From IMG/VR virus record IMGVR_UViG_3300023179_004109, positions 1-55,127 of that record: a stretch of 55,127 nucleotides of DNA, one strand, 5' to 3'. The notes beneath the pieces are model-generated. The model did no database searches. It had not been told where the DNA came from and worked only from the letters and a program-made list of their open reading frames with translations. This DNA comes from a virus (Duplodnaviria; Caudoviricetes). Position numbers and translations under genes: made by a program. Positions 1 through 55,127 of the stretch are shown here, one piece after another (position 1 is the stretch's first letter; the number at the start of each line of letters is the position of its first letter).

Positions 1-74
1 GATGTCCTCTCTCCAAGAAGGTGTTCAGTCCAGCAGGCCCAGACGCATGTCCTGATAAAAAATGGAAACAATAA
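1..74 (+). CDS. 3' end of a small Cys-rich phage protein (partial)
   Basis: Frame 3 reads ...CPLSKKVFSPAGPDACPDKKWKQ* with TAA at 72-74. The C-x-CP..KW ending is typical of small phage Zn-binding proteins. Confidence 0.6.
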   Translation, partial: CPLSKKVFSPAGPDACPDKKWKQ

Positions 75-84
75 AATAAAGACT

Positions 85-360
85 ATGTCAGAATCAACAA
101 AACAGCTAACAGCTGAAGAACTACAAAGCATTAAAGATCTACAACAACAATACAATAAATTTGTATTTGAATTGGGTAGTATTGAAGCACAACTACAAGC
201 GTTACTAGCTCAAAAAACACGTATCGAAACCGAAAAAGACAATATCATTAGCGATATTACTAAATTAGGTGATAGAGAAAGAGAAGTAGTAACAGCATTA
301 CAAGAAAAATATGGCGTAGGGAATATTAATCCCGAGACTGGTGAAATTACCGCATTTTAA
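85..360 (+). CDS. hypothetical coiled-coil protein
   Basis: 91-aa ORF with heptad-like L/I/E/Q pattern, directly upstream of the sheath gene. Confidence 0.7.
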   Translation: MSESTKQLTAEELQSIKDLQQQYNKFVFELGSIEAQLQALLAQKTRIETEKDNIISDITKLGDREREVVTALQEKYGVGNINPETGEITAF

Positions 361-394
361 TTAAATAACCTCTGCGTTTTGTATGGTTCTATGG

Positions 395-402
395 ATATTT
401 AT
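395..402 (+). promoter_or_regulatory. ATATTTAT box, candidate phage late promoter upstream of the sheath gene
   Basis: The same 8-mer recurs in intergenic gaps at 2478, 3059, 4112, 6611, 19650, 29875 and 40162. Confidence 0.5.
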
Positions 403-445
403 TACTAGGTAATCCTAATAATAAAAATCTAAACAACTATACAAA

Positions 446-2461
446 ATGAGCGAGGTAATCCTTAGTCCTGGAGTATTCCAGATCGAATCAGACCAAAGTC
501 TATACACACAAGCACCACAAGTACTTGGAGCCGCTATAGTAGGTCCAACTGTAAGTGGTCGTCCATATGTACCAACATATGTTACTACATACAGTCAATA
601 CTTATCACTATTCGGTGATGATTTTAAAAGTGGCAGTTATTATTACGAATATTTCACATCACTAGCAGCAAAAGAATACTTTAATAATGGTGGCCAAACA
701 CTATTAGTAACTAGAATCATTAGTGGTTCAGCTAATATTGGTACTTATGCTACAGCAATTCCAATTGCTATTAGTACCTTAACCAATGGTATCGCTGCTT
801 CAGCGTCTTTAAATTTAACTAATGCTGCTACTGCTCAACATTCGGCTTCTATCAACGGAACCTATACTTTAAGTTTATCTGGATCATCTGTACAGGATGT
901 TTATAATAGACTTACAGGTTCAGCAGCTTATAGTGCTATTTCTAGTAGTGTTGTTAGTGCTTCATTTTCAACTCCAAATATAATATTTACTGCTATTCCT
1001 AAAGGAACAATAGGTAATATATACAATGTTGTTTCAGGAAGTACAACAACTAATTTTGCAGGTGGTGGTAATGATATTAGTTCATTTACACTTGAAGCAT
1101 TATCTTGGGGTGATCAATTAAATAACCAATCTACATCATCTATAAACGGTGCTTTAGCTAGTGGTTCAATGTCAAATGTACGTTGGGAAGTAACTAACGT
1201 AAATAGTGGTAGTAATGGTGGTACATTTACAATCATAATACGTCGTGGTGATGATAACCAATCTCAAAAGAATATCTTAGAAACATGGGCAAACGTAAGT
1301 TTAGACCCACAATTACCTAACTACATCTCTCGCGTTATTGGTGATTTGAAACCAGTATATAACGTTGCAAATGGATATGTAGATTATCAAGGTACATATG
1401 CTAACGCTTCTCAATACGTTCGTGTATCAGCAGTAACTACTCCAAACGTCGATTCAATTGACAATAACGGTAACTTTAAAACTGGATCATATGCTAATAC
1501 TTTACCATTAGTAGGAAGTGGTTCATATGGTGGTGGTTTTATAGGAGGAGTTGCAGATACAAATGTAGCAAAATTAATGAATGAAAATATTACCTCAACA
1601 AACATTCAAGGATTTGCACCGGCTGATTACAATACAGCATTTACATTATTATCGAATAGAGACGAATATCAATTTAACGTATTAATGGCACCAGGAATTG
1701 GATTAGATTGCTCTGCTGCTGCAAATATGATTGCATGTGTTGAAGGTAGAGGAGATGCAATTGCTATTACAGGCGCGGGAGTATATGGTACCTCAATTAC
1801 AGGTGCTACAACTAATGCTGCTGGTCAATCAAGTAACTACGCCGCAACTTACTATCCATGGATTCAATTATATTCAACACAATTAGGTAAAGTTGTATGG
1901 TGTCCACCATCAACAGTAATCGGTGGTGTATTAGCATTCAACGACCAAGTAGGTGCTGAATGGTTTGCTCCAGCAGGTTTAAACAGAGGTGGTGTTCCAT
2001 CAGTAGTACGTGCAGAACGCAGATTACAACAAACAGATAGAGATACATTATACACAGGAAACGTTAACCCATTAGCTACATTCCCAGGAACTGGAGTTTG
2101 TGTTTGGGGTCAGAAAACATTACAACGTAAACCAACAGCATTAGATCGCGTAAACGTTCGTCGTTTATTGATTGCATTGAAAGGATACATTGGTGAAGTT
2201 TCACGTAACTTGGTATTTGAACAAAATACAACTGTAACAAGAAATAGTTTCTTAGCTAGAGTTAATCCATACTTAGAATCAGTAGTACAACGTCAAGGTT
2301 TGTATGCTTACAAAGTAGTAATGGATGATACAAATAACACAGCTGATGTAGTAGATCGTAACCAATTGGTAGGTCAAATCTATATTCAACCAACAAAAAC
2401 TGCTGAGTTTATTATCTTGAACTTCAACATATTACCAACTGGCGCTACATTCCCTGCATAA
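446..2461 (+). CDS. contractile tail sheath protein
   Basis: N-terminal SPGV motif; C-terminal sheath core WFAPAGLNRG, NPLATFPG, VWGQKTL, RVNVRRLL, IYIQPTKTAEFIILNF. Confidence 0.95.
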   Translation: MSEVILSPGVFQIESDQSLYTQAPQVLGAAIVGPTVSGRPYVPTYVTTYSQYLSLFGDDFKSGSYYYEYFTSLAAKEYFNNGGQTLLVTRIISGSANIGTYATAIPIAISTLTNGIAASASLNLTNAATAQHSASINGTYTLSLSGSSVQDVYNRLTGSAAYSAISSSVVSASFSTPNIIFTAIPKGTIGNIYNVVSGSTTTNFAGGGNDISSFTLEALSWGDQLNNQSTSSINGALASGSMSNVRWEVTNVNSGSNGGTFTIIIRRGDDNQSQKNILETWANVSLDPQLPNYISRVIGDLKPVYNVANGYVDYQGTYANASQYVRVSAVTTPNVDSIDNNGNFKTGSYANTLPLVGSGSYGGGFIGGVADTNVAKLMNENITSTNIQGFAPADYNTAFTLLSNRDEYQFNVLMAPGIGLDCSAAANMIACVEGRGDAIAITGAGVYGTSITGATTNAAGQSSNYAATYYPWIQLYSTQLGKVVWCPPSTVIGGVLAFNDQVGAEWFAPAGLNRGGVPSVVRAERRLQQTDRDTLYTGNVNPLATFPGTGVCVWGQKTLQRKPTALDRVNVRRLLIALKGYIGEVSRNLVFEQNTTVTRNSFLARVNPYLESVVQRQGLYAYKVVMDDTNNTADVVDRNQLVGQIYIQPTKTAEFIILNFNILPTGATFPA

Positions 2462-2476
2462 GGGATGTAGTTCTTT
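2444..2476 (+). terminator. hairpin / putative intrinsic terminator after the sheath gene
   Basis: GCTACATTCCCT-GCATA-AGGGATGTAGT followed by TCTTT. Confidence 0.45.
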
Positions 2477-2510
2477 AATATTTATTAATAGATAAAAAAC
2501 ACAACATAAA

Positions 2511-2999
2511 ATGGCAGTATTAAATCCAAATGAAATCATGTTTACAGCGTTTGAACCTAAGGTTGCAAATCGCTTTATCATGTATATAGACGGTATTCCC
2601 GCATACTTAATTAAAAAAGCTAATGCTCCTGGATTTGATGCCAGTGAGATTACATTAGATCACATTAACGTTTACCGTAAAATTAAAGGTAAAGTTAAAT
2701 GGAACGACATAACAATGGAATTGTATGATCCAATCACTCCAAGTGGTGCACAATCTGTAATGGAATGGGCTCGTTTGGCACATGAATCAGTAACAGGCCG
2801 TGATGGTTATTCCGATTTTTACAAGAAAGATCTTACTTTAAACGTTTTAGGACCAGTAGGCGATATCGTTGGAGAGTGGATTATCAAAGGAGCTTATGTT
2901 AAAACAGCTACATTTGGTGATTATGATTGGGCAACAGGTGATGCAGCTATTTCACTTAGTGTAACAGTTGCTATGGATTATTGCGTATTGAATTTCTAG
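2511..2999 (+). CDS. tail tube protein (T4 gp19-like)
   Basis: 162 aa, directly after the sheath gene; FEPK..NRF, GKVKWNDITMELYD, YKKDLTLNVLGPVGDIVGEWIIKGA pattern. Confidence 0.9.
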   Translation: MAVLNPNEIMFTAFEPKVANRFIMYIDGIPAYLIKKANAPGFDASEITLDHINVYRKIKGKVKWNDITMELYDPITPSGAQSVMEWARLAHESVTGRDGYSDFYKKDLTLNVLGPVGDIVGEWIIKGAYVKTATFGDYDWATGDAAISLSVTVAMDYCVLNF

Positions 3000-3016
3000 A
3001 ATCTTATACAATTTTA

Positions 3017-3052
3017 AGAAAAGCGTTTACCTATTTGGTAAGCGCTTTCTTT
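3017..3052 (+). terminator. putative intrinsic terminator after the tail tube gene
   Basis: Inverted repeat AAGAAAAGCGTTTACC-TATTT-GGTAAGCGCTTTCTT with a T-rich tail. Confidence 0.55.
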
Positions 3053-3091
3053 CTGCATATATTTATATACGAACAAAAATAAAATAAGTTT

Positions 3092-3850
3092 ATGGCTGAA
3101 TTAAATTTACCAACAGAAATAGTTACATTACCATCAAAAGGTTTATTGTATCCTAAAGACTCACCACTTTCCAAAGGCGAAATTGAAATGAAATATATGA
3201 CGGCTAAGGAAGAAGATATCCTTACCAACAGCAATTTCATTCGTCAAGGTACAGTAATAGACAAACTATTACAAGCATTAATCGTTACAAAAATCAACTA
3301 CGATGAATTATTAATCGGCGATAAAAATGCTATACTTATCGCAGCTCGCATACTTGGATATGGTGCTGATTACTCGTTTAAATATACCAACGAACGCGGA
3401 CAAGAAACAGAAGCAAGTGTTGATTTATCAACATTAGATGAAAAACCAATAGACGAATCTTTATTTACAGCGGGTGTAAATGATTTTACTTTTAGTTTAC
3501 CTAAATCAAGTAATACTATTACGTTTAAGTTATTAACACACGGTGATGAAAAAAAGATTGAAGCTGAAATTAAAGGATTACAAAAACTAAACCCAAATAG
3601 TTCATCCGATGTAACAACTCGTATGAAATATATGATTACATCAATAAATGGTGATAGAGAAGCAAAAGCAGTACGCGACTTCGTAGATAACTACTTACTA
3701 GCACCAGACGCTAGAGCATTACGTGAATACTACGCTAAAGTACAACCAGATATTAACCTTAAGTTTATGCCTGACGATGAAAATTATACAGGGGAGGGTA
3801 TAGCGATTCCAATTTCGCTTAACTTTTTTTGGCCTGACTCCGGAGTATAG
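3092..3850 (+). CDS. baseplate hub / tail assembly chaperone (T4 gp26-like)
   Basis: LPSKG..YP and MTAKEEDIL motifs; ends NFFWP; lies between the tube and tape measure genes. Confidence 0.8.
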   Translation: MAELNLPTEIVTLPSKGLLYPKDSPLSKGEIEMKYMTAKEEDILTNSNFIRQGTVIDKLLQALIVTKINYDELLIGDKNAILIAARILGYGADYSFKYTNERGQETEASVDLSTLDEKPIDESLFTAGVNDFTFSLPKSSNTITFKLLTHGDEKKIEAEIKGLQKLNPNSSSDVTTRMKYMITSINGDREAKAVRDFVDNYLLAPDARALREYYAKVQPDINLKFMPDDENYTGEGIAIPISLNFFWPDSGV

Positions 3851-4100
3851 ACCACATCTATTTAAACAAATACATGAAATTGTATTTCATGGTGGTGGGG
3901 GTTATGATTGGGAAACCGTCTATAATATGCCATTATGGTTGCGTCGTACTACATTTAATTTATTAAATGAACATTTTAATAAACAAAATGAAGAAACTGA
4001 AAAGCAACAAAATATGCTAAAAAATAATAAATCTAGCAAAGAGATATCACGCCCCAATATTGCTAATCCAACCTATACCGCGAAGGTCCCACGAAAGTAG
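3825..4100 (+). CDS. frameshift-accessed C-terminal extension of the tail chaperone (gp51/GT-like), absent from the ORF track
   Basis: Frame 3 is open 3804-4100 with no ATG/GTG/TTG until ATG 3927. It overlaps the T7 run (3824-3830) at the end of the upstream ORF and reads FFGLTPEYRPHLFKQIHEIVFHGGGGYDWETVYNMPLWLRR... Confidence 0.7.
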   Translation, partial: FFGLTPEYRPHLFKQIHEIVFHGGGGYDWETVYNMPLWLRRTTFNLLNEHFNKQNEETEKQQNMLKNNKSSKEISRPNIANPTYTAKVPRK

Positions 4101-4107
4101 GGCCTTC
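4082..4107 (+). other. GAAA-tetraloop stem-loop over the stop codon of the chaperone extension
   Basis: GAAGGTCCCAC-GAAA-GTAGGGCCTTC, with one mismatch and one G-U pair. Confidence 0.4.
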
Positions 4108-4137
4108 CCTTATATTTATACTATATACTAATATAAT

Positions 4138-6603
4138 ATGGCAGACCCAACAGCAGAAGATATAAAAAGACTAGCCGAACAACAGGCAAAATTTAATGCT
4201 GAGATGAATAAAACTCAAGATTTACTTGAGTCTATAGATAATATCATAAGCGATAATCTTACTAAAAGCTTAGAAGATAGTCTTAAAGCGACTAGAGCCT
4301 TAAATACTGATTTTTCTTCTGGGATAGACATCACTAAACGACTATCAGAAGCTCAAAAGAAATCAACTAGAGAGATAGAAGAACTAGAATTTCAAAGAAG
4401 TAGAAATTTAGCAAAACAAGCTAATACTAGAAAAGGAGAAAAATTAGAAGAATTATTAGCTGAAAAACGTATATTAGATGCTCAATTAAAAATAATTAAT
4501 AATAATGATAACAATTTGCGCTCTCTTCAAAATGCTATTGAGGTTGAAAAACAAATTGCTGCTGAAAAAGAAAAAGCAACAGAAGAATTAAAAAAACAAA
4601 ATAGTTTAGCTAATGTTATTAAAAATGCAGCTAAAGATACTTTTAAAGATTATACAAAATTATTTTCAGTAGCTGGTATCTTCCAAACAATAGTAGAGGG
4701 AGCATTACGATTTGATAAAACATCAGCAGAGATAGGAAAAAATATAGGTTATGGAGCAGGTCAGGCTGGATTGATGGCTGCCAAAATGCAAGGGATTGCT
4801 TTAAGTTCAAGTAACATAAACGTTACTATGAAAAATGCATCCGAAGCTATGGGTGAATTAAATGCAGCTACTGGACTTGTAGCTAACTATTCAAAAGATA
4901 CTTTAGTAACACAGATAATGTTAACCAAGCAATTTGGTTTAACAGGAGAAGAAGCAGCAGGAATATATAAATTTTCAGTTCTAACAGGAAAATCATCTGA
5001 AAAAGTTAATGATGAAATGGTGGGTGCCTTCGTAGCAACCAGAAATGCATCAAAAGTAGGGGTTGATTTTAAAAAAACAATGGCCGAAGCTTCAAAAGTA
5101 TCAGGCCAATTAGCAGCAAACCTACAAAATAACCCAGCAAAAATTGTAGCGGCCGTAGTGCAGATGAAAGCATTAGGTACTTCATTAGAACAAACAAAAA
5201 ATCAAGGTGCTTCTCTTTTAAACTTTGAATCATCTATTAGTAAAGAATTAGATGCTGAGTTATTAACTGGTAAGCAATTAAATCTTGAAAAAGCAAGAGC
5301 AGCTGCATTATCTGGTGATCAAGTAACATTAGCAGAAGAATTAAATAAAAATGTAGGTACATTAGCTGATTATCAAAAAATGAATGTACTACAGCAAGAT
5401 GCATTAGCAGACGCTGTAGGTTTAACATCAGATCAATTAGCAGATCAGTTAGCTAAACAAAAATTAGCTCAAGAAAGTGGAAAATCATTAGCACAAATAA
5501 CTAAAGAAGAGGCATTAGAAGCACAAAAGCGACAAGATATACAAAAGAAGTTTAATGTTCTTTTAGAAAAAGTACAAGACTTAATAGGCAATATAGGAGT
5601 ATTATTTCAACCAGTTTTATTTGTTCTTGGAAAAATAACAGATAACGCTTTTGTATTTTATGGTTTACTAGCATTAATACTAGCAAGAACTAAATTACTA
5701 GGAACTTCTTTTACAGGAGTAGGAAGTAGTTTTAAAGGAATACTAGGAAAAATAACAGGAAAAGGAGGGGTTGGAGGAGCTGGAGTAGAAGATGCAGCAA
5801 AATCAACAGCTGATGTTGGCGGAAAAGCAGGAGCAGGTGGACCTAAAGCAGGAGAAGGAATTAAAAATACACTTAAAGGAATATCATCTGGTATTTCTTC
5901 ATTTAGTAAAGTTAGTCCGGCTGATATAGCTAAATTAGCATTTTCAGCTTTAGCCTTAGTAGCTTTAACCCCGGCAATCCCTGCTTTATTATTATTACAA
6001 TTAGTAAATGGAAAATTAATACAGAGTGCATTAACTGGAGTAGGGAAGGGATTAGCAGCATTTGGAAAAGCAGTATCAGCAGCAGCTCCGGAAATTCTAA
6101 TAGGTGAATTATTATTAGCAGGATTAGGATTATCATTAATGACATTTGTTCCTATTATTGAAGCTGTGGGTAAGGTTGTAGTTAATGTCTTCACCGCAAT
6201 AGCAGATGGAGTATCTTCTATAATAACTAGTATAGGAGATGTAGCTGCTAAATTAGGTGAAATTACACCTATGTTATTATTATTAGGCCCTGCTTTATTT
6301 GGGGTAGCAGCAGGTTTAGGAGCTATGGCTTTATCTTCTTTCTTTGCTATGCCTGTTATAGGGGCTTTAACCGCACTAGGTTTAGTAGCACCAGCTTTAT
6401 CGGCTTTAGGTATTGGTGGTGGTGGTGGTACAAAAGAAGAAGGAATTAAAGGAGCTATATCACCCGATTCAACGGCAATGATTGCAGCTATTAATGAAGT
6501 AAGAGATGCTATAAATAAATTATATAGTAAAGATTCATCAGTTCACATAGATGGTAAAAAAGTAGGTACCACATTAGCTCAAGGTTCACATAAAGTAGCG
6601 TAA
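4138..6603 (+). CDS. tail tape measure protein
   Basis: 821 aa; helical Ala/Leu/Lys-rich N-terminus, hydrophobic Gly/Ala-rich C-terminal half; position after the chaperone. Confidence 0.85.
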   Translation: MADPTAEDIKRLAEQQAKFNAEMNKTQDLLESIDNIISDNLTKSLEDSLKATRALNTDFSSGIDITKRLSEAQKKSTREIEELEFQRSRNLAKQANTRKGEKLEELLAEKRILDAQLKIINNNDNNLRSLQNAIEVEKQIAAEKEKATEELKKQNSLANVIKNAAKDTFKDYTKLFSVAGIFQTIVEGALRFDKTSAEIGKNIGYGAGQAGLMAAKMQGIALSSSNINVTMKNASEAMGELNAATGLVANYSKDTLVTQIMLTKQFGLTGEEAAGIYKFSVLTGKSSEKVNDEMVGAFVATRNASKVGVDFKKTMAEASKVSGQLAANLQNNPAKIVAAVVQMKALGTSLEQTKNQGASLLNFESSISKELDAELLTGKQLNLEKARAAALSGDQVTLAEELNKNVGTLADYQKMNVLQQDALADAVGLTSDQLADQLAKQKLAQESGKSLAQITKEEALEAQKRQDIQKKFNVLLEKVQDLIGNIGVLFQPVLFVLGKITDNAFVFYGLLALILARTKLLGTSFTGVGSSFKGILGKITGKGGVGGAGVEDAAKSTADVGGKAGAGGPKAGEGIKNTLKGISSGISSFSKVSPADIAKLAFSALALVALTPAIPALLLLQLVNGKLIQSALTGVGKGLAAFGKAVSAAAPEILIGELLLAGLGLSLMTFVPIIEAVGKVVVNVFTAIADGVSSIITSIGDVAAKLGEITPMLLLLGPALFGVAAGLGAMALSSFFAMPVIGALTALGLVAPALSALGIGGGGGTKEEGIKGAISPDSTAMIAAINEVRDAINKLYSKDSSVHIDGKKVGTTLAQGSHKVA

Positions 6604-6642
6604 TATTTCAATATTTATATCAAACAATAAAACAATACAATC

Positions 6643-6984
6643 ATGCCAGTAATTGACCAATTATCAAAAAGCAACTTAAGCTTAGCAGGTAACGGATTTA
6701 ATCCACAACCAAACAGTGCTGCTTGGGGATACATAGATGCCTCATCAAACTTAGACCCAGCCGCTAGTAGCTTACAAAATACATACTCTGTAAACAGTAC
6801 ACCAAATGTTAAGTTAAAAGACTTCAACAAAAACGGTGTAACTACAGTTAAAGCTGAATCTAGATTAGACGAATTAGATCCAAACGCTCCAAAATTACAA
6901 CCAAGAGGAGTAGTATCTCAAGCATATAAATCAAAATCAGGTCTTACATATAAAGACTTAGGACCAGCAGGCGGACGTTACTAA
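6643..6984 (+). CDS. hypothetical virion-module protein
   Basis: 113-aa ORF within the tail module, preceded by an ATATTTAT box. Confidence 0.65.
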   Translation: MPVIDQLSKSNLSLAGNGFNPQPNSAAWGYIDASSNLDPAASSLQNTYSVNSTPNVKLKDFNKNGVTTVKAESRLDELDPNAPKLQPRGVVSQAYKSKSGLTYKDLGPAGGRY

Positions 6985-6994
6985 TACTATATAA

Positions 6995-9004
6995 ATGGGT
7001 TCGTTATTAAAACTAAAAACAGATCTTAAATCTATTAAGTACGGTCACGATCGTGCTAATGGAGGAAATAGTGGACAACCTTATATTAAAACCGATATTA
7101 ATACAGTTGATAAAGGCATTAATAAGTTAAGATTTGGTAACTTTGATGATGGATTAGTTAGAGGTGGAGTTATAGGCATGTTAAATTCATCAATTACTGA
7201 TACGCTTCGTATTGGTAAATTTCTAACTGATACTCCAAAAGGTCCATTATTCATTGTAAAGCAAGTTGGCTTACAATTATCTAATCCTCGCTTAGAAACT
7301 ATAAAGTTATCTACTCCATCTTCATCTGGATTTTTAGGATCAGTAGCAAAATTATATGATAAGATTAATGATAAAGTAGATCTCGGTCCAACTCGTCTCT
7401 ATAATCTTGGTATTAATACATTAGCACAAGTACCTATTAACGGTATTGGTGGTCATATTGTAAGACATGGCTTACTACCGGTAGCTGATCCAAGCAAATA
7501 TTATGAAGCTGTAGTTACAGCTAATGATGCTAGATTTGGTGAAGGAAAAAATAACAGATTAGTAAAATTAGCTACTAAATTTGGTCTTGGAAACCCAAAC
7601 TACAAAGAAGTTTCAGGCGGCAATAAACTAATTATCGATGATTATATAGGAGGACCAGGATCAGTATATGGTATTGGAACAACACTAATTAACAGAGCTA
7701 AAGATAGAGATACATCAGATAATAGTAGAATTAGAGATGCTTTTAACTATAGTGAATATCAAGCTGGTAAAACAAGAATATCTGGATCTTTAGGAACTGG
7801 AGTAGCCGAAGTAAAAATAAAGAATACAAAAGATTTTAGAATATCCAATATTACGGGTTCAATATATAACCCAACCCCATTTGATAATTCCAAATTTCCA
7901 GAATTAGATGGTTCATTTATAAGCAATGTAGCTAAAAATAATGATACGGGTTCTTATAATAGAAATAGCACATTACCAGAAAGAAAAAATGAAAATGATT
8001 TAGTAAAAAATGGTCCTTCTTCATACCCTGATCCATCAATAACAGGTTCTTTTAAATACACATTACCTTCACTTAATTTAGTATATGGTTCTGGTCCTTT
8101 AGCATCTTATACCCAAATTAAAAAATTAAATCCAAGTGAAAAAACATCTAACTTAGATTACGGTAATACTACTAATAACCCATCAGCTAGTAGTGGAATA
8201 AAAGACCAACGCTCAATAGGTGATCAATTACCTAAATCTTTAAAAAACCCAACATATAAAAATAACTATGGTGATGTAATAACATTTAGAAAGCCATGGA
8301 ATACAATTACACGCGAAATACGAGTTGGTAGTGGACGACAAGATCAAATTAATTTAACTCCTATACTTAATAATATTGAAAATTATGATGGAAGTGATAC
8401 TCAAGGTACTCATAATATACGAGATTTAGTTAAATTTAGAATACAAGCTATAAACACAAATGGTCCTGATTTTGGATCATTAATGGTATTTAGAGCATAC
8501 TTAACAGCAATGTCTGATAGTGTAGATGCAACATGGAATGAAGTAAAATATGCAGGTAGAGGAGATAAATTTTATATATATGATGGCTTTAGTAGAAAAA
8601 TGAGTGTTAGCTTTAAAGTAGCAGCATTATCAGCGAAAGAAATGCAACCAATGTATCAAAAATTAAATTTCTTAATGAGTAATTTAATGCCTGATTATGA
8701 AAATAACTTAATGAGAGGTCCACTTGTTAGAATGACTATAGGTAATTATATTGATGCTCAATTATGCAAATTAGATTCGATATCATATACAATACCTCAA
8801 GATTCACCTTGGGAAATAGCAATAGATGAACCAGAAGGTGGTGAAAAATATTTAATATTACCTCATATTATAGAAGTACAATTAAACTTTACTCCTATTG
8901 GTTCTGAATCTAAAGCACATAATGAGCTACAAAGTAAATCTCAAACTATTTCCCACATTGCTCAAAACAATACAGGAGATATTGTTACTCAATATATAAA
9001 ATAA
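6995..9004 (+). CDS. putative baseplate / tail tube initiator protein
   Basis: C-terminal tube-like domain FRAYLTAMSDSVDATWNEVKYAGRGDKFYIYDGFSRKMSVSF; synteny after the tape measure gene. Confidence 0.6.
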   Translation: MGSLLKLKTDLKSIKYGHDRANGGNSGQPYIKTDINTVDKGINKLRFGNFDDGLVRGGVIGMLNSSITDTLRIGKFLTDTPKGPLFIVKQVGLQLSNPRLETIKLSTPSSSGFLGSVAKLYDKINDKVDLGPTRLYNLGINTLAQVPINGIGGHIVRHGLLPVADPSKYYEAVVTANDARFGEGKNNRLVKLATKFGLGNPNYKEVSGGNKLIIDDYIGGPGSVYGIGTTLINRAKDRDTSDNSRIRDAFNYSEYQAGKTRISGSLGTGVAEVKIKNTKDFRISNITGSIYNPTPFDNSKFPELDGSFISNVAKNNDTGSYNRNSTLPERKNENDLVKNGPSSYPDPSITGSFKYTLPSLNLVYGSGPLASYTQIKKLNPSEKTSNLDYGNTTNNPSASSGIKDQRSIGDQLPKSLKNPTYKNNYGDVITFRKPWNTITREIRVGSGRQDQINLTPILNNIENYDGSDTQGTHNIRDLVKFRIQAINTNGPDFGSLMVFRAYLTAMSDSVDATWNEVKYAGRGDKFYIYDGFSRKMSVSFKVAALSAKEMQPMYQKLNFLMSNLMPDYENNLMRGPLVRMTIGNYIDAQLCKLDSISYTIPQDSPWEIAIDEPEGGEKYLILPHIIEVQLNFTPIGSESKAHNELQSKSQTISHIAQNNTGDIVTQYIK

Positions 9005-9309
9005 TGACACGCTACGACAATAAAACAACATTAAAAACACCAGACGATAAACCGTATTATAAGAGTAAAATTTACCCTACAATACCTCTATCTGAAAATG
9101 ATGTGTATGTTATTACAACAATAGGAGACAGACTTGATTATATGGCTTATACTTATTATCGTGACTCGGAATTATATTGGATCATATCAATAGCAAACAA
9201 TAATGTAACTAAAGGCTCATTATTTCCAATACCAGGAACACAAATGAGGATACCATCTAATGTATCAAGTATAGTAAGTTTATTTAATAAATTCAATGAG
9301 GTAAAATAA
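9004..9309 (+). CDS. LysM-like baseplate wedge protein (gp53 / tail protein X-like)
   Basis: GDRLDYMAYTYYRDSELYWIISIANN...GTQMRIP pattern. Confidence 0.8.
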   Translation: MTRYDNKTTLKTPDDKPYYKSKIYPTIPLSENDVYVITTIGDRLDYMAYTYYRDSELYWIISIANNNVTKGSLFPIPGTQMRIPSNVSSIVSLFNKFNEVK

Positions 9310-9313
9310 TGTT

Positions 9314-10876
9314 ATGTCTATATTTAAAGGAACATTTAACGATAGTATTAAGGAACAACTGAAAGTACGTCAAAAAGCAATAAACGACCGTACACCTCAA
9401 AATCTATCATATATGAATTCACGTAACGCGTGGATTAGGATGTCTTCATCTGTAAATACATTTACAGGAGGTATTGACGAAGATACAACAGCCGCAGATT
9501 TAAATGATGATGGAAAATATGATAACAAATTAGCTAAACAATACGTTTTACAAGGTGGAATCTTAAATGATAATAAATTACGAGCAGGATTAGGCGATTT
9601 CTCAAACGCATATAGCAATAAATCATTAGACGGAACAGCATATAAATTAGGTATTCGTCCTATGCCTGGTATTACTAATATAGATATTAAATCTAAAGGT
9701 GCATATGGCTCATTACGAGAAGCAACAGTAAATTTCCAATGTTGGGATATTAAACAATTAGAAGAATTAGAATTACTCTATATGCGCCCTGGGTATAGTG
9801 TACTATTAGAATGGGGATGGACTCCATTTTTAGATAATGATAATAAATACAATACTATTGTAGAATACACAGATATTATAAATACCGCTTACACTAAAGA
9901 AAAATTATTTAAATTACAATATGCTAAATCAGCAGATGGTAAATATATAGGTGAAGATGGTAAAGAACAAACAATAAAAGGATACCAAGGTAATTATGAT
10001 GCTATGTATGGTATCATTAAAAACTATGGTTGGACTGCTAGAATGGATGGAGGATATGATTGTAATACCTCAATTGTATCTATGGGTGAGGTTATGGAAT
10101 CTTTAAAAGTTAACTATTCTCCACTAAACAATGATATCCAAATTTCTACTAAAGGATTAATAGGCAAAAATGTTAGATCAGAAAACCCACCCGTTACTTT
10201 AACTCCCTCCACTTATAAAGATTTATCTAAAACATACAACCAGAATATATTAGCTGGATTATTTTATGAGTTATGGGAAATAGGAAGGCAAGTGGGAGAA
10301 GCTCAACCCGGAGCAGGAAGAGATGATACTACGGGACATAGTTTTAAATTAATAGATGATAAATATATTAGTACATATGAGATGTTTCGTATAGTTATTA
10401 ATATAAAAGGAGGAGAAAATGCAGGAAGTGGAACAGGTACTGTAGGAAAAACAGATGAACAAATATATATTACTTTAGAATCATTAGTTAATATACTTAA
10501 TAATTATGTTATATTAAAAGATGAAAAAGCTAAAACATCATTTTCTCCTTTATCTGTATTAGAATCCCCAATTAATAATAAGGGTGTAGTTGTTAATAGT
10601 CTTACTGGGGCAGGATATTTATTATCACTTGCTCATCCTCTTCAAGTATCTACTGATCCAACAGTGTGTCTTATTAAAAACCAATTATGGGGAAGTGGCT
10701 TTAAGGTTAATGTAGTAGCGGCTTCTGGATCTGCTGACCCAAATACAGGTACTCCTGTAATAACATATGGTAAACAACCAAATAATGACTATGATTCAGC
10801 TTGGTGGAAAGAATTAGCAGTAAATATATCTAATAGTCGTACGAAAAGGACAATTCTAGTATTGCTGCTGCAATAA
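9314..10876 (+). CDS. putative baseplate hub protein, N-terminal part (frame break near 10837-10873)
   Basis: Follows the LysM-like gene; RPMPGIT, GSLREATVNF, LYMRPGYSVLLEWGW motifs; reading continues in the -1 frame. Confidence 0.65.
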   Translation: MSIFKGTFNDSIKEQLKVRQKAINDRTPQNLSYMNSRNAWIRMSSSVNTFTGGIDEDTTAADLNDDGKYDNKLAKQYVLQGGILNDNKLRAGLGDFSNAYSNKSLDGTAYKLGIRPMPGITNIDIKSKGAYGSLREATVNFQCWDIKQLEELELLYMRPGYSVLLEWGWTPFLDNDNKYNTIVEYTDIINTAYTKEKLFKLQYAKSADGKYIGEDGKEQTIKGYQGNYDAMYGIIKNYGWTARMDGGYDCNTSIVSMGEVMESLKVNYSPLNNDIQISTKGLIGKNVRSENPPVTLTPSTYKDLSKTYNQNILAGLFYELWEIGRQVGEAQPGAGRDDTTGHSFKLIDDKYISTYEMFRIVINIKGGENAGSGTGTVGKTDEQIYITLESLVNILNNYVILKDEKAKTSFSPLSVLESPINNKGVVVNSLTGAGYLLSLAHPLQVSTDPTVCLIKNQLWGSGFKVNVVAASGSADPNTGTPVITYGKQPNNDYDSAWWKELAVNISNSRTKRTILVLLLQ

Positions 10877-12831
10877 ATGAAAGAAAAAAACTTATTGAGT
10901 TTGTTCAATTATCTGTAGGTCAAAACGGAGCAGCGATAGAAGAATTAAAAGAAATACAAAGAAGATTTATAGAAATTAAAACAACTCCTAAAATACCTCC
11001 AGGCGATATTAAAATATATAAAGATAAAACTTTAGCAGAATATAATAATTTTTATACCGTGTTAGAGGAAGGATTAATAAGAGATGATATACATCAAGCT
11101 ATTGGCTATAGAGATGCAAATAGTAAAGTTGTTAAAGGAGCTGAATTAACAATTGCAGCAGCATCAAGTGACCCATTAGCTATTGTAACAAAACAAGCAG
11201 CAGCCCAAAATAAGCAAATACAAAATAATATAGAAAAAGGAGTAGAAGGAGCTAGATTACTAAACCAACTTAAATTACCTTATTTTATAGGTAATGATTG
11301 GCAAGAAGAATTAGGTATAATAGGAAATATATATGTTAACTTAAATATGCTATATAATCTTAGTGTAAGTACAGATTTAGCAGCTCAAGATCCTAAAGAA
11401 AAAAACGATGTTGCCTTATATGATTTTGTAAAAAATATTTTAAAGAAAATATCATCAGCAACTGGTGATGTAAATAATTTAGAACTATTTATAGATCCTG
11501 CAAATAGTGTAACTAGAATAATTGATATAAACTATGTAGATACTAAAGAAAATGTAAAAAACGCATATGATAATATAGTTGAAGTTCAAGTACAAAATCT
11601 AAATTCAGTAGTACGGTCATACAAAATAGAGTCACAAATATTCCCAGACCAAATGACAACAGTAGCTATTGGCTCTCAAGTAAAAGGAGGAGCATTAGGA
11701 CAAGATAATAATACATTAGTAGATTTTAATAGAGGAATAATAGACCGGGTTGTACCTAGAAAAGTAGACCCAACTACCCCTTCTACACTAACCGACCCAA
11801 ATACTAATTTAAAAATATTAATAGATTCTTTAGGAGTATTATATACACTTTTTGGAAATCTTAAATCAAATTGGTTTGGAAGAGATGGTGAGTTTGATGT
11901 AGATGAAGCAGGTAAATATCAAAATTCATTAAAAGATTTAATAAATTTCTTTAAAGCAATAAGTACATCCCGTACAAAAAATAAAGCAATTATACCTACT
12001 AAAGTATCATTAGTAATGGATGGTATAGGAGGAATAGTAATAGGAAATCTATTTAAACTCCCTCCAAATGTATTACCTAAAGGATATAGAGGAGAAGGAG
12101 GAATAGGAAACAAAATAGGATACGCGGTTACTGGTTTAGGACATTCAATACAAAATAACGATTGGATAACTAACATAGATGCTCAATTTATAATATTAGA
12201 TGATCCAAAAGTAGGAATTGGAGGAATTGGAGGAATTAAAGTAGATTATGATAAACTAACAATAACTACTACAGGACAAGATGCTAGTGTAACTCCTGGG
12301 TCTCAATCAACAACAAATATTGGAGAAGGATCCTCACTAGAAAATAATCAAAAATATCCGGTATTAGTAAAAAGCGAAGATTTTAAAAAAGATTATAATT
12401 CCACTGTACAAAATTTAGCTAAAGTATCAACATCTGTTTCTGTAGCTGATTCTTTAAGAAAACAACTAGATAGAAAATATATAACTGAAAAAGGAGGTGA
12501 GCTATCTACTAATGGAGATATAACTGAAGATTTAAAATCAGCAATATTGGTATTCCAGAATAAATTAAAATCAACTGCTGGATTTGATTTTATCAATACT
12601 ATAGGACCAATTAGAATAACAGCAGGAAATGATACTTACCATAGAACATACGGTGACAAACGCAATAGAACAACTCATAGTCGCGGATTAGCTATAGATA
12701 TAGGAACAAAAGAATTTACACAAACCCAAATAGATAGTATAATGAACCTATTAAGAAGTTCAGGCTTTACATACGTTATATATCATGGTGGTAGTGCTCT
12801 TCATATTCATGCTAATATTTCAACTACTTAA
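10837..12831 (+). CDS. putative baseplate hub protein, C-terminal part with an M15-like Zn peptidoglycan peptidase domain
   Basis: Frame 1 is open from 10837 (the ORF track starts it at GTG 11059). C-terminal THSRGLAIDI...LHIHA matches the M15 / D-Ala-D-Ala peptidase Zn motif. Confidence 0.65.
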   Translation, partial: SYEKDNSSIAAAINERKKLIEFVQLSVGQNGAAIEELKEIQRRFIEIKTTPKIPPGDIKIYKDKTLAEYNNFYTVLEEGLIRDDIHQAIGYRDANSKVVKGAELTIAAASSDPLAIVTKQAAAQNKQIQNNIEKGVEGARLLNQLKLPYFIGNDWQEELGIIGNIYVNLNMLYNLSVSTDLAAQDPKEKNDVALYDFVKNILKKISSATGDVNNLELFIDPANSVTRIIDINYVDTKENVKNAYDNIVEVQVQNLNSVVRSYKIESQIFPDQMTTVAIGSQVKGGALGQDNNTLVDFNRGIIDRVVPRKVDPTTPSTLTDPNTNLKILIDSLGVLYTLFGNLKSNWFGRDGEFDVDEAGKYQNSLKDLINFFKAISTSRTKNKAIIPTKVSLVMDGIGGIVIGNLFKLPPNVLPKGYRGEGGIGNKIGYAVTGLGHSIQNNDWITNIDAQFIILDDPKVGIGGIGGIKVDYDKLTITTTGQDASVTPGSQSTTNIGEGSSLENNQKYPVLVKSEDFKKDYNSTVQNLAKVSTSVSVADSLRKQLDRKYITEKGGELSTNGDITEDLKSAILVFQNKLKSTAGFDFINTIGPIRITAGNDTYHRTYGDKRNRTTHSRGLAIDIGTKEFTQTQIDSIMNLLRSSGFTYVIYHGGSALHIHANISTT

Positions 12832-12834
12832 ATA

Positions 12835-13347
12835 ATGTCATTAAGAATACCATCAAATCAAATTGTAAAAAGTAAATATACTATTGGAAAAGAGTATATG
12901 TTTGAAAGTACTTATAGAGAGTATCAGGGGTATTATTATGAGTTAAATGGAAAGTTATTTGCAGGTAAAGAATTTAATAATAATGCCCCCGTATTAGTAA
13001 AAATAAATTTAAATAATATTAATCCTTTGCGAACAAATCCTGCTACATTAGTATATGGAATAATATCTGGGGTAAAATTAGATAATACAAAAATTAATTC
13101 ATATTATTTTAATGTAGATACTACGGATAACGTCTTTAGATATTTTATTAAAAAAGTGAATGAAAATATAATTAAAGAAATCAATGAAGATACCTTTAAT
13201 CAAATTCAAAATAATTCAATATATCTTTCTGTATCTTTATATTATCAAAGTGGTTTTAACAAAAATGACTTAGATAATGCAGAAAAACAAATACCTGGTC
13301 TTAAAGAATATATCAATACAACTTACGCTCCAGGAGTTACAGATTAA
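12835..13347 (+). CDS. hypothetical protein, end of the baseplate module
   Basis: 170-aa Tyr/Asn-rich ORF coupled to the upstream gene. Confidence 0.65.
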   Translation: MSLRIPSNQIVKSKYTIGKEYMFESTYREYQGYYYELNGKLFAGKEFNNNAPVLVKINLNNINPLRTNPATLVYGIISGVKLDNTKINSYYFNVDTTDNVFRYFIKKVNENIIKEINEDTFNQIQNNSIYLSVSLYYQSGFNKNDLDNAEKQIPGLKEYINTTYAPGVTD

Positions 13348-13354
13348 AAATATT

Positions 13355-13386
13355 TTTGAAAGGCTAAATCTCCTTTCATATCTTTA
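13355..13386 (+). promoter_or_regulatory. Bacteroidetes-type promoter-like element TTTG-N20-TATCTTTA
   Basis: Resembles the -33 TTTG / -7 TAnnTTTG consensus with a 20-nt spacer, at the start of the replication module. Confidence 0.5.
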
Positions 13387-13408
13387 AGCAAACAAAAGGT
13401 TATGAAAT

Positions 13409-14704
13409 ATGTTTTATATTATTGAAAGAAAAGATCAACTAGACCAACTAGGTCCATTTAAAGATTGCTTTGTAAAGTTTATTCAAGGGAATGACAATTA
13501 CCACCCCAAATTAAGTCCGTTAAGCTTAATCTATGTCAGAGATACATCTGAACATAAAGGATACATTCTATGCTTAAACCACAATGAATCATTTTCATTA
13601 GAAATTAAAGACGCATTTGATTGGTTATTAAATAAAACCGAACGCTTATTCGTATTGAATAAGAAAGAAGCACTATATTCATTTCCACACGAACACAAAT
13701 TATTCGATATTGAATTCCTTAAACTTCCAGACTTAACAGAAGCACTCAATATACCAGCAATTAAGTACTACTACCAACATCATACTGCATTACCAAATGT
13801 TAATTGCTTAATTCCAATTAGTAAACACTATGAAGAAAACGAAAACGTATTTAGTGTAATACTACCTATAGTCCGTAGCTACCGAGCAGATAACGCCGTT
13901 TATGCGTTTAATAACGGCCCTTTAACGCGCGTATTTCACGAGATAGAATCACAAGGTATACAAGTAGATAAAAAATGCTTCGTGGATTGCTATGGCGAAG
14001 AACTAAAATATCCTCAATTTAATCTTAGCAAAAGCAAAATATACAGCCAATACAATTTACAAACACTAACTGGTAGACCATCAAACACATATAACAGCAT
14101 TAACTTCGCAGCATTAAATAAAACAAGTGGCGAACGTTTATGCTATAAGCCCGCAAATGACACATTTGTAGAATTCGATATGCAAGGATATCATCCACGC
14201 TTAATAGCTGAATTAATTAAATTTGAATTTAATAATAAAAACACATACGAGACATTAGGAGAATTATTAGGCGTCAGTACTCAGGAAGCTAAGGAATTAA
14301 CATTCAAACAATTATATGGAGGTGTATGGGATGAGTATAGAAATAAACCATTCTTCAAAGATATCGTAGCGTTAACCGATGGTATATGGGAAGAATACCA
14401 ATATGGGGGGCGATATTCGACAGAAAATCGAATATTTATATCTGACCGTGAGATGACGCAATCTAAATTGCTGAATTACATCGTTCAAAGTATGGAAACA
14501 TCAACTAATGTTAAGATGTTGATAGATATATTGGATTATTTAAAAGATAAACAAACAAAAATAGTACTGTATACTTATGATGCATTCTTATTCGATTATG
14601 CTGAATCAGACGGAAAACAAACACTAATAGATATAAAACAGTTAATTAAATACCCAGTAAACATTAAAATGGGTAAATCTTATCACGAACTAAACAAAAT
14701 ATAA
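13409..14704 (+). CDS. short family A DNA polymerase-like protein
   Basis: TGRPS; motif A FDMQGYHPR; motif B AKELTFKQLYGG; LLNYIVQS; motif C YTYDAFLFD. Only 431 aa. Confidence 0.8.
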   Translation: MFYIIERKDQLDQLGPFKDCFVKFIQGNDNYHPKLSPLSLIYVRDTSEHKGYILCLNHNESFSLEIKDAFDWLLNKTERLFVLNKKEALYSFPHEHKLFDIEFLKLPDLTEALNIPAIKYYYQHHTALPNVNCLIPISKHYEENENVFSVILPIVRSYRADNAVYAFNNGPLTRVFHEIESQGIQVDKKCFVDCYGEELKYPQFNLSKSKIYSQYNLQTLTGRPSNTYNSINFAALNKTSGERLCYKPANDTFVEFDMQGYHPRLIAELIKFEFNNKNTYETLGELLGVSTQEAKELTFKQLYGGVWDEYRNKPFFKDIVALTDGIWEEYQYGGRYSTENRIFISDREMTQSKLLNYIVQSMETSTNVKMLIDILDYLKDKQTKIVLYTYDAFLFDYAESDGKQTLIDIKQLIKYPVNIKMGKSYHELNKI

Positions 14705-15171
14705 TGGACAGTAAGATATCATTAGTAAACAATCCTAACATATTTATGGGTAATGAATGGTCACCCAACACAGACTTAATGAACAAATTATTTTGTACTT
14801 TTACATTATTGATTGATTTAGAGGAAACAGTAACAACAATTAATCGCAGATACTCAATATTATTCGGTAAAATATTTATACTTGAATCACCTCAAAGTGA
14901 TGAATTGATATGCACATACAATATTGATACCAATAATGTATCAGCAGCACCAATGCCTAATACAATATTACTACATCGCAAGAAAGAATCTAATACATTA
15001 TACACTATTAATGCACTTAATACATTGATTATGTCATTGAATGAAGGTAGATTAGATAAAAACTATATGGTGAATTGGCAGGATTATAAAAATAGTATAT
15101 TACTAACTAATGGTCTTGATTTAAGAAAATTAGATACAGCAATACATAAGATAATAGATTTCAATAAATAA
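14704..15171 (+). CDS. hypothetical protein
   Basis: 155-aa ORF with start overlapping the upstream stop; an internal start at MNKLFCTF is possible. Confidence 0.7.
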   Translation: MDSKISLVNNPNIFMGNEWSPNTDLMNKLFCTFTLLIDLEETVTTINRRYSILFGKIFILESPQSDELICTYNIDTNNVSAAPMPNTILLHRKKESNTLYTINALNTLIMSLNEGRLDKNYMVNWQDYKNSILLTNGLDLRKLDTAIHKIIDFNK

Positions 15172-15264
15172 TCTTCGTAAGAAGAGTTTTGAAAACCAAA
15201 ATAAGAATCATAGATTCAACCTATATTGTGTTCATAGAACACCTAACAATTAAACCCAATTAAC

Positions 15265-16101
15265 ATGGACTTAAGTCTCATCAAGCAGAAGTTGACCGCT
15301 TCTCAAAACAAAGGTCAAAAGAAAACATACGAAAAGATCGACTACTCAAAGATCTTCTGGAAACCAAAACCAGGTAAACATCAAGTTCGTATTTTACCTT
15401 CAAAATTCAACAAAGCCGATCCATTCCGCGAAGTGTATTTCCACTATGGTTTCTCTAAAGGACCTATCTTGGCATTAACTAACTGGGATGAAAAAGATCC
15501 AATCGCTGAATTCGCAAAATCACTACGCAAATCATCGGACAAAGAAGATTGGCAATTGGCATCAAAAATCAGTCCTAAATTACGTTATTTCGTTCCTGTA
15601 ATTGTACGTGGCGAAGAAGCAGCAGGTGCTCGTTTATGGGAATTTGGTAAATTGATCTACGACCAACTCTTAGGTATTGCTAATGACGAAGATTATGGTG
15701 ATTTTACTGACATTACAGATGGTCGTGACTTTACAGTTGAAGCTGTTGAAGAAGCAGTAATGGGTAGAAAAGGTATTAAATGCACACTCCGCGTTAAACC
15801 TAAAACAACTACAATTTCAGATGACGCCGCATTCGTAACTAATGTATTAGAAAATCAACCCGATATTCTTAGCATTAACAAGCGTTACACATTTGATGAA
15901 TTGAAAGATTTATTAGATAAGTGGTTAAATCCTGAAGACGAAGAAACAACTGAGACTCCAATCGCTTCTAAAACAGAAGATGAAGAGGAAGAAGATGATT
16001 TCTTAAAGGAAATGAACAAGCCGGTAGAACAAACCTACAAACTTGATACCAACGCAGCAAAAACGTCCAACGCTGACAAATTCGACGATTTATTTAACTA
16101 G
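15265..16101 (+). CDS. single-stranded DNA-binding protein (T4 gp32-like)
   Basis: FWKP..G...VRILP, DITDGRDFTV, acidic C-terminal tail ending DKFDDLFN. Confidence 0.85.
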   Translation: MDLSLIKQKLTASQNKGQKKTYEKIDYSKIFWKPKPGKHQVRILPSKFNKADPFREVYFHYGFSKGPILALTNWDEKDPIAEFAKSLRKSSDKEDWQLASKISPKLRYFVPVIVRGEEAAGARLWEFGKLIYDQLLGIANDEDYGDFTDITDGRDFTVEAVEEAVMGRKGIKCTLRVKPKTTTISDDAAFVTNVLENQPDILSINKRYTFDELKDLLDKWLNPEDEETTETPIASKTEDEEEEDDFLKEMNKPVEQTYKLDTNAAKTSNADKFDDLFN

Positions 16102-16113
16102 TAAAATCAAGTT

Positions 16114-17217
16114 ATGGCCAAAGCAAAAACAGGGGAAACACTCTCGAGTGTAATATCCAAATCAATAAACTCTAAGGACGGTTTTAATTTAGATAATTTT
16201 AAAAAATCTAAATTTCTAGACCAATCTGTTAAGTTTAAAAAACAAAGATGGGTTCCATTCTCTCCTGCATTACAGGAAGCATTAGGAATACCAGGAATAC
16301 CATTAGGTGGAGTAACATTACTTCGTGGCCATTCAAACACAGGAAAATCTACAACACTATCTGAAATAGCAGCTAATGCTCAACAGATGGGAGTACTACC
16401 TGTATACATCATTACTGAGATGAAACATGATTGGGATTTCCCAAGAAAGTTAGGATTTCAAATGGAAGAGGAAGTAGATGAAGAAACTGGAGAAGTTATT
16501 AACTACAAAGGATTCTTCATGTACGTAGATAGAGGTTCCTTAAATAGCATTGAGGATATGGCTGGATTTATAGCTGATCTTCTAAACGAACAAGCACAGG
16601 GTAAATTACCATACGATTTATTATTCTTAATTGATAGTATCGGTTCAATCCCATGTAAAATGAGTATAGAAGCTAACAACAACAATCCTCAATGGAATGC
16701 AGGCGCGTATAGTCAACAATTTGGTAATTTCATTAACCAAAGAATTACACTATCACGTAAAGAAACACAACCTTACACTAATACTATAGTAGCAGTAAAT
16801 AAAGTATGGGTATCACCAGCCGAAACTAGGTTCTCGCAACCTAAAATGAGAAATAAAGGTGGAGATACAATGTTCTATGATGCTTCATTAGTATTAACAT
16901 TTGGTAATATTACCAATTCAGGTGTAAGTAAAATTAAAGCTACTAAGAACGGAAAAGAAGTAGAATTCGCAACCCGAACTAAAGTAAGCTGCGATAAGAA
17001 TCACGTTACTGGAATCACTACTAAGTCAACTATAGTAATGACACCTCATGGATTTATAGAAGATGAACCTAAAGCTATTGACAAATACAAAAAAGAGCAT
17101 AGCAGTGAATGGTCATCAATTTTAGGAACCACAGGTGAAATCAAAATTGTAGAAGATAACTCAGAATGGGAAGAAGATAACAAAAATATTCCCGTAATAG
17201 GAGTAGAGGAAAACTAG
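16114..17217 (+). CDS. uvsX: RecA/UvsX-family recombinase
   Basis: Walker A GHSNTGKST, Walker B FLIDSIGS, KGG..MFY and KNH motifs. Confidence 0.85.
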   Translation: MAKAKTGETLSSVISKSINSKDGFNLDNFKKSKFLDQSVKFKKQRWVPFSPALQEALGIPGIPLGGVTLLRGHSNTGKSTTLSEIAANAQQMGVLPVYIITEMKHDWDFPRKLGFQMEEEVDEETGEVINYKGFFMYVDRGSLNSIEDMAGFIADLLNEQAQGKLPYDLLFLIDSIGSIPCKMSIEANNNNPQWNAGAYSQQFGNFINQRITLSRKETQPYTNTIVAVNKVWVSPAETRFSQPKMRNKGGDTMFYDASLVLTFGNITNSGVSKIKATKNGKEVEFATRTKVSCDKNHVTGITTKSTIVMTPHGFIEDEPKAIDKYKKEHSSEWSSILGTTGEIKIVEDNSEWEEDNKNIPVIGVEEN

Positions 17218-17218
17218 T

Positions 17219-18244
17219 ATGAAAAACAAATATGCCAATATGTTGGCTAAGGTAAATAATGATCAACGCGGAGTCCAAGACTCCGTTTTGATTCTGGATG
17301 GCTTAAATACATTCTTAAGAGCATTTACTATGATCAACCACATTAACCCTGAAGGCCATCACGTTGGTGGTCTGACGGGTTTCTTAAAATCTTTAGGCTA
17401 CGCTATCAAAATGATAGACCCTACAAAAGTGATTATAGTATTTGATGGTGTTGGAGGTTCCAATAGCAAACGAAATTTATTCCCTAATTATAAAGCTAAT
17501 AGGAATACAAGCCGAATGACTAATTATGCTATCTTCTCTAGTAAAGAGGACGAGAGAGAAGCTATAAATAATCAAATGGCAAGATTAATAAATTATCTTC
17601 AATGTCTACCAGTATCTATGATCTGTGTAGATGGAATTGAAGCGGACGATACAATAGGATATCTAGTAGGTAAATTTGAGAAATTTAAATCTACTAAAGA
17701 AGTAGTAATAATGTCTGCTGATAAAGATTTCCTTCAATTAGTAAGTGATAAAGTAAAAGTATATTCACCTACTAAAAAGAAAATATATAAACCCTCTGAT
17801 GTACTAGAAGAATATAAAGTTAGCAGCATCAATTTCATTAACTATAAAGTATTAATGGGAGATGTCTCAGATAATATACCAGGTATAAATGGATTAGGAC
17901 CTAAAAAACTATTCAAAATGTTTCCTGAATTAGCAACAGATATACCATTGACAGTAGAAGGTATAATAAATAAAGCTACTAAGAATATAAATGAACATGA
18001 CTTATACGCTCGCATAATAGAAAGAAAACGCCAACTAGAAATTAACAATCAATTGATGAATCTAAAGACAATTCCTATATCACAAGGTAATGAGGAACAA
18101 ATTAAAGCTAGCTTCAACTCACAGTATAAATTAAATTCACATGCTTTTATGAGTATGTATACTGCTGATAAGTTAGGCGAAAGTATACCTAATACACCTA
18201 CTTGGTTAAATCAAGTATTTGGTTCTCTAGATTCTTCTAAATAA
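17219..18244 (+). CDS. 5'-3' exonuclease (Pol I 5' nuclease / T4 RNase H family)
   Basis: LILDGLN, VFDG, YKANR, EADD, SADKDFLQL, GDVSDNIPGINGLGPK. Confidence 0.92.
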   Translation: MKNKYANMLAKVNNDQRGVQDSVLILDGLNTFLRAFTMINHINPEGHHVGGLTGFLKSLGYAIKMIDPTKVIIVFDGVGGSNSKRNLFPNYKANRNTSRMTNYAIFSSKEDEREAINNQMARLINYLQCLPVSMICVDGIEADDTIGYLVGKFEKFKSTKEVVIMSADKDFLQLVSDKVKVYSPTKKKIYKPSDVLEEYKVSSINFINYKVLMGDVSDNIPGINGLGPKKLFKMFPELATDIPLTVEGIINKATKNINEHDLYARIIERKRQLEINNQLMNLKTIPISQGNEEQIKASFNSQYKLNSHAFMSMYTADKLGESIPNTPTWLNQVFGSLDSSK

Positions 18245-18264
18245 ATTTAAATAAAATAGGTTAT

Positions 18265-19641
18265 ATGGCTACATTAAATAAGCTTAATCAATACGGAAAC
18301 GCCTTCCAGATTAAAGTATTAGGCGCATTATTAACACAACGAGATTTCCTATTAAATATAGCAGATTCATTAGACAGTGAGTATTTCGAATCACAAGCAC
18401 ATAAATGGGTAATAGAATATATTATTAAATACTTCAGCCAATACCATACTTACCCTACAATAGAAACATTAGCGATTGAAATTAAAAAGATTGATAATGA
18501 AGTATTAAGAATATCACTTACAGATTCAATACGTGAAGCATATAAAATGTCTGATGTAAGTGATCTAGAATGGGTAGAGAAGGAATTTAGTGATTTCTGT
18601 AAGAACCAGCAAATGAAAAAAGCAATTATGACATCAGTAGACCTACTAAACTTAGGCGACTATGATGGAATTAGAGGCTTAATTAACGATGCTATGAAAG
18701 CAGGTGAAGAGAAAAATATAGGTCATATATATGAAACCGATGTTGAATCTAGATATAGAAAAGACGATAGAAACGTCATTCCATTCCCTTGGAAAACATT
18801 TAATGAATTAACACAAGGTGGATACGGTAAAGGAGATCTAGTATTACTATTCGGTAACCCAGGTGGAGGCAAATCATGGGGTGTAATTGCAATGGGAGCG
18901 TATGCCGCAGCATTAGGGTTCAACGTAGTACATTATACATTAGAACTATCAGAAGGATATGTAGGTAAACGTTATGATGCAGTATTCTCAGGTGTAGATG
19001 TAGATAAATTAGATAATCATCGCAACGATGTAAACGAAGCAATCGCTAAAATAAAAGGTAAAATCGTTATTAAAGAATATGCACCAAAACGAGCATCATT
19101 AGATACAATCGAAGCACATCTACAACAATTAGAACATCAAAACGAATTTAAACCCGATATGATCATTATTGACTATTTAGATCTATTAAGAACTAAAGGT
19201 AGAAAAGAACGTAAAGATGAAATCGATGACGTTTATACTGATGCTAAAGGAATGGCTAAAGAATTAGGAATACCTGTAGTATCACCATCACAAGCAAATA
19301 GAACAGGCGCAGATAAGGACATACTTCAAGCGGAAAATGCGGCTGGCTCATACGATAAAATAATGATTGGAGATATCATTATATCGCTTGCACGTGGCAG
19401 AAAAGATAAGGTAAATGGTACTGGTAATTGGCACTTCATTAAAAATAGATACGGCGCTGATGGATTAACATTCGGCTCTCACATCAACACAGCCAACGGC
19501 TACATAGACATAAATGAACAACCTAGGGATGATGAAGAACAAGATAATAAACAAACTAAAGCATCTAGTTATTCAGACGTAGGAGTAGAAGATCGTTACG
19601 TTCTTCGAAGCAAGTTCATGAAATTAGAAAATGAAGCATAG
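18265..19641 (+). CDS. dnaB: replicative DnaB-family helicase (gp41-like)
   Basis: Walker A GNPGGGKS, YTLEL, IIIDYLDLL, SQANR, KNRYG. Confidence 0.9.
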   Translation: MATLNKLNQYGNAFQIKVLGALLTQRDFLLNIADSLDSEYFESQAHKWVIEYIIKYFSQYHTYPTIETLAIEIKKIDNEVLRISLTDSIREAYKMSDVSDLEWVEKEFSDFCKNQQMKKAIMTSVDLLNLGDYDGIRGLINDAMKAGEEKNIGHIYETDVESRYRKDDRNVIPFPWKTFNELTQGGYGKGDLVLLFGNPGGGKSWGVIAMGAYAAALGFNVVHYTLELSEGYVGKRYDAVFSGVDVDKLDNHRNDVNEAIAKIKGKIVIKEYAPKRASLDTIEAHLQQLEHQNEFKPDMIIIDYLDLLRTKGRKERKDEIDDVYTDAKGMAKELGIPVVSPSQANRTGADKDILQAENAAGSYDKIMIGDIIISLARGRKDKVNGTGNWHFIKNRYGADGLTFGSHINTANGYIDINEQPRDDEEQDNKQTKASSYSDVGVEDRYVLRSKFMKLENEA

Positions 19642-19677
19642 TATATACTATATTTATAACTACAACAATTAAATTTA

Positions 19678-19935
19678 ATGATAACAGTAAAAAGATTTAC
19701 AAGTACATGGTGCCAGCCTTGTAAGCAGCTTTCCCCAATTATAGGACAAATACAATCAGAAATGTCAAATGTGGATTTTCAAACCATAGACGTAGATGCT
19801 AGCCCGGACCTAGTAATGAAATATAATGTAACTTCAATCCCCGCTTTAATATTTGAGAAGGATGGGCAAGAAGTAAAGCGTATCTTAGGTATGCAATCAA
19901 GATCAACATTAATTTCAATTTTAAACTCACTTTAA
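19678..19935 (+). CDS. trxA: thioredoxin
   Basis: WCQPC active site, IP cis-Pro motif; directly upstream of the RNR genes. Confidence 0.9.
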   Translation: MITVKRFTSTWCQPCKQLSPIIGQIQSEMSNVDFQTIDVDASPDLVMKYNVTSIPALIFEKDGQEVKRILGMQSRSTLISILNSL

Positions 19936-20885
19936 TGATTACAGAACCACGTTTATTCTACAAACCATTTGAATATCAAGAAGCATTTAATTTCTATAAA
20001 GACCAACATAGAGTACATTGGTTAGCTGATGAAGTTCCATTAGCATCTGATCTAAACGATTGGAAACAAAAACTAACCGAATCCGAAAAGAACTTAATCG
20101 GTAATATCTTAAAATCATTCGCTCAAACAGAAGTACACGTAAACGATTATTGGTCTACTAAAGTATCATTATGGTTTCCAAAACCAGAGATACAAGCAAT
20201 GGCTCGTGTATTTGCTGATTTTGAAAGTATACATGCTGAAGCATACGCTCGTTTAAATGAAGAATTAGGGTTAGATGACTTTGAAGCGTTTATGGAAGAC
20301 GAATCATCAAAAGCAAAAATTGATCGCTTACTAGAAGTAACAAGCGATAACATAGCAGAACAAGCATTATCACTAGCTATATTCTCAGCATTTACTGAAG
20401 GTGTAAATTTATTCTCTTCATTCGCTATATTAATGTCTTTTCAATTAAGAAACTTAATGAAAGGAACAGGACAAATAGTAGAGTGGAGTGTTAGAGATGA
20501 ATCATTACATTCAAGAGCAGGATGTTGGTTATTTAATAAGTTATTAGAAGAACAACCTGAACTTAATACATCCGAAATGAGAGATAATGTTATTGAAGCA
20601 TGTAACATATCAGTTCAATTAGAATTTGACTTCATTGATAAAGCATTTGAAATGGGTGCTGTTGAAGGATTAAATGTAGATCAATTAAAGAACTTCATTA
20701 AAGCTAGAGCAAACGAAAAAATGATCGAATTAGGTTATAATGCAATCTACAACGACATTGATCCTAATCTATTAAAACAAATGGATTGGTTCGGTCATCT
20801 AACAAGTGGTAAAACACATCAAGACTTCTTTGCGGGTCGCGTAACAAATTATTCCAAATCAGCTGCTGATTGGTCTGACCTTTAA
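19935..20885 (+). CDS. nrdB: ribonucleotide reductase class I beta subunit
   Basis: ESIHAEAY, EGVNLFSSF, RDESLH, DFFAGRVTNY. Confidence 0.95.
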   Translation: MITEPRLFYKPFEYQEAFNFYKDQHRVHWLADEVPLASDLNDWKQKLTESEKNLIGNILKSFAQTEVHVNDYWSTKVSLWFPKPEIQAMARVFADFESIHAEAYARLNEELGLDDFEAFMEDESSKAKIDRLLEVTSDNIAEQALSLAIFSAFTEGVNLFSSFAILMSFQLRNLMKGTGQIVEWSVRDESLHSRAGCWLFNKLLEEQPELNTSEMRDNVIEACNISVQLEFDFIDKAFEMGAVEGLNVDQLKNFIKARANEKMIELGYNAIYNDIDPNLLKQMDWFGHLTSGKTHQDFFAGRVTNYSKSAADWSDL

Positions 20886-20900
20886 AAATTAAAACATAAG

Positions 20901-22625
20901 ATGAGCATACAAGTAGATACCAGTACCTGGGTAAAAGGTAAAGACTTTCCAATTTGGATGGACGAAATAGCAGTAAGTATGATTTCAAAAGGGTATTTAA
21001 TGCCTGATGAAAACGTATTTGACGCCTATAAAAGAGTAAGTAAAGCAGCATCACGCAGATTAAGACGCAAAGATCTACAACCATTCTTCAACGAAGCAAT
21101 AGTAAAAAATTGGCTATGTTTAGCATCACCAGTACTATCAAATTTAGGTACTGAACGTGGAATGCCAATTTCATGTTTTGGAATTGACGTTGGTGATTCT
21201 ATTGAAGGAATTGCTGATGCAAATTCAGAATTAATGAGATTATCATCTCAAGGTGGTGGAGTGGGAATTGGAGTATCTCGTATCAGAGGTAGAGGTAAAC
21301 ATATTAGAGATAATGGCACCTCAGAAGGTGTAGTTCCATGGTGTAAAATATATGACTCAACTATCCTAGCAACCAATCAAGGTTCAGTTAGAAGAGGAGC
21401 AGCATCAGTTAATTTATCTATTAATCATCCTGACATTGAAGAATTCCTAGGAATCCGTAGACCAAAAGGTGATGTTAATCGTCAATGTTTAAACTTACAC
21501 CAATGTGTAGTAATTGATGACGCATTCATGGATAAATTAGATAATAAAGACGAACGCTCAATGCGTTTATGGGGCGAAATATTAAAAACACGTCTTGAAA
21601 CAGGTGAACCTTATATCATGTTTGAAGATAACGTTAATAAAGCTAATCCTGAAGGATATAAAAAACTAAATCTACACGTTTCAATGACAAACATATGTAG
21701 TGAGATTTCACTATACACAGATGAATTACATTCATTCATATGTTGCCTATCATCATTGAATCTAGCACGTTGGGATGAATGGAAAGGTTATAAGTTTGAA
21801 AATGGAATGACACTACCAGAACTAACATGTTGGTTTCTAGAAGGTGTACTACAAGAATTCATTGATAGGGCTAAGAATATTAAGTTCATGGAAAACACAG
21901 TTCGCTCAGCATCTAAAGGTAGAGCAATTGGAATTGGCGTTTTAGGATGGCATACATTACTACAATCAAAGAATTTACCATTTGTAGGAATACAAGCATC
22001 ATCGTTAACAAGAATCATTTCTGAGTTTATTGAGACAGAAGCATTAAAAGCATCTAGAGATCAAGCTGAACTATACGGCGAACCAGAATGGTGTAAAGGT
22101 ACTGGATTGAGACATTCACATCATTTAGCGATTGCTCCAACAGTATCAAACGCTCACATTTCAGGTGGTGTATCTCCATCAATTGAACCTATTCCTGCTA
22201 ACGTATATAATCTTAAAACCGCTAAAGGAGTATTCATCAAACGAAATAAAATACTAGAAACGTTACTAGAGAGTAAGGGATATAACATTGATAGCGTTTG
22301 GGATCAAATCTTAAAAGATCAAGGATCAGTAATCAACGTTCCTAGCTATATCCTAACAGATGAAGAAAAATCAGTATTCTTAACGTTTAAGGAAATTAAT
22401 CAATTAGAAATAGTAAAACAAAACGCTATTAGACAAGAATACATTGATCAAGCTATATCATTAAACTTATGCTTTGATCCTAATGATACACCAAAATGGA
22501 TATCTCAGGTACATAAAGAAGCACATAAAGCAGGAATTAAAACATTATACTACCTGCGTACTGAATCAGTATTAAGAGGAGATAACTTACAAAGACTATC
22601 AGAGTGTGTATCTTGTGAGGGATAG
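20901..22625 (+). CDS. nrdA: ribonucleotide reductase class I alpha subunit (short, no ATP cone evident)
   Basis: ISCF, GGGVG, RRGA, TNICSEI, CCLSSLNL, AIAPTVS, KTLYY, C-terminal CVSCEG. Confidence 0.95.
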   Translation: MSIQVDTSTWVKGKDFPIWMDEIAVSMISKGYLMPDENVFDAYKRVSKAASRRLRRKDLQPFFNEAIVKNWLCLASPVLSNLGTERGMPISCFGIDVGDSIEGIADANSELMRLSSQGGGVGIGVSRIRGRGKHIRDNGTSEGVVPWCKIYDSTILATNQGSVRRGAASVNLSINHPDIEEFLGIRRPKGDVNRQCLNLHQCVVIDDAFMDKLDNKDERSMRLWGEILKTRLETGEPYIMFEDNVNKANPEGYKKLNLHVSMTNICSEISLYTDELHSFICCLSSLNLARWDEWKGYKFENGMTLPELTCWFLEGVLQEFIDRAKNIKFMENTVRSASKGRAIGIGVLGWHTLLQSKNLPFVGIQASSLTRIISEFIETEALKASRDQAELYGEPEWCKGTGLRHSHHLAIAPTVSNAHISGGVSPSIEPIPANVYNLKTAKGVFIKRNKILETLLESKGYNIDSVWDQILKDQGSVINVPSYILTDEEKSVFLTFKEINQLEIVKQNAIRQEYIDQAISLNLCFDPNDTPKWISQVHKEAHKAGIKTLYYLRTESVLRGDNLQRLSECVSCEG

Positions 22626-22652
22626 GCAAAATAAAAATCTTATATTTACACT

Positions 22653-22814
22653 ATGGATTTAGAGCAAATAAAAATAGAAGCAGAAAAAATAAAGGAGCTA
22701 GATTTAAAATCAATACCTCCTGAAAAAGTAGATGAACTAATAGAAAAACTACTTGGAATGCTAGATACTACAGAACAACACCTATCACAACTTAAAATAG
22801 ACGATCATGAATAA
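22653..22814 (+). CDS. small hypothetical protein (53 aa), absent from the ORF track
   Basis: MDLEQIKIEAEKIKELDL...DDHE*; fills the gap after nrdA and is preceded by TATATTTA-N4. Confidence 0.6.
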   Translation: MDLEQIKIEAEKIKELDLKSIPPEKVDELIEKLLGMLDTTEQHLSQLKIDDHE

Positions 22815-23013
22815 TACATTAGAAAGTATAATACATATTTTAGGTCTATCAATGATAATAATTGCATTGTTAGGATTCCCATTAATGATCTTATGGAATT
22901 GGCTAATGCCAACAATATTTGGACTCCCTGAAATTGGGTTCTGGCAAGCAATTGGACTTAATTTACTATCAGTAATATTAATTAAACCAACAATTAAAAT
23001 AAATAAAAACTAA
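22807..23013 (+). CDS. small membrane protein
   Basis: Hydrophobic; LWNWLMPTIFGLPEIGFWQA pattern seen in small phage proteins. Confidence 0.7.
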   Translation: MNNTLESIIHILGLSMIIIALLGFPLMILWNWLMPTIFGLPEIGFWQAIGLNLLSVILIKPTIKINKN

Positions 23014-23017
23014 AGTT

Positions 23018-23686
23018 ATGAAAAAAGGTTATGCAGCACTAGTTATCTTATTACTAACACTACTTAGTTGTAGAAAAAGTAATGACCCGTATCCATTTGC
23101 AAATAGCAAACGAACTAAATTAGTAATGAATTATCCAAGAGATAACAATGGATACTACAGAGTACCAATTGATTCTTCAACTAATACAAATAGATTCGCT
23201 ATATATGCAGAAGCTGCTAAACTAATTCCATTCTACTGGTATAATAATGTATCAGTAATGTCTGTTAAATTTGATTGTAATACATACTATCTATTAGGAT
23301 CATTAAGTGATACATTAGTAGTACATATTCCATTATACAGTCCATTTAGAAGTCTATATAGTAGTCCTTACTTCACTACACCAATACCTGTTAAAAATAA
23401 AACCGTCGTATTAAGTCAATATGCAAATAGCATTGTAGAAATAGTACAAGAAACAAGCATATACCTTAAAGAATATTATTCAGGTAATTCATACAAACCA
23501 GCAGATGAATATAAACCAGAAGAGGGAATGTATTGGAGCAAACGTATCGTAGGACCTATACCAGGATACTTTAAAGGAGATACAATAACAATATACTCTC
23601 AAACAGAGTGGGATGCTGGAAATTATACTTATGAGCATCCAAATGAAACAACTAAAATAGATAGCGTAAAAATAATCTTTAAATAA
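23018..23686 (+). CDS. putative lipoprotein
   Basis: MKK + hydrophobic stretch + LLSC lipobox. Confidence 0.7.
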   Translation: MKKGYAALVILLLTLLSCRKSNDPYPFANSKRTKLVMNYPRDNNGYYRVPIDSSTNTNRFAIYAEAAKLIPFYWYNNVSVMSVKFDCNTYYLLGSLSDTLVVHIPLYSPFRSLYSSPYFTTPIPVKNKTVVLSQYANSIVEIVQETSIYLKEYYSGNSYKPADEYKPEEGMYWSKRIVGPIPGYFKGDTITIYSQTEWDAGNYTYEHPNETTKIDSVKIIFK

Positions 23687-23687
23687 T

Positions 23688-24152
23688 ATGAGTAAATTTC
23701 AATCAACAAAATTATTCGACGGATTCAGTTGTGTATTCCGTCAATGGAAAGCAGAGGGTACACATTGTCGTTTTCTCCATGGATATGGAATATCATTTAG
23801 AGTATGGTTTGAGGGTGAATTAGACGAACGCAATTGGGTTTGGGACTTTGGAGGCATGAAACGCGCTAAAGGAACTATAGATGGAATGAATCCTAAAGCA
23901 TGGATGGATTATATGTTTGATCATACAACTATAGTAGCAGAAGATGATCCAGGATTAGCTGGATTTAAAACAATGGATCAAATAGGTATAATTCAATTAA
24001 GAATAATTCCAGCAGTTGGGGCAGAACAATTTGCAAAATATATCTTTGAAAAACTAAATACGTTCATTCAAGAAGAAACAGAAGATAGAGTTAAAATAGT
24101 AAGAGTAGAATTTATGGAGCATGCTAAAAATACAGCAATATATGAAAATTAG
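23688..24152 (+). CDS. queD: 6-carboxy-5,6,7,8-tetrahydropterin synthase (QueD/PTPS family)
   Basis: HCRFLHGY, WVWDFG, FDHT, GAE.FA and VEFME motifs; Que cluster context. Confidence 0.85.
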   Translation: MSKFQSTKLFDGFSCVFRQWKAEGTHCRFLHGYGISFRVWFEGELDERNWVWDFGGMKRAKGTIDGMNPKAWMDYMFDHTTIVAEDDPGLAGFKTMDQIGIIQLRIIPAVGAEQFAKYIFEKLNTFIQEETEDRVKIVRVEFMEHAKNTAIYEN

Positions 24153-24927
24153 TCACGAGCTTCCCTTATGCTTCATGCACCACAGTACTAAATGGAATGA
24201 TTATGAATACTGTCTTCCCCATCTAGTAGATGAATATGACCAATATAGAATACATTTTCAGGTAGCTCGTATCCACAAACGTTTCATTATAATGGATAAT
24301 GGATTATTTGAAGGAGTAAAACATACACAAAAAGATCTACTATCTAAGATAAATCTAGTAAGACCAAACATATTCATAGTACCAGATGCTTGGAATGATT
24401 CAACTCAAACAATAGTAAATGCTAAAAGTTGGATGAAAAATAACAGAGCTAAAATATCAGATGAAATTGAATTAATGGCGGTATTACAAGGCGCTACATT
24501 AGCTGAACTATTAACAACATATCAAACACTAGTAGATCTAGGATATAAACATATAGCATTCAATCATTCTAGTATAGCATATCAAGATATGTATCCTAAC
24601 ATTGATCCTCTTAAAGCATCAATGTATGGCAGAATGGAATTGATTAGAAAACTAGTAGAAATGAAAACTATAGTTAAATCAAGTTATCATCATTTACTAG
24701 GATGCTCATTACCACAAGAGTTTATGGCATATAAGGACTATAAATTCATTAAATCAGTAGATACATCTAATCCTATCCTAGTAGGAGCTGAAGGTAAACG
24801 CTACACAGATAGCGGTTTAAATTGGAAACCAAAAGAAAAGCTAGAATATTACTTTGAGAAAGATTTGAGTGAGCAAAAAGAAGATATTATATTTAACGTG
24901 CAAAAATTTAAACAATTTATAAAATAA
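24142..24927 (+). CDS. dpdA: TGT-fold guanine transglycosylase-like protein, candidate DpdA
   Basis: IIMDNG, IVPD, AVLQG, HLLGC, SVDTSNP in TGT-barrel order, between queD and queC. Likely start is MKISHE at 24142 (ORF track gives 24121). Confidence 0.65.
   Translation: MKISHELPLCFMHHSTKWNDYEYCLPHLVDEYDQYRIHFQVARIHKRFIIMDNGLFEGVKHTQKDLLSKINLVRPNIFIVPDAWNDSTQTIVNAKSWMKNNRAKISDEIELMAVLQGATLAELLTTYQTLVDLGYKHIAFNHSSIAYQDMYPNIDPLKASMYGRMELIRKLVEMKTIVKSSYHHLLGCSLPQEFMAYKDYKFIKSVDTSNPILVGAEGKRYTDSGLNWKPKEKLEYYFEKDLSEQKEDIIFNVQKFKQFIK
24864..24895 (+). promoter_or_regulatory. promoter-like element TTTG-N20-TATATTTA
   Basis: Same geometry as the elements at 3034, 13355 and 34181. Confidence 0.45.
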
Positions 24928-24932
24928 AAGTT

Positions 24933-25211
24933 ATGGAAGAAATGATATCATTATTTGATTATTTAGGTTATGCAGCAGGACATGAATTAGGACAAAACGT
25001 AGCTGATTATGCTAAAATTAGAAAAGTAATAGGTGGAGTACGCTCTGTATCTAACCATAAATATAAAGGACCAGTTATGCTATATACTAGGGAATTTATA
25101 GATGAATATTTCGCAGTAGAAAAATTATTTAACGGTAAAGATTATACAGAGATTAACACCGAATTAAAAGAAGATAGTTTTAAAGTAGCAGAAACAAATA
25201 TAGTATTTTAA
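24933..25211 (+). CDS. hypothetical protein
   Basis: 92-aa ORF within the Que cluster. Confidence 0.7.
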   Translation: MEEMISLFDYLGYAAGHELGQNVADYAKIRKVIGGVRSVSNHKYKGPVMLYTREFIDEYFAVEKLFNGKDYTEINTELKEDSFKVAETNIVF

Positions 25212-25214
25212 TAA

Positions 25215-25248
25215 AGGTTTGCAACTCCATAACCTACAATACCGGAGT
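25215..25248 (+). ncRNA. candidate H-type pseudoknot in the queC leader
   Basis: AGGTT (25215-19) pairs with AACCT (25231-35); loop ACTCC (25224-28) pairs with GGAGT (25244-48); ends 20 nt before the queC ATG. Confidence 0.35.
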
Positions 25249-25268
25249 ATACAATTTAATTATTTAAA

Positions 25269-26111
25269 ATGAAAAAACAAGCAGTATTAAGCCTATCAGG
25301 TGGAATGGATTCATCTACACTATTACTTCATTTATTAGCTGAAGGTTATCAGGTAACAGCATTAGGATTTGACTACGGTCAAAAACACAAAGTAGAATTA
25401 GAGCGTGCTACATCACTAGTAAAGTATATTAATGACGTTATGTTTGAAACTAAACGAGACAATTTCATTAAACATCAAATTATTAAATTAGACGGATTAT
25501 CACAATTATTAAACTCAGCACTAGTAGAAGGTGGAAAAGATGTTCCTGAAGGTCACTACGAACAAGACAACATGAAAGAAACAGTTGTTCCTAATCGTAA
25601 TAAGATATTCAGTTCATTAATCCAAGCAGTAGCATTATCAATCGCTACTAAAGGAGAAAAACAAGAGTGTGTTATTGCAATGGGAATCCATGCTGGTGAT
25701 CATGCTATTTATCCTGATTGCAGACAAGAATTTAGAGATATTGATTTTGAAGCATTTAAAACGGGTAACTGGGATTCTGAATTAGTATCTGTTTATACTC
25801 CGTACTTGCACGAAGATAAATTCGGTATATTGCAAGATGGATTAGCAGCATGTAACAAATTAGGTCTTGAATTTGATGAAGTATATAAGCGCACAAACAC
25901 ATCTTACAAACCAATTAAATTATCAAAGGATATATGGTTATCTGATTATAAATCAGCAGCATCAGTAGAACGTGTAGAAGCATTTATTAAATTAGGTAGA
26001 CCAGATCCAGTACAATATGGTGAAGTAGTAGAAGGTGGTGGAATAAGAATAGTAAAATGGGCAGAAGTAAGAGCATCAGTAAAAGAAGTATTAGATGCAC
26101 ACAATTCGTAA
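25269..26111 (+). CDS. queC: 7-cyano-7-deazaguanine synthase (Cys-less C-terminal variant)
   Basis: LSGGMDS PP-loop, FDYGQKH, TVVPNRN, GIHAGDHAIYPDCR. Confidence 0.92.
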   Translation: MKKQAVLSLSGGMDSSTLLLHLLAEGYQVTALGFDYGQKHKVELERATSLVKYINDVMFETKRDNFIKHQIIKLDGLSQLLNSALVEGGKDVPEGHYEQDNMKETVVPNRNKIFSSLIQAVALSIATKGEKQECVIAMGIHAGDHAIYPDCRQEFRDIDFEAFKTGNWDSELVSVYTPYLHEDKFGILQDGLAACNKLGLEFDEVYKRTNTSYKPIKLSKDIWLSDYKSAASVERVEAFIKLGRPDPVQYGEVVEGGGIRIVKWAEVRASVKEVLDAHNS

Positions 26112-26132
26112 ACAAAAATCAAATATACAGTT

Positions 26133-26363
26133 ATGAGTTATCAAACAAAAGTTCGTGCTAATTACATGAACAGAACAGCAAAGTTAGCCTTCTTTAAAGC
26201 CCGTAGACGCACAGGCGACGTTACTAAAGTAGCAGAAACAGTAGGTTATTCAACTAGTCACGTATCTAATACAATTAGTGGTACTAGGAGAATTAACAAT
26301 ACAATTGCAAATGCAATGTATTCACTAACACGCAGACGCATCAAAAACAGTGAGTTAGCATAA
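26133..26363 (+). CDS. small basic helix-turn-helix DNA-binding protein
   Basis: Arg/Lys-rich; DVTKVAETVGYSTSHVSNTISG has HTH spacing. Confidence 0.65.
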   Translation: MSYQTKVRANYMNRTAKLAFFKARRRTGDVTKVAETVGYSTSHVSNTISGTRRINNTIANAMYSLTRRRIKNSELA

Positions 26364-26377
26364 GCTAATCCATACCC

Positions 26378-26417
26378 AAGATCTCAGTTGCCCCGTAAGG
26401 CAATTGGGATCTTTTTT
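26378..26417 (+). terminator. intrinsic terminator
   Basis: AAGATCTCAGTTGCC-CCGTAA-GGCAATTGGGATCTT followed by a T run. Confidence 0.75.
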
Positions 26418-26429
26418 AAACTTAACATT

Positions 26430-26555
26430 ATGATAGAATTTATAGAACATACTTTAGGATTGTGTGGAGAAAAGCATTTTAGTATTGCAGCAGTAATATT
26501 GGATTGGCAAAACTTTAGTTCTATATTAAACTATATTAAATCATTATTCAAATAA
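26430..26555 (+). CDS. small hypothetical protein (41 aa)
   Basis: MIEFIEHTLGLCGEKHF...; fills the gap after the terminator. Confidence 0.45.
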   Translation: MIEFIEHTLGLCGEKHFSIAAVILDWQNFSSILNYIKSLFK

Positions 26556-26558
26556 AAC

Positions 26559-26723
26559 ATGGAGGATAAAACTATGAAGTGTATTAAAAGTAATAAAACC
26601 GGAAACATCATCCGAGTAAGCAATCAACAAGCAGATCAAACTGTAGGCAAGGAATGGAAATTCGTATCTAAATCAGAGTGGAAAAATAAAGATAAAGCCG
26701 ATAATAATGAAACAAAAGCTTAA
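26559..26723 (+). CDS. small basic hypothetical protein (54 aa)
   Basis: MEDKTMKCIKSNKTGNIIRVS...WKFVSKSEWK; tiles between its neighbours. Confidence 0.5.
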   Translation: MEDKTMKCIKSNKTGNIIRVSNQQADQTVGKEWKFVSKSEWKNKDKADNNETKA

Positions 26724-26970
26724 AGAAGCAGCTATACTATTCTTCATACAAATATGCTCATATGGCTTATTATGTATCAATTTTAGAGCAGTAGCACAAA
26801 CACAATATCACTTAGCAGCAATGACTGACTTCGCTTTAGCTAGTATGTCGTTCTTCATTATTAGAAAGATAGCTAGAAGTGAAGATGCAGTACATCAGTG
26901 GTTAGGATATGTAGCTGGTAGTGTAACCGGTTCATATTTAGGAATTTATCTATCAACATTAATACATTAA
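26707..26970 (+). CDS. small multi-pass membrane protein
   Basis: 87 aa with three hydrophobic segments. Confidence 0.65.
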   Translation: MKQKLKEAAILFFIQICSYGLLCINFRAVAQTQYHLAAMTDFALASMSFFIIRKIARSEDAVHQWLGYVAGSVTGSYLGIYLSTLIH

Positions 26971-26971
26971 T

Positions 26972-27871
26972 ATGAGTAAAATAGAATCAAATAAGCTACT
27001 AATCAGTAGCGACTTTTATTCCGTCCAAGGAGAGGGAATAAGTACTGGAATACCATCGTACTTCGTACGTTTAGCACTATGTAATTTAACTTGTGGTATG
27101 TCTAGACCATTCACTAACAAACTATTAAAGGAATCAGCATTAGCTGATGGTGAAATATTTAAAGGTGATTTAGAATTAGAAGGTAAAGCTACTTGGACTT
27201 GTGATAGTACATCCCAGTGGTTATGGAGAGGTGAAAATAAAGATTTCCAATACCTAATTGATCAATGGAAAGAACAAGGTATATACGATGATATCTTAAG
27301 CGGTACTATTCATATTATTTGGACAGGTGGTGAACCTACAATTAAAGGACATCAAGAGGCTATCTACAACTTCACTCAGTATTGGTTTAATCAATATCCA
27401 ATAGCAGAAAGAGCTTTAGGAAAAAATAAAAATCATTTAAAATTCTATTCTAATTTTGATTATCTTTCCGAATTAAAACCATTCTATGAAATTGAAACTA
27501 ACGGTACAATTGTAATTGAACATCCGTTATTTAATATGTTAGATCAAATCAACTGCTCACCTAAGTTATCTAATTCAGGTATGACAGAAAAGCAACGGAT
27601 CAATCCAGAAGCAATAGAGCGCATTAAACAACATTCCAATTATCAATTTAAATTTGTAATCAGTAATGAAGAAGATGTTAAAGAATTATTTCGTGATTTT
27701 ATCGTACCATTTAGCATACCTCTTAAGAATGTAGTTTGTATGCCAGGTTTAGATAGTCAAACTGACTTCCATGAGCGTACTCAATTCGTATTGGAAATGG
27801 CTAAAAAATATAAATTTAGAGGATTAACAAGATTACACATCTCAGCTTGGGATAAAACATTAAACGTATAA
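26972..27871 (+). CDS. queE: 7-carboxy-7-deazaguanine synthase (radical SAM)
   Basis: FYSVQGEG, FVRLALCNLTC..CDS, TGGEP, EIETNG, CSPKL, FKFV, RLHI. Confidence 0.9.
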   Translation: MSKIESNKLLISSDFYSVQGEGISTGIPSYFVRLALCNLTCGMSRPFTNKLLKESALADGEIFKGDLELEGKATWTCDSTSQWLWRGENKDFQYLIDQWKEQGIYDDILSGTIHIIWTGGEPTIKGHQEAIYNFTQYWFNQYPIAERALGKNKNHLKFYSNFDYLSELKPFYEIETNGTIVIEHPLFNMLDQINCSPKLSNSGMTEKQRINPEAIERIKQHSNYQFKFVISNEEDVKELFRDFIVPFSIPLKNVVCMPGLDSQTDFHERTQFVLEMAKKYKFRGLTRLHISAWDKTLNV

Positions 27872-27872
27872 T

Positions 27873-28106
27873 ATGGCAAAAGATCATTGTGTCCTATGTG
27901 GAGTAGAAACTACATACGACTTTAACACTCATATCGACATGAGACACGGCTACATTGAAGGAGCAGGTCAACTATGTTCTAAATGCTACAGCAGAGGAAC
28001 CGAACACGGAGCTATAGCAGTAGACTATAACATCATTTTAGGAACTCCTAACGATCAAGAGTTGGGAGCCAAAGTAAGGGAATTATATTGGGAACGTAAA
28101 AATTAA
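27873..28106 (+). CDS. small Zn-finger protein
   Basis: CVLC ... CSKC. Confidence 0.7.
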   Translation: MAKDHCVLCGVETTYDFNTHIDMRHGYIEGAGQLCSKCYSRGTEHGAIAVDYNIILGTPNDQELGAKVRELYWERKN

Positions 28107-28110
28107 ATAA

Positions 28111-28743
28111 ATGGAATTATTAAAAAAATCAAACGGTAGTCTATCCCGTACACCAGAAGAAATAGAACAAATGATCAATAATGCTACAATAGCATATGCT
28201 AACTTCCTTACAGCAGTTGGATTTGACTATACAGCAGATAGACAAACCGAAGATACACCTCGTCGTGTAGCTAAAGCATGGCTTAAGGACCTAATTATAG
28301 GTTCAGTAACAAACGAACCAAACATCACTACATTCCCTAACGATGAAGGATATGATGGATTAGTAATTCAATCAGGTATTCCTATCACTAGTATGTGTGC
28401 ACATCACAATCTAGCATTTACTGGATTCGCTACAGTAGCATACGTTCCAGGTGAAAATGTAATCGGATTATCAAAATTAAATCGTATCGTTGAATGGTTC
28501 GCTCGCAGACCACAAATGCAAGAATCACTAACACAACAAATACATGATTATCTTGCTAGCAAGATGGACTGTAAATCAGTAGCAGTAAGCATCGCTTGTA
28601 AACATACATGCTGCTCACATAGAGGTATTAAACACGCCTCAGTAATGTCAACAAATAAATTCAGTGGAGTATTCATGGAACGAGATAATTTAATCCGTGA
28701 AGAATTACTATCAGCAATCGAAATGAACGGAACTAAATTCTAA
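28111..28743 (+). CDS. folE: GTP cyclohydrolase I
   Basis: TPRRVAKAW, SMCAHH, IGLSKLNR, RRPQMQE, HTCCSHRG. Confidence 0.95.
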   Translation: MELLKKSNGSLSRTPEEIEQMINNATIAYANFLTAVGFDYTADRQTEDTPRRVAKAWLKDLIIGSVTNEPNITTFPNDEGYDGLVIQSGIPITSMCAHHNLAFTGFATVAYVPGENVIGLSKLNRIVEWFARRPQMQESLTQQIHDYLASKMDCKSVAVSIACKHTCCSHRGIKHASVMSTNKFSGVFMERDNLIREELLSAIEMNGTKF

Positions 28744-28745
28744 TT

Positions 28746-29132
28746 ATGAAGAAAAAATACTACAGCTGGGAAGATATAGACGAGCATATGGAAATGTTAT
28801 CTTTGGATATCATGAAAAGTGGAGTTAACTTTAATAAAATATATGGTATACAAAGAGGTGGATTAATTCCTGCAGTAATGCTATCTCATATACTAAATAC
28901 TCCTATATCTGATATAATAGATTCTCATACACTAATAGTAGATGATATCTGCGATACTGGAGAAACACTAAAATTCTATGTAGAACAAAAGTACCTAACA
29001 GTAACACTCCATTATAAACACTCAGCAATCGTTGAACCTACGTTTTGGAGAGAATTAGTAGATGACGAAACATGGATTGTATATCCTTGGGAAAGGACAG
29101 ACTCAAATACAATAGCAGACTATAAAAAATAA
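28746..29132 (+). CDS. type I phosphoribosyltransferase (xanthine/guanine PRT-like)
   Basis: RGGLIPA, PRPP loop LIVDDICDTGETL, WIVYPWE. Confidence 0.85.
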   Translation: MKKKYYSWEDIDEHMEMLSLDIMKSGVNFNKIYGIQRGGLIPAVMLSHILNTPISDIIDSHTLIVDDICDTGETLKFYVEQKYLTVTLHYKHSAIVEPTFWRELVDDETWIVYPWERTDSNTIADYKK

Positions 29133-29134
29133 TT

Positions 29135-29296
29135 ATGCAACCAAAAGAAAGTAAAACAAATTGGCACTTTCAAATTAGCTTAGCTAAATCTTGTCTTCGA
29201 ATAATGGCAGGCATTGCACTTATTAGAGGTGAATTGTTAAATGCTGGTACATTATTAATAGTAGCAGAAGTACTAGGAATTGTTGAAGAATTTTAA
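29135..29296 (+). CDS. small membrane protein (53 aa), absent from the ORF track
   Basis: MQPKESKTNWHFQISLAKSCLRIMAG...AEVLGIVEEF*; fills the gap exactly. Confidence 0.6.
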   Translation: MQPKESKTNWHFQISLAKSCLRIMAGIALIRGELLNAGTLLIVAEVLGIVEEF

Positions 29297-29307
29297 AAAA
29301 ATAAAAT

Positions 29308-29835
29308 ATGTTAAACGCAAAACAAATATTAGAAGAAAACCTATTACAATTACAAACAGCACAAGGCAAACCAGCACAAGTTGGATACGATCTTACACTT
29401 AAAGCAGTACAAAAAGTAGGTAATAGCATTGGTAGAGGCATTGAAGTAGCCGGTAAAATTGGTAAAATATTAAAAGATAAAACCGAACTTACAACTTACA
29501 CTCCTAAAGATATTATTAATTTAGATGGAGTTAGAGGATGGTTATTACACGAGGGTGTATTTGATATCACATTTAATGAAGGATGTAAAATACCAGAAAA
29601 TCGAGTAGCGTTTATTAAACAACGATCATCTCTCTATCGCAATGGTGCTATAATCAACAGTCCTGTATTTGATCCCGGCTTTGAAACAGCAAATATGGGT
29701 ACTATACTATATGTACATGAAACAATATTTATTGAAGAAAATGCACGTGTAGCACAAATATACTTCCACGAATGCAATGGCGCTGAACTATACAACGGAC
29801 AGTGGCAAAACGATAAGCAACGCAGTTCACTATAA
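29308..29835 (+). CDS. dCTP deaminase / trimeric dUTPase family protein
   Basis: GYDLTL, RSSLYRNG, FDPGF, RVAQI, YNGQWQ. Confidence 0.85.
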   Translation: MLNAKQILEENLLQLQTAQGKPAQVGYDLTLKAVQKVGNSIGRGIEVAGKIGKILKDKTELTTYTPKDIINLDGVRGWLLHEGVFDITFNEGCKIPENRVAFIKQRSSLYRNGAIINSPVFDPGFETANMGTILYVHETIFIEENARVAQIYFHECNGAELYNGQWQNDKQRSSL

Positions 29836-29840
29836 TATTA

Positions 29841-29874
29841 ATAGCTCCTCATATCGAGGGGCTATCTTTCTTTT
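29841..29874 (+). terminator. intrinsic terminator
   Basis: ATAGCTCCTC-ATATC-GAGGGGCTAT followed by CTTTCTTTT. Confidence 0.7.
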
Positions 29875-29897
29875 ATATTTATATATAAATAACATAG

Positions 29898-30701
29898 ATG
29901 GCAATTGTATATCGCGTAACGAACGCTCCTAATACAGGAAGTTCAGTCATTAAAAACACTACATTAACATACGCCGAAGGTGATGGTAACTTCGCTGTAT
30001 TGGAAAATTTATCTTCCTCTTACGTCGCCTTTATCCGCTCGTATAATACGGGTTCATTTACTGGATCCTTTACAGGTTCATTTCTTGGAACGGCGTCATA
30101 TGCAAAATATGCTGAAACATCATCGTATGCTACTTCATTCACTGTAGCAAATACATTAACAGCAACAACAATAGTAGTTCAAGTTATTACTTCAAGTGTT
30201 GATTATGTAACTGGCTCTACTCGCTTTGGAAGTCTTATAGGTAATACTCATATATTTACAGGAAGTGTAAGTGTTAGTGGTAGTATAACAGGAACTAGTG
30301 GAGTGATTAATAATTTAACAGCATCATACGCTATATCTAGTTCATATGCACTTAATAGTATTAATACAACAAGTGCATCTTATGCTTTAACAGCATCTTA
30401 TGCTTATAACGCATCAAACGCTTCTAGTGCTTCATATGCATTAAATGCATCAAACGCTACTAGTGCTTCATTTGCTACTAATGCTGTAACAGCATCTCGT
30501 GCATTAAATGCTAACACAGCATCTTATGCTACATTTGCAGCAACGGCAACTACTGCATCTTATGTATCAGGTGCTATATCAAATTTAACTGATATATATG
30601 CAAGTACTGCTAAAATTGATAATATCATTACTTTAACATTAGCTGAATATAGTGCTATTAGTGCTTCTGCTTTATCAAGCACACTTTACGTGATAATATA
30701 A
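29898..30701 (+). CDS. Ser/Thr/Ala-rich repeat protein, putative virion fibre or decoration protein
   Basis: N-terminal LTYAEGDGNF; TGSF x3; about ten [ST][AS]S[YF]A-type repeats; own ATATTTAT box at 29875. Confidence 0.65.
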   Translation: MAIVYRVTNAPNTGSSVIKNTTLTYAEGDGNFAVLENLSSSYVAFIRSYNTGSFTGSFTGSFLGTASYAKYAETSSYATSFTVANTLTATTIVVQVITSSVDYVTGSTRFGSLIGNTHIFTGSVSVSGSITGTSGVINNLTASYAISSSYALNSINTTSASYALTASYAYNASNASSASYALNASNATSASFATNAVTASRALNANTASYATFAATATTASYVSGAISNLTDIYASTAKIDNIITLTLAEYSAISASALSSTLYVII

Positions 30702-30705
30702 ATGT

Positions 30706-31310
30706 ATGGGTAGTTTAAGAATAGGTACAACATTAATAAGTACAATAGGGCAATTAAAATTAGGAAGTAGTAACGTACTTGCTGTATATGACGGAAATGT
30801 GCAAGTATTTCCTGCATCTACAACCACTACTAGTAAACAACCACAACAACAACTGCGGCCCCAACGACTAGTACTACTACTACTACTACAACTGCGGCCC
30901 CAACGACTAGTACAACAACCACAACAACAACTGCGGCCCCAACGACTAGTACAACTACTACTACTACAACTGCGGCACCAACAACTAGTACAACAACTAC
31001 TACAACAACTGCTGCTCCAACAACTACTACAACCACTACTAGTACAACAACTACTACAACTACAGTAGGATTTGAAACGTATTCTGTTAGAGTAGATACT
31101 AATCCTTACCCACTTATATGTACTCAATCACCTATAAATGTTTTTACTTCATTAGGAGCTACAATTACAACTGGTACTGCAGTATTTACTAATAATAGTT
31201 TAACTACATATTTAACAGGATACAATTACATAGCCCCAGCAAGTGGTGAGGTATTTGAAATTGGTTCAGGTACAGGTGTAATTGGTATAACTACTAGTAA
31301 TTTTTGTTAA
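30706..31310 (+). CDS. Thr-rich mucin-like protein interrupted by a 1-nt deletion near 30835
   Basis: Frame 1 start joined to frame 3 gives about 201 aa: N-domain, (STTTTTTTAAPTT)x5, then a C-domain ending GTGVIGITTSNFC*. Confidence 0.7.
30832..31025 (+). repeat. five tandem 39-bp repeats (first copy 38 bp)
   Basis: Units start at 30832, 30870, 30909, 30948 and 30987; consensus AGTACAACAACCACAACAACAACTGCGGCCCCAACGACT. Confidence 0.9.
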
Positions 31311-31332
31311 AAACATATAATAAATTTAAGTT

Positions 31333-31355
31333 GGGAACTGCAAAGTTCCCTTCTT
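31333..31355 (+). terminator. hairpin / putative terminator overlapping the PolB promoter-like element
   Basis: GGGAACT-GCAA-AGTTCCC followed by TTCTT. Confidence 0.6.
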
Positions 31356-31366
31356 ATATTTAACGT

Positions 31367-33955
31367 ATGTATCAATCAATATATTACGATCGCCCAACAT
31401 ACACTTATTATCTAAGAGATGATGAGAAAGGCTGGCTCGATTTCAAATACACTCCCGAACTATATAAAATAACTCCAAATGGACCTCTAGAAACACTAGA
31501 CGGTAAACGTGCTACACCTGTAGAAAAATACGAATGGAAAGACACTTCATTATACGAGCAAGACGTTGATAAATGTACTCGAGTACTAATTGACCTATAC
31601 AAAGATAGCGATGATGCTCCTAAATTTCAAAACATAGTATACTTTGATATTGAGTGTGAAATTGGAGGAACATTAACAACAGAATATATCAAAACAGCAC
31701 CTATGAAGATGACTTCAGTTGCTATATATGATTCTACTACTAAAAAACACTACTGCCTAATACTAGATGAAAAGCAACAACTTACATCTATAGAAGAAGA
31801 AAATAGACAAATAAAACCTTACCGTACTGAAGCAGATATGCTCTCAGCATTCCTAGACTTATGGGAATATCTAGACCCAACTATCATTACAGGATGGAAT
31901 AGTGGATTCTTCGATGTACCCTATCTATATTATAGACTATGCAATGTATTAGGTAAAGACCAAGCAATTCGCTTATCTCCAATCCGCAAATTTAACTTTA
32001 CTGAATGGGATACATCTCAACCTATTGAAATAGGAGGTATTAATCATCTAGATTACATGTTACTATTTAAAAAGTACATTGTAAAGCAAGAACCATCATA
32101 TAAATTAAATGATGTAGGAGAAAAATACGTTAAATTAGGTAAAGTAGAATACGAAGGCTCATTAGATAAACTATTCGTAGATGATATAAATAAATTCATT
32201 GAATATAATATTCGTGACGTTGAAATTATCATTGAATTAGAGAAGAAATTAAAGTTCATGGACTTAACAGTAGCAATCTGTCATCTATGTCATGTACCAT
32301 ACGAACAAATTTACCTATCAACAGTATTAAATGATGGAGCTATATTGACATATCTTAAACGTCAAGGTATAGTATCACCAAATAAACCAACTACAATCAA
32401 TCCAATACTGAAAGAGAGTAATAATGATGAATATGCAGGTGGTTATTTAAAAGATCCAGTACCAGGATTATACGAGTGGGTTATTGATTTGGACTTTACC
32501 TCCCTATACCCCTGTATTATTCGCTCACTCAATATTGGAATTGAAACACTAATAGGTAGAATAGTAAATAATGGTAAATACGACAATCACTGGACGTATG
32601 CTGAATTGAAAGAGATGGATCCTACTGACTTAGTAGTGATTGAACGATTAAATGAAGACTTTACTTTATCTCGCTCACAAGTAGCAGTAAGTAAGATACT
32701 GAACATGATAGAGGCAAACGCTTGGATTACAGCAGCATCAGGCGCAATATTTCAAACCACTAAATCATCAGTAGTATGTGAAGTACTAACTGATTGGTTT
32801 AATAAGCGAGTTGAATATAAAAACATGATGAAAGCAGCATATAAAGCTGGAGATACAGTTAAATATGAATTCTACCATCGACTACAACACGCTTATAAGA
32901 TTAAATTGAATGACGTTTATGGATGCTACGCTATCAATAGTTGGAGATACACAGACGGACATAAAATAATATCATCAGCAATTACATTAACAGGACAAAG
33001 ACTAATACAAGAATCAATCGTATTTGTAAATAAATGGTTAAATGAACAACTAGAAACTGAAGGTAAAGATTACGTAGTAACATCAGATACAGATTCACTA
33101 TTCGTTCAAGTTAAAGATTTAGCATTACGTCGTAATCCTGATCTAGCTACTGCTAGTAAGGATGAATGGGTAACTAATATCTTAAAAATCACAACTGAAA
33201 TACAAAAAGCAGCAAATGATTATATTTCTACCTTCGTTAGGAAAACATTTAACATACTAGATAATAGAGAGCATTACTTAGAATTAAAGCAAGAAGTAGT
33301 CATTGAGAGAGGATACTTTGCAGGTAAACGTCGTTATGCAATGGCAATTGTAAATAAAGAAGGCTTACCTGTAGATGAAATGGTGATGATGGGATTAGAT
33401 ATGATGAAATCAAATATGCCTCCACTATATAAGAAATTCGGACACGGACTATTAACAGAAATAATGGCGGGTAAACCTAAATCCGAAATTGATAAATGTA
33501 TAGTAAATTTTAAAACATCACTAGATCAACTACCCTGGAGCGAGTTAGCAAGACCAACAGGCGTTAAACAAATAAACTCATATATTGCTAAACGCCCATC
33601 ACCAGGTGAAATATTCAGTGAATTTAAATTAAAAGCACCTATTAACACAAAGGCAGCAGTATATTATAATGATTTGCTAAAATTCAAGAAAGCAGATAAA
33701 ACATTCACAAGATTCACAGAAGGCGATAAGATGAAATATGTATCATTGAAGCCCAATCCCTTTAACATTAACGTAATAGGTTTTACTGGATATAATGATC
33801 CTGAATTTATCACATCTTTCATAGATAAGTATGTAGATAGAGAGGATGCATTTAACTCAGTACTATTAAATAAGTTAACTGGCATATACAGTGATCTAGG
33901 TTGGGACTTCCCCGTATTAAACGCTAAAGTTTTAAAATTCTTTAAATTCAATTAA
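31367..33955 (+). CDS. family B DNA polymerase (T4 gp43-like)
   Basis: Exo motifs FDIECE, GWNSGFFD, YNIRD; polymerase motifs DLDFTSLYP, KIKLNDVYG, SDTDS, KRRYA. Confidence 0.95.
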   Translation: MYQSIYYDRPTYTYYLRDDEKGWLDFKYTPELYKITPNGPLETLDGKRATPVEKYEWKDTSLYEQDVDKCTRVLIDLYKDSDDAPKFQNIVYFDIECEIGGTLTTEYIKTAPMKMTSVAIYDSTTKKHYCLILDEKQQLTSIEEENRQIKPYRTEADMLSAFLDLWEYLDPTIITGWNSGFFDVPYLYYRLCNVLGKDQAIRLSPIRKFNFTEWDTSQPIEIGGINHLDYMLLFKKYIVKQEPSYKLNDVGEKYVKLGKVEYEGSLDKLFVDDINKFIEYNIRDVEIIIELEKKLKFMDLTVAICHLCHVPYEQIYLSTVLNDGAILTYLKRQGIVSPNKPTTINPILKESNNDEYAGGYLKDPVPGLYEWVIDLDFTSLYPCIIRSLNIGIETLIGRIVNNGKYDNHWTYAELKEMDPTDLVVIERLNEDFTLSRSQVAVSKILNMIEANAWITAASGAIFQTTKSSVVCEVLTDWFNKRVEYKNMMKAAYKAGDTVKYEFYHRLQHAYKIKLNDVYGCYAINSWRYTDGHKIISSAITLTGQRLIQESIVFVNKWLNEQLETEGKDYVVTSDTDSLFVQVKDLALRRNPDLATASKDEWVTNILKITTEIQKAANDYISTFVRKTFNILDNREHYLELKQEVVIERGYFAGKRRYAMAIVNKEGLPVDEMVMMGLDMMKSNMPPLYKKFGHGLLTEIMAGKPKSEIDKCIVNFKTSLDQLPWSELARPTGVKQINSYIAKRPSPGEIFSEFKLKAPINTKAAVYYNDLLKFKKADKTFTRFTEGDKMKYVSLKPNPFNINVIGFTGYNDPEFITSFIDKYVDREDAFNSVLLNKLTGIYSDLGWDFPVLNAKVLKFFKFN

Positions 33956-33957
33956 CA

Positions 33958-34188
33958 ATGATCCGTCTAAACGAGAGTACCAAGCAAATAAGAGTAGATA
34001 CAATTATTAAAATTATAGAGCAAGACGGTACTGAAGTGACGGCATTAGTAACAATACTGGTAGGGGTGAATAAAGTGAAAGAAGACAAATGGTATAACAT
34101 ATACAAAATTGCAAATACACTATTCAATAAAGATTTCATATTGGATAGGCGGTTAACGCCTAAGAAATCATGGTGGAAAATTTGGTAA
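33958..34188 (+). CDS. hypothetical protein
   Basis: 76-aa ORF between PolB and the clamp gene. Confidence 0.55.
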   Translation: MIRLNESTKQIRVDTIIKIIEQDGTEVTALVTILVGVNKVKEDKWYNIYKIANTLFNKDFILDRRLTPKKSWWKIW

Positions 34189-34212
34189 GTCACAATAAAA
34201 GTTATATATTTA
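34181..34212 (+). promoter_or_regulatory. promoter-like element TTTG-N20-TATATTTA, 4 nt before the ATG
   Basis: Direct reading of the sequence; same geometry as the other copies. Confidence 0.5.
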
Positions 34213-34216
34213 AGTT

Positions 34217-34942
34217 ATGAAAAAGTTATATTTAGAAGACGTTATCGAAAAATACTATCTAGGTGGACTAGTAGAGCGTGTTAAAATTAATGTTAAAGAC
34301 AAAACATTAACAACTAAATTCCTAGCCACTAAGAAAAATCTAGTAGGAACAATTACAGCCCCCAACATCGAATTAGAAGATTGCGAGTTTGGTGTTTATG
34401 ATACCTCTCAACTACTAAAATTAATCGGTATTACAGATCACTTCCTAATGCTAAACGTTGAAAAGCACAGTAAAATAGCAAACAAGCTATTAATTGCAGA
34501 CAACGAATTTAATCTAGAATACGCCTTAGCGGATGTAATGCTAACTCCCGCAGTCCCATCTATTGAAGAACCAGAATATAATATGATTGCTGATGTAGAC
34601 ACTGACTTTGTATCTCGCTTCCTAAAAGCAGCTAAAGCATTAAACACAGAAATATTCATCGTTGAACAATCTACAGACGCTGAAGGTGAAAAAGCGATAA
34701 AATTTACATTAGGTGGAACAGAAGGTTATACTAATAAGATTAACTTTACATTAACCACACTAGTACATGGTAGAGTAGGTAAAATTACTAAGTTTACATT
34801 AGCTGAATTCAATGAAATACTATTAGCAAACAAAGAATTTAAAGCAGGTAAATTAAGCATTAGCGTAGATGGATTACTAAAGATAGAATTTATCAACGAA
34901 GAAGGAGTAACAGCTTCATATATTCTCGTCGGTAAGGAATAA
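34217..34942 (+). CDS. DNA polymerase sliding clamp (gp45-like)
   Basis: 241 aa, acidic; EFGVYDTSQLLKLI and LSISVDGLLKIEF patterns; lies between PolB and the clamp loader. Confidence 0.7.
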   Translation: MKKLYLEDVIEKYYLGGLVERVKINVKDKTLTTKFLATKKNLVGTITAPNIELEDCEFGVYDTSQLLKLIGITDHFLMLNVEKHSKIANKLLIADNEFNLEYALADVMLTPAVPSIEEPEYNMIADVDTDFVSRFLKAAKALNTEIFIVEQSTDAEGEKAIKFTLGGTEGYTNKINFTLTTLVHGRVGKITKFTLAEFNEILLANKEFKAGKLSISVDGLLKIEFINEEGVTASYILVGKE

Positions 34943-34995
34943 TCTCCATATACGTATATACGCAAACACAAAGTTATAATAAATAAAAGTTACAA

Positions 34996-35286
34996 ATGAC
35001 AATCAAACCGTTACACAACCACGTCGTGGTTAAACAAGTAGATGAAACCGAAACAATGTATGGTAACATCATCGTACCAGATGCAGGTAAAGAGAAACCA
35101 CTAATGGGTGAAATTATCGCTACAGGCCCCGGTATCATCAACATGAATGGAATCTTAATTCCAAATACACTATTAGTAGGTCAAAAAGTAGTATTCCCAT
35201 CATTTGGAGGACAACGCGTCTCTATAGGTGGAGAAGATTACCTAATCTACAAAGAACAAGACATATTCGCAATTCTAGAAGACTAA
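34996..35286 (+). CDS. groES: co-chaperonin GroES
   Basis: IKPLHNHVVV, IIVPDAGKEKP..GEIIATGPG, EQDIFAI. Confidence 0.95.
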   Translation: MTIKPLHNHVVVKQVDETETMYGNIIVPDAGKEKPLMGEIIATGPGIINMNGILIPNTLLVGQKVVFPSFGGQRVSIGGEDYLIYKEQDIFAILED

Positions 35287-35297
35287 AACCAATATAA

Positions 35298-36920
35298 ATG
35301 AGTAAAATAATCAGTTTCGACCGCGAAGCAAAACAAAAACTTCAAGCAGGCATCGACAAAGTAAATAAAGCAGTATCCGTTACAATGGGTCCCTTCGGAC
35401 GTAACGTATTAATTGAAAAAGAACATGGTCAAGTAGCATCCACTAAAGATGGAGTTACCGTTTCAAGAACCATTACATTGGAAGATCCAATTGAAAACAT
35501 GGCGGCTACAGTAATTAAACAAGCAGCAGAGAAGACAGTAAGTGCAGCAGGGGATGGAACAACAACAGCAACCGTATTAGCTCACTCAATCGCTTCACAA
35601 GCCCTAGATACTACATCATACCCATCAACAAACGCAACTCAAGTAAAGCGTGGTATCGAACAAGCAGTTAAAGCAGTAGTAGCAGAATTGAAGCAAATGT
35701 CTCGCCCTATTGAAAGCGAAGATCAAATTAAACAAATTGCTACATTATCAGCTAATGGAGATGCTGAAATAGGTGAATTAGTAGCTACAGCATTAGATAA
35801 AGTAGGAAGAGACGGAGTCGTTACAGTAGAGGAATCGCGTACTGGGGAAACTAGTTTAGAAGTAGTAGAAGGTATGCAGTTTGATAGAGGATATAAGTCG
35901 CACTACATGGTAACAGATAACAACACAATGTCTGCTAACCTAACAGATGCATTAGTATTGCTAGTAGATAGTAGAATTTCAGCAGTGAAAGATCTATTAC
36001 CGATTTTAGAATCAGTATCATCAGATAATAAATCATTATTGATTATAGCTGAAGATATTGATGGTGAAGCGCTAGCAACATTGATTGTAAATAAGATGAG
36101 AGGTATTTTGAAGGTAGCTGCTGTTAAAGCACCTGACTTTGGAGAACGCCGTTTATTAATTTTAGAAGACATTGCAACCATTACAGGTGGAACAGTAGTA
36201 TCACCTCAAAAGGGAATGAAATTAGATAAATTCAATAAAACATGGTTTGGATCTGCACGTACAATTACTGTAGGTAAGGATACAACTACAATTATTGATG
36301 GTAAAGGAGATACACAAACAATCGAAACACGTGTATTAGAATTGAAAGCACAAATTGATAAATCAAGTTCACCATATGAAATTGAGAAACTACAAGAGCG
36401 CCTAGCTAAAATGATTGGTGGAGTAGCTATTATCAATGTAGGAGGAGGAACGGATATTGAGATGAAGGAAAAGAAAGATCGCCTTGATGATGCTCTACAA
36501 GCAACACAAGCAGCATTAGATGAAGGTATATTACCTGGAGCTGGAGTAGCATTACTACAAGCTAGAAAGGTACTTAAAGATGATTTAGATAATAAAAATG
36601 ATATATCTAAAGGAGCAGCAATAGTATTTGCAGCTTGTGGAAAACCATTTAAACAAATTCTAGAAAACGCAGGTGAAGATGCTAGTGAATGGTTAATGCA
36701 ATTACTTAAAACTAAAAATATGGTTCCTAATATTACTGAAGGGAAAATAGTAGATGCATTCGATGCAGGCATTATTGATCCTACTAAAGTAGTAAGATCA
36801 GCATTAGAAAATGCAGCTGCAGCAGCAGTAACATTACTGATGACAGAATGTGTAATCCATGACAAGCCTGATACTAAGAAAAAGGTAGAAGACTTTGGGA
36901 TGGCAGAGATGGGAATGTAA
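35298..36920 (+). CDS. groEL: chaperonin GroEL
   Basis: [47 protein letters not shown]. Confidence 0.97.
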
Positions 36921-36946
36921 TTTCACAGTACAATAAAAATATAGTT

Positions 36947-37885
36947 ATGAAGCAACACACACTCTGGATAGAGAAATATAGATCACAAACCCTAGAACAA
37001 TATATCGGAAATGATGCGATCAAAGATCGCATCGCCGATTGTATTGCTAAAAACGATATACCACACTTTATATTTAGTGGAACAGCAGGTACAGGTAAGA
37101 CAACATTAGCTAAACTAATAGTAAATAACATTAAATGTGATTACCTATACTTGAATGCTAGTGATGAAAATGGAATTGATATCATTAGAGATAAAGTAAA
37201 AGGCTTCGCATCATCAGCCTCATTTAATCCACTCAAAGTGATTATATTGGATGAAGCAGATTTCCTCACTCAACCTGCTCAAGCAGCACTTAGAAATATT
37301 ATTGAAGAATATTCAATTAATACACGTTTCATCTTAACTTGTAATTATATTGAGCGTTTAATTGAACCACTACAGTCCCGCTGTGAAATTAATATCCTAA
37401 AACCACCAACTAAAGGTGGAGTAGCTAAACACATCTGCACTAATATTTTAGATGTTGAAAAGATAACATATGAAATGAAGGATATAGCTCAGGTAGTAAA
37501 TACATTCTACCCTGATATTCGCTCTATTATTAAAGTATTACAACAAAACACTATACTTGATCATTTATCAGGAGAAAATATATTAGTAATAGATAAAATA
37601 GATGATAACTGGTGTAAGCAACTCGTTCAAATACTAAATAAACGCGATAAGGATGCTTGGTTTCAAATACGCCAACTTGTAGCAGATTCGCAAGTAGATG
37701 ATTTTCAAATCGCTTATAGATATATGTTTGAACATATGCCTGAATTTAGTTATGGAAACGATGCTAATCTATCAGTTATATTAGATGATTTTATTTGGAG
37801 ATCAAGTGTAGTACCTGATAAAGAAATTAACTTCGCAGCAGCAATCGCTAAAATATTAGACATAACCAAAAAACAAATATTATAA
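36947..37885 (+). CDS. clamp loader ATPase subunit (gp44 / RFC-like)
   Basis: WIEKYR, GTAGTGKTT, LNASDE, ILDEAD, LQSRC. Confidence 0.93.
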   Translation: MKQHTLWIEKYRSQTLEQYIGNDAIKDRIADCIAKNDIPHFIFSGTAGTGKTTLAKLIVNNIKCDYLYLNASDENGIDIIRDKVKGFASSASFNPLKVIILDEADFLTQPAQAALRNIIEEYSINTRFILTCNYIERLIEPLQSRCEINILKPPTKGGVAKHICTNILDVEKITYEMKDIAQVVNTFYPDIRSIIKVLQQNTILDHLSGENILVIDKIDDNWCKQLVQILNKRDKDAWFQIRQLVADSQVDDFQIAYRYMFEHMPEFSYGNDANLSVILDDFIWRSSVVPDKEINFAAAIAKILDITKKQIL

Positions 37886-38133
37886 TGGAGCAACAACAAG
37901 TAAATATCAGCTTAGATAAAACAACAGGTATATCATGTGATAGCTGCAAAGGTGAAGTATTTCAAGAAGGAGTAATGCTTAGAAAAGCATCTCGATTCTT
38001 AACAGGTACAGCTCAAGATGCATTAGTACCAATTCAAGTGTTCGTATGTGCTAAATGTGGAAACGTAAATAATGAATTCCTACCTTTACAGTTAAGAACT
38101 GATGAAGCAGAAATTATAGAAGAAAATAACTAA
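37885..38133 (+). CDS. small Zn-ribbon protein
   Basis: CDSC ... CAKCG. Confidence 0.7.
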   Translation: MEQQQVNISLDKTTGISCDSCKGEVFQEGVMLRKASRFLTGTAQDALVPIQVFVCAKCGNVNNEFLPLQLRTDEAEIIEENN

Positions 38134-38135
38134 CA

Positions 38136-38390
38136 ATGCTTAATATATTTAAACAAATAAAACAACTTAAAATGAAAAAAGAAGAATTAGAATTGGAAAG
38201 AGAAAAAATGTTAGAGGTTATAAATAGATTAAATATTGCTAATAAAGAGCAAACTAATTTAATAGGCCAATTACGCACAGAATTAAATGATGCTATTAAT
38301 CGAGTAAGAGAATTAGCTGAGCAACTTAACATGAAAGAAGCACAACAAAAGGCAGCAACACAATTTAATGACAACGATAGAAATTACTAA
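38136..38390 (+). CDS. hypothetical coiled-coil protein
   Basis: 84 aa, heptad pattern. Confidence 0.65.
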   Translation: MLNIFKQIKQLKMKKEELELEREKMLEVINRLNIANKEQTNLIGQLRTELNDAINRVRELAEQLNMKEAQQKAATQFNDNDRNY

Positions 38391-38770
38391 TGTCAACAAT
38401 ATTTGACCATATTAAAAATATTACTACTAATAAGGGTCCGTACCTGGGAGACGAGGGATGGAACAATTGGATGATCAATCGCTTCCTAAGTATGGACCCA
38501 GATTACTGCGAAGTAGTAAACATCATTCAGAAGAATACCTGGCAGATGAAGGGAGAAAATCTATATAATCTATATAAAGATCTTATTCCTAAACAATACA
38601 AGTATCTTAAGTATATAAAAGCATCTAAAAAGATAGATTATAAACCTGAAGAAGTAGAAGCGGTACAAGTATACTTTGAAGTTAGTAAAAAAGAAGCTAA
38701 AGAATATATAAACATGCTTCCTAAAACTGAATTAGAAACAATCACATCTCAAATACATGGCGAAATGTAA
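38390..38770 (+). CDS. clamp loader small subunit (gp62-like)
   Basis: IFDHIKNI, WMINRFLS, YFEVSKKEAKEY pattern; near the gp44-like gene. Confidence 0.7.
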   Translation: MSTIFDHIKNITTNKGPYLGDEGWNNWMINRFLSMDPDYCEVVNIIQKNTWQMKGENLYNLYKDLIPKQYKYLKYIKASKKIDYKPEEVEAVQVYFEVSKKEAKEYINMLPKTELETITSQIHGEM

Positions 38771-39224
38771 TTTACATTCATGGGAAGGATCACCTCAAAT
38801 GGATTATTGCTACATGTGTGAAAAAGAACAATATAAAACAAACGTTATGAACAACAACACCACGGAAACAAGATTAGCCATTTCACAATCGCTAATGCAG
38901 GAATCAGCCCCAGACTATATAGATAGACATCTATTAGCAGCTTTAGTTGAAGTAGCTACTCATCTACCTAAAGATTCTATTACATGCGCAGTAATGGAAG
39001 ATCTAAAGCATAGAGCAGATCGTGGGTTAAAAAAGTATAATACCACATTGGGTGAAAATAATCATCAAAATATGCTACAACATGCATATGAAGAAGCTCT
39101 TGATATGGCTCAATACCTTAAGAAAGAGATCATTACTTTAAATACTATTCAAGACTTAGTTAGTAAACACCCCAATGACACTGAATTAGGAATGCTAATA
39201 CGAAACAAATATGGCAAAGCCTAA
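38757..39224 (+). CDS. hypothetical protein with a possible all-alpha NTP pyrophosphatase (MazG-like) domain
   Basis: RGLKKYNTTL...QHAYEEALDMAQYL contains an EExxD motif. Confidence 0.45.
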   Translation: MAKCNLHSWEGSPQMDYCYMCEKEQYKTNVMNNNTTETRLAISQSLMQESAPDYIDRHLLAALVEVATHLPKDSITCAVMEDLKHRADRGLKKYNTTLGENNHQNMLQHAYEEALDMAQYLKKEIITLNTIQDLVSKHPNDTELGMLIRNKYGKA

Positions 39225-40155
39225 ATTGACAGAAATTGAATTAAGTATTAAGAAATATATTCCTCCTAAAGTAAATCCAGCATACCAACGCTTAGTATCT
39301 TATTCCCAATACTCTATGTGGGCTACTTGTCCTCATAGATGGGCAATGAAATACATTGAGAATAAAGAACCTTACCAGGCTAGTATTCATACCGTATTCG
39401 GAACGGCATTTCATGAAACATTACAAGAATATCTTAAAGTAATGTATAATGAAAGTGGATCAGCCTCTGATAAAATGAATCTAGAAGAATTATTCCAAGA
39501 ACGATTTAGAGAAGTATATTCTAAAGAATATAAATCAGCTGGAGCTCACTTTAGTAGCCCTACTGAAATGAGAGATTTCTTCGATGATGCAAGAGCAATG
39601 CTAACCTGGATTCAAAAAAGAAGAAATAAAATATTCACTATTCGTAATGTAAGATTACTAGGAATAGAAATACCTTTACTACTTAAATTATCAAACAATC
39701 TCTACTACAAGGCATTCGTTGACTTTGCAGTATATGACCTAGATTTAAAAAAAGTTACTATATATGACATCAAAACATCAACGCGTGGATGGAGTGACGC
39801 TGAAAAAAGAGACGATAAAAAAACTGCTCAAATCTTACTATACAAAGAGTATTTCGCAAGACAATACGGATTTGACGTCGAGCAAATCGAAGTCGAGTTC
39901 TTCATCGTTAAGCGAAAAATCTATGAACAAGCTGAATACCCTATTCCCCGGATTCAGTCATTTAGACCAGCTAGTGGAAAAGCCAAACGACGAAACGCAG
40001 TAGATAGCTTTCAAGACTTCATTAAAGATTGCTTCGATGAAAGTGGAAAACCACAAATAAAGTCTTACCTTAAAAATGTAGGTGAGAGTAGTTGTAAATG
40101 GTGTCCTTATAAAGATGATGCAAGTCTTTGCGATAAGAATGCGGTTTCCATATAG
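39211..40155 (+). CDS. PD-(D/E)XK nuclease, Cas4/RecB-like, with Fe-S-type cysteines
   Basis: SYSQ...CP, FGTAFHE, VDF, YDIKTS, QILLY, CKWCPY...C. Confidence 0.85.
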   Translation: MAKPKLTEIELSIKKYIPPKVNPAYQRLVSYSQYSMWATCPHRWAMKYIENKEPYQASIHTVFGTAFHETLQEYLKVMYNESGSASDKMNLEELFQERFREVYSKEYKSAGAHFSSPTEMRDFFDDARAMLTWIQKRRNKIFTIRNVRLLGIEIPLLLKLSNNLYYKAFVDFAVYDLDLKKVTIYDIKTSTRGWSDAEKRDDKKTAQILLYKEYFARQYGFDVEQIEVEFFIVKRKIYEQAEYPIPRIQSFRPASGKAKRRNAVDSFQDFIKDCFDESGKPQIKSYLKNVGESSCKWCPYKDDASLCDKNAVSI

Positions 40156-40184
40156 ACGTATATATTTATATCAAATATAATATT

Positions 40185-40376
40185 ATGGCAAAGATGCAAT
40201 TAACCTCAGTAAAAATTCCCGAAGATCTATTCGAACAATTCAAAATAGCATGTGTTAGATATAAATTCAGCGTACAAAAATTAACAGAACGCGGTATGTT
40301 TCTATATCTAACAGATGAAGAATGGAGAAAAACAATTCACAATACCCTAGACACACAATTAACAGGAAGTTTATAA
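40185..40376 (+). CDS. ribbon-helix-helix DNA-binding protein
   Basis: LTSVKIPEDLFEQFK strand-helix-helix pattern; 63 aa. Confidence 0.6.
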   Translation: MAKMQLTSVKIPEDLFEQFKIACVRYKFSVQKLTERGMFLYLTDEEWRKTIHNTLDTQLTGSL

Positions 40377-40394
40377 AATCAAAACACGTTACGA

Positions 40395-41885
40395 ATGAAA
40401 GAAGGTTATATTGAGCAATCAAAACGTAAGAAAATCTTACTATTATGTGATGATATTAGAATGACATCTGGTATCTCAACAATGGCGCGCGAAATTGTCA
40501 TTGGAACTGCCCATCGTTTTAATTGGGTGAATGTTGGTGGAGCTATTAACCACCCCGACCAAGGTAAACGCTTTGATATTAATGCTGACACTAGTGCACA
40601 AGCAGGAATACCAGATGCTAGTGTTACTTTGTATCCAATCAATGGATATGGCGACCCATCATTTCTAAAACAAATGATAGCAATAGAAAATCCAGATGCA
40701 TTAATGATGTTTACTGATCCAAGATATTGGATTTGGTTATTTCAAATGGAGCATGAGATAAGGAATAAAATGCCTATTATCTATTTGAATATATGGGATG
40801 ATTTACCTTACCCCATGTATAATAAGCCATACTATGAATCATGTGATACTCTGTTAGCAATCAGTAAACAAACTGAAAATTTAAATAGAGCAGTATTAGG
40901 ACCAGAGCTAGCAGCTGAAAAAGTAATTAAGTATGTTCCTCATGGTATTAATGAAAATATATTCTTCCCTATTACTACTGAACATGTTGAATATTTAGCA
41001 CTACAAGACTTTAAAAAACAATTATATGGAGATAAATCGTACGACTTTACTGTACTATATAATGCGCGTAACATCCGTCGTAAATGCGTTCCTGATTTAA
41101 TGTTAGCTTGGAAGATATTTATTGATGAACTTCCAGAAGCTAAAGCTAAGAAATGCGCTTTAGTACTACATACTCAAATTGCAGATGAAAATGGTACTGA
41201 CTTACAAGCAGTAAAAGATATGTTATTTGGATATGAAGAAAAATATAATATCATATTCGATCAAAATAAGTATCCTGCTAACATAATGAATTTACTCTAC
41301 AATGCTACAGATGTGAATGCATTAATTAGTAGTAATGAAGGTTGGGGATTATCATTAACAGAAGCAATGATGTGTGGTAAACCAATTATCGCTACCGTTA
41401 CAGGTGGAATGCAAGACCAAATGCGTTTTGAGAATGAAAATGGTGAATGGATTAAATTCACTGAAGAATTTGGTTCTAACCATAGAGGTAAATATAAAAA
41501 ATGTGGGATATGGGCATTCCCAGTATTTCCATCTAATTCATCAATTGTAGGTTCAATTCCAACCCCTTATATTTTTGATGATAGAGCAGAACCATTCGAT
41601 ATTGCTGATCAAATTCAAGAGGTATATGCTTTAAAAACAAATCAAGTTGAAGAGTATGGGTCTCATACTAGAGGATTTCAAACATACGAAGAAGTTTGTA
41701 AAGCAGCTAGAGATTGGGTTACATCAGACGAATCAATGCAATCAGCAAGATGGATGGCTAAAAATACAATCGATGGAATTGAAGAAACATTCGCTAACTG
41801 GCAACCACGTCATTCATTTGAATTAATTCAAGTAGAAACTCCAAAACAACCAAAACATTACAATAAATACGTTATAGCAAAATAA
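40395..41885 (+). CDS. GT-B glycosyltransferase (GT4-like)
   Basis: VPHGI, RNIRRK, SSNEGWGLSLTEAMMCGKPII...TGG. Confidence 0.9.
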   Translation: MKEGYIEQSKRKKILLLCDDIRMTSGISTMAREIVIGTAHRFNWVNVGGAINHPDQGKRFDINADTSAQAGIPDASVTLYPINGYGDPSFLKQMIAIENPDALMMFTDPRYWIWLFQMEHEIRNKMPIIYLNIWDDLPYPMYNKPYYESCDTLLAISKQTENLNRAVLGPELAAEKVIKYVPHGINENIFFPITTEHVEYLALQDFKKQLYGDKSYDFTVLYNARNIRRKCVPDLMLAWKIFIDELPEAKAKKCALVLHTQIADENGTDLQAVKDMLFGYEEKYNIIFDQNKYPANIMNLLYNATDVNALISSNEGWGLSLTEAMMCGKPIIATVTGGMQDQMRFENENGEWIKFTEEFGSNHRGKYKKCGIWAFPVFPSNSSIVGSIPTPYIFDDRAEPFDIADQIQEVYALKTNQVEEYGSHTRGFQTYEEVCKAARDWVTSDESMQSARWMAKNTIDGIEETFANWQPRHSFELIQVETPKQPKHYNKYVIAK

Positions 41886-41886
41886 T

Positions 41887-43197
41887 ATGAAACAACTAAT
41901 ATTCATAAGTTGTCCTATAGACACTTACAGTGGTTACGGTGCTCGTAGTAGAGATATCGTAAAAGCGCTTTTAAAACCAAATAAATACGATATAAAAATT
42001 ATATCACAACGATGGGGTAATACACCATTCGGGTTTTTAAAAGCAGATAATGCTGAAGACAAACAAATTTTAGATTGTATTTGGGATCAACCCCAACTAC
42101 CTAGACAGCCTGATATTTGGATTCAAATTACAGTTCCAAATGAATTCCAACCCGCAGGAAAATACAATATTGGTATTACAGCTGGTATTGAAACGACATT
42201 ATGTGATGCTACTTGGGTTGAGGGTGTAAATAGAATGAATTTAACATTAGTATCATCTGAACATGCTAAAAGAGTATTTGAACAATCTGCATTCGAACAG
42301 CGTGATACTGCTACTCAACAAGTAGTCAAACATATTAGGCTAGAAAAACCAGTTGAAGTATTATTTGAAGGAGTAGATACTAAAATATATGAAAAAATAG
42401 ATGCAGTAAATGAAAGTCAAGTATGGGATATAGTAGATACTATTCAAGAAGATTTTAATTTCCTATATGTTGGACACTGGCTTCAGGGCGAATTAGGACA
42501 GGATAGAAAAGATACAGGTATGTTAGTTAAAACATTTCTTGAAACATTTAAAGGCAAAGGTAAAAAACCAGGATTGATTATGAAAACTTCTACGGCTACC
42601 TATTCTATAATGGACCGAGATGAAATATTAGATAAAATTCAAAAGTTAAGGCTATTAGTAGGTGATCAAGATTTACCAAATATCTATTTACTACATGGTG
42701 GATTAACAGATGGAGAAATAAATGAATTATATAATCATCCTAAAGTAAAAGCACACGTGTCATTTACTAAAGGTGAAGGATATGGCAGACCACTACTTGA
42801 AGCCTCCATCAGTCAAAAACCTGTAATTGCTTCTAATTGGAGTGGACAAATCGATTTCCTAGATAAAGATATGTCTGTATTATTAGCAGGTGAAGTAAGA
42901 CAAATTCACCCATCAGCAACAGTAGCAAATATGTTAATTCCAGAAAGTGGATGGTTTACTGTTGATTATGAGAAAGCAGCTGGTATATTAATAGATGTTT
43001 ATAAAAATCATAAAAAATACCTTGATGGGGCAAAGAGACAAGCGTATCGTTCACGTACAGAATTTAGTTTAGATAAAATGACTGAAAAATTAAATTCAAT
43101 AATTGATGAAAAAGTACCAAAACAAGTAGCACTTAAATTGCCTCAGCTTAAGAAAATCGAATTACCTAAATTTAAAAAAGTAGACGATGCAAAATAA
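41887..43197 (+). CDS. GT-B glycosyltransferase (GT4-like)
   Basis: SGYG, DRKD, TKGEGYGRPLLEA...PVIASNWSG. Confidence 0.9.
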   Translation: MKQLIFISCPIDTYSGYGARSRDIVKALLKPNKYDIKIISQRWGNTPFGFLKADNAEDKQILDCIWDQPQLPRQPDIWIQITVPNEFQPAGKYNIGITAGIETTLCDATWVEGVNRMNLTLVSSEHAKRVFEQSAFEQRDTATQQVVKHIRLEKPVEVLFEGVDTKIYEKIDAVNESQVWDIVDTIQEDFNFLYVGHWLQGELGQDRKDTGMLVKTFLETFKGKGKKPGLIMKTSTATYSIMDRDEILDKIQKLRLLVGDQDLPNIYLLHGGLTDGEINELYNHPKVKAHVSFTKGEGYGRPLLEASISQKPVIASNWSGQIDFLDKDMSVLLAGEVRQIHPSATVANMLIPESGWFTVDYEKAAGILIDVYKNHKKYLDGAKRQAYRSRTEFSLDKMTEKLNSIIDEKVPKQVALKLPQLKKIELPKFKKVDDAK

Positions 43198-43241
43198 TAC
43201 AGGTGCTGTAATTTATACTTACCAAAATAATACATTAAATT

Positions 43242-43634
43242 ATGAAAGAATTACTTACAATATGTCCTAGATGTGGTTCGAACGCATGTAGTGAAGTATC
43301 AAATAATAAATTAACTGTATGGAATTGCTTTGGATGTGGATTTACATCTAACTCTACCCTTACAGAAAAAAATATAGAATCAACAGAAGAAGTATTACCC
43401 GAACTATATAAAGCACTTAAATTTAAAAGTACAGACGAATTATATTGGTATCCTATGTCTGTAATACTAGAAAATAAAGCAATGGTATTTGCAGAAGGTA
43501 AAACAATTGAAGATTGGAAATGGTCAGCTGTACAATCTAAAGAAGATAAACCTGATATGTCTACTAAAAAAGAATTTGCAGAACGTGAGTTTATGGATGC
43601 GTTAGAATATATTGGTTACTTTAATCAAAAATAA
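43242..43634 (+). CDS. Zn-ribbon hypothetical protein
   Basis: CPRC ... CFGCG. Confidence 0.7.
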   Translation: MKELLTICPRCGSNACSEVSNNKLTVWNCFGCGFTSNSTLTEKNIESTEEVLPELYKALKFKSTDELYWYPMSVILENKAMVFAEGKTIEDWKWSAVQSKEDKPDMSTKKEFAEREFMDALEYIGYFNQK

Positions 43635-43636
43635 AT

Positions 43637-44263
43637 ATGCCTACAATTAGTTATGCAATTACAGCATGTAACGAACATGTTGAATTAGAACGTCTATTAA
43701 ATCAATTAAATGAAAGTATTCGTCTTGAAGATGAAATAGTAGTTCAATTAGATATAACAGCTACTGCTGAAGTTAAAGCTGTAGCTGAAAAATATAATGT
43801 AGGAGCTCCATATGAGTACCACAGAATACAAGCTACATTAAATAACGATTTCGCATCATTTAAAAATAATCTTAGCGAACATTGCACACGCGACTACATC
43901 TTTCAAATAGATGCTGATGAATATCCACACCCAGAATTAATCGAAAATTTACCTGCTCTTCTTGAACATAATCCCGAAATTGATGTATTTCTAGTTCCTA
44001 GAATCAATACAGTAGAAGGATTAACTGAATCCCATATTAAACAATGGGGGTGGAATGTACAAAATAACAGAGTTAATTTTCCAGACTATCAATGGAGAAT
44101 ATGGATAAATAAGAAAAATATTAAATGGATAAATAAAGTCCATGAACGATTAGATGGTTTTGGATTATATTGTAATTTACCCTTATTAGATGAATTATGC
44201 CTATACCATCCAAAAGATATAATTAGACAAGAAAAACAAAATCAATATTATAATACATTATGA
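43637..44263 (+). CDS. GT-A glycosyltransferase (GT2-like)
   Basis: ISYAITACNE, DxD motif FQIDADE, PDYQWR, VHE. Confidence 0.88.
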   Translation: MPTISYAITACNEHVELERLLNQLNESIRLEDEIVVQLDITATAEVKAVAEKYNVGAPYEYHRIQATLNNDFASFKNNLSEHCTRDYIFQIDADEYPHPELIENLPALLEHNPEIDVFLVPRINTVEGLTESHIKQWGWNVQNNRVNFPDYQWRIWINKKNIKWINKVHERLDGFGLYCNLPLLDELCLYHPKDIIRQEKQNQYYNTL

Positions 44264-44664
44264 GTAACAGAAAATACCTCCCAACACTAAGTGAATTAGT
44301 TGACCGTTTAAGTATAGCTCAACTAAAAGAAGTATTCATCGCTGAACATAAAGATGAATATGCTACAGAAATAGCTGATATAGTTCATGATATTCAACTA
44401 TACCTAAAAGAAAGTAAAGAACCTATTACAGCAGAAACAATTAGAGCAATTATAGTATTATCTCAAATGAATTTACATATTTGGCATAACGAGTCAAACT
44501 ATCGTAAAGGAATTAAAGATGGTAACAACTTAGAATTAACCCACGGATTAAATGGCATTCGCAATACAGCTAAAAATAAAATCCAGGAAGTAATGGGTGG
44601 TAGAAAAGATTATAAAATAGATTGTTTAGCTGCTGATTTTAAAGATTGGGAAATAAGCTGGTAA
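44260..44664 (+). CDS. hypothetical helical protein associated with the glycan cluster
   Basis: ELVDRLSI..LK, N..IWH.E, N..R...KNKI pattern. Confidence 0.65.
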   Translation: MSNRKYLPTLSELVDRLSIAQLKEVFIAEHKDEYATEIADIVHDIQLYLKESKEPITAETIRAIIVLSQMNLHIWHNESNYRKGIKDGNNLELTHGLNGIRNTAKNKIQEVMGGRKDYKIDCLAADFKDWEISW

Positions 44665-44668
44665 AATA

Positions 44669-44971
44669 ATGGAAAAAAAATTAACTATATACGTTGACAT
44701 AGATAATACTATCTGTGAAACTAATGAAAGCGACTATATTAATTCAAAACCAATATTTACTAATATAGAAAAAATTAATAAATTATATGATGAAGGACAT
44801 ACAATAATATATTGGACTGCTAGAGGAGCTGCATCTAAAATAGACCATACTGATTTAACATCAAGTCAACTTAAAGAATGGGGATGCTTATTTCATCAAT
44901 TAAAAATGAATAGTAAACCTTCTTACGATTTATTAATATGTGATAAAACTAAAAGAATAGAGGAAATATGA
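44669..44971 (+). CDS. small HAD-family phosphatase (capsule-biosynthesis type)
   Basis: VDIDNTI, WTARG, KP.YDLLICDK. Confidence 0.8.
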   Translation: MEKKLTIYVDIDNTICETNESDYINSKPIFTNIEKINKLYDEGHTIIYWTARGAASKIDHTDLTSSQLKEWGCLFHQLKMNSKPSYDLLICDKTKRIEEI

Positions 44972-45369
44972 AAAAAATATGGGTAAATGGCTCATTTGAC
45001 GTTTTACATATAGGGCATATCAGATTACTTGAATACGCTAGTACACTAGGAAGTGTTAAAGTAGGAATTGATAGTGATAAAAGAATTAAAAAATTTAAAG
45101 GCCCAAATAGACCATTTAATTCACTTGATGATAGAGCAGAATTTTTACGCTCTATAAAGTACATTGATAGTGTTGATGTATTTGATACAACTGAACGATT
45201 AGTTGATCTTATTAAACAATATCAACCTGATTATATGGTTATAGGAAGTGATTATAAAGATAGACCAATCGTTGGTTCTAAATTTATAAAAGAAATTATA
45301 TATTTTAATCGAATAGAAAATAAATCAACAACTAATATATTAAATTATGGAAAAACCAATAGTTTGTGA
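44968..45369 (+). CDS. cytidylyl/adenylyltransferase (RfaE/TagD-like)
   Basis: GSFDVLHIGH, KG..RP, GSDY, STT. Confidence 0.88.
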   Translation: MKKIWVNGSFDVLHIGHIRLLEYASTLGSVKVGIDSDKRIKKFKGPNRPFNSLDDRAEFLRSIKYIDSVDVFDTTERLVDLIKQYQPDYMVIGSDYKDRPIVGSKFIKEIIYFNRIENKSTTNILNYGKTNSL

Positions 45370-45718
45370 GGGTTGTAAAGTACCTAAAGGATGGGGTGAA
45401 GAATTAATCATTGAAAATAATGATAAATACTGCGGCAAACTACTCATATTCAAAGCAGGCTGCAAATTCAGTATGCATTACCATATGATCAAAGATGAAA
45501 CATGGTATGTAGATAAAGGTACATTCCTATATAGATGGATTGATACAGAAACAGCTGAAGTACATGAGGAACACCTTAAATCAGGGGATATTGTAAGACA
45601 AAGACCAGGTCAACCACATCAGTTGGAAGCCATAGAAGAAGGCGTTATATTTGAAGTATCAACAACACATTCAGATTCTGATTCATACCGTGTATGGAAA
45701 GGAGATTCACAAAAATAG
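45347..45718 (+). CDS. cupin-fold sugar isomerase-like protein
   Basis: KGWGEE, SMHYH..KDETW, PH, EVST. Confidence 0.8.
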   Translation: MEKPIVCEGCKVPKGWGEELIIENNDKYCGKLLIFKAGCKFSMHYHMIKDETWYVDKGTFLYRWIDTETAEVHEEHLKSGDIVRQRPGQPHQLEAIEEGVIFEVSTTHSDSDSYRVWKGDSQK

Positions 45719-45720
45719 CT

Positions 45721-47079
45721 ATGCAAGAACTATATCAAGATTTAGAAGGTTATAATAATGTCACTGAAAAAGAAATATTAAAATTAGTAGATAGATACAT
45801 CCAACAAAAACACTCTGAAAAAACTTGGGAAGCAGGTAAAGATTGGGTTCAATATGCAGGACCATATTTTGATTCATCAGAATATATAGCTGCTGTTAAA
45901 TCATTATTAGGTGAGTGGTTAGTACTAGGTGCTGATGCAATTAAATTTGAATCTAAATTTCCTAAACTATTTGGTAAAAAATATGGTTTATTAACCAATA
46001 GTGGTTCAAGTGCTAATCTATTAATGATGGCGGCTATGACCTCTAAACGCGGCTATAATATGCCTAAAGGGACGAAAGTAATTACTCCAATAGCTGGTTT
46101 CCCAACTACGGTAGCTCCAATTATCCAATTAGGATTCGTCCCTATATTCGTTGATATCGAGCTTGAAACATTAAACCTCGATTTAAATCAAGTTGAACAA
46201 GCTTGTATTGATAATCCTGATGCTAAAATTATTACATTTGCTCACGTATTAGGTAATCCACCTAACATGAATCGCTTAATGGAAATAGTTGAAAAATATA
46301 AATTAATACTATTAGAAGACTGTTGTGATGCTTTAGGTTCTACATTTGAAGGTAAGCCACTAGGTTCATTTGGTGAAATGGCTAGCTGCTCATTCTACCC
46401 AGCACACCACATTACAATGGGTGAAGGTGGATTTGTAGCAATGAATAATCAAAATACTGAACGTATTGTTCGTAGCTTTAGAGAATGGGGTAGAGGATGT
46501 TATTGCGTTGGTAAACAAAACTTATTAGAAAACGGAACATGCAAATGTCGCTTCAGTAACTGGTTACCTTCCTTACCAAATGAAATATTTGATCACAAAT
46601 ATGTCTATGAGGAGATTGGATATAATATGAAACCAATTGAATTACAAGCATCCATTGGTTTAGTTCAAATGGAAAAATTAGAAGAAATAGGTATTAAAAG
46701 AAAAGAAAACTATAAAGACCTATTTCAATCCTTTAGTAAATACAGTCAATATTTTCATTTACATAAAGCACAATCTGGGGCTGATGTTGATTGGTTTGCT
46801 TTCCCTATAACAATTAAGGATGGAGCTCCATTTAAGCGTTCTGATATATGTCAATTTTTTGAAGCACATAAAATACAAACACGCCCTTACTTTGCAGGCA
46901 ATATTATGTTACAACCAGCTTATACACATTTAGCTGATTCTAAAGAGGTAATTGAACAATATCCTGTAGCAAGAAAAGTAACTACAGATACATTCTTCTT
47001 AGGTACTTCACCTGTAATCAATAAGGAAAAAACTGATTATATTCAAACAATATTAGATAAATTTATTTTACAACTATGA
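45721..47079 (+). CDS. rfbH: NDP-4-keto-6-deoxyglucose 3-dehydratase (E1, RfbH/DdhC)
   Basis: NSGSSANL, EDCCDALG, SFYPAHHITMGEGG (His at the usual PLP-Lys site), WGRGCYC...C.CRF Fe-S loop, DHKY. ATG 45721 preferred over 45694. Confidence 0.88.
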   Translation: MQELYQDLEGYNNVTEKEILKLVDRYIQQKHSEKTWEAGKDWVQYAGPYFDSSEYIAAVKSLLGEWLVLGADAIKFESKFPKLFGKKYGLLTNSGSSANLLMMAAMTSKRGYNMPKGTKVITPIAGFPTTVAPIIQLGFVPIFVDIELETLNLDLNQVEQACIDNPDAKIITFAHVLGNPPNMNRLMEIVEKYKLILLEDCCDALGSTFEGKPLGSFGEMASCSFYPAHHITMGEGGFVAMNNQNTERIVRSFREWGRGCYCVGKQNLLENGTCKCRFSNWLPSLPNEIFDHKYVYEEIGYNMKPIELQASIGLVQMEKLEEIGIKRKENYKDLFQSFSKYSQYFHLHKAQSGADVDWFAFPITIKDGAPFKRSDICQFFEAHKIQTRPYFAGNIMLQPAYTHLADSKEVIEQYPVARKVTTDTFFLGTSPVINKEKTDYIQTILDKFILQL

Positions 47080-48023
47080 AAGTAGTATACATAACGGGAT
47101 GTTTAGGATTTATAGGTTCACATGTTACTAGACTTTGTTTAGATCAAGGTTGGTATGTAAGAGGTGTTGATAAATGTACTTACGCCGCCAATATAAATTT
47201 ATTACAACAGTTTCAGGAATGTAATAATTTTAAATTTGAAAATAAAGATATTAATGATTTAAAATTTCTATACGATTGTGATTATGTTATTAATACAGCT
47301 GCTGAAACGCACGTTGGTAATTCAATAGCTAATAGTGATGATTTTGTTAGTTCTAATATTAATGGAGTTCATCATTTATTAGAATTACTTAGAAACTATA
47401 GACAAGAAACAGCTAAAACACCTACATTATTACACTTCAGTACAGATGAAGTTTATGGAGATATAGGTGATGGAGCTCATACTGAAACTGACCTACTTAA
47501 ACCATCAAACCCATATTCAGCAACTAAAGCAGCTGCGGATATGTTAGTATTAGCTTGGGCTAGAACGTATAATTTATCTTATGTTATTGTTAGACCAACT
47601 AACAATTATGGAGTAGGACAATACGTTGAGAAATTAATCCCTAAAGCATGCAAATATCTCCAGTTAAATAGAAAAATACCTCTGCACAACAGCGGAACTC
47701 CAATTAGAAACTGGCTACATGCTCATGATACAGCTAGAGCTATTATTAAAATTATTGAAAGCGGAGTGCAAAACGAAATATTCAATATTGCTGGTGGATT
47801 TGAACAATCAAACTACAATACAATAAAGAAATTAATTTATGAATATAACGGCGATACTGAAGTAAATAAGTACATTGATTGGTCTTATTCTAGAGTAGGA
47901 CAGGATATTAGATATGCTTTAGATGATTCTAAATTAAAAGCATTAGGTTGGGAACCTAAAATGGAATTTGATAAAGAATTACCTTACATTGTAAATTATT
48001 ATAAAAATAAATTTATATGGTAA
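47076..48023 (+). CDS. rfbB: dTDP-glucose 4,6-dehydratase-like SDR
   Basis: GCLGFIG, D..TYA, AAETHV, STDEVYG, PSNPYSATK, NNYG, EKLIP. Confidence 0.85.
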   Translation: MKVVYITGCLGFIGSHVTRLCLDQGWYVRGVDKCTYAANINLLQQFQECNNFKFENKDINDLKFLYDCDYVINTAAETHVGNSIANSDDFVSSNINGVHHLLELLRNYRQETAKTPTLLHFSTDEVYGDIGDGAHTETDLLKPSNPYSATKAAADMLVLAWARTYNLSYVIVRPTNNYGVGQYVEKLIPKACKYLQLNRKIPLHNSGTPIRNWLHAHDTARAIIKIIESGVQNEIFNIAGGFEQSNYNTIKKLIYEYNGDTEVNKYIDWSYSRVGQDIRYALDDSKLKALGWEPKMEFDKELPYIVNYYKNKFIW

Positions 48024-48529
48024 GATTAGCTAATGGTCGAGGACAGTTAGGAGAAAAATTACAACAATATTTAAATATTCAATCAGATAAAGATATAGTA
48101 ATATATCATACATGGCAAGTTACATACTCTGGCGACTCAAATATGAGTGAGGAAGTGATACAACTTAACGAATATAATAAATTAGTTGAATTTTCTAAAA
48201 ATAACCCTAACTTTAAAATAATATTTATTTCAACTGCATCACAACGTAGTAGTTGGTATACTTACTATAAAGAACAAGCAGAAGCTTATCTTTTGGCTAA
48301 TCACGATTCTTGCATTATATTAAAATTCCCAACATTTATAGGGAAAGGTATATTACCTAAATTAAAATCAGGTGAAATAAAACCATACGGAACTATAGAA
48401 TTAATTACTCTAGATAGAGTATCTGAAATAGTAGGTCAATATCTATTTTATGATGATTTAAAAAGAGTGTTTATAATAGAAGGAGAAAAAATAGAGGCTA
48501 AAACACTAGTAGAAATATTAAACGTATAA
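48017..48529 (+). CDS. short SDR-like (RmlD/epimerase-like) protein
   Basis: GRGQLG, IFIST, YTYYK (YxxxK); only 170 aa. Confidence 0.6.
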   Translation: MVRLANGRGQLGEKLQQYLNIQSDKDIVIYHTWQVTYSGDSNMSEEVIQLNEYNKLVEFSKNNPNFKIIFISTASQRSSWYTYYKEQAEAYLLANHDSCIILKFPTFIGKGILPKLKSGEIKPYGTIELITLDRVSEIVGQYLFYDDLKRVFIIEGEKIEAKTLVEILNV

Positions 48530-49443
48530 TGGTTATAAAAATAACATATCATTTAATGCCTTGGGAAATTGATTATGCATTGCAATCATTTACTCAATTT
48601 AAAAAATCTAAATATTATCTTGAAAAAGGTGATACTGTTAAAATTGATTCATTCTTAAATCTATCTAGCTATCTTATCGATTGGGATAAAAGTAAATTAC
48701 CAAAAGAGTTCTTTATTCAAAAATATAAGGACCTATCTAACTTGCTAATTGATTATGATCATACTCCGTTCATATATGAAGGAGATGAGTTGTTTGGTAT
48801 TTTAGATAAACAGAGAATGGCCTATTCTTCTGATGTCGATTACTATATTGAATTATGTCCTGACATGTATTTTAGTGAAACCTTACTTGCATCACTAATA
48901 AGTGCAGCTAAAGTAGTACCTAATAAATACTTTGCCATCACTCCACAATTATACAAAATGTGGGACTGGACTTGGGATGTATTAGTAGCTGATAGACATA
49001 TGAATATACCTTATGACCAATGGGATAAAGCAGATTTATTTGATATTAGATGGGATTTTAAAAATGCAAATATAGAAAGACAACTTAAATCATCTCCAGT
49101 AAGTAAATGGTGTAATTGGTTTGATCTATATAATAAAGCATTCTATGAGGAAATGATTCCAGTGCATGATGATTGGCATGGATACGGACCTGGAGATACT
49201 TATGGGATGATAATTTCAGAGCATGCTAAAAAACAGGGTGCTGATTTTCAACAGTATATTTTAGAGGGTGAGCTTATATTTGAATATCCAATTGGCCCCT
49301 TAAAACAACGTAATGTTAGTAGTGTTTATAGAGATATGATTGTAACTAAAAATGTTCCTAACCAAAGAGCAGTATTCGAGGCCAAGTTTAATGATTACCT
49401 TAATATAGGAGTTCAACAACTAATTAATAAAAAAATAATCTAA
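48529..49443 (+). CDS. putative GT-A-fold glycosyltransferase
   Basis: YYIELCPDMYF at a DxD-like position and GYGPGD resembling GT2/GT7 C-terminal motifs; cluster context. Confidence 0.5.
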   Translation: MVIKITYHLMPWEIDYALQSFTQFKKSKYYLEKGDTVKIDSFLNLSSYLIDWDKSKLPKEFFIQKYKDLSNLLIDYDHTPFIYEGDELFGILDKQRMAYSSDVDYYIELCPDMYFSETLLASLISAAKVVPNKYFAITPQLYKMWDWTWDVLVADRHMNIPYDQWDKADLFDIRWDFKNANIERQLKSSPVSKWCNWFDLYNKAFYEEMIPVHDDWHGYGPGDTYGMIISEHAKKQGADFQQYILEGELIFEYPIGPLKQRNVSSVYRDMIVTKNVPNQRAVFEAKFNDYLNIGVQQLINKKII

Positions 49444-50312
49444 TGAATATATTTTCTAATTTTAGACCTGAAAGTAGTTCTGTTTATGATGGGATTAGAT
49501 TATTGGATAAACCAATAACATTCTTCTATGACTTTATACCTCAAAGTATAGAACAACTCAATATTAATCCTTATAATTTCATTATGCTTCATGAGCCAGA
49601 TGAATTTTTCGGAATGCATAGTTGGATCTTGAATAATCATCATTTATTTACAGGTATATTAACTTGGAATAAAGAATTATTAGAAAAATGCCCTAACGCC
49701 ATTTTATTTCATCATGTTGGTGAAGGCGGGTGTGGGATGGAGATTAATAATTATCTAGAAACATTTAATGAAGAATATCCTGATAAATCATTTAATGTTA
49801 GTTTCTTAAGTGGAGCTAAATCATTAGTTGATGGACATAAATTTAGACAAGAAATATATAAAATAGGAGATCAAATTTATATTCCTAAAAAATGGTTCTA
49901 CACATTAGATGATTTTAATGAAGATAATTTTAAAAAGGGAGGTGTTGGTCGTCCTGACAATATATGGCACTCTAAAAAAATATGCTACATCAACACTATG
50001 TTTCATATTGGTGTAGAAAATGTTAATACTAATAATTGGTATACAGAAAAAATAACAGATGCTTTTGCTACTAAAACAGTTCCTGTATATTGGGGTTGTC
50101 CTAATTTAGGAGATTTAGGTTATGATGAAAAAGGTATTTTAAGATTTAACACTATACCTGAACTTATTTCTTTAGTTAATTCATTAACACCTGAAAAGTA
50201 TTATGACATGCTACCACATATAGAATATAACTGTGAAATGGTTAAGCATCATAGAATTAAAGATAAATTAGAGGAGTTTTTTAAAGAAATAATTAAAATT
50301 AACAATTTATAA
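49443..50312 (+). CDS. GT10 (alpha-1,3/4-fucosyltransferase-like) glycosyltransferase
   Basis: FHIGVENVNTNNWYTEKITDAFATKTVPVYWG matches the EN...Y.TEK...P.YWG motif. Confidence 0.8.
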   Translation: MNIFSNFRPESSSVYDGIRLLDKPITFFYDFIPQSIEQLNINPYNFIMLHEPDEFFGMHSWILNNHHLFTGILTWNKELLEKCPNAILFHHVGEGGCGMEINNYLETFNEEYPDKSFNVSFLSGAKSLVDGHKFRQEIYKIGDQIYIPKKWFYTLDDFNEDNFKKGGVGRPDNIWHSKKICYINTMFHIGVENVNTNNWYTEKITDAFATKTVPVYWGCPNLGDLGYDEKGILRFNTIPELISLVNSLTPEKYYDMLPHIEYNCEMVKHHRIKDKLEEFFKEIIKINNL

Positions 50313-50349
50313 TAAACAAGTATATATTTACATCAAATAATAATTAAAC

Positions 50350-51288
50350 ATGAAAACAGTTTTGATAACAGGTGGCGCTGGCTACCTAGGTTCTGTTCTA
50401 ACAGAAGTACTAATCAACAAAGGTTATAAAGTTACAGTCTTAGATAACCTAATCTATAAACAAACATCAGTAGCTCCTTTTGTTTATAATCCTAATTTTA
50501 ATTTTGTTTTAGGAGACGTAACGGACAATGCTGTTCTTAGACCATTAGTGGAATCACATGATGTAATTATCCCGTTAGCTGCTATTGTAGGTATGCCTGC
50601 TTGTAAAGCACAACCTGAACTAACAGTTAAAGTAAACTATTTACAAGTAAAAAATATTACAGAGTGGATTAATAAGAATCAAATGGTATTAATTCCAAAC
50701 ACTAATAGCCAGTATGGTTCATCAACTGAAATCATTACTGAAGATTCTCCATTTAAACCATTATCTCTATATGCTGAAACAAAATGTGATGCTGAGAAAG
50801 TAGTATTAGAATCAGGTAATGGTATTGCCTTGCGCTTAGCAACAGTATTTGGTATGTCATATAGAATGAGAATGGATTTATTAGTAAATGACTTTGTTTA
50901 TAAAGCAGTAACTGATGGTTATTTAGTGTTATTTGAATCTCATTTCATCCGCAATTACATTCATATCAGAGATATCGCTAATACATTCTTATTTATGATT
51001 GAAAATTATGAAAAATGCAATAATAATGCATTTAATGTTGGATTAACATCAGCTAATTGCACAAAACTAGAATTAGCAGAAACAATCCAGAAATACATTC
51101 CAGATTTAGTTATTGTTGAAAATAATTTCAAACAAGACTTCGATCAGAGAAATTATATAGTTTCAAATGCTAAATTAGAATCATTTGGATGGACTCCTCA
51201 ATTCAGTTTAGAAGACGGTATTCAAGAATTAATAAAAGGATATCAATTAATCACTAAATTTAAAAATAAAGACTTTACAAATCTATAA
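50350..51288 (+). CDS. NAD-dependent nucleotide-sugar epimerase/dehydratase/reductase
   Basis: TGGAGYLG, LAAIVG.PAC, YAETK, LRLATVFG, RNYIHIRD. Confidence 0.9.
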   Translation: MKTVLITGGAGYLGSVLTEVLINKGYKVTVLDNLIYKQTSVAPFVYNPNFNFVLGDVTDNAVLRPLVESHDVIIPLAAIVGMPACKAQPELTVKVNYLQVKNITEWINKNQMVLIPNTNSQYGSSTEIITEDSPFKPLSLYAETKCDAEKVVLESGNGIALRLATVFGMSYRMRMDLLVNDFVYKAVTDGYLVLFESHFIRNYIHIRDIANTFLFMIENYEKCNNNAFNVGLTSANCTKLELAETIQKYIPDLVIVENNFKQDFDQRNYIVSNAKLESFGWTPQFSLEDGIQELIKGYQLITKFKNKDFTNL

Positions 51289-52247
51289 TGAAAATATTAG
51301 TAGTATATAACATTTGTGGTTTAAAATTTGATAATTTAGAAATGTGGTCTAACCACCTTAAAGACATTTTAAATCAAGACCACCCTAACTTTACTGTGGC
51401 TGTTTCTGGTTGTATCGTTTCAGACAAAAGTAAAAATGAACTTCAAAAACTTAAAGACAAGTATAGTAATATTTGTTTTAATTGGATAGAAGACTTATTA
51501 CCAGTTAATGCAACATTCAACCACACAGCACAAGTTTGCACTGAACAATTTGGAGAATATGATGGTTATCTTTACGTAGCATCAGATGTTAAATTTGGTA
51601 CTGATGATAAAGTAATAAGCAAATTAGCTTATTTACATGAAAATAGTAACAGTGCTATGACTTATGCTTTAGTAGATAATGACCATGGATTAGATGGTTG
51701 GTATGCTGATTGTTGGAATGAATTAGATAAATTATTAGAAACAGATCATTTTTCAATTAATATAGGCCGTACAGCAAATATGCATGTTATCTTATTTGAT
51801 AAAGAAATATATAAACAATTTAACCACCAAATAATCCCAGACATATTTGCTACTCACTGTACTGAAACAACATACAGTTTCTTAGCAGCGGCTTTAAGTA
51901 AAAAATATATTGTACATAATAAAGATATTATGTTAAAACATATTGGGTTTGCTGATGGTCATAGTGTTGGTTTTATAGGTGAAATTGCATACAATAATAA
52001 CCTTGCTTGGAAACACCTATTTAAATCTAAAATAACAGCTGAAGAGAGATTATTAAATGATGAAGCTAAGGCAAGTGGGTTTGGATACGAAGAACATAAA
52101 GGTCTTTTAATGCACGATGAATCAATGTATGATGATAATGAAAATCACATTGAACCTCAAAAATTACTTGGCTTCCTTAAAAAAGCTATATACCTTTCAG
52201 AGGACGAATTTAACTACAATAATATTAAATATCAATTTACAATATGA
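51288..52247 (+). CDS. putative glycosyltransferase-like protein
   Basis: N.TFN and YLYVASDV at GT-A-like positions; cluster context only. Confidence 0.45.
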   Translation: MKILVVYNICGLKFDNLEMWSNHLKDILNQDHPNFTVAVSGCIVSDKSKNELQKLKDKYSNICFNWIEDLLPVNATFNHTAQVCTEQFGEYDGYLYVASDVKFGTDDKVISKLAYLHENSNSAMTYALVDNDHGLDGWYADCWNELDKLLETDHFSINIGRTANMHVILFDKEIYKQFNHQIIPDIFATHCTETTYSFLAAALSKKYIVHNKDIMLKHIGFADGHSVGFIGEIAYNNNLAWKHLFKSKITAEERLLNDEAKASGFGYEEHKGLLMHDESMYDDNENHIEPQKLLGFLKKAIYLSEDEFNYNNIKYQFTI

Positions 52248-53773
52248 TAGATGTTTTATTTATAACACCAGGTAATGCTAGTGGCATATACCAAAATTTA
52301 GCTAGTAATTATGCAGCAATTGAACCCCCTACCTGGGCATTGCTACTAGCAGAATCATGTCGTTCAATAGGACATAAAGTAAGTCTTATCGATATTAACG
52401 CTGAGCAATTAGAAAATAGTGAAGTAGTGGATAGAATTAAACTATTAAACCCACGCTTAATATGTTTCGTAGTATACGGACAAAATGTAAATTCAGGTAC
52501 TGTAAATATGAGTGGTGCTACTTATACTTCTAATTATATTAAAGAAGTAGGTATTACAATACCAATTGCTTATGTAGGTTCATACGTTCAAGCAGTTCCT
52601 ATTAAAGCACTTAAAGAAGAACCATCAATTGATTTTGCATTTATAAATGAAGGAGTATATGCATTAAGAAACGTATTAGCTCAAGAAATAATTGATATTA
52701 CTAATTTAGATCATATTAAAGGTATTGTTTGGAGAAAAGACGGAATACCTAAAATGAATCCTGCTGAAAAAGTAGTACCAAACGAAAGAATGGATATTGA
52801 TCTTCCAGGGTATGCTTGGGATCTATTACCTAGCAAAGAAAAACCACTTGATTTATACAGAGCACCTATGTGGCATGCTGAATATGATCAAGATAAAAGA
52901 TCACCATACGCAGCAATTCAAACATCTTTAGGATGTCAATTTGGTTGTGAATTCTGTATGATTAACATCATAAACAGAAATGATGACGAAGAAATTGGAG
53001 TTGCTGGTAACTATAGTGCTATGCGTTATTGGTCTCCTGAGTTTATTATTAAAGAATTTGATAAGTTAATTGAATTAGGAGTTTATACTATTAAAATTAC
53101 AGATGAATTATTCTTATTGAATAGAAAATATTATGTTCCACTATGTGAAATGTTAAGAGATAGAGGTTACGGTGATAAACTAAGAATGTGGGCTTATTCA
53201 AGAGTGGATACAGTAAAGCGACCTGAATTACTAGAACTAGTACGTTCAGCTGGTATTAAATGGTTAGCTTTAGGTATTGAAAGTGGAGATAAAAATGTAA
53301 GATTAGAAGTATCTAAAGGTAAATTTGAAGATGTAGATATTGATAAAGTAATAGAACAAGTACATGCTGCTAATATTGAAGTAATGGCTAATTATATTTT
53401 TGGATTACCAGGTGATACTCAAGAAAGTATGCAGAAAACTTTAGAATTGTCAAAAGAATTATGTACATTTGGATGGAATGCATATGCAGCAATGGCACTA
53501 CCAGGAAGTCAGTTATATAAAAATGCTATTATAAATGGTACTCCATTACCAACTACGTATGAAGGTTATTCGTTTCATGGATATGATACATTATCCCTAC
53601 CAACAAATACCTTAACATCCGCTGAAGTACTAGCATTTAGAGATAAAGCGTTTGATGAATATCATTCATATGCTCCATTCCAGGAAAAAGTAAAAGCAAA
53701 ATTTGGACAAGTAGCGGTTGATAATATTAATGAAATGCTTAAAGTTAAATTAAAAAGAAAAATTCTTGAATAA
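52244..53773 (+). CDS. cobalamin-binding radical SAM enzyme (class B methyltransferase-like)
   Basis: N-terminal B12-binding-like domain (PP.W.., DFAFINEG), SLGCQFGCEFC, DELF, LGIESG, IFGLPGDT, PGSQLY. Confidence 0.88.
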   Translation: MIDVLFITPGNASGIYQNLASNYAAIEPPTWALLLAESCRSIGHKVSLIDINAEQLENSEVVDRIKLLNPRLICFVVYGQNVNSGTVNMSGATYTSNYIKEVGITIPIAYVGSYVQAVPIKALKEEPSIDFAFINEGVYALRNVLAQEIIDITNLDHIKGIVWRKDGIPKMNPAEKVVPNERMDIDLPGYAWDLLPSKEKPLDLYRAPMWHAEYDQDKRSPYAAIQTSLGCQFGCEFCMINIINRNDDEEIGVAGNYSAMRYWSPEFIIKEFDKLIELGVYTIKITDELFLLNRKYYVPLCEMLRDRGYGDKLRMWAYSRVDTVKRPELLELVRSAGIKWLALGIESGDKNVRLEVSKGKFEDVDIDKVIEQVHAANIEVMANYIFGLPGDTQESMQKTLELSKELCTFGWNAYAAMALPGSQLYKNAIINGTPLPTTYEGYSFHGYDTLSLPTNTLTSAEVLAFRDKAFDEYHSYAPFQEKVKAKFGQVAVDNINEMLKVKLKRKILE

Positions 53774-54366
53774 TGACAAAAGAACAATTAATTGCTTTTG
53801 AAGATGACATAGCAGAATGTTTCAATAATGCTATGATCAAAGCCCCAGTTCATTTATATTATGGAAATGAAGATCAGATGATTAATATATTTCAAAAAGT
53901 ACAACCTGAAGATTGGGTATTCTGTACTTGGAGATCACATTATCAATGTCTGCTTAAAGGCGTTCCACAAGAACAAATCAAACAAGATATTTTAAGCGGT
54001 AAATCTATTACTCTCTGCTACCCTGAGTATAATATTTACTCTTCAGCTATAGTAACAGGTAATATTCCTATTGCAACAGGCACAGCATTAGATATTAAAC
54101 GTAAAGGCGGTACTAATCACGTATGGTGTTTCGTTGGAGAAATGACTTCAGAAACAGGTACTTTCTTTGAAAATTGGAAATATGCAGTAAATCATGATTT
54201 ACCAATCACATATGTAATTGAAGATAATGGTAAATCTGTTTGTACTGATACTAAAGCAGTTTGGAATAGTGAATTATATTTCGCTAATGAAACTAAAAAA
54301 ATTATCTATTACAAATACGAAACAAAATATCCTCACGCTGGTGCAGGTAAACGAATTCAATTTTAA
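53773..54366 (+). CDS. ThDP-dependent enzyme, E1-alpha-like (short)
   Basis: HL..GNE, WRSH, SAIV, VGEM...EDN variant of the GDG..NN motif. Confidence 0.8.
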   Translation: MTKEQLIAFEDDIAECFNNAMIKAPVHLYYGNEDQMINIFQKVQPEDWVFCTWRSHYQCLLKGVPQEQIKQDILSGKSITLCYPEYNIYSSAIVTGNIPIATGTALDIKRKGGTNHVWCFVGEMTSETGTFFENWKYAVNHDLPITYVIEDNGKSVCTDTKAVWNSELYFANETKKIIYYKYETKYPHAGAGKRIQF

Positions 54367-54369
54367 TAT

Positions 54370-54906
54370 ATGAAATATTTTGATGAGCTAAAACGCTCAA
54401 TGGACTGGCTCAATGAAAAACCAGATACACTATTTTTAGGACAAGCTGTAGAATATGCTGGTACTGCTATGACTAATACACTTAAAGATGTAAATAAGAG
54501 CAAATTACTTGAAATGCCAGTTAATGAAGATATGCAAATGGGTATGACTTTAGGAATGGCATTAAATGGTACTGTACCTATTTCTATTTACCCTAGATGG
54601 AATTTTTTATTACTAGCAGCTAATCAGCTTGTAAATCATTTAGACAAAATTAAAATTATGTCTGATGGTGGGTATAAACCTAGAGTAATTATTAGAACAT
54701 CTATTGGAGCACAACGTCCTCTTCATCCTCAACATCAACATATTGCTGATTTTACGGGTGGATTTAGATCAATGTGTGACTTTGTAGATATAATTAGATT
54801 AGATGAGCCATATCAGATATTTGAATCATTTAAATATGCTTACGAAAGAACAGACAACCGCCCTACTATCTTAGTTGAATGGGGTGATTATTACGGAGAA
54901 AAATAA
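54370..54906 (+). CDS. ThDP-dependent enzyme, E1-beta/transketolase pyrimidine-binding domain only
   Basis: FLGQ, EMPVNE..QMG...GMAL.G, NQLVN, PQHQH; 178 aa. Confidence 0.8.
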   Translation: MKYFDELKRSMDWLNEKPDTLFLGQAVEYAGTAMTNTLKDVNKSKLLEMPVNEDMQMGMTLGMALNGTVPISIYPRWNFLLLAANQLVNHLDKIKIMSDGGYKPRVIIRTSIGAQRPLHPQHQHIADFTGGFRSMCDFVDIIRLDEPYQIFESFKYAYERTDNRPTILVEWGDYYGEK

Positions 54907-54916
54907 AATACAACAT

Positions 54917-55127
54917 ATGAGTAATTTCTATTTACCTTTAATGAGTGATAATATTGACAAACAAGATATTAATTCATTAATTGAATTTTTAAGTCAAGAC
55001 CAAATACCTAAATTAACAAACGGACCTAAAGTGGTTGAATTTGAAAATGCTTGGGGAGAATGGCTAGGTACAAAATATAATTTAATGGTTAACTCTGGAG
55101 CATCAGCAAATGAATTAACTATGCTAG
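54917..55127 (+). CDS. DegT/DnrJ-family PLP sugar aminotransferase/dehydratase (5' part, truncated by the window)
   Basis: LTNGPKVVEFENAWGEWLGTKYNLMVNSGASAN. Confidence 0.8.
   Translation, partial: MSNFYLPLMSDNIDKQDINSLIEFLSQDQIPKLTNGPKVVEFENAWGEWLGTKYNLMVNSGASANELTML

Follow-up and report, generated by a model that had tools for sequence, protein, structure and literature searches.

What does a lake phage do with a long island of sugar and glycosyltransferase genes, and onto which acceptor would the product be loaded? To address this question, we analyzed a 55,127-nt stretch of viral DNA (the window), a fragment, 27% complete, from a distant T4-like phage of lake water. A sequence-only reading of the window had proposed that soluble, probably late-expressed enzymes attach unusual sugars in the cytoplasm to phage proteins (or DNA) rather than to host LPS.

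A two-module island of soluble enzymes

The ORF map of the window revealed an uninterrupted, co-oriented run of 20 ORFs, all on the (+) strand (40185–55127), with no competing long ORFs across this interval. Gene identities were assigned from Pfam and NCBIfam profile scores (bits vs. family cut-off). The island consists of two modules: a phage-specific core (a promoter-like box, the small ORF g63, GT4a, GT4b, a Zn-ribbon protein, and GT2) and a swappable cassette, the left edge of which is exactly the GT2 stop codon (44263).

The core is headed by g63 (40185–40376), a small conserved ORF with no Pfam or NCBIfam match that, judged by eye, looks like a candidate ribbon-helix-helix-like protein; a homologue is present in 70 of 80 GT4a loci, and g63 is 100% identical in the related contig L181. 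GT4a (40395–41885) is a GT-B fold family-4 glycosyltransferase (PF00534, 46.4 bits; cut-off 26.4) with an E-x7-E motif, and Foldseek grouped its AF2 model (pLDDT 84.6) with GT4 enzymes. The top Foldseek match was chlorovirus NY-2A B736L (1.1e-13), with MshA, sucrose-phosphate synthase, and others scoring almost as well, and the predicted fold does not discriminate any acceptor type. The second GT4-like enzyme, GT4b (41887–43197), scored just below the same cut-off (25.1 bits) with the E-x7-E motif conserved, and its family profile matched B736L (5.7e-5), which is the best or only PDB sequence match of both enzymes. The 130-aa Zn-ribbon protein (43242–43634; weak PF13453 match, CPRC...CFGC in the sequence) has a homologue in 57 of the 80 GT4a loci. 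GT2 (43637–44263) is a short soluble GT-A enzyme (PF00535, 44.3 bits; cut-off 23.3) with a DxD motif, and its family profile matched GmaR, the nearest characterized relative, over the full length (1.4e-14), followed by chondroitin synthase (1.2e-8), SunS (4e-8), and another Glyco_trans_2-like chain. Both GmaR, which O-glycosylates flagellin, and SunS, which S-glycosylates a peptide, act in the cytoplasm.

The cassette opens with g134 (44260–44664), a phage-specific four-helix protein (AF2 pLDDT 84.0) that is unusually conserved (50–95% identity over 26 relatives; numerous polar residues are invariant); a structure search with the model found no informative fold match. It is followed by a small HAD-type phosphatase (44669–44971) with a DIDNT motif and weak model matches only (TIGR01689 capsule-biosynthesis phosphatase, 2.1e-8, below its cut-off), and by a sugar-phosphate nucleotidyltransferase of the cytidylyltransferase superfamily (44968–45369; PF01467, 61.7 bits), for which the closest model is RfaE/HldE domain II (TIGR02199, 99.4 bits, below its cut-off). 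Next come a cupin (45347–45718; Cupin_2, 26.8 bits vs. 27.2), a sugar isomerase/epimerase candidate with a weak match to the mannose-6-phosphate isomerase C-terminal domain; an RfbH-type (E1) NDP-4-keto-6-deoxyhexose 3-dehydrase (45694–47079; NF011936, 464.3 bits vs. 423; PF01041, 255.7 bits); and SDR1, an NDP-sugar 4,6-dehydratase-like protein (47076–48023; PF16363, 188.8 bits; TIGR01181, 291.6 bits, below the 365.1 cut-off).

No Pfam or NCBIfam match above cut-off was obtained for g170 (48017–48529), and neither the single sequence nor the profile of g304 (48529–49443) found a Pfam or PDB sequence match; g304 always adjoins the gene for the GT10-like (fucosyltransferase-type) glycosyltransferase (49443–50312). 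The latter scored below cut-off (PF00852, 19.8 bits vs. 23.9), with its family profile matching Helicobacter pylori alpha1,3-fucosyltransferase (2.8e-12). SDR2 (50350–51288; PF01370, 124.6 bits), an NDP-sugar epimerase or reductase, is the first gene of a sub-module common to phage and bacteria. It is followed by g319 (51288–52247), with a weak UPF0004 (flavodoxin-like) match in 10 of 20 family members (best 9e-4), no PDB match, and no Pfam support as a glycosyltransferase, and by a B12-binding radical SAM enzyme (52244–53773; PF04055, 64.8 bits; PF02310, 36.7 bits), for which the best PDB sequence match was AprD4 (6.2e-11) and no NCBIfam model reached its cut-off. The window ends with a ThDP enzyme made up of an E1-alpha-like subunit (53773–54366; PF00676, 53.7 bits) and an E1-beta/transketolase-pyrimidine-domain subunit (54370–54906; PF02779, 36.4 bits), and with an incomplete DegT-family aminotransferase (54875–55127; PF01041, 27.3 bits), whose full-length 406-aa homologue in L003 scored 249.6 bits.

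The island runs on past the window. Specifically, the closest relatives for this part (L002 and L003) carry ~5 kb of extra genes (DegT, RmlC-like, phosphoribosyltransferase, PNP-like, PfkB-like, and FkbM methyltransferase), after which comes a ClpP-like head maturation protease.

The original observation of a sugar-gene island was thus confirmed, including its run of about 20 genes, four glycosyltransferases (two GT4, one GT2, and one GT10-like), nucleotidyltransferase, HAD phosphatase, cupin, RfbH, second DegT enzyme, B12 radical SAM enzyme, and ThDP pair. Two further possible glycosyltransferases (probably g304 and g319) had no Pfam or PDB support, and we found two SDRs instead of three. As had been claimed for flippases, polymerases, and membrane proteins in general, none was apparent: a Kyte-Doolittle scan found more than one hydrophobic segment in no island protein.

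A promoter-like box shared with virion genes

The promoter-like box ATATTTAT stands on the (+) strand at 40162–40169, 23 nt upstream of the island's first ORF. The motif is not over-represented in the window (18 matches vs. 20.0 ± 4.5 expected), and its placement is far from random: 8 of the 15 (+) strand matches are intergenic, though intergenic DNA makes up 4.7% of the window, and these eight lie 23–51 nt upstream of ORF starts at positions 446, 2511, 3092, 4138, 6643, 19678, 29898, and 40185. Of 11 IMG/VR relatives, nine have a box ahead of their g63 homologue, as does Flavobacterium phage immuto. G002 is a complete relative that has terminal repeats; 28 of its 42 (+) strand boxes fall in intergenic DNA, which makes up 4.2% of the genome, and boxes precede the genes for TerL, portal, adaptor-like protein, a 2621-aa fibre, sheath, tube, and head protease. 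A one-mismatch copy, ATATTTAC, read from the intergenic sequence at 50324–50331 on the (+) strand, lies 26 nt before SDR2, and G002 has an exact box at the equivalent site (28 nt before its SDR2); both g63 and SDR2 are preceded by boxes in the two phages.

The assertion that one box precedes both the island and the tail genes therefore held, with ATATTTAT found before virion genes. Since the island box is common to virion genes in G002, late expression of the island may reasonably be inferred, and it is as a deduction from this shared promoter-like motif that the earlier suggestion of late expression stands. This dependence on a motif was counted against the reading of late virion-protein glycosylation set out below.

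A phage-specific core and a cassette exchanged at a precise boundary

Relatives of GT4a are encoded by at least 589 viral contigs. A GT4a profile search of 306 bacterial genomes (301 Bacteroidota and 5 cassette carriers) found no orthologue; matches were partial and generic, reaching at most 61.6 bits in the former and 28.8 bits in the latter. Furthermore, homologues of GT4a, GT4b, GT2, the Zn-ribbon protein, g63, g134, the GT10-like enzyme, g304, and g319 occurred in 0 of the 80 bacterial loci kept for comparison, which carry a homologous sugar cassette. The core is phage-specific and follows the lineage of the phages instead of that of their hosts.

The sub-module of SDR2, radical SAM enzyme, ThDP pair, DegT, and RmlC-like protein has 364 bacterial relatives and is 50–76% homologous to cassettes in bacterial surface-glycan-like loci; SDR2 and the radical SAM gene are neighbors in 70 of the 80 phage loci and in 49 of the 80 bacterial ones. 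An ORF with at least six TM-like segments was present in 28 of the 80 bacterial cassette loci but in none of the 80 related phage loci, and export or polymerase genes just downstream, which the sequence-only reading had named as evidence against itself, were found in none of these phage relatives.

L181 shares 93.0% DNA identity with the window over 12,963 nt, stopping at the GT2 stop codon (44263), beyond which it carries nine unrelated ORFs (7.1 kb) and then the ClpP-like head protease. The cassette is therefore replaced wholesale at a precise boundary between near-identical phages.

Candidate acceptors of the glycan

We propose, with a probability of roughly 45%, a two-part phage-borne system that would glycosylate phage, probably virion, proteins in the cytoplasm late in infection. 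GT4a, GT4b, the Zn-ribbon protein, and the GmaR-like GT2 would lay a conserved inner glycan on a phage-encoded acceptor; the acceptor, the most conjectural element, would most likely be at least one virion protein. The cassette would produce unusual nucleotide sugars, possibly by way of the phosphatase, RfaE-II-like nucleotidyltransferase, 4,6-dehydratase, and RfbH 3-deoxygenation, with two-carbon branching by the ThDP enzyme, radical SAM chemistry, transamination, and reduction as later steps, and would supply its own outer transferase(s), e.g., the GT10-like enzyme. If so, related phages would wear differing outer glycans over one shared inner glycan. Counted in favor of virion proteins are the phage-specific core, the virion-type boxes, the lack of an encoded membrane step, the proximity of GT2 to GmaR and of GT4a and GT4b to chlorovirus B736L, the published analysis of immuto DNA, in which no glycosylated base was reported (see below), and the exact cassette boundary.

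A conserved virion acceptor was not found in the window or in four near-complete relatives with sugar cassettes. The sole mucin-like candidate is a poly-Thr protein (30706–31127), present in the window phage and L181; tracts of at least seven Thr codons are absent from the four relatives, and this was counted against the virion-protein reading. The idea of cytoplasmic modification of phage proteins is partly supported: it fits the soluble enzymes and missing export genes, and no acceptor protein was found.

It is unlikely, though conceivable, that the glycan is built on host undecaprenyl-linked intermediates and exported by the host initiating transferase, flippase, and ligase, altering LPS or capsule, e.g., against superinfection or progeny sticking to debris. 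Lipid-linked host acceptors are compatible with a missing flippase because host export machinery could serve. In the relevant passages of the published accounts, glycan clusters of pelagimyophages and large cyanomyophages are interpreted in just this way (PMC7029224, PMC12801897), and radical SAM cassettes are mentioned in a hypervariable host-recognition cluster of pelagimyophages (PMC7029224). The bacterial relatives of the sub-module, the polytopic proteins near 28 of 80 bacterial loci, and the resemblance of cassette swapping to O-antigen diversity point the same way. However, no bacterial orthologue of the core transferases turned up in the search of 306 genomes, the island boxes are of virion-gene type, none of the 80 phage loci encodes a membrane-associated step, and the core transferases are conserved in both Bacteroidota and Cyanobacteria phages, which is unexpected if host-specific acceptors must be fitted. 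The homology of the sub-module to surface-glycan-like cassettes, and the ability of soluble transferases to use host lipid-linked intermediates, were also counted against virion-protein glycosylation.

Rather doubtful is a different cytoplasmic target, i.e., a non-structural phage protein, a host protein, or a soluble or lipid glycoconjugate serving takeover or counter-defense. Soluble enzymes, a phage-specific core, the failure to find a conserved virion acceptor in the four near-complete relatives, and the unexplained phage-only g134 with its enzyme-like invariant polar residues (50–95% identity) would suit such a target, whereas the hypervariability of the outer cassette points to a product that is exposed and subject to diversifying selection, and the boxes are common to virion genes.

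Glycosylation of phage DNA at a modified base, of the kind known from T-even phages, seems improbable. The core is located after the replication module and a nuclease gene, the phage encodes a base-modification pathway (DpdA3-like, QueC, QueD, QueE, and FolE), and distant structural matches include viral DNA-acting GT-B enzymes (e.g., cyanophage 'DNA alpha-GT', rank 49). Yet immuto has the same core and DpdA3 pathway, and the portion of its published LC-UV-MS/MS analysis considered here gives dA, dC, dT, and fdPreQ1 only, with no glycosylated base reported. Neither the window nor three of the four near-complete relatives has a ThyA-family hydroxymethylase candidate, and the promoter type is that of virion genes; the earlier "(or DNA)" alternative is weakened accordingly. 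The position of the core beside replication and nuclease genes was counted against the virion-protein reading, as were the possible DNA-binding small protein and the Zn-ribbon protein, which would also suit a nucleic-acid-related role.

Finally, a bacterial glycan locus falsely joined to a phage contig can be dismissed: although the sub-module has bacterial homologues and, among the Logan contigs listed, ends fall near 40046–40065 and none bridges to 40263, base composition is unshifted where the island meets the replication module, and the exonuclease-g63-GT4a junction recurs in independent contigs (12 of 80 loci in one phage set, 70 of 80 in the GT4a set), in G002, and in immuto, which upholds the earlier view of an unbroken continuation of the replication module and rules out by synteny the chimeric join it had named as a danger.

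Comparison with cultured phages

Two cultured phages carry the core to which we tentatively assign virion-protein glycosylation. Flavobacterium phage immuto (57% identity for GT4a and 54% for GT4b) has an order like that of the window: nuclease, small ORF, two glycosyltransferases, small ORF, GT2, and variable sugar genes. Microcystis phage Mel-JY01 (42% and 46%, respectively) keeps nuclease and glycosyltransferase genes in the same order, but it lacks the two small ORFs, and an IMP dehydrogenase gene separates the nuclease from the glycosyltransferases.

The island belongs to a distant T4-like myophage

The window (55,127 bp) is a complete IMG/VR record with a CheckV completeness of 27%, and nearly all of its genes lie on the (+) strand. 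They encode a tail sheath and adjoining virion proteins, gp32-like, UvsX-like and DnaB-like proteins, a 5′–3′ exonuclease, a ribonucleotide reductase, a 7-deazaguanine pathway, a family B DNA polymerase, a sliding clamp and clamp loader, GroES/GroEL, and a PD-(D/E)XK-type exonuclease. Since the top cultured match of the polymerase, from Microcystis phage Mel-JY01, reaches only 35%, we regard the phage as a distant T4-like myophage. Near-identical sequence was found in runs labelled lake water or freshwater metagenome, with part of the window present in 20 of the 22 listed runs and at least half of the sampled words in 5. G002, a relative whose 168,946-bp genome is complete and has terminal repeats, shows synteny across the entire window; the island is therefore real and phage-borne, and the chimeric join to a bacterial locus that would have undone the sequence-only reading is not borne out. 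No bridge across 40065–40263 was present among the short Logan contigs listed.

For the genes of the small and large subunits of ribonucleotide reductase (19935–22625), blastp found no counterpart in G002, which is otherwise syntenic and carries a 616-aa ORF in their place, making this another replaced segment. Two ORFs that lie 182 nt apart, 9314–10876 (520 aa) and 11059–12831 (590 aa), both match a single G002 ORF of 1211 aa (93584–97219; 54% and 50%), and the pair represents either a structural gene split or interrupted in the window or an assembly artefact. G002 also encodes two adjoining major head protein paralogues at 60985–64433 (555 and 568 aa, both phrog_138), which resemble the gp23/gp24 pair of T4.

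Gene content of the island

From 40185 up to the end of the window, 20 ORFs arranged head to tail make up the island. The annotation supports four glycosyltransferases (GT4a, GT4b, GT2, and a GT10-like enzyme) together with a nucleotidyltransferase, a minimal HAD phosphatase, a cupin, RfbH, a B12-binding radical SAM enzyme, an E1-like ThDP enzyme split over two ORFs, and the beginning of a second DegT aminotransferase. The toolkit first read from the sequence thus stands except in its number of SDRs, which is two (SDR1, 47076–48023; SDR2, 50350–51288) and not three. RfbH, the E1 3-dehydrase, scores 464.3 bits against a cut-off of 423 (NF011936), and SDR1 best fits the dTDP-glucose 4,6-dehydratase model, at 291.6 bits and below its cut-off of 365.1 (CDP model, 73 bits). 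The nucleotidyltransferase is of the cytidylyltransferase/RfaE-II type; an E3 reductase (RfbI) and an RfbF-type nucleotidyltransferase are absent among the window's 20 ORFs, three of which are unknown, and the island extends past the window. Sigma-70 promoter-like sites (93 versus 108 expected) and terminator-like sites (3 versus 5.5 expected) are not enriched in the island.

No family was assigned to 4 of the 20 ORFs, designated g134, g170, g304, and g319. Neither g304 nor g319 has a PDB sequence match, whether searched as a single sequence or as a profile; member-by-member Pfam scans gave nothing for the g304 family and weak UPF0004 matches in 10 of 20 members of the g319 family. The phage-only protein g134 (44260–44664), predicted to form four helices and containing many invariant polar residues, shows 84 to 95% identity in relatives whose other island proteins share ~50 to 80%, a conservation far above that of its neighbours. 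Its Atlas search returned viral hypothetical clusters only (one with 20% DUF6165), Foldseek against the PDB found no match at E ≤0.001, and a VIA-wide fold search produced helical-hairpin matches only, with Z <8.

Each of the 20 island proteins contains at most one hydrophobic segment in a hydropathy scan; there is no multi-TM ORF, and no initiating polyprenyl-phosphate transferase, flippase, polymerase, or ABC exporter among them. Likewise, none of 80 related phage loci contains an ORF with six or more TM-like segments, as counted at a cut-off of 6 by a crude hydropathy scan, which is not a dedicated predictor.

A search with the radical SAM protein returned 99 related viral stretches, 80 of which were kept. 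The nearest relatives for the right part of the island (loci L002 and L003; 85 to 90% identity) carry ~5 kb more of it, encoding a full DegT aminotransferase, an RmlC-like epimerase, a phosphoribosyltransferase, a PNP-like protein, a PfkB-like kinase fragment, and an FkbM methyltransferase, after which comes a ClpP-like protein that PHROGs names head maturation protease. Genes of the wzx, wzy, or waaL type just downstream would have spoken against a cytoplasmic system, and the relatives carry no flippase, polymerase, or ligase after the island. The ADP-heptose route uses a kinase, a phosphatase, and a nucleotidyltransferase, a logic that the PfkB kinase, HAD phosphatase, and RfaE-domain-II-like nucleotidyltransferase would, by analogy, repeat.

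A constant core and a replaceable cassette

Comparison of the 80 viral loci kept from the radical SAM search revealed a constant left part, consisting of the exonuclease, g63 (the small first ORF of the island), GT4a, GT4b, a Zn-ribbon protein, and GT2, and a variable right part. A GT4a profile search identified at least 589 related viral stretches; in the best 80 of these, the genes seen together with GT4a are the exonuclease (77 loci), GT4b (76), g63 (70), the Zn-ribbon protein (57), and GT2 (54), counts that are affected by the early ends of many of the contigs. One relative's locus, L181, shares 93.0% DNA identity with window positions 31312–44263 over 12,963 nt, and this likeness ends exactly at the GT2 stop codon. 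Beyond it, L181 has 9 ORFs (7.1 kb) that resemble the window's cassette only by two weak FkbM-like matches, followed by a ClpP-like gene. A radical SAM homologue was found in none of five core-bearing records (that of L181 and four others), and a GT4a orthologue is absent from G003 and G004, near-complete phages with the radical SAM cassette. Based on the L181 swap, these five records, and G003 and G004, we conclude that core and cassette are separable and that the cassette is replaced as a block. Given its T4-like replication and tail genes and this cassette replacement, the window holds a glycan-gene cluster in a variable region of a T4-like genome. The only cultured phage with a radical SAM gene detected by tblastn was Streptomyces phage SF3 (23% identity). 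The GT4a orthologue of the 221-kb relative G001 (G001:C1:94005-95414) is called with one in-frame TGA.

Adjoining GT4a and GT4b homologues occur in two cultured phages, Flavobacterium phage vB_FspM_immuto (hereafter immuto; 57% and 54%) and Mel-JY01 (42% and 46%). The order in immuto is a PD-(D/E)XK nuclease, a small ORF, two glycosyltransferases, a small ORF, a GT2-type enzyme, and then different sugar genes, namely aminotransferases, methyltransferases, an epimerase, and more glycosyltransferases; in Mel-JY01, both small ORFs are missing and an IMP dehydrogenase gene separates the nuclease from the glycosyltransferases. This related order in phages whose hosts belong to different phyla indicates that the core is inherited in the phage lineage, which in turn argues for an acceptor that the phage itself brings. 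Our literature search gave no paper on Mel-JY01 and no study of virion glycosylation in this phage clade.

The sugar sub-module is shared with bacteria

Of the 364 bacterial stretches that a radical SAM profile retrieved, we kept 80. Large contigs labelled Pelagibacteraceae (60 to 67% identity) account for many of them, and others are labelled Verrucomicrobia, Bacteroidota, cyanobacteria, and other phyla (~50 to 55%). ORF comparison of the 80 loci detected the radical SAM enzyme in 76, DegT in 53, SDR2 in 49, ThDP beta in 48, ThDP alpha in 42, and an RmlC-like gene in 17, and no homologue of GT4a, GT4b, GT2, the Zn-ribbon protein, g63, g134, the GT10-like enzyme, g304, or g319. An ORF with at least six TM-like segments is present in 28 of the 80 by hydropathy scan. 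In these bacterial loci (L093–L172), the sub-module of SDR2, radical SAM, ThDP, and DegT genes, often with an RmlC-like gene as well, frequently adjoins polytopic membrane proteins of 450 to 800 aa.

In bacteria, the GT4a profile finds no more than partial, generic GT4 likeness: the top score was 28.8 bits in five cassette-bearing bacterial genomes and 61.6 bits (profile positions 181–341 of 479) in 301 Bacteroidota genomes, compared with 686 to 829 bits for the phage orthologues. Taken together, the loci and the profile scores indicate that the sugar sub-module is common to the phages and bacteria and that, among the genomes searched, the transferase core is phage-specific. We could not match the product of the sub-module with any known sugar or pathway.

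Promoter-like boxes and timing of expression

The promoter-like box ATATTTAT occurs in the window at chance level overall; 8 of its 15 (+) strand copies fall in the 4.7% of intergenic DNA, 23 to 51 nt before start codons. The starts so marked include those of the sheath gene, four more ORFs after it (2511–6643), and the first island ORF, and a one-mismatch box lies 26 nt before SDR2. In G002, the box is found 42 times on the (+) strand and 10 times on the (−) strand, with 28 of the 42 located in the 4.2% of intergenic DNA. Here, it precedes the genes for the large terminase, portal, an adaptor-like protein, a 2621-aa fibre, sheath, tube, a virion structural protein, and the head maturation protease, as well as island genes g63 and SDR2. 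The placement in both genomes upholds the initial observation that tail genes and the island start have a box in common, and 9 of 11 IMG/VR relatives, like immuto, also have the box ahead of their g63 homologue. In the relatives, the head protease lies directly downstream of the island, with replication genes upstream. From the shared boxes, it is a natural inference that the island would be expressed late, with the virion genes.

Target of the glycan

The best explanation of the island is, at a rough probability of 45%, late cytoplasmic glycosylation of phage, probably virion, proteins, because it has a phage-only core with a block-exchanged cassette, a position at the replication/head boundary, virion-type boxes, and no membrane component. 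Sequence comparisons lend modest support to a protein acceptor. The GT2 family profile aligns end to end with the solved chain of GmaR (1.4e-14), six orders of magnitude ahead of the next entries; GmaR and SunS are GT2-type protein or peptide glycosyltransferases, and the phage GT2 differs from GmaR in being a stand-alone protein of 208 aa. In PDB sequence searches, GT4a scores best against B736L, a glycosyltransferase of chlorovirus NY-2A, and GT4b matches B736L only; Foldseek of GT4a does not set B736L apart from cellular GT4 enzymes. GT4a (496 aa) and GT4b (436 aa) resemble the GtfA/GtfB pair of serine-rich adhesin glycosylation in size, and this analogy was dropped because no GtfA-type entry appeared in the Pfam scan or Foldseek of GT4a.

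A fibre-like protein of 267 aa (29898–30701) encoded behind a ATATTTAT box is Ala-rich, contains 33% Ser+Thr, and has repeats such as SASYAL. Directly after its gene (region 29875–31127) comes a poly-Thr gene whose product would combine five T7-AAPTTS repeats with a C-terminal domain, readable in the window only across a frame change shortly before 30840; in L181 (1–700), where it likewise adjoins a fibre-like gene, the reading frame is intact (230 aa) and the C-terminal domain is a different one. An assembly error may account for the frame break in the window, and the protein may serve as a mucin-like O-glycan acceptor in this phage. As to the co-occurrence of such Ser/Thr-rich proteins in other relatives, no run of at least seven Thr codons exists in the four near-complete relatives (G001–G004), so the poly-Thr protein is ruled out as a conserved, general acceptor. 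No S/T-rich C-terminal extension was identified on capsid or tube proteins.

The island might instead remodel the host envelope, since soluble transferases could take host lipid-linked intermediates and rely on host export, and this interpretation is given for pelagimyophage and cyanomyophage clusters in the available parts of PMC7029224 and PMC12801897. Set beside the lineage-inherited core and the virion-type boxes, we consider it unlikely, and another cytoplasmic target somewhat less likely again.

The window also carries a 7-deazaguanine DNA-modification module (23688–28743) with genes for QueD/PTPS (23688–24152), a DpdA3-like protein (24121–24927; 35% identity with the annotated DNA guanine transglycosylase of immuto, 34% with proteins of the Campylobacter CP220 group), QueC-like (25269–26111) and QueE-like (26972–27871) proteins, and GTP cyclohydrolase I (28111–28743), and the phage probably replaces G in its own DNA by a 7-deazaguanine derivative. 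A search for a pyrimidine hydroxymethylase of the ThyA family (PF00303) found one in G001 and none in the window (a fragment), G002, G003, and G004. DNA as the glycan's target is very improbable, given a ThyA-family enzyme in just one of five records and the DNA of immuto, which has the same core and a DpdA3-type pathway and, by LC-UV-MS/MS, only dA, dC, dT, and fdPreQ1 replacing dG (bioRxiv 10.1101/2023.04.13.536721, in the part available).

Implications of possible virion glycosylation

Phage glycan clusters, and virion glycosylation in other phages, are already known; new here are the core-plus-cassette modularity, its breadth, and the exotic sugar chemistry. To our knowledge, the function of glycan clusters in large aquatic phages, first noticed some twenty years ago, has never been demonstrated. 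Papers on them propose host-surface or DNA modification in the sections accessible to us. Glycosylation of phage proteins by the island is a concrete, testable alternative, with a phage-only core at a fixed position, virion-type boxes, and a cassette swapped between near-identical phages. Since immuto and Mel-JY01 both carry the core, routine biochemistry of the virions should be able to reveal its target. Should virions prove to be glycosylated, phage particles of lakes and the sea would wear variable sugar coats, with a bearing on adsorption, decay, grazing, and host range.

More tentatively, a large aquatic T4-like clade (at least 589 viral contigs, with cultured Flavobacterium and Microcystis phages) might coat its virions with an LPS-like glycan, of which the phage-specific core would make the inner part and freely exchanged cassettes, partly common to SAR11 and Verrucomicrobia, the hypervariable outer part, the SDR/B12 radical SAM/ThDP/DegT cassette making an undescribed branched amino-deoxy sugar. 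If true, phages would have their own 'serotypes'. A separate lead is the five-gene sugar sub-module, which is widespread in SAR11, Verrucomicrobia, and other bacteria.

Comparison with known systems

In mycobacteriophages, as reportedly described by Freeman et al. in 2023, soluble glycosyltransferases encoded by the phage probably modify its own structural proteins in the cytoplasm. The island likewise has phage-encoded glycosyltransferases (GT4a, GT4b, GT2, and GT10-like), but it differs in combining a three-enzyme core with a sugar cassette of ~11 to 16 kb that includes RfbH, B12 radical SAM, and ThDP enzymes, and its phage is a T4-like myophage of lake bacteria. Chloroviruses and giant viruses (NY-2A B736L, PDB 3oy2) also possess soluble transferases and nucleotide-sugar enzymes of their own, whereas the host of the island phage is bacterial, and GT4a shares 15% identity with B736L in a structural alignment, hardly above cellular GT4 enzymes.

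Bacterial O-antigen and capsule loci resemble the island in their nucleotide-sugar genes and transferases, their cassette-like diversity, their RfbH and 4,6-dehydratase chemistry, and, in the case of the SDR, radical SAM, ThDP, and DegT sub-module, by homology. Unlike them, the phage loci are without an initiating polyprenyl-phosphate transferase, flippase, polymerase, ABC exporter, or ligase. T-even DNA glucosylation similarly involves GT-B enzymes near the replication genes of a T4-like phage; however, the window has no ThyA-family hydroxymethylase candidate, the island's box is of the virion type, and the DNA of its cultured relative immuto is without glycosylated nucleosides (bioRxiv 10.1101/2023.04.13.536721, available part). 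DNA glycosylation is the subject of 10.1101/2023.12.21.572611 and PMC13326640, both available in part, and the accessible text of the moraphage paper counts four orthogroups of glycosyltransferases among the core genes and suggests, without a test, that their target may be DNA, the host serotype, or the virion.

Also comparable are the LPS or 'cell-wall' clusters of large marine T4-like phages (P-SSM2, S-SCSM1, S-SCSM2R, and the pelagimyophage host-recognition clusters), which, according to the available portions of PMC7029224 and PMC12801897, carry glycosyltransferases, NDP-sugar epimerases, rfaE-like genes, and radical SAM cassettes in hypervariable regions and have never had their function shown. 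In contrast to these, the transferase core of the island is conserved, phage-specific, and fixed in place, with the replication module on one side and the head protease on the other; the replaceable cassette has sharp boundaries, and the promoter boxes are of the virion type.
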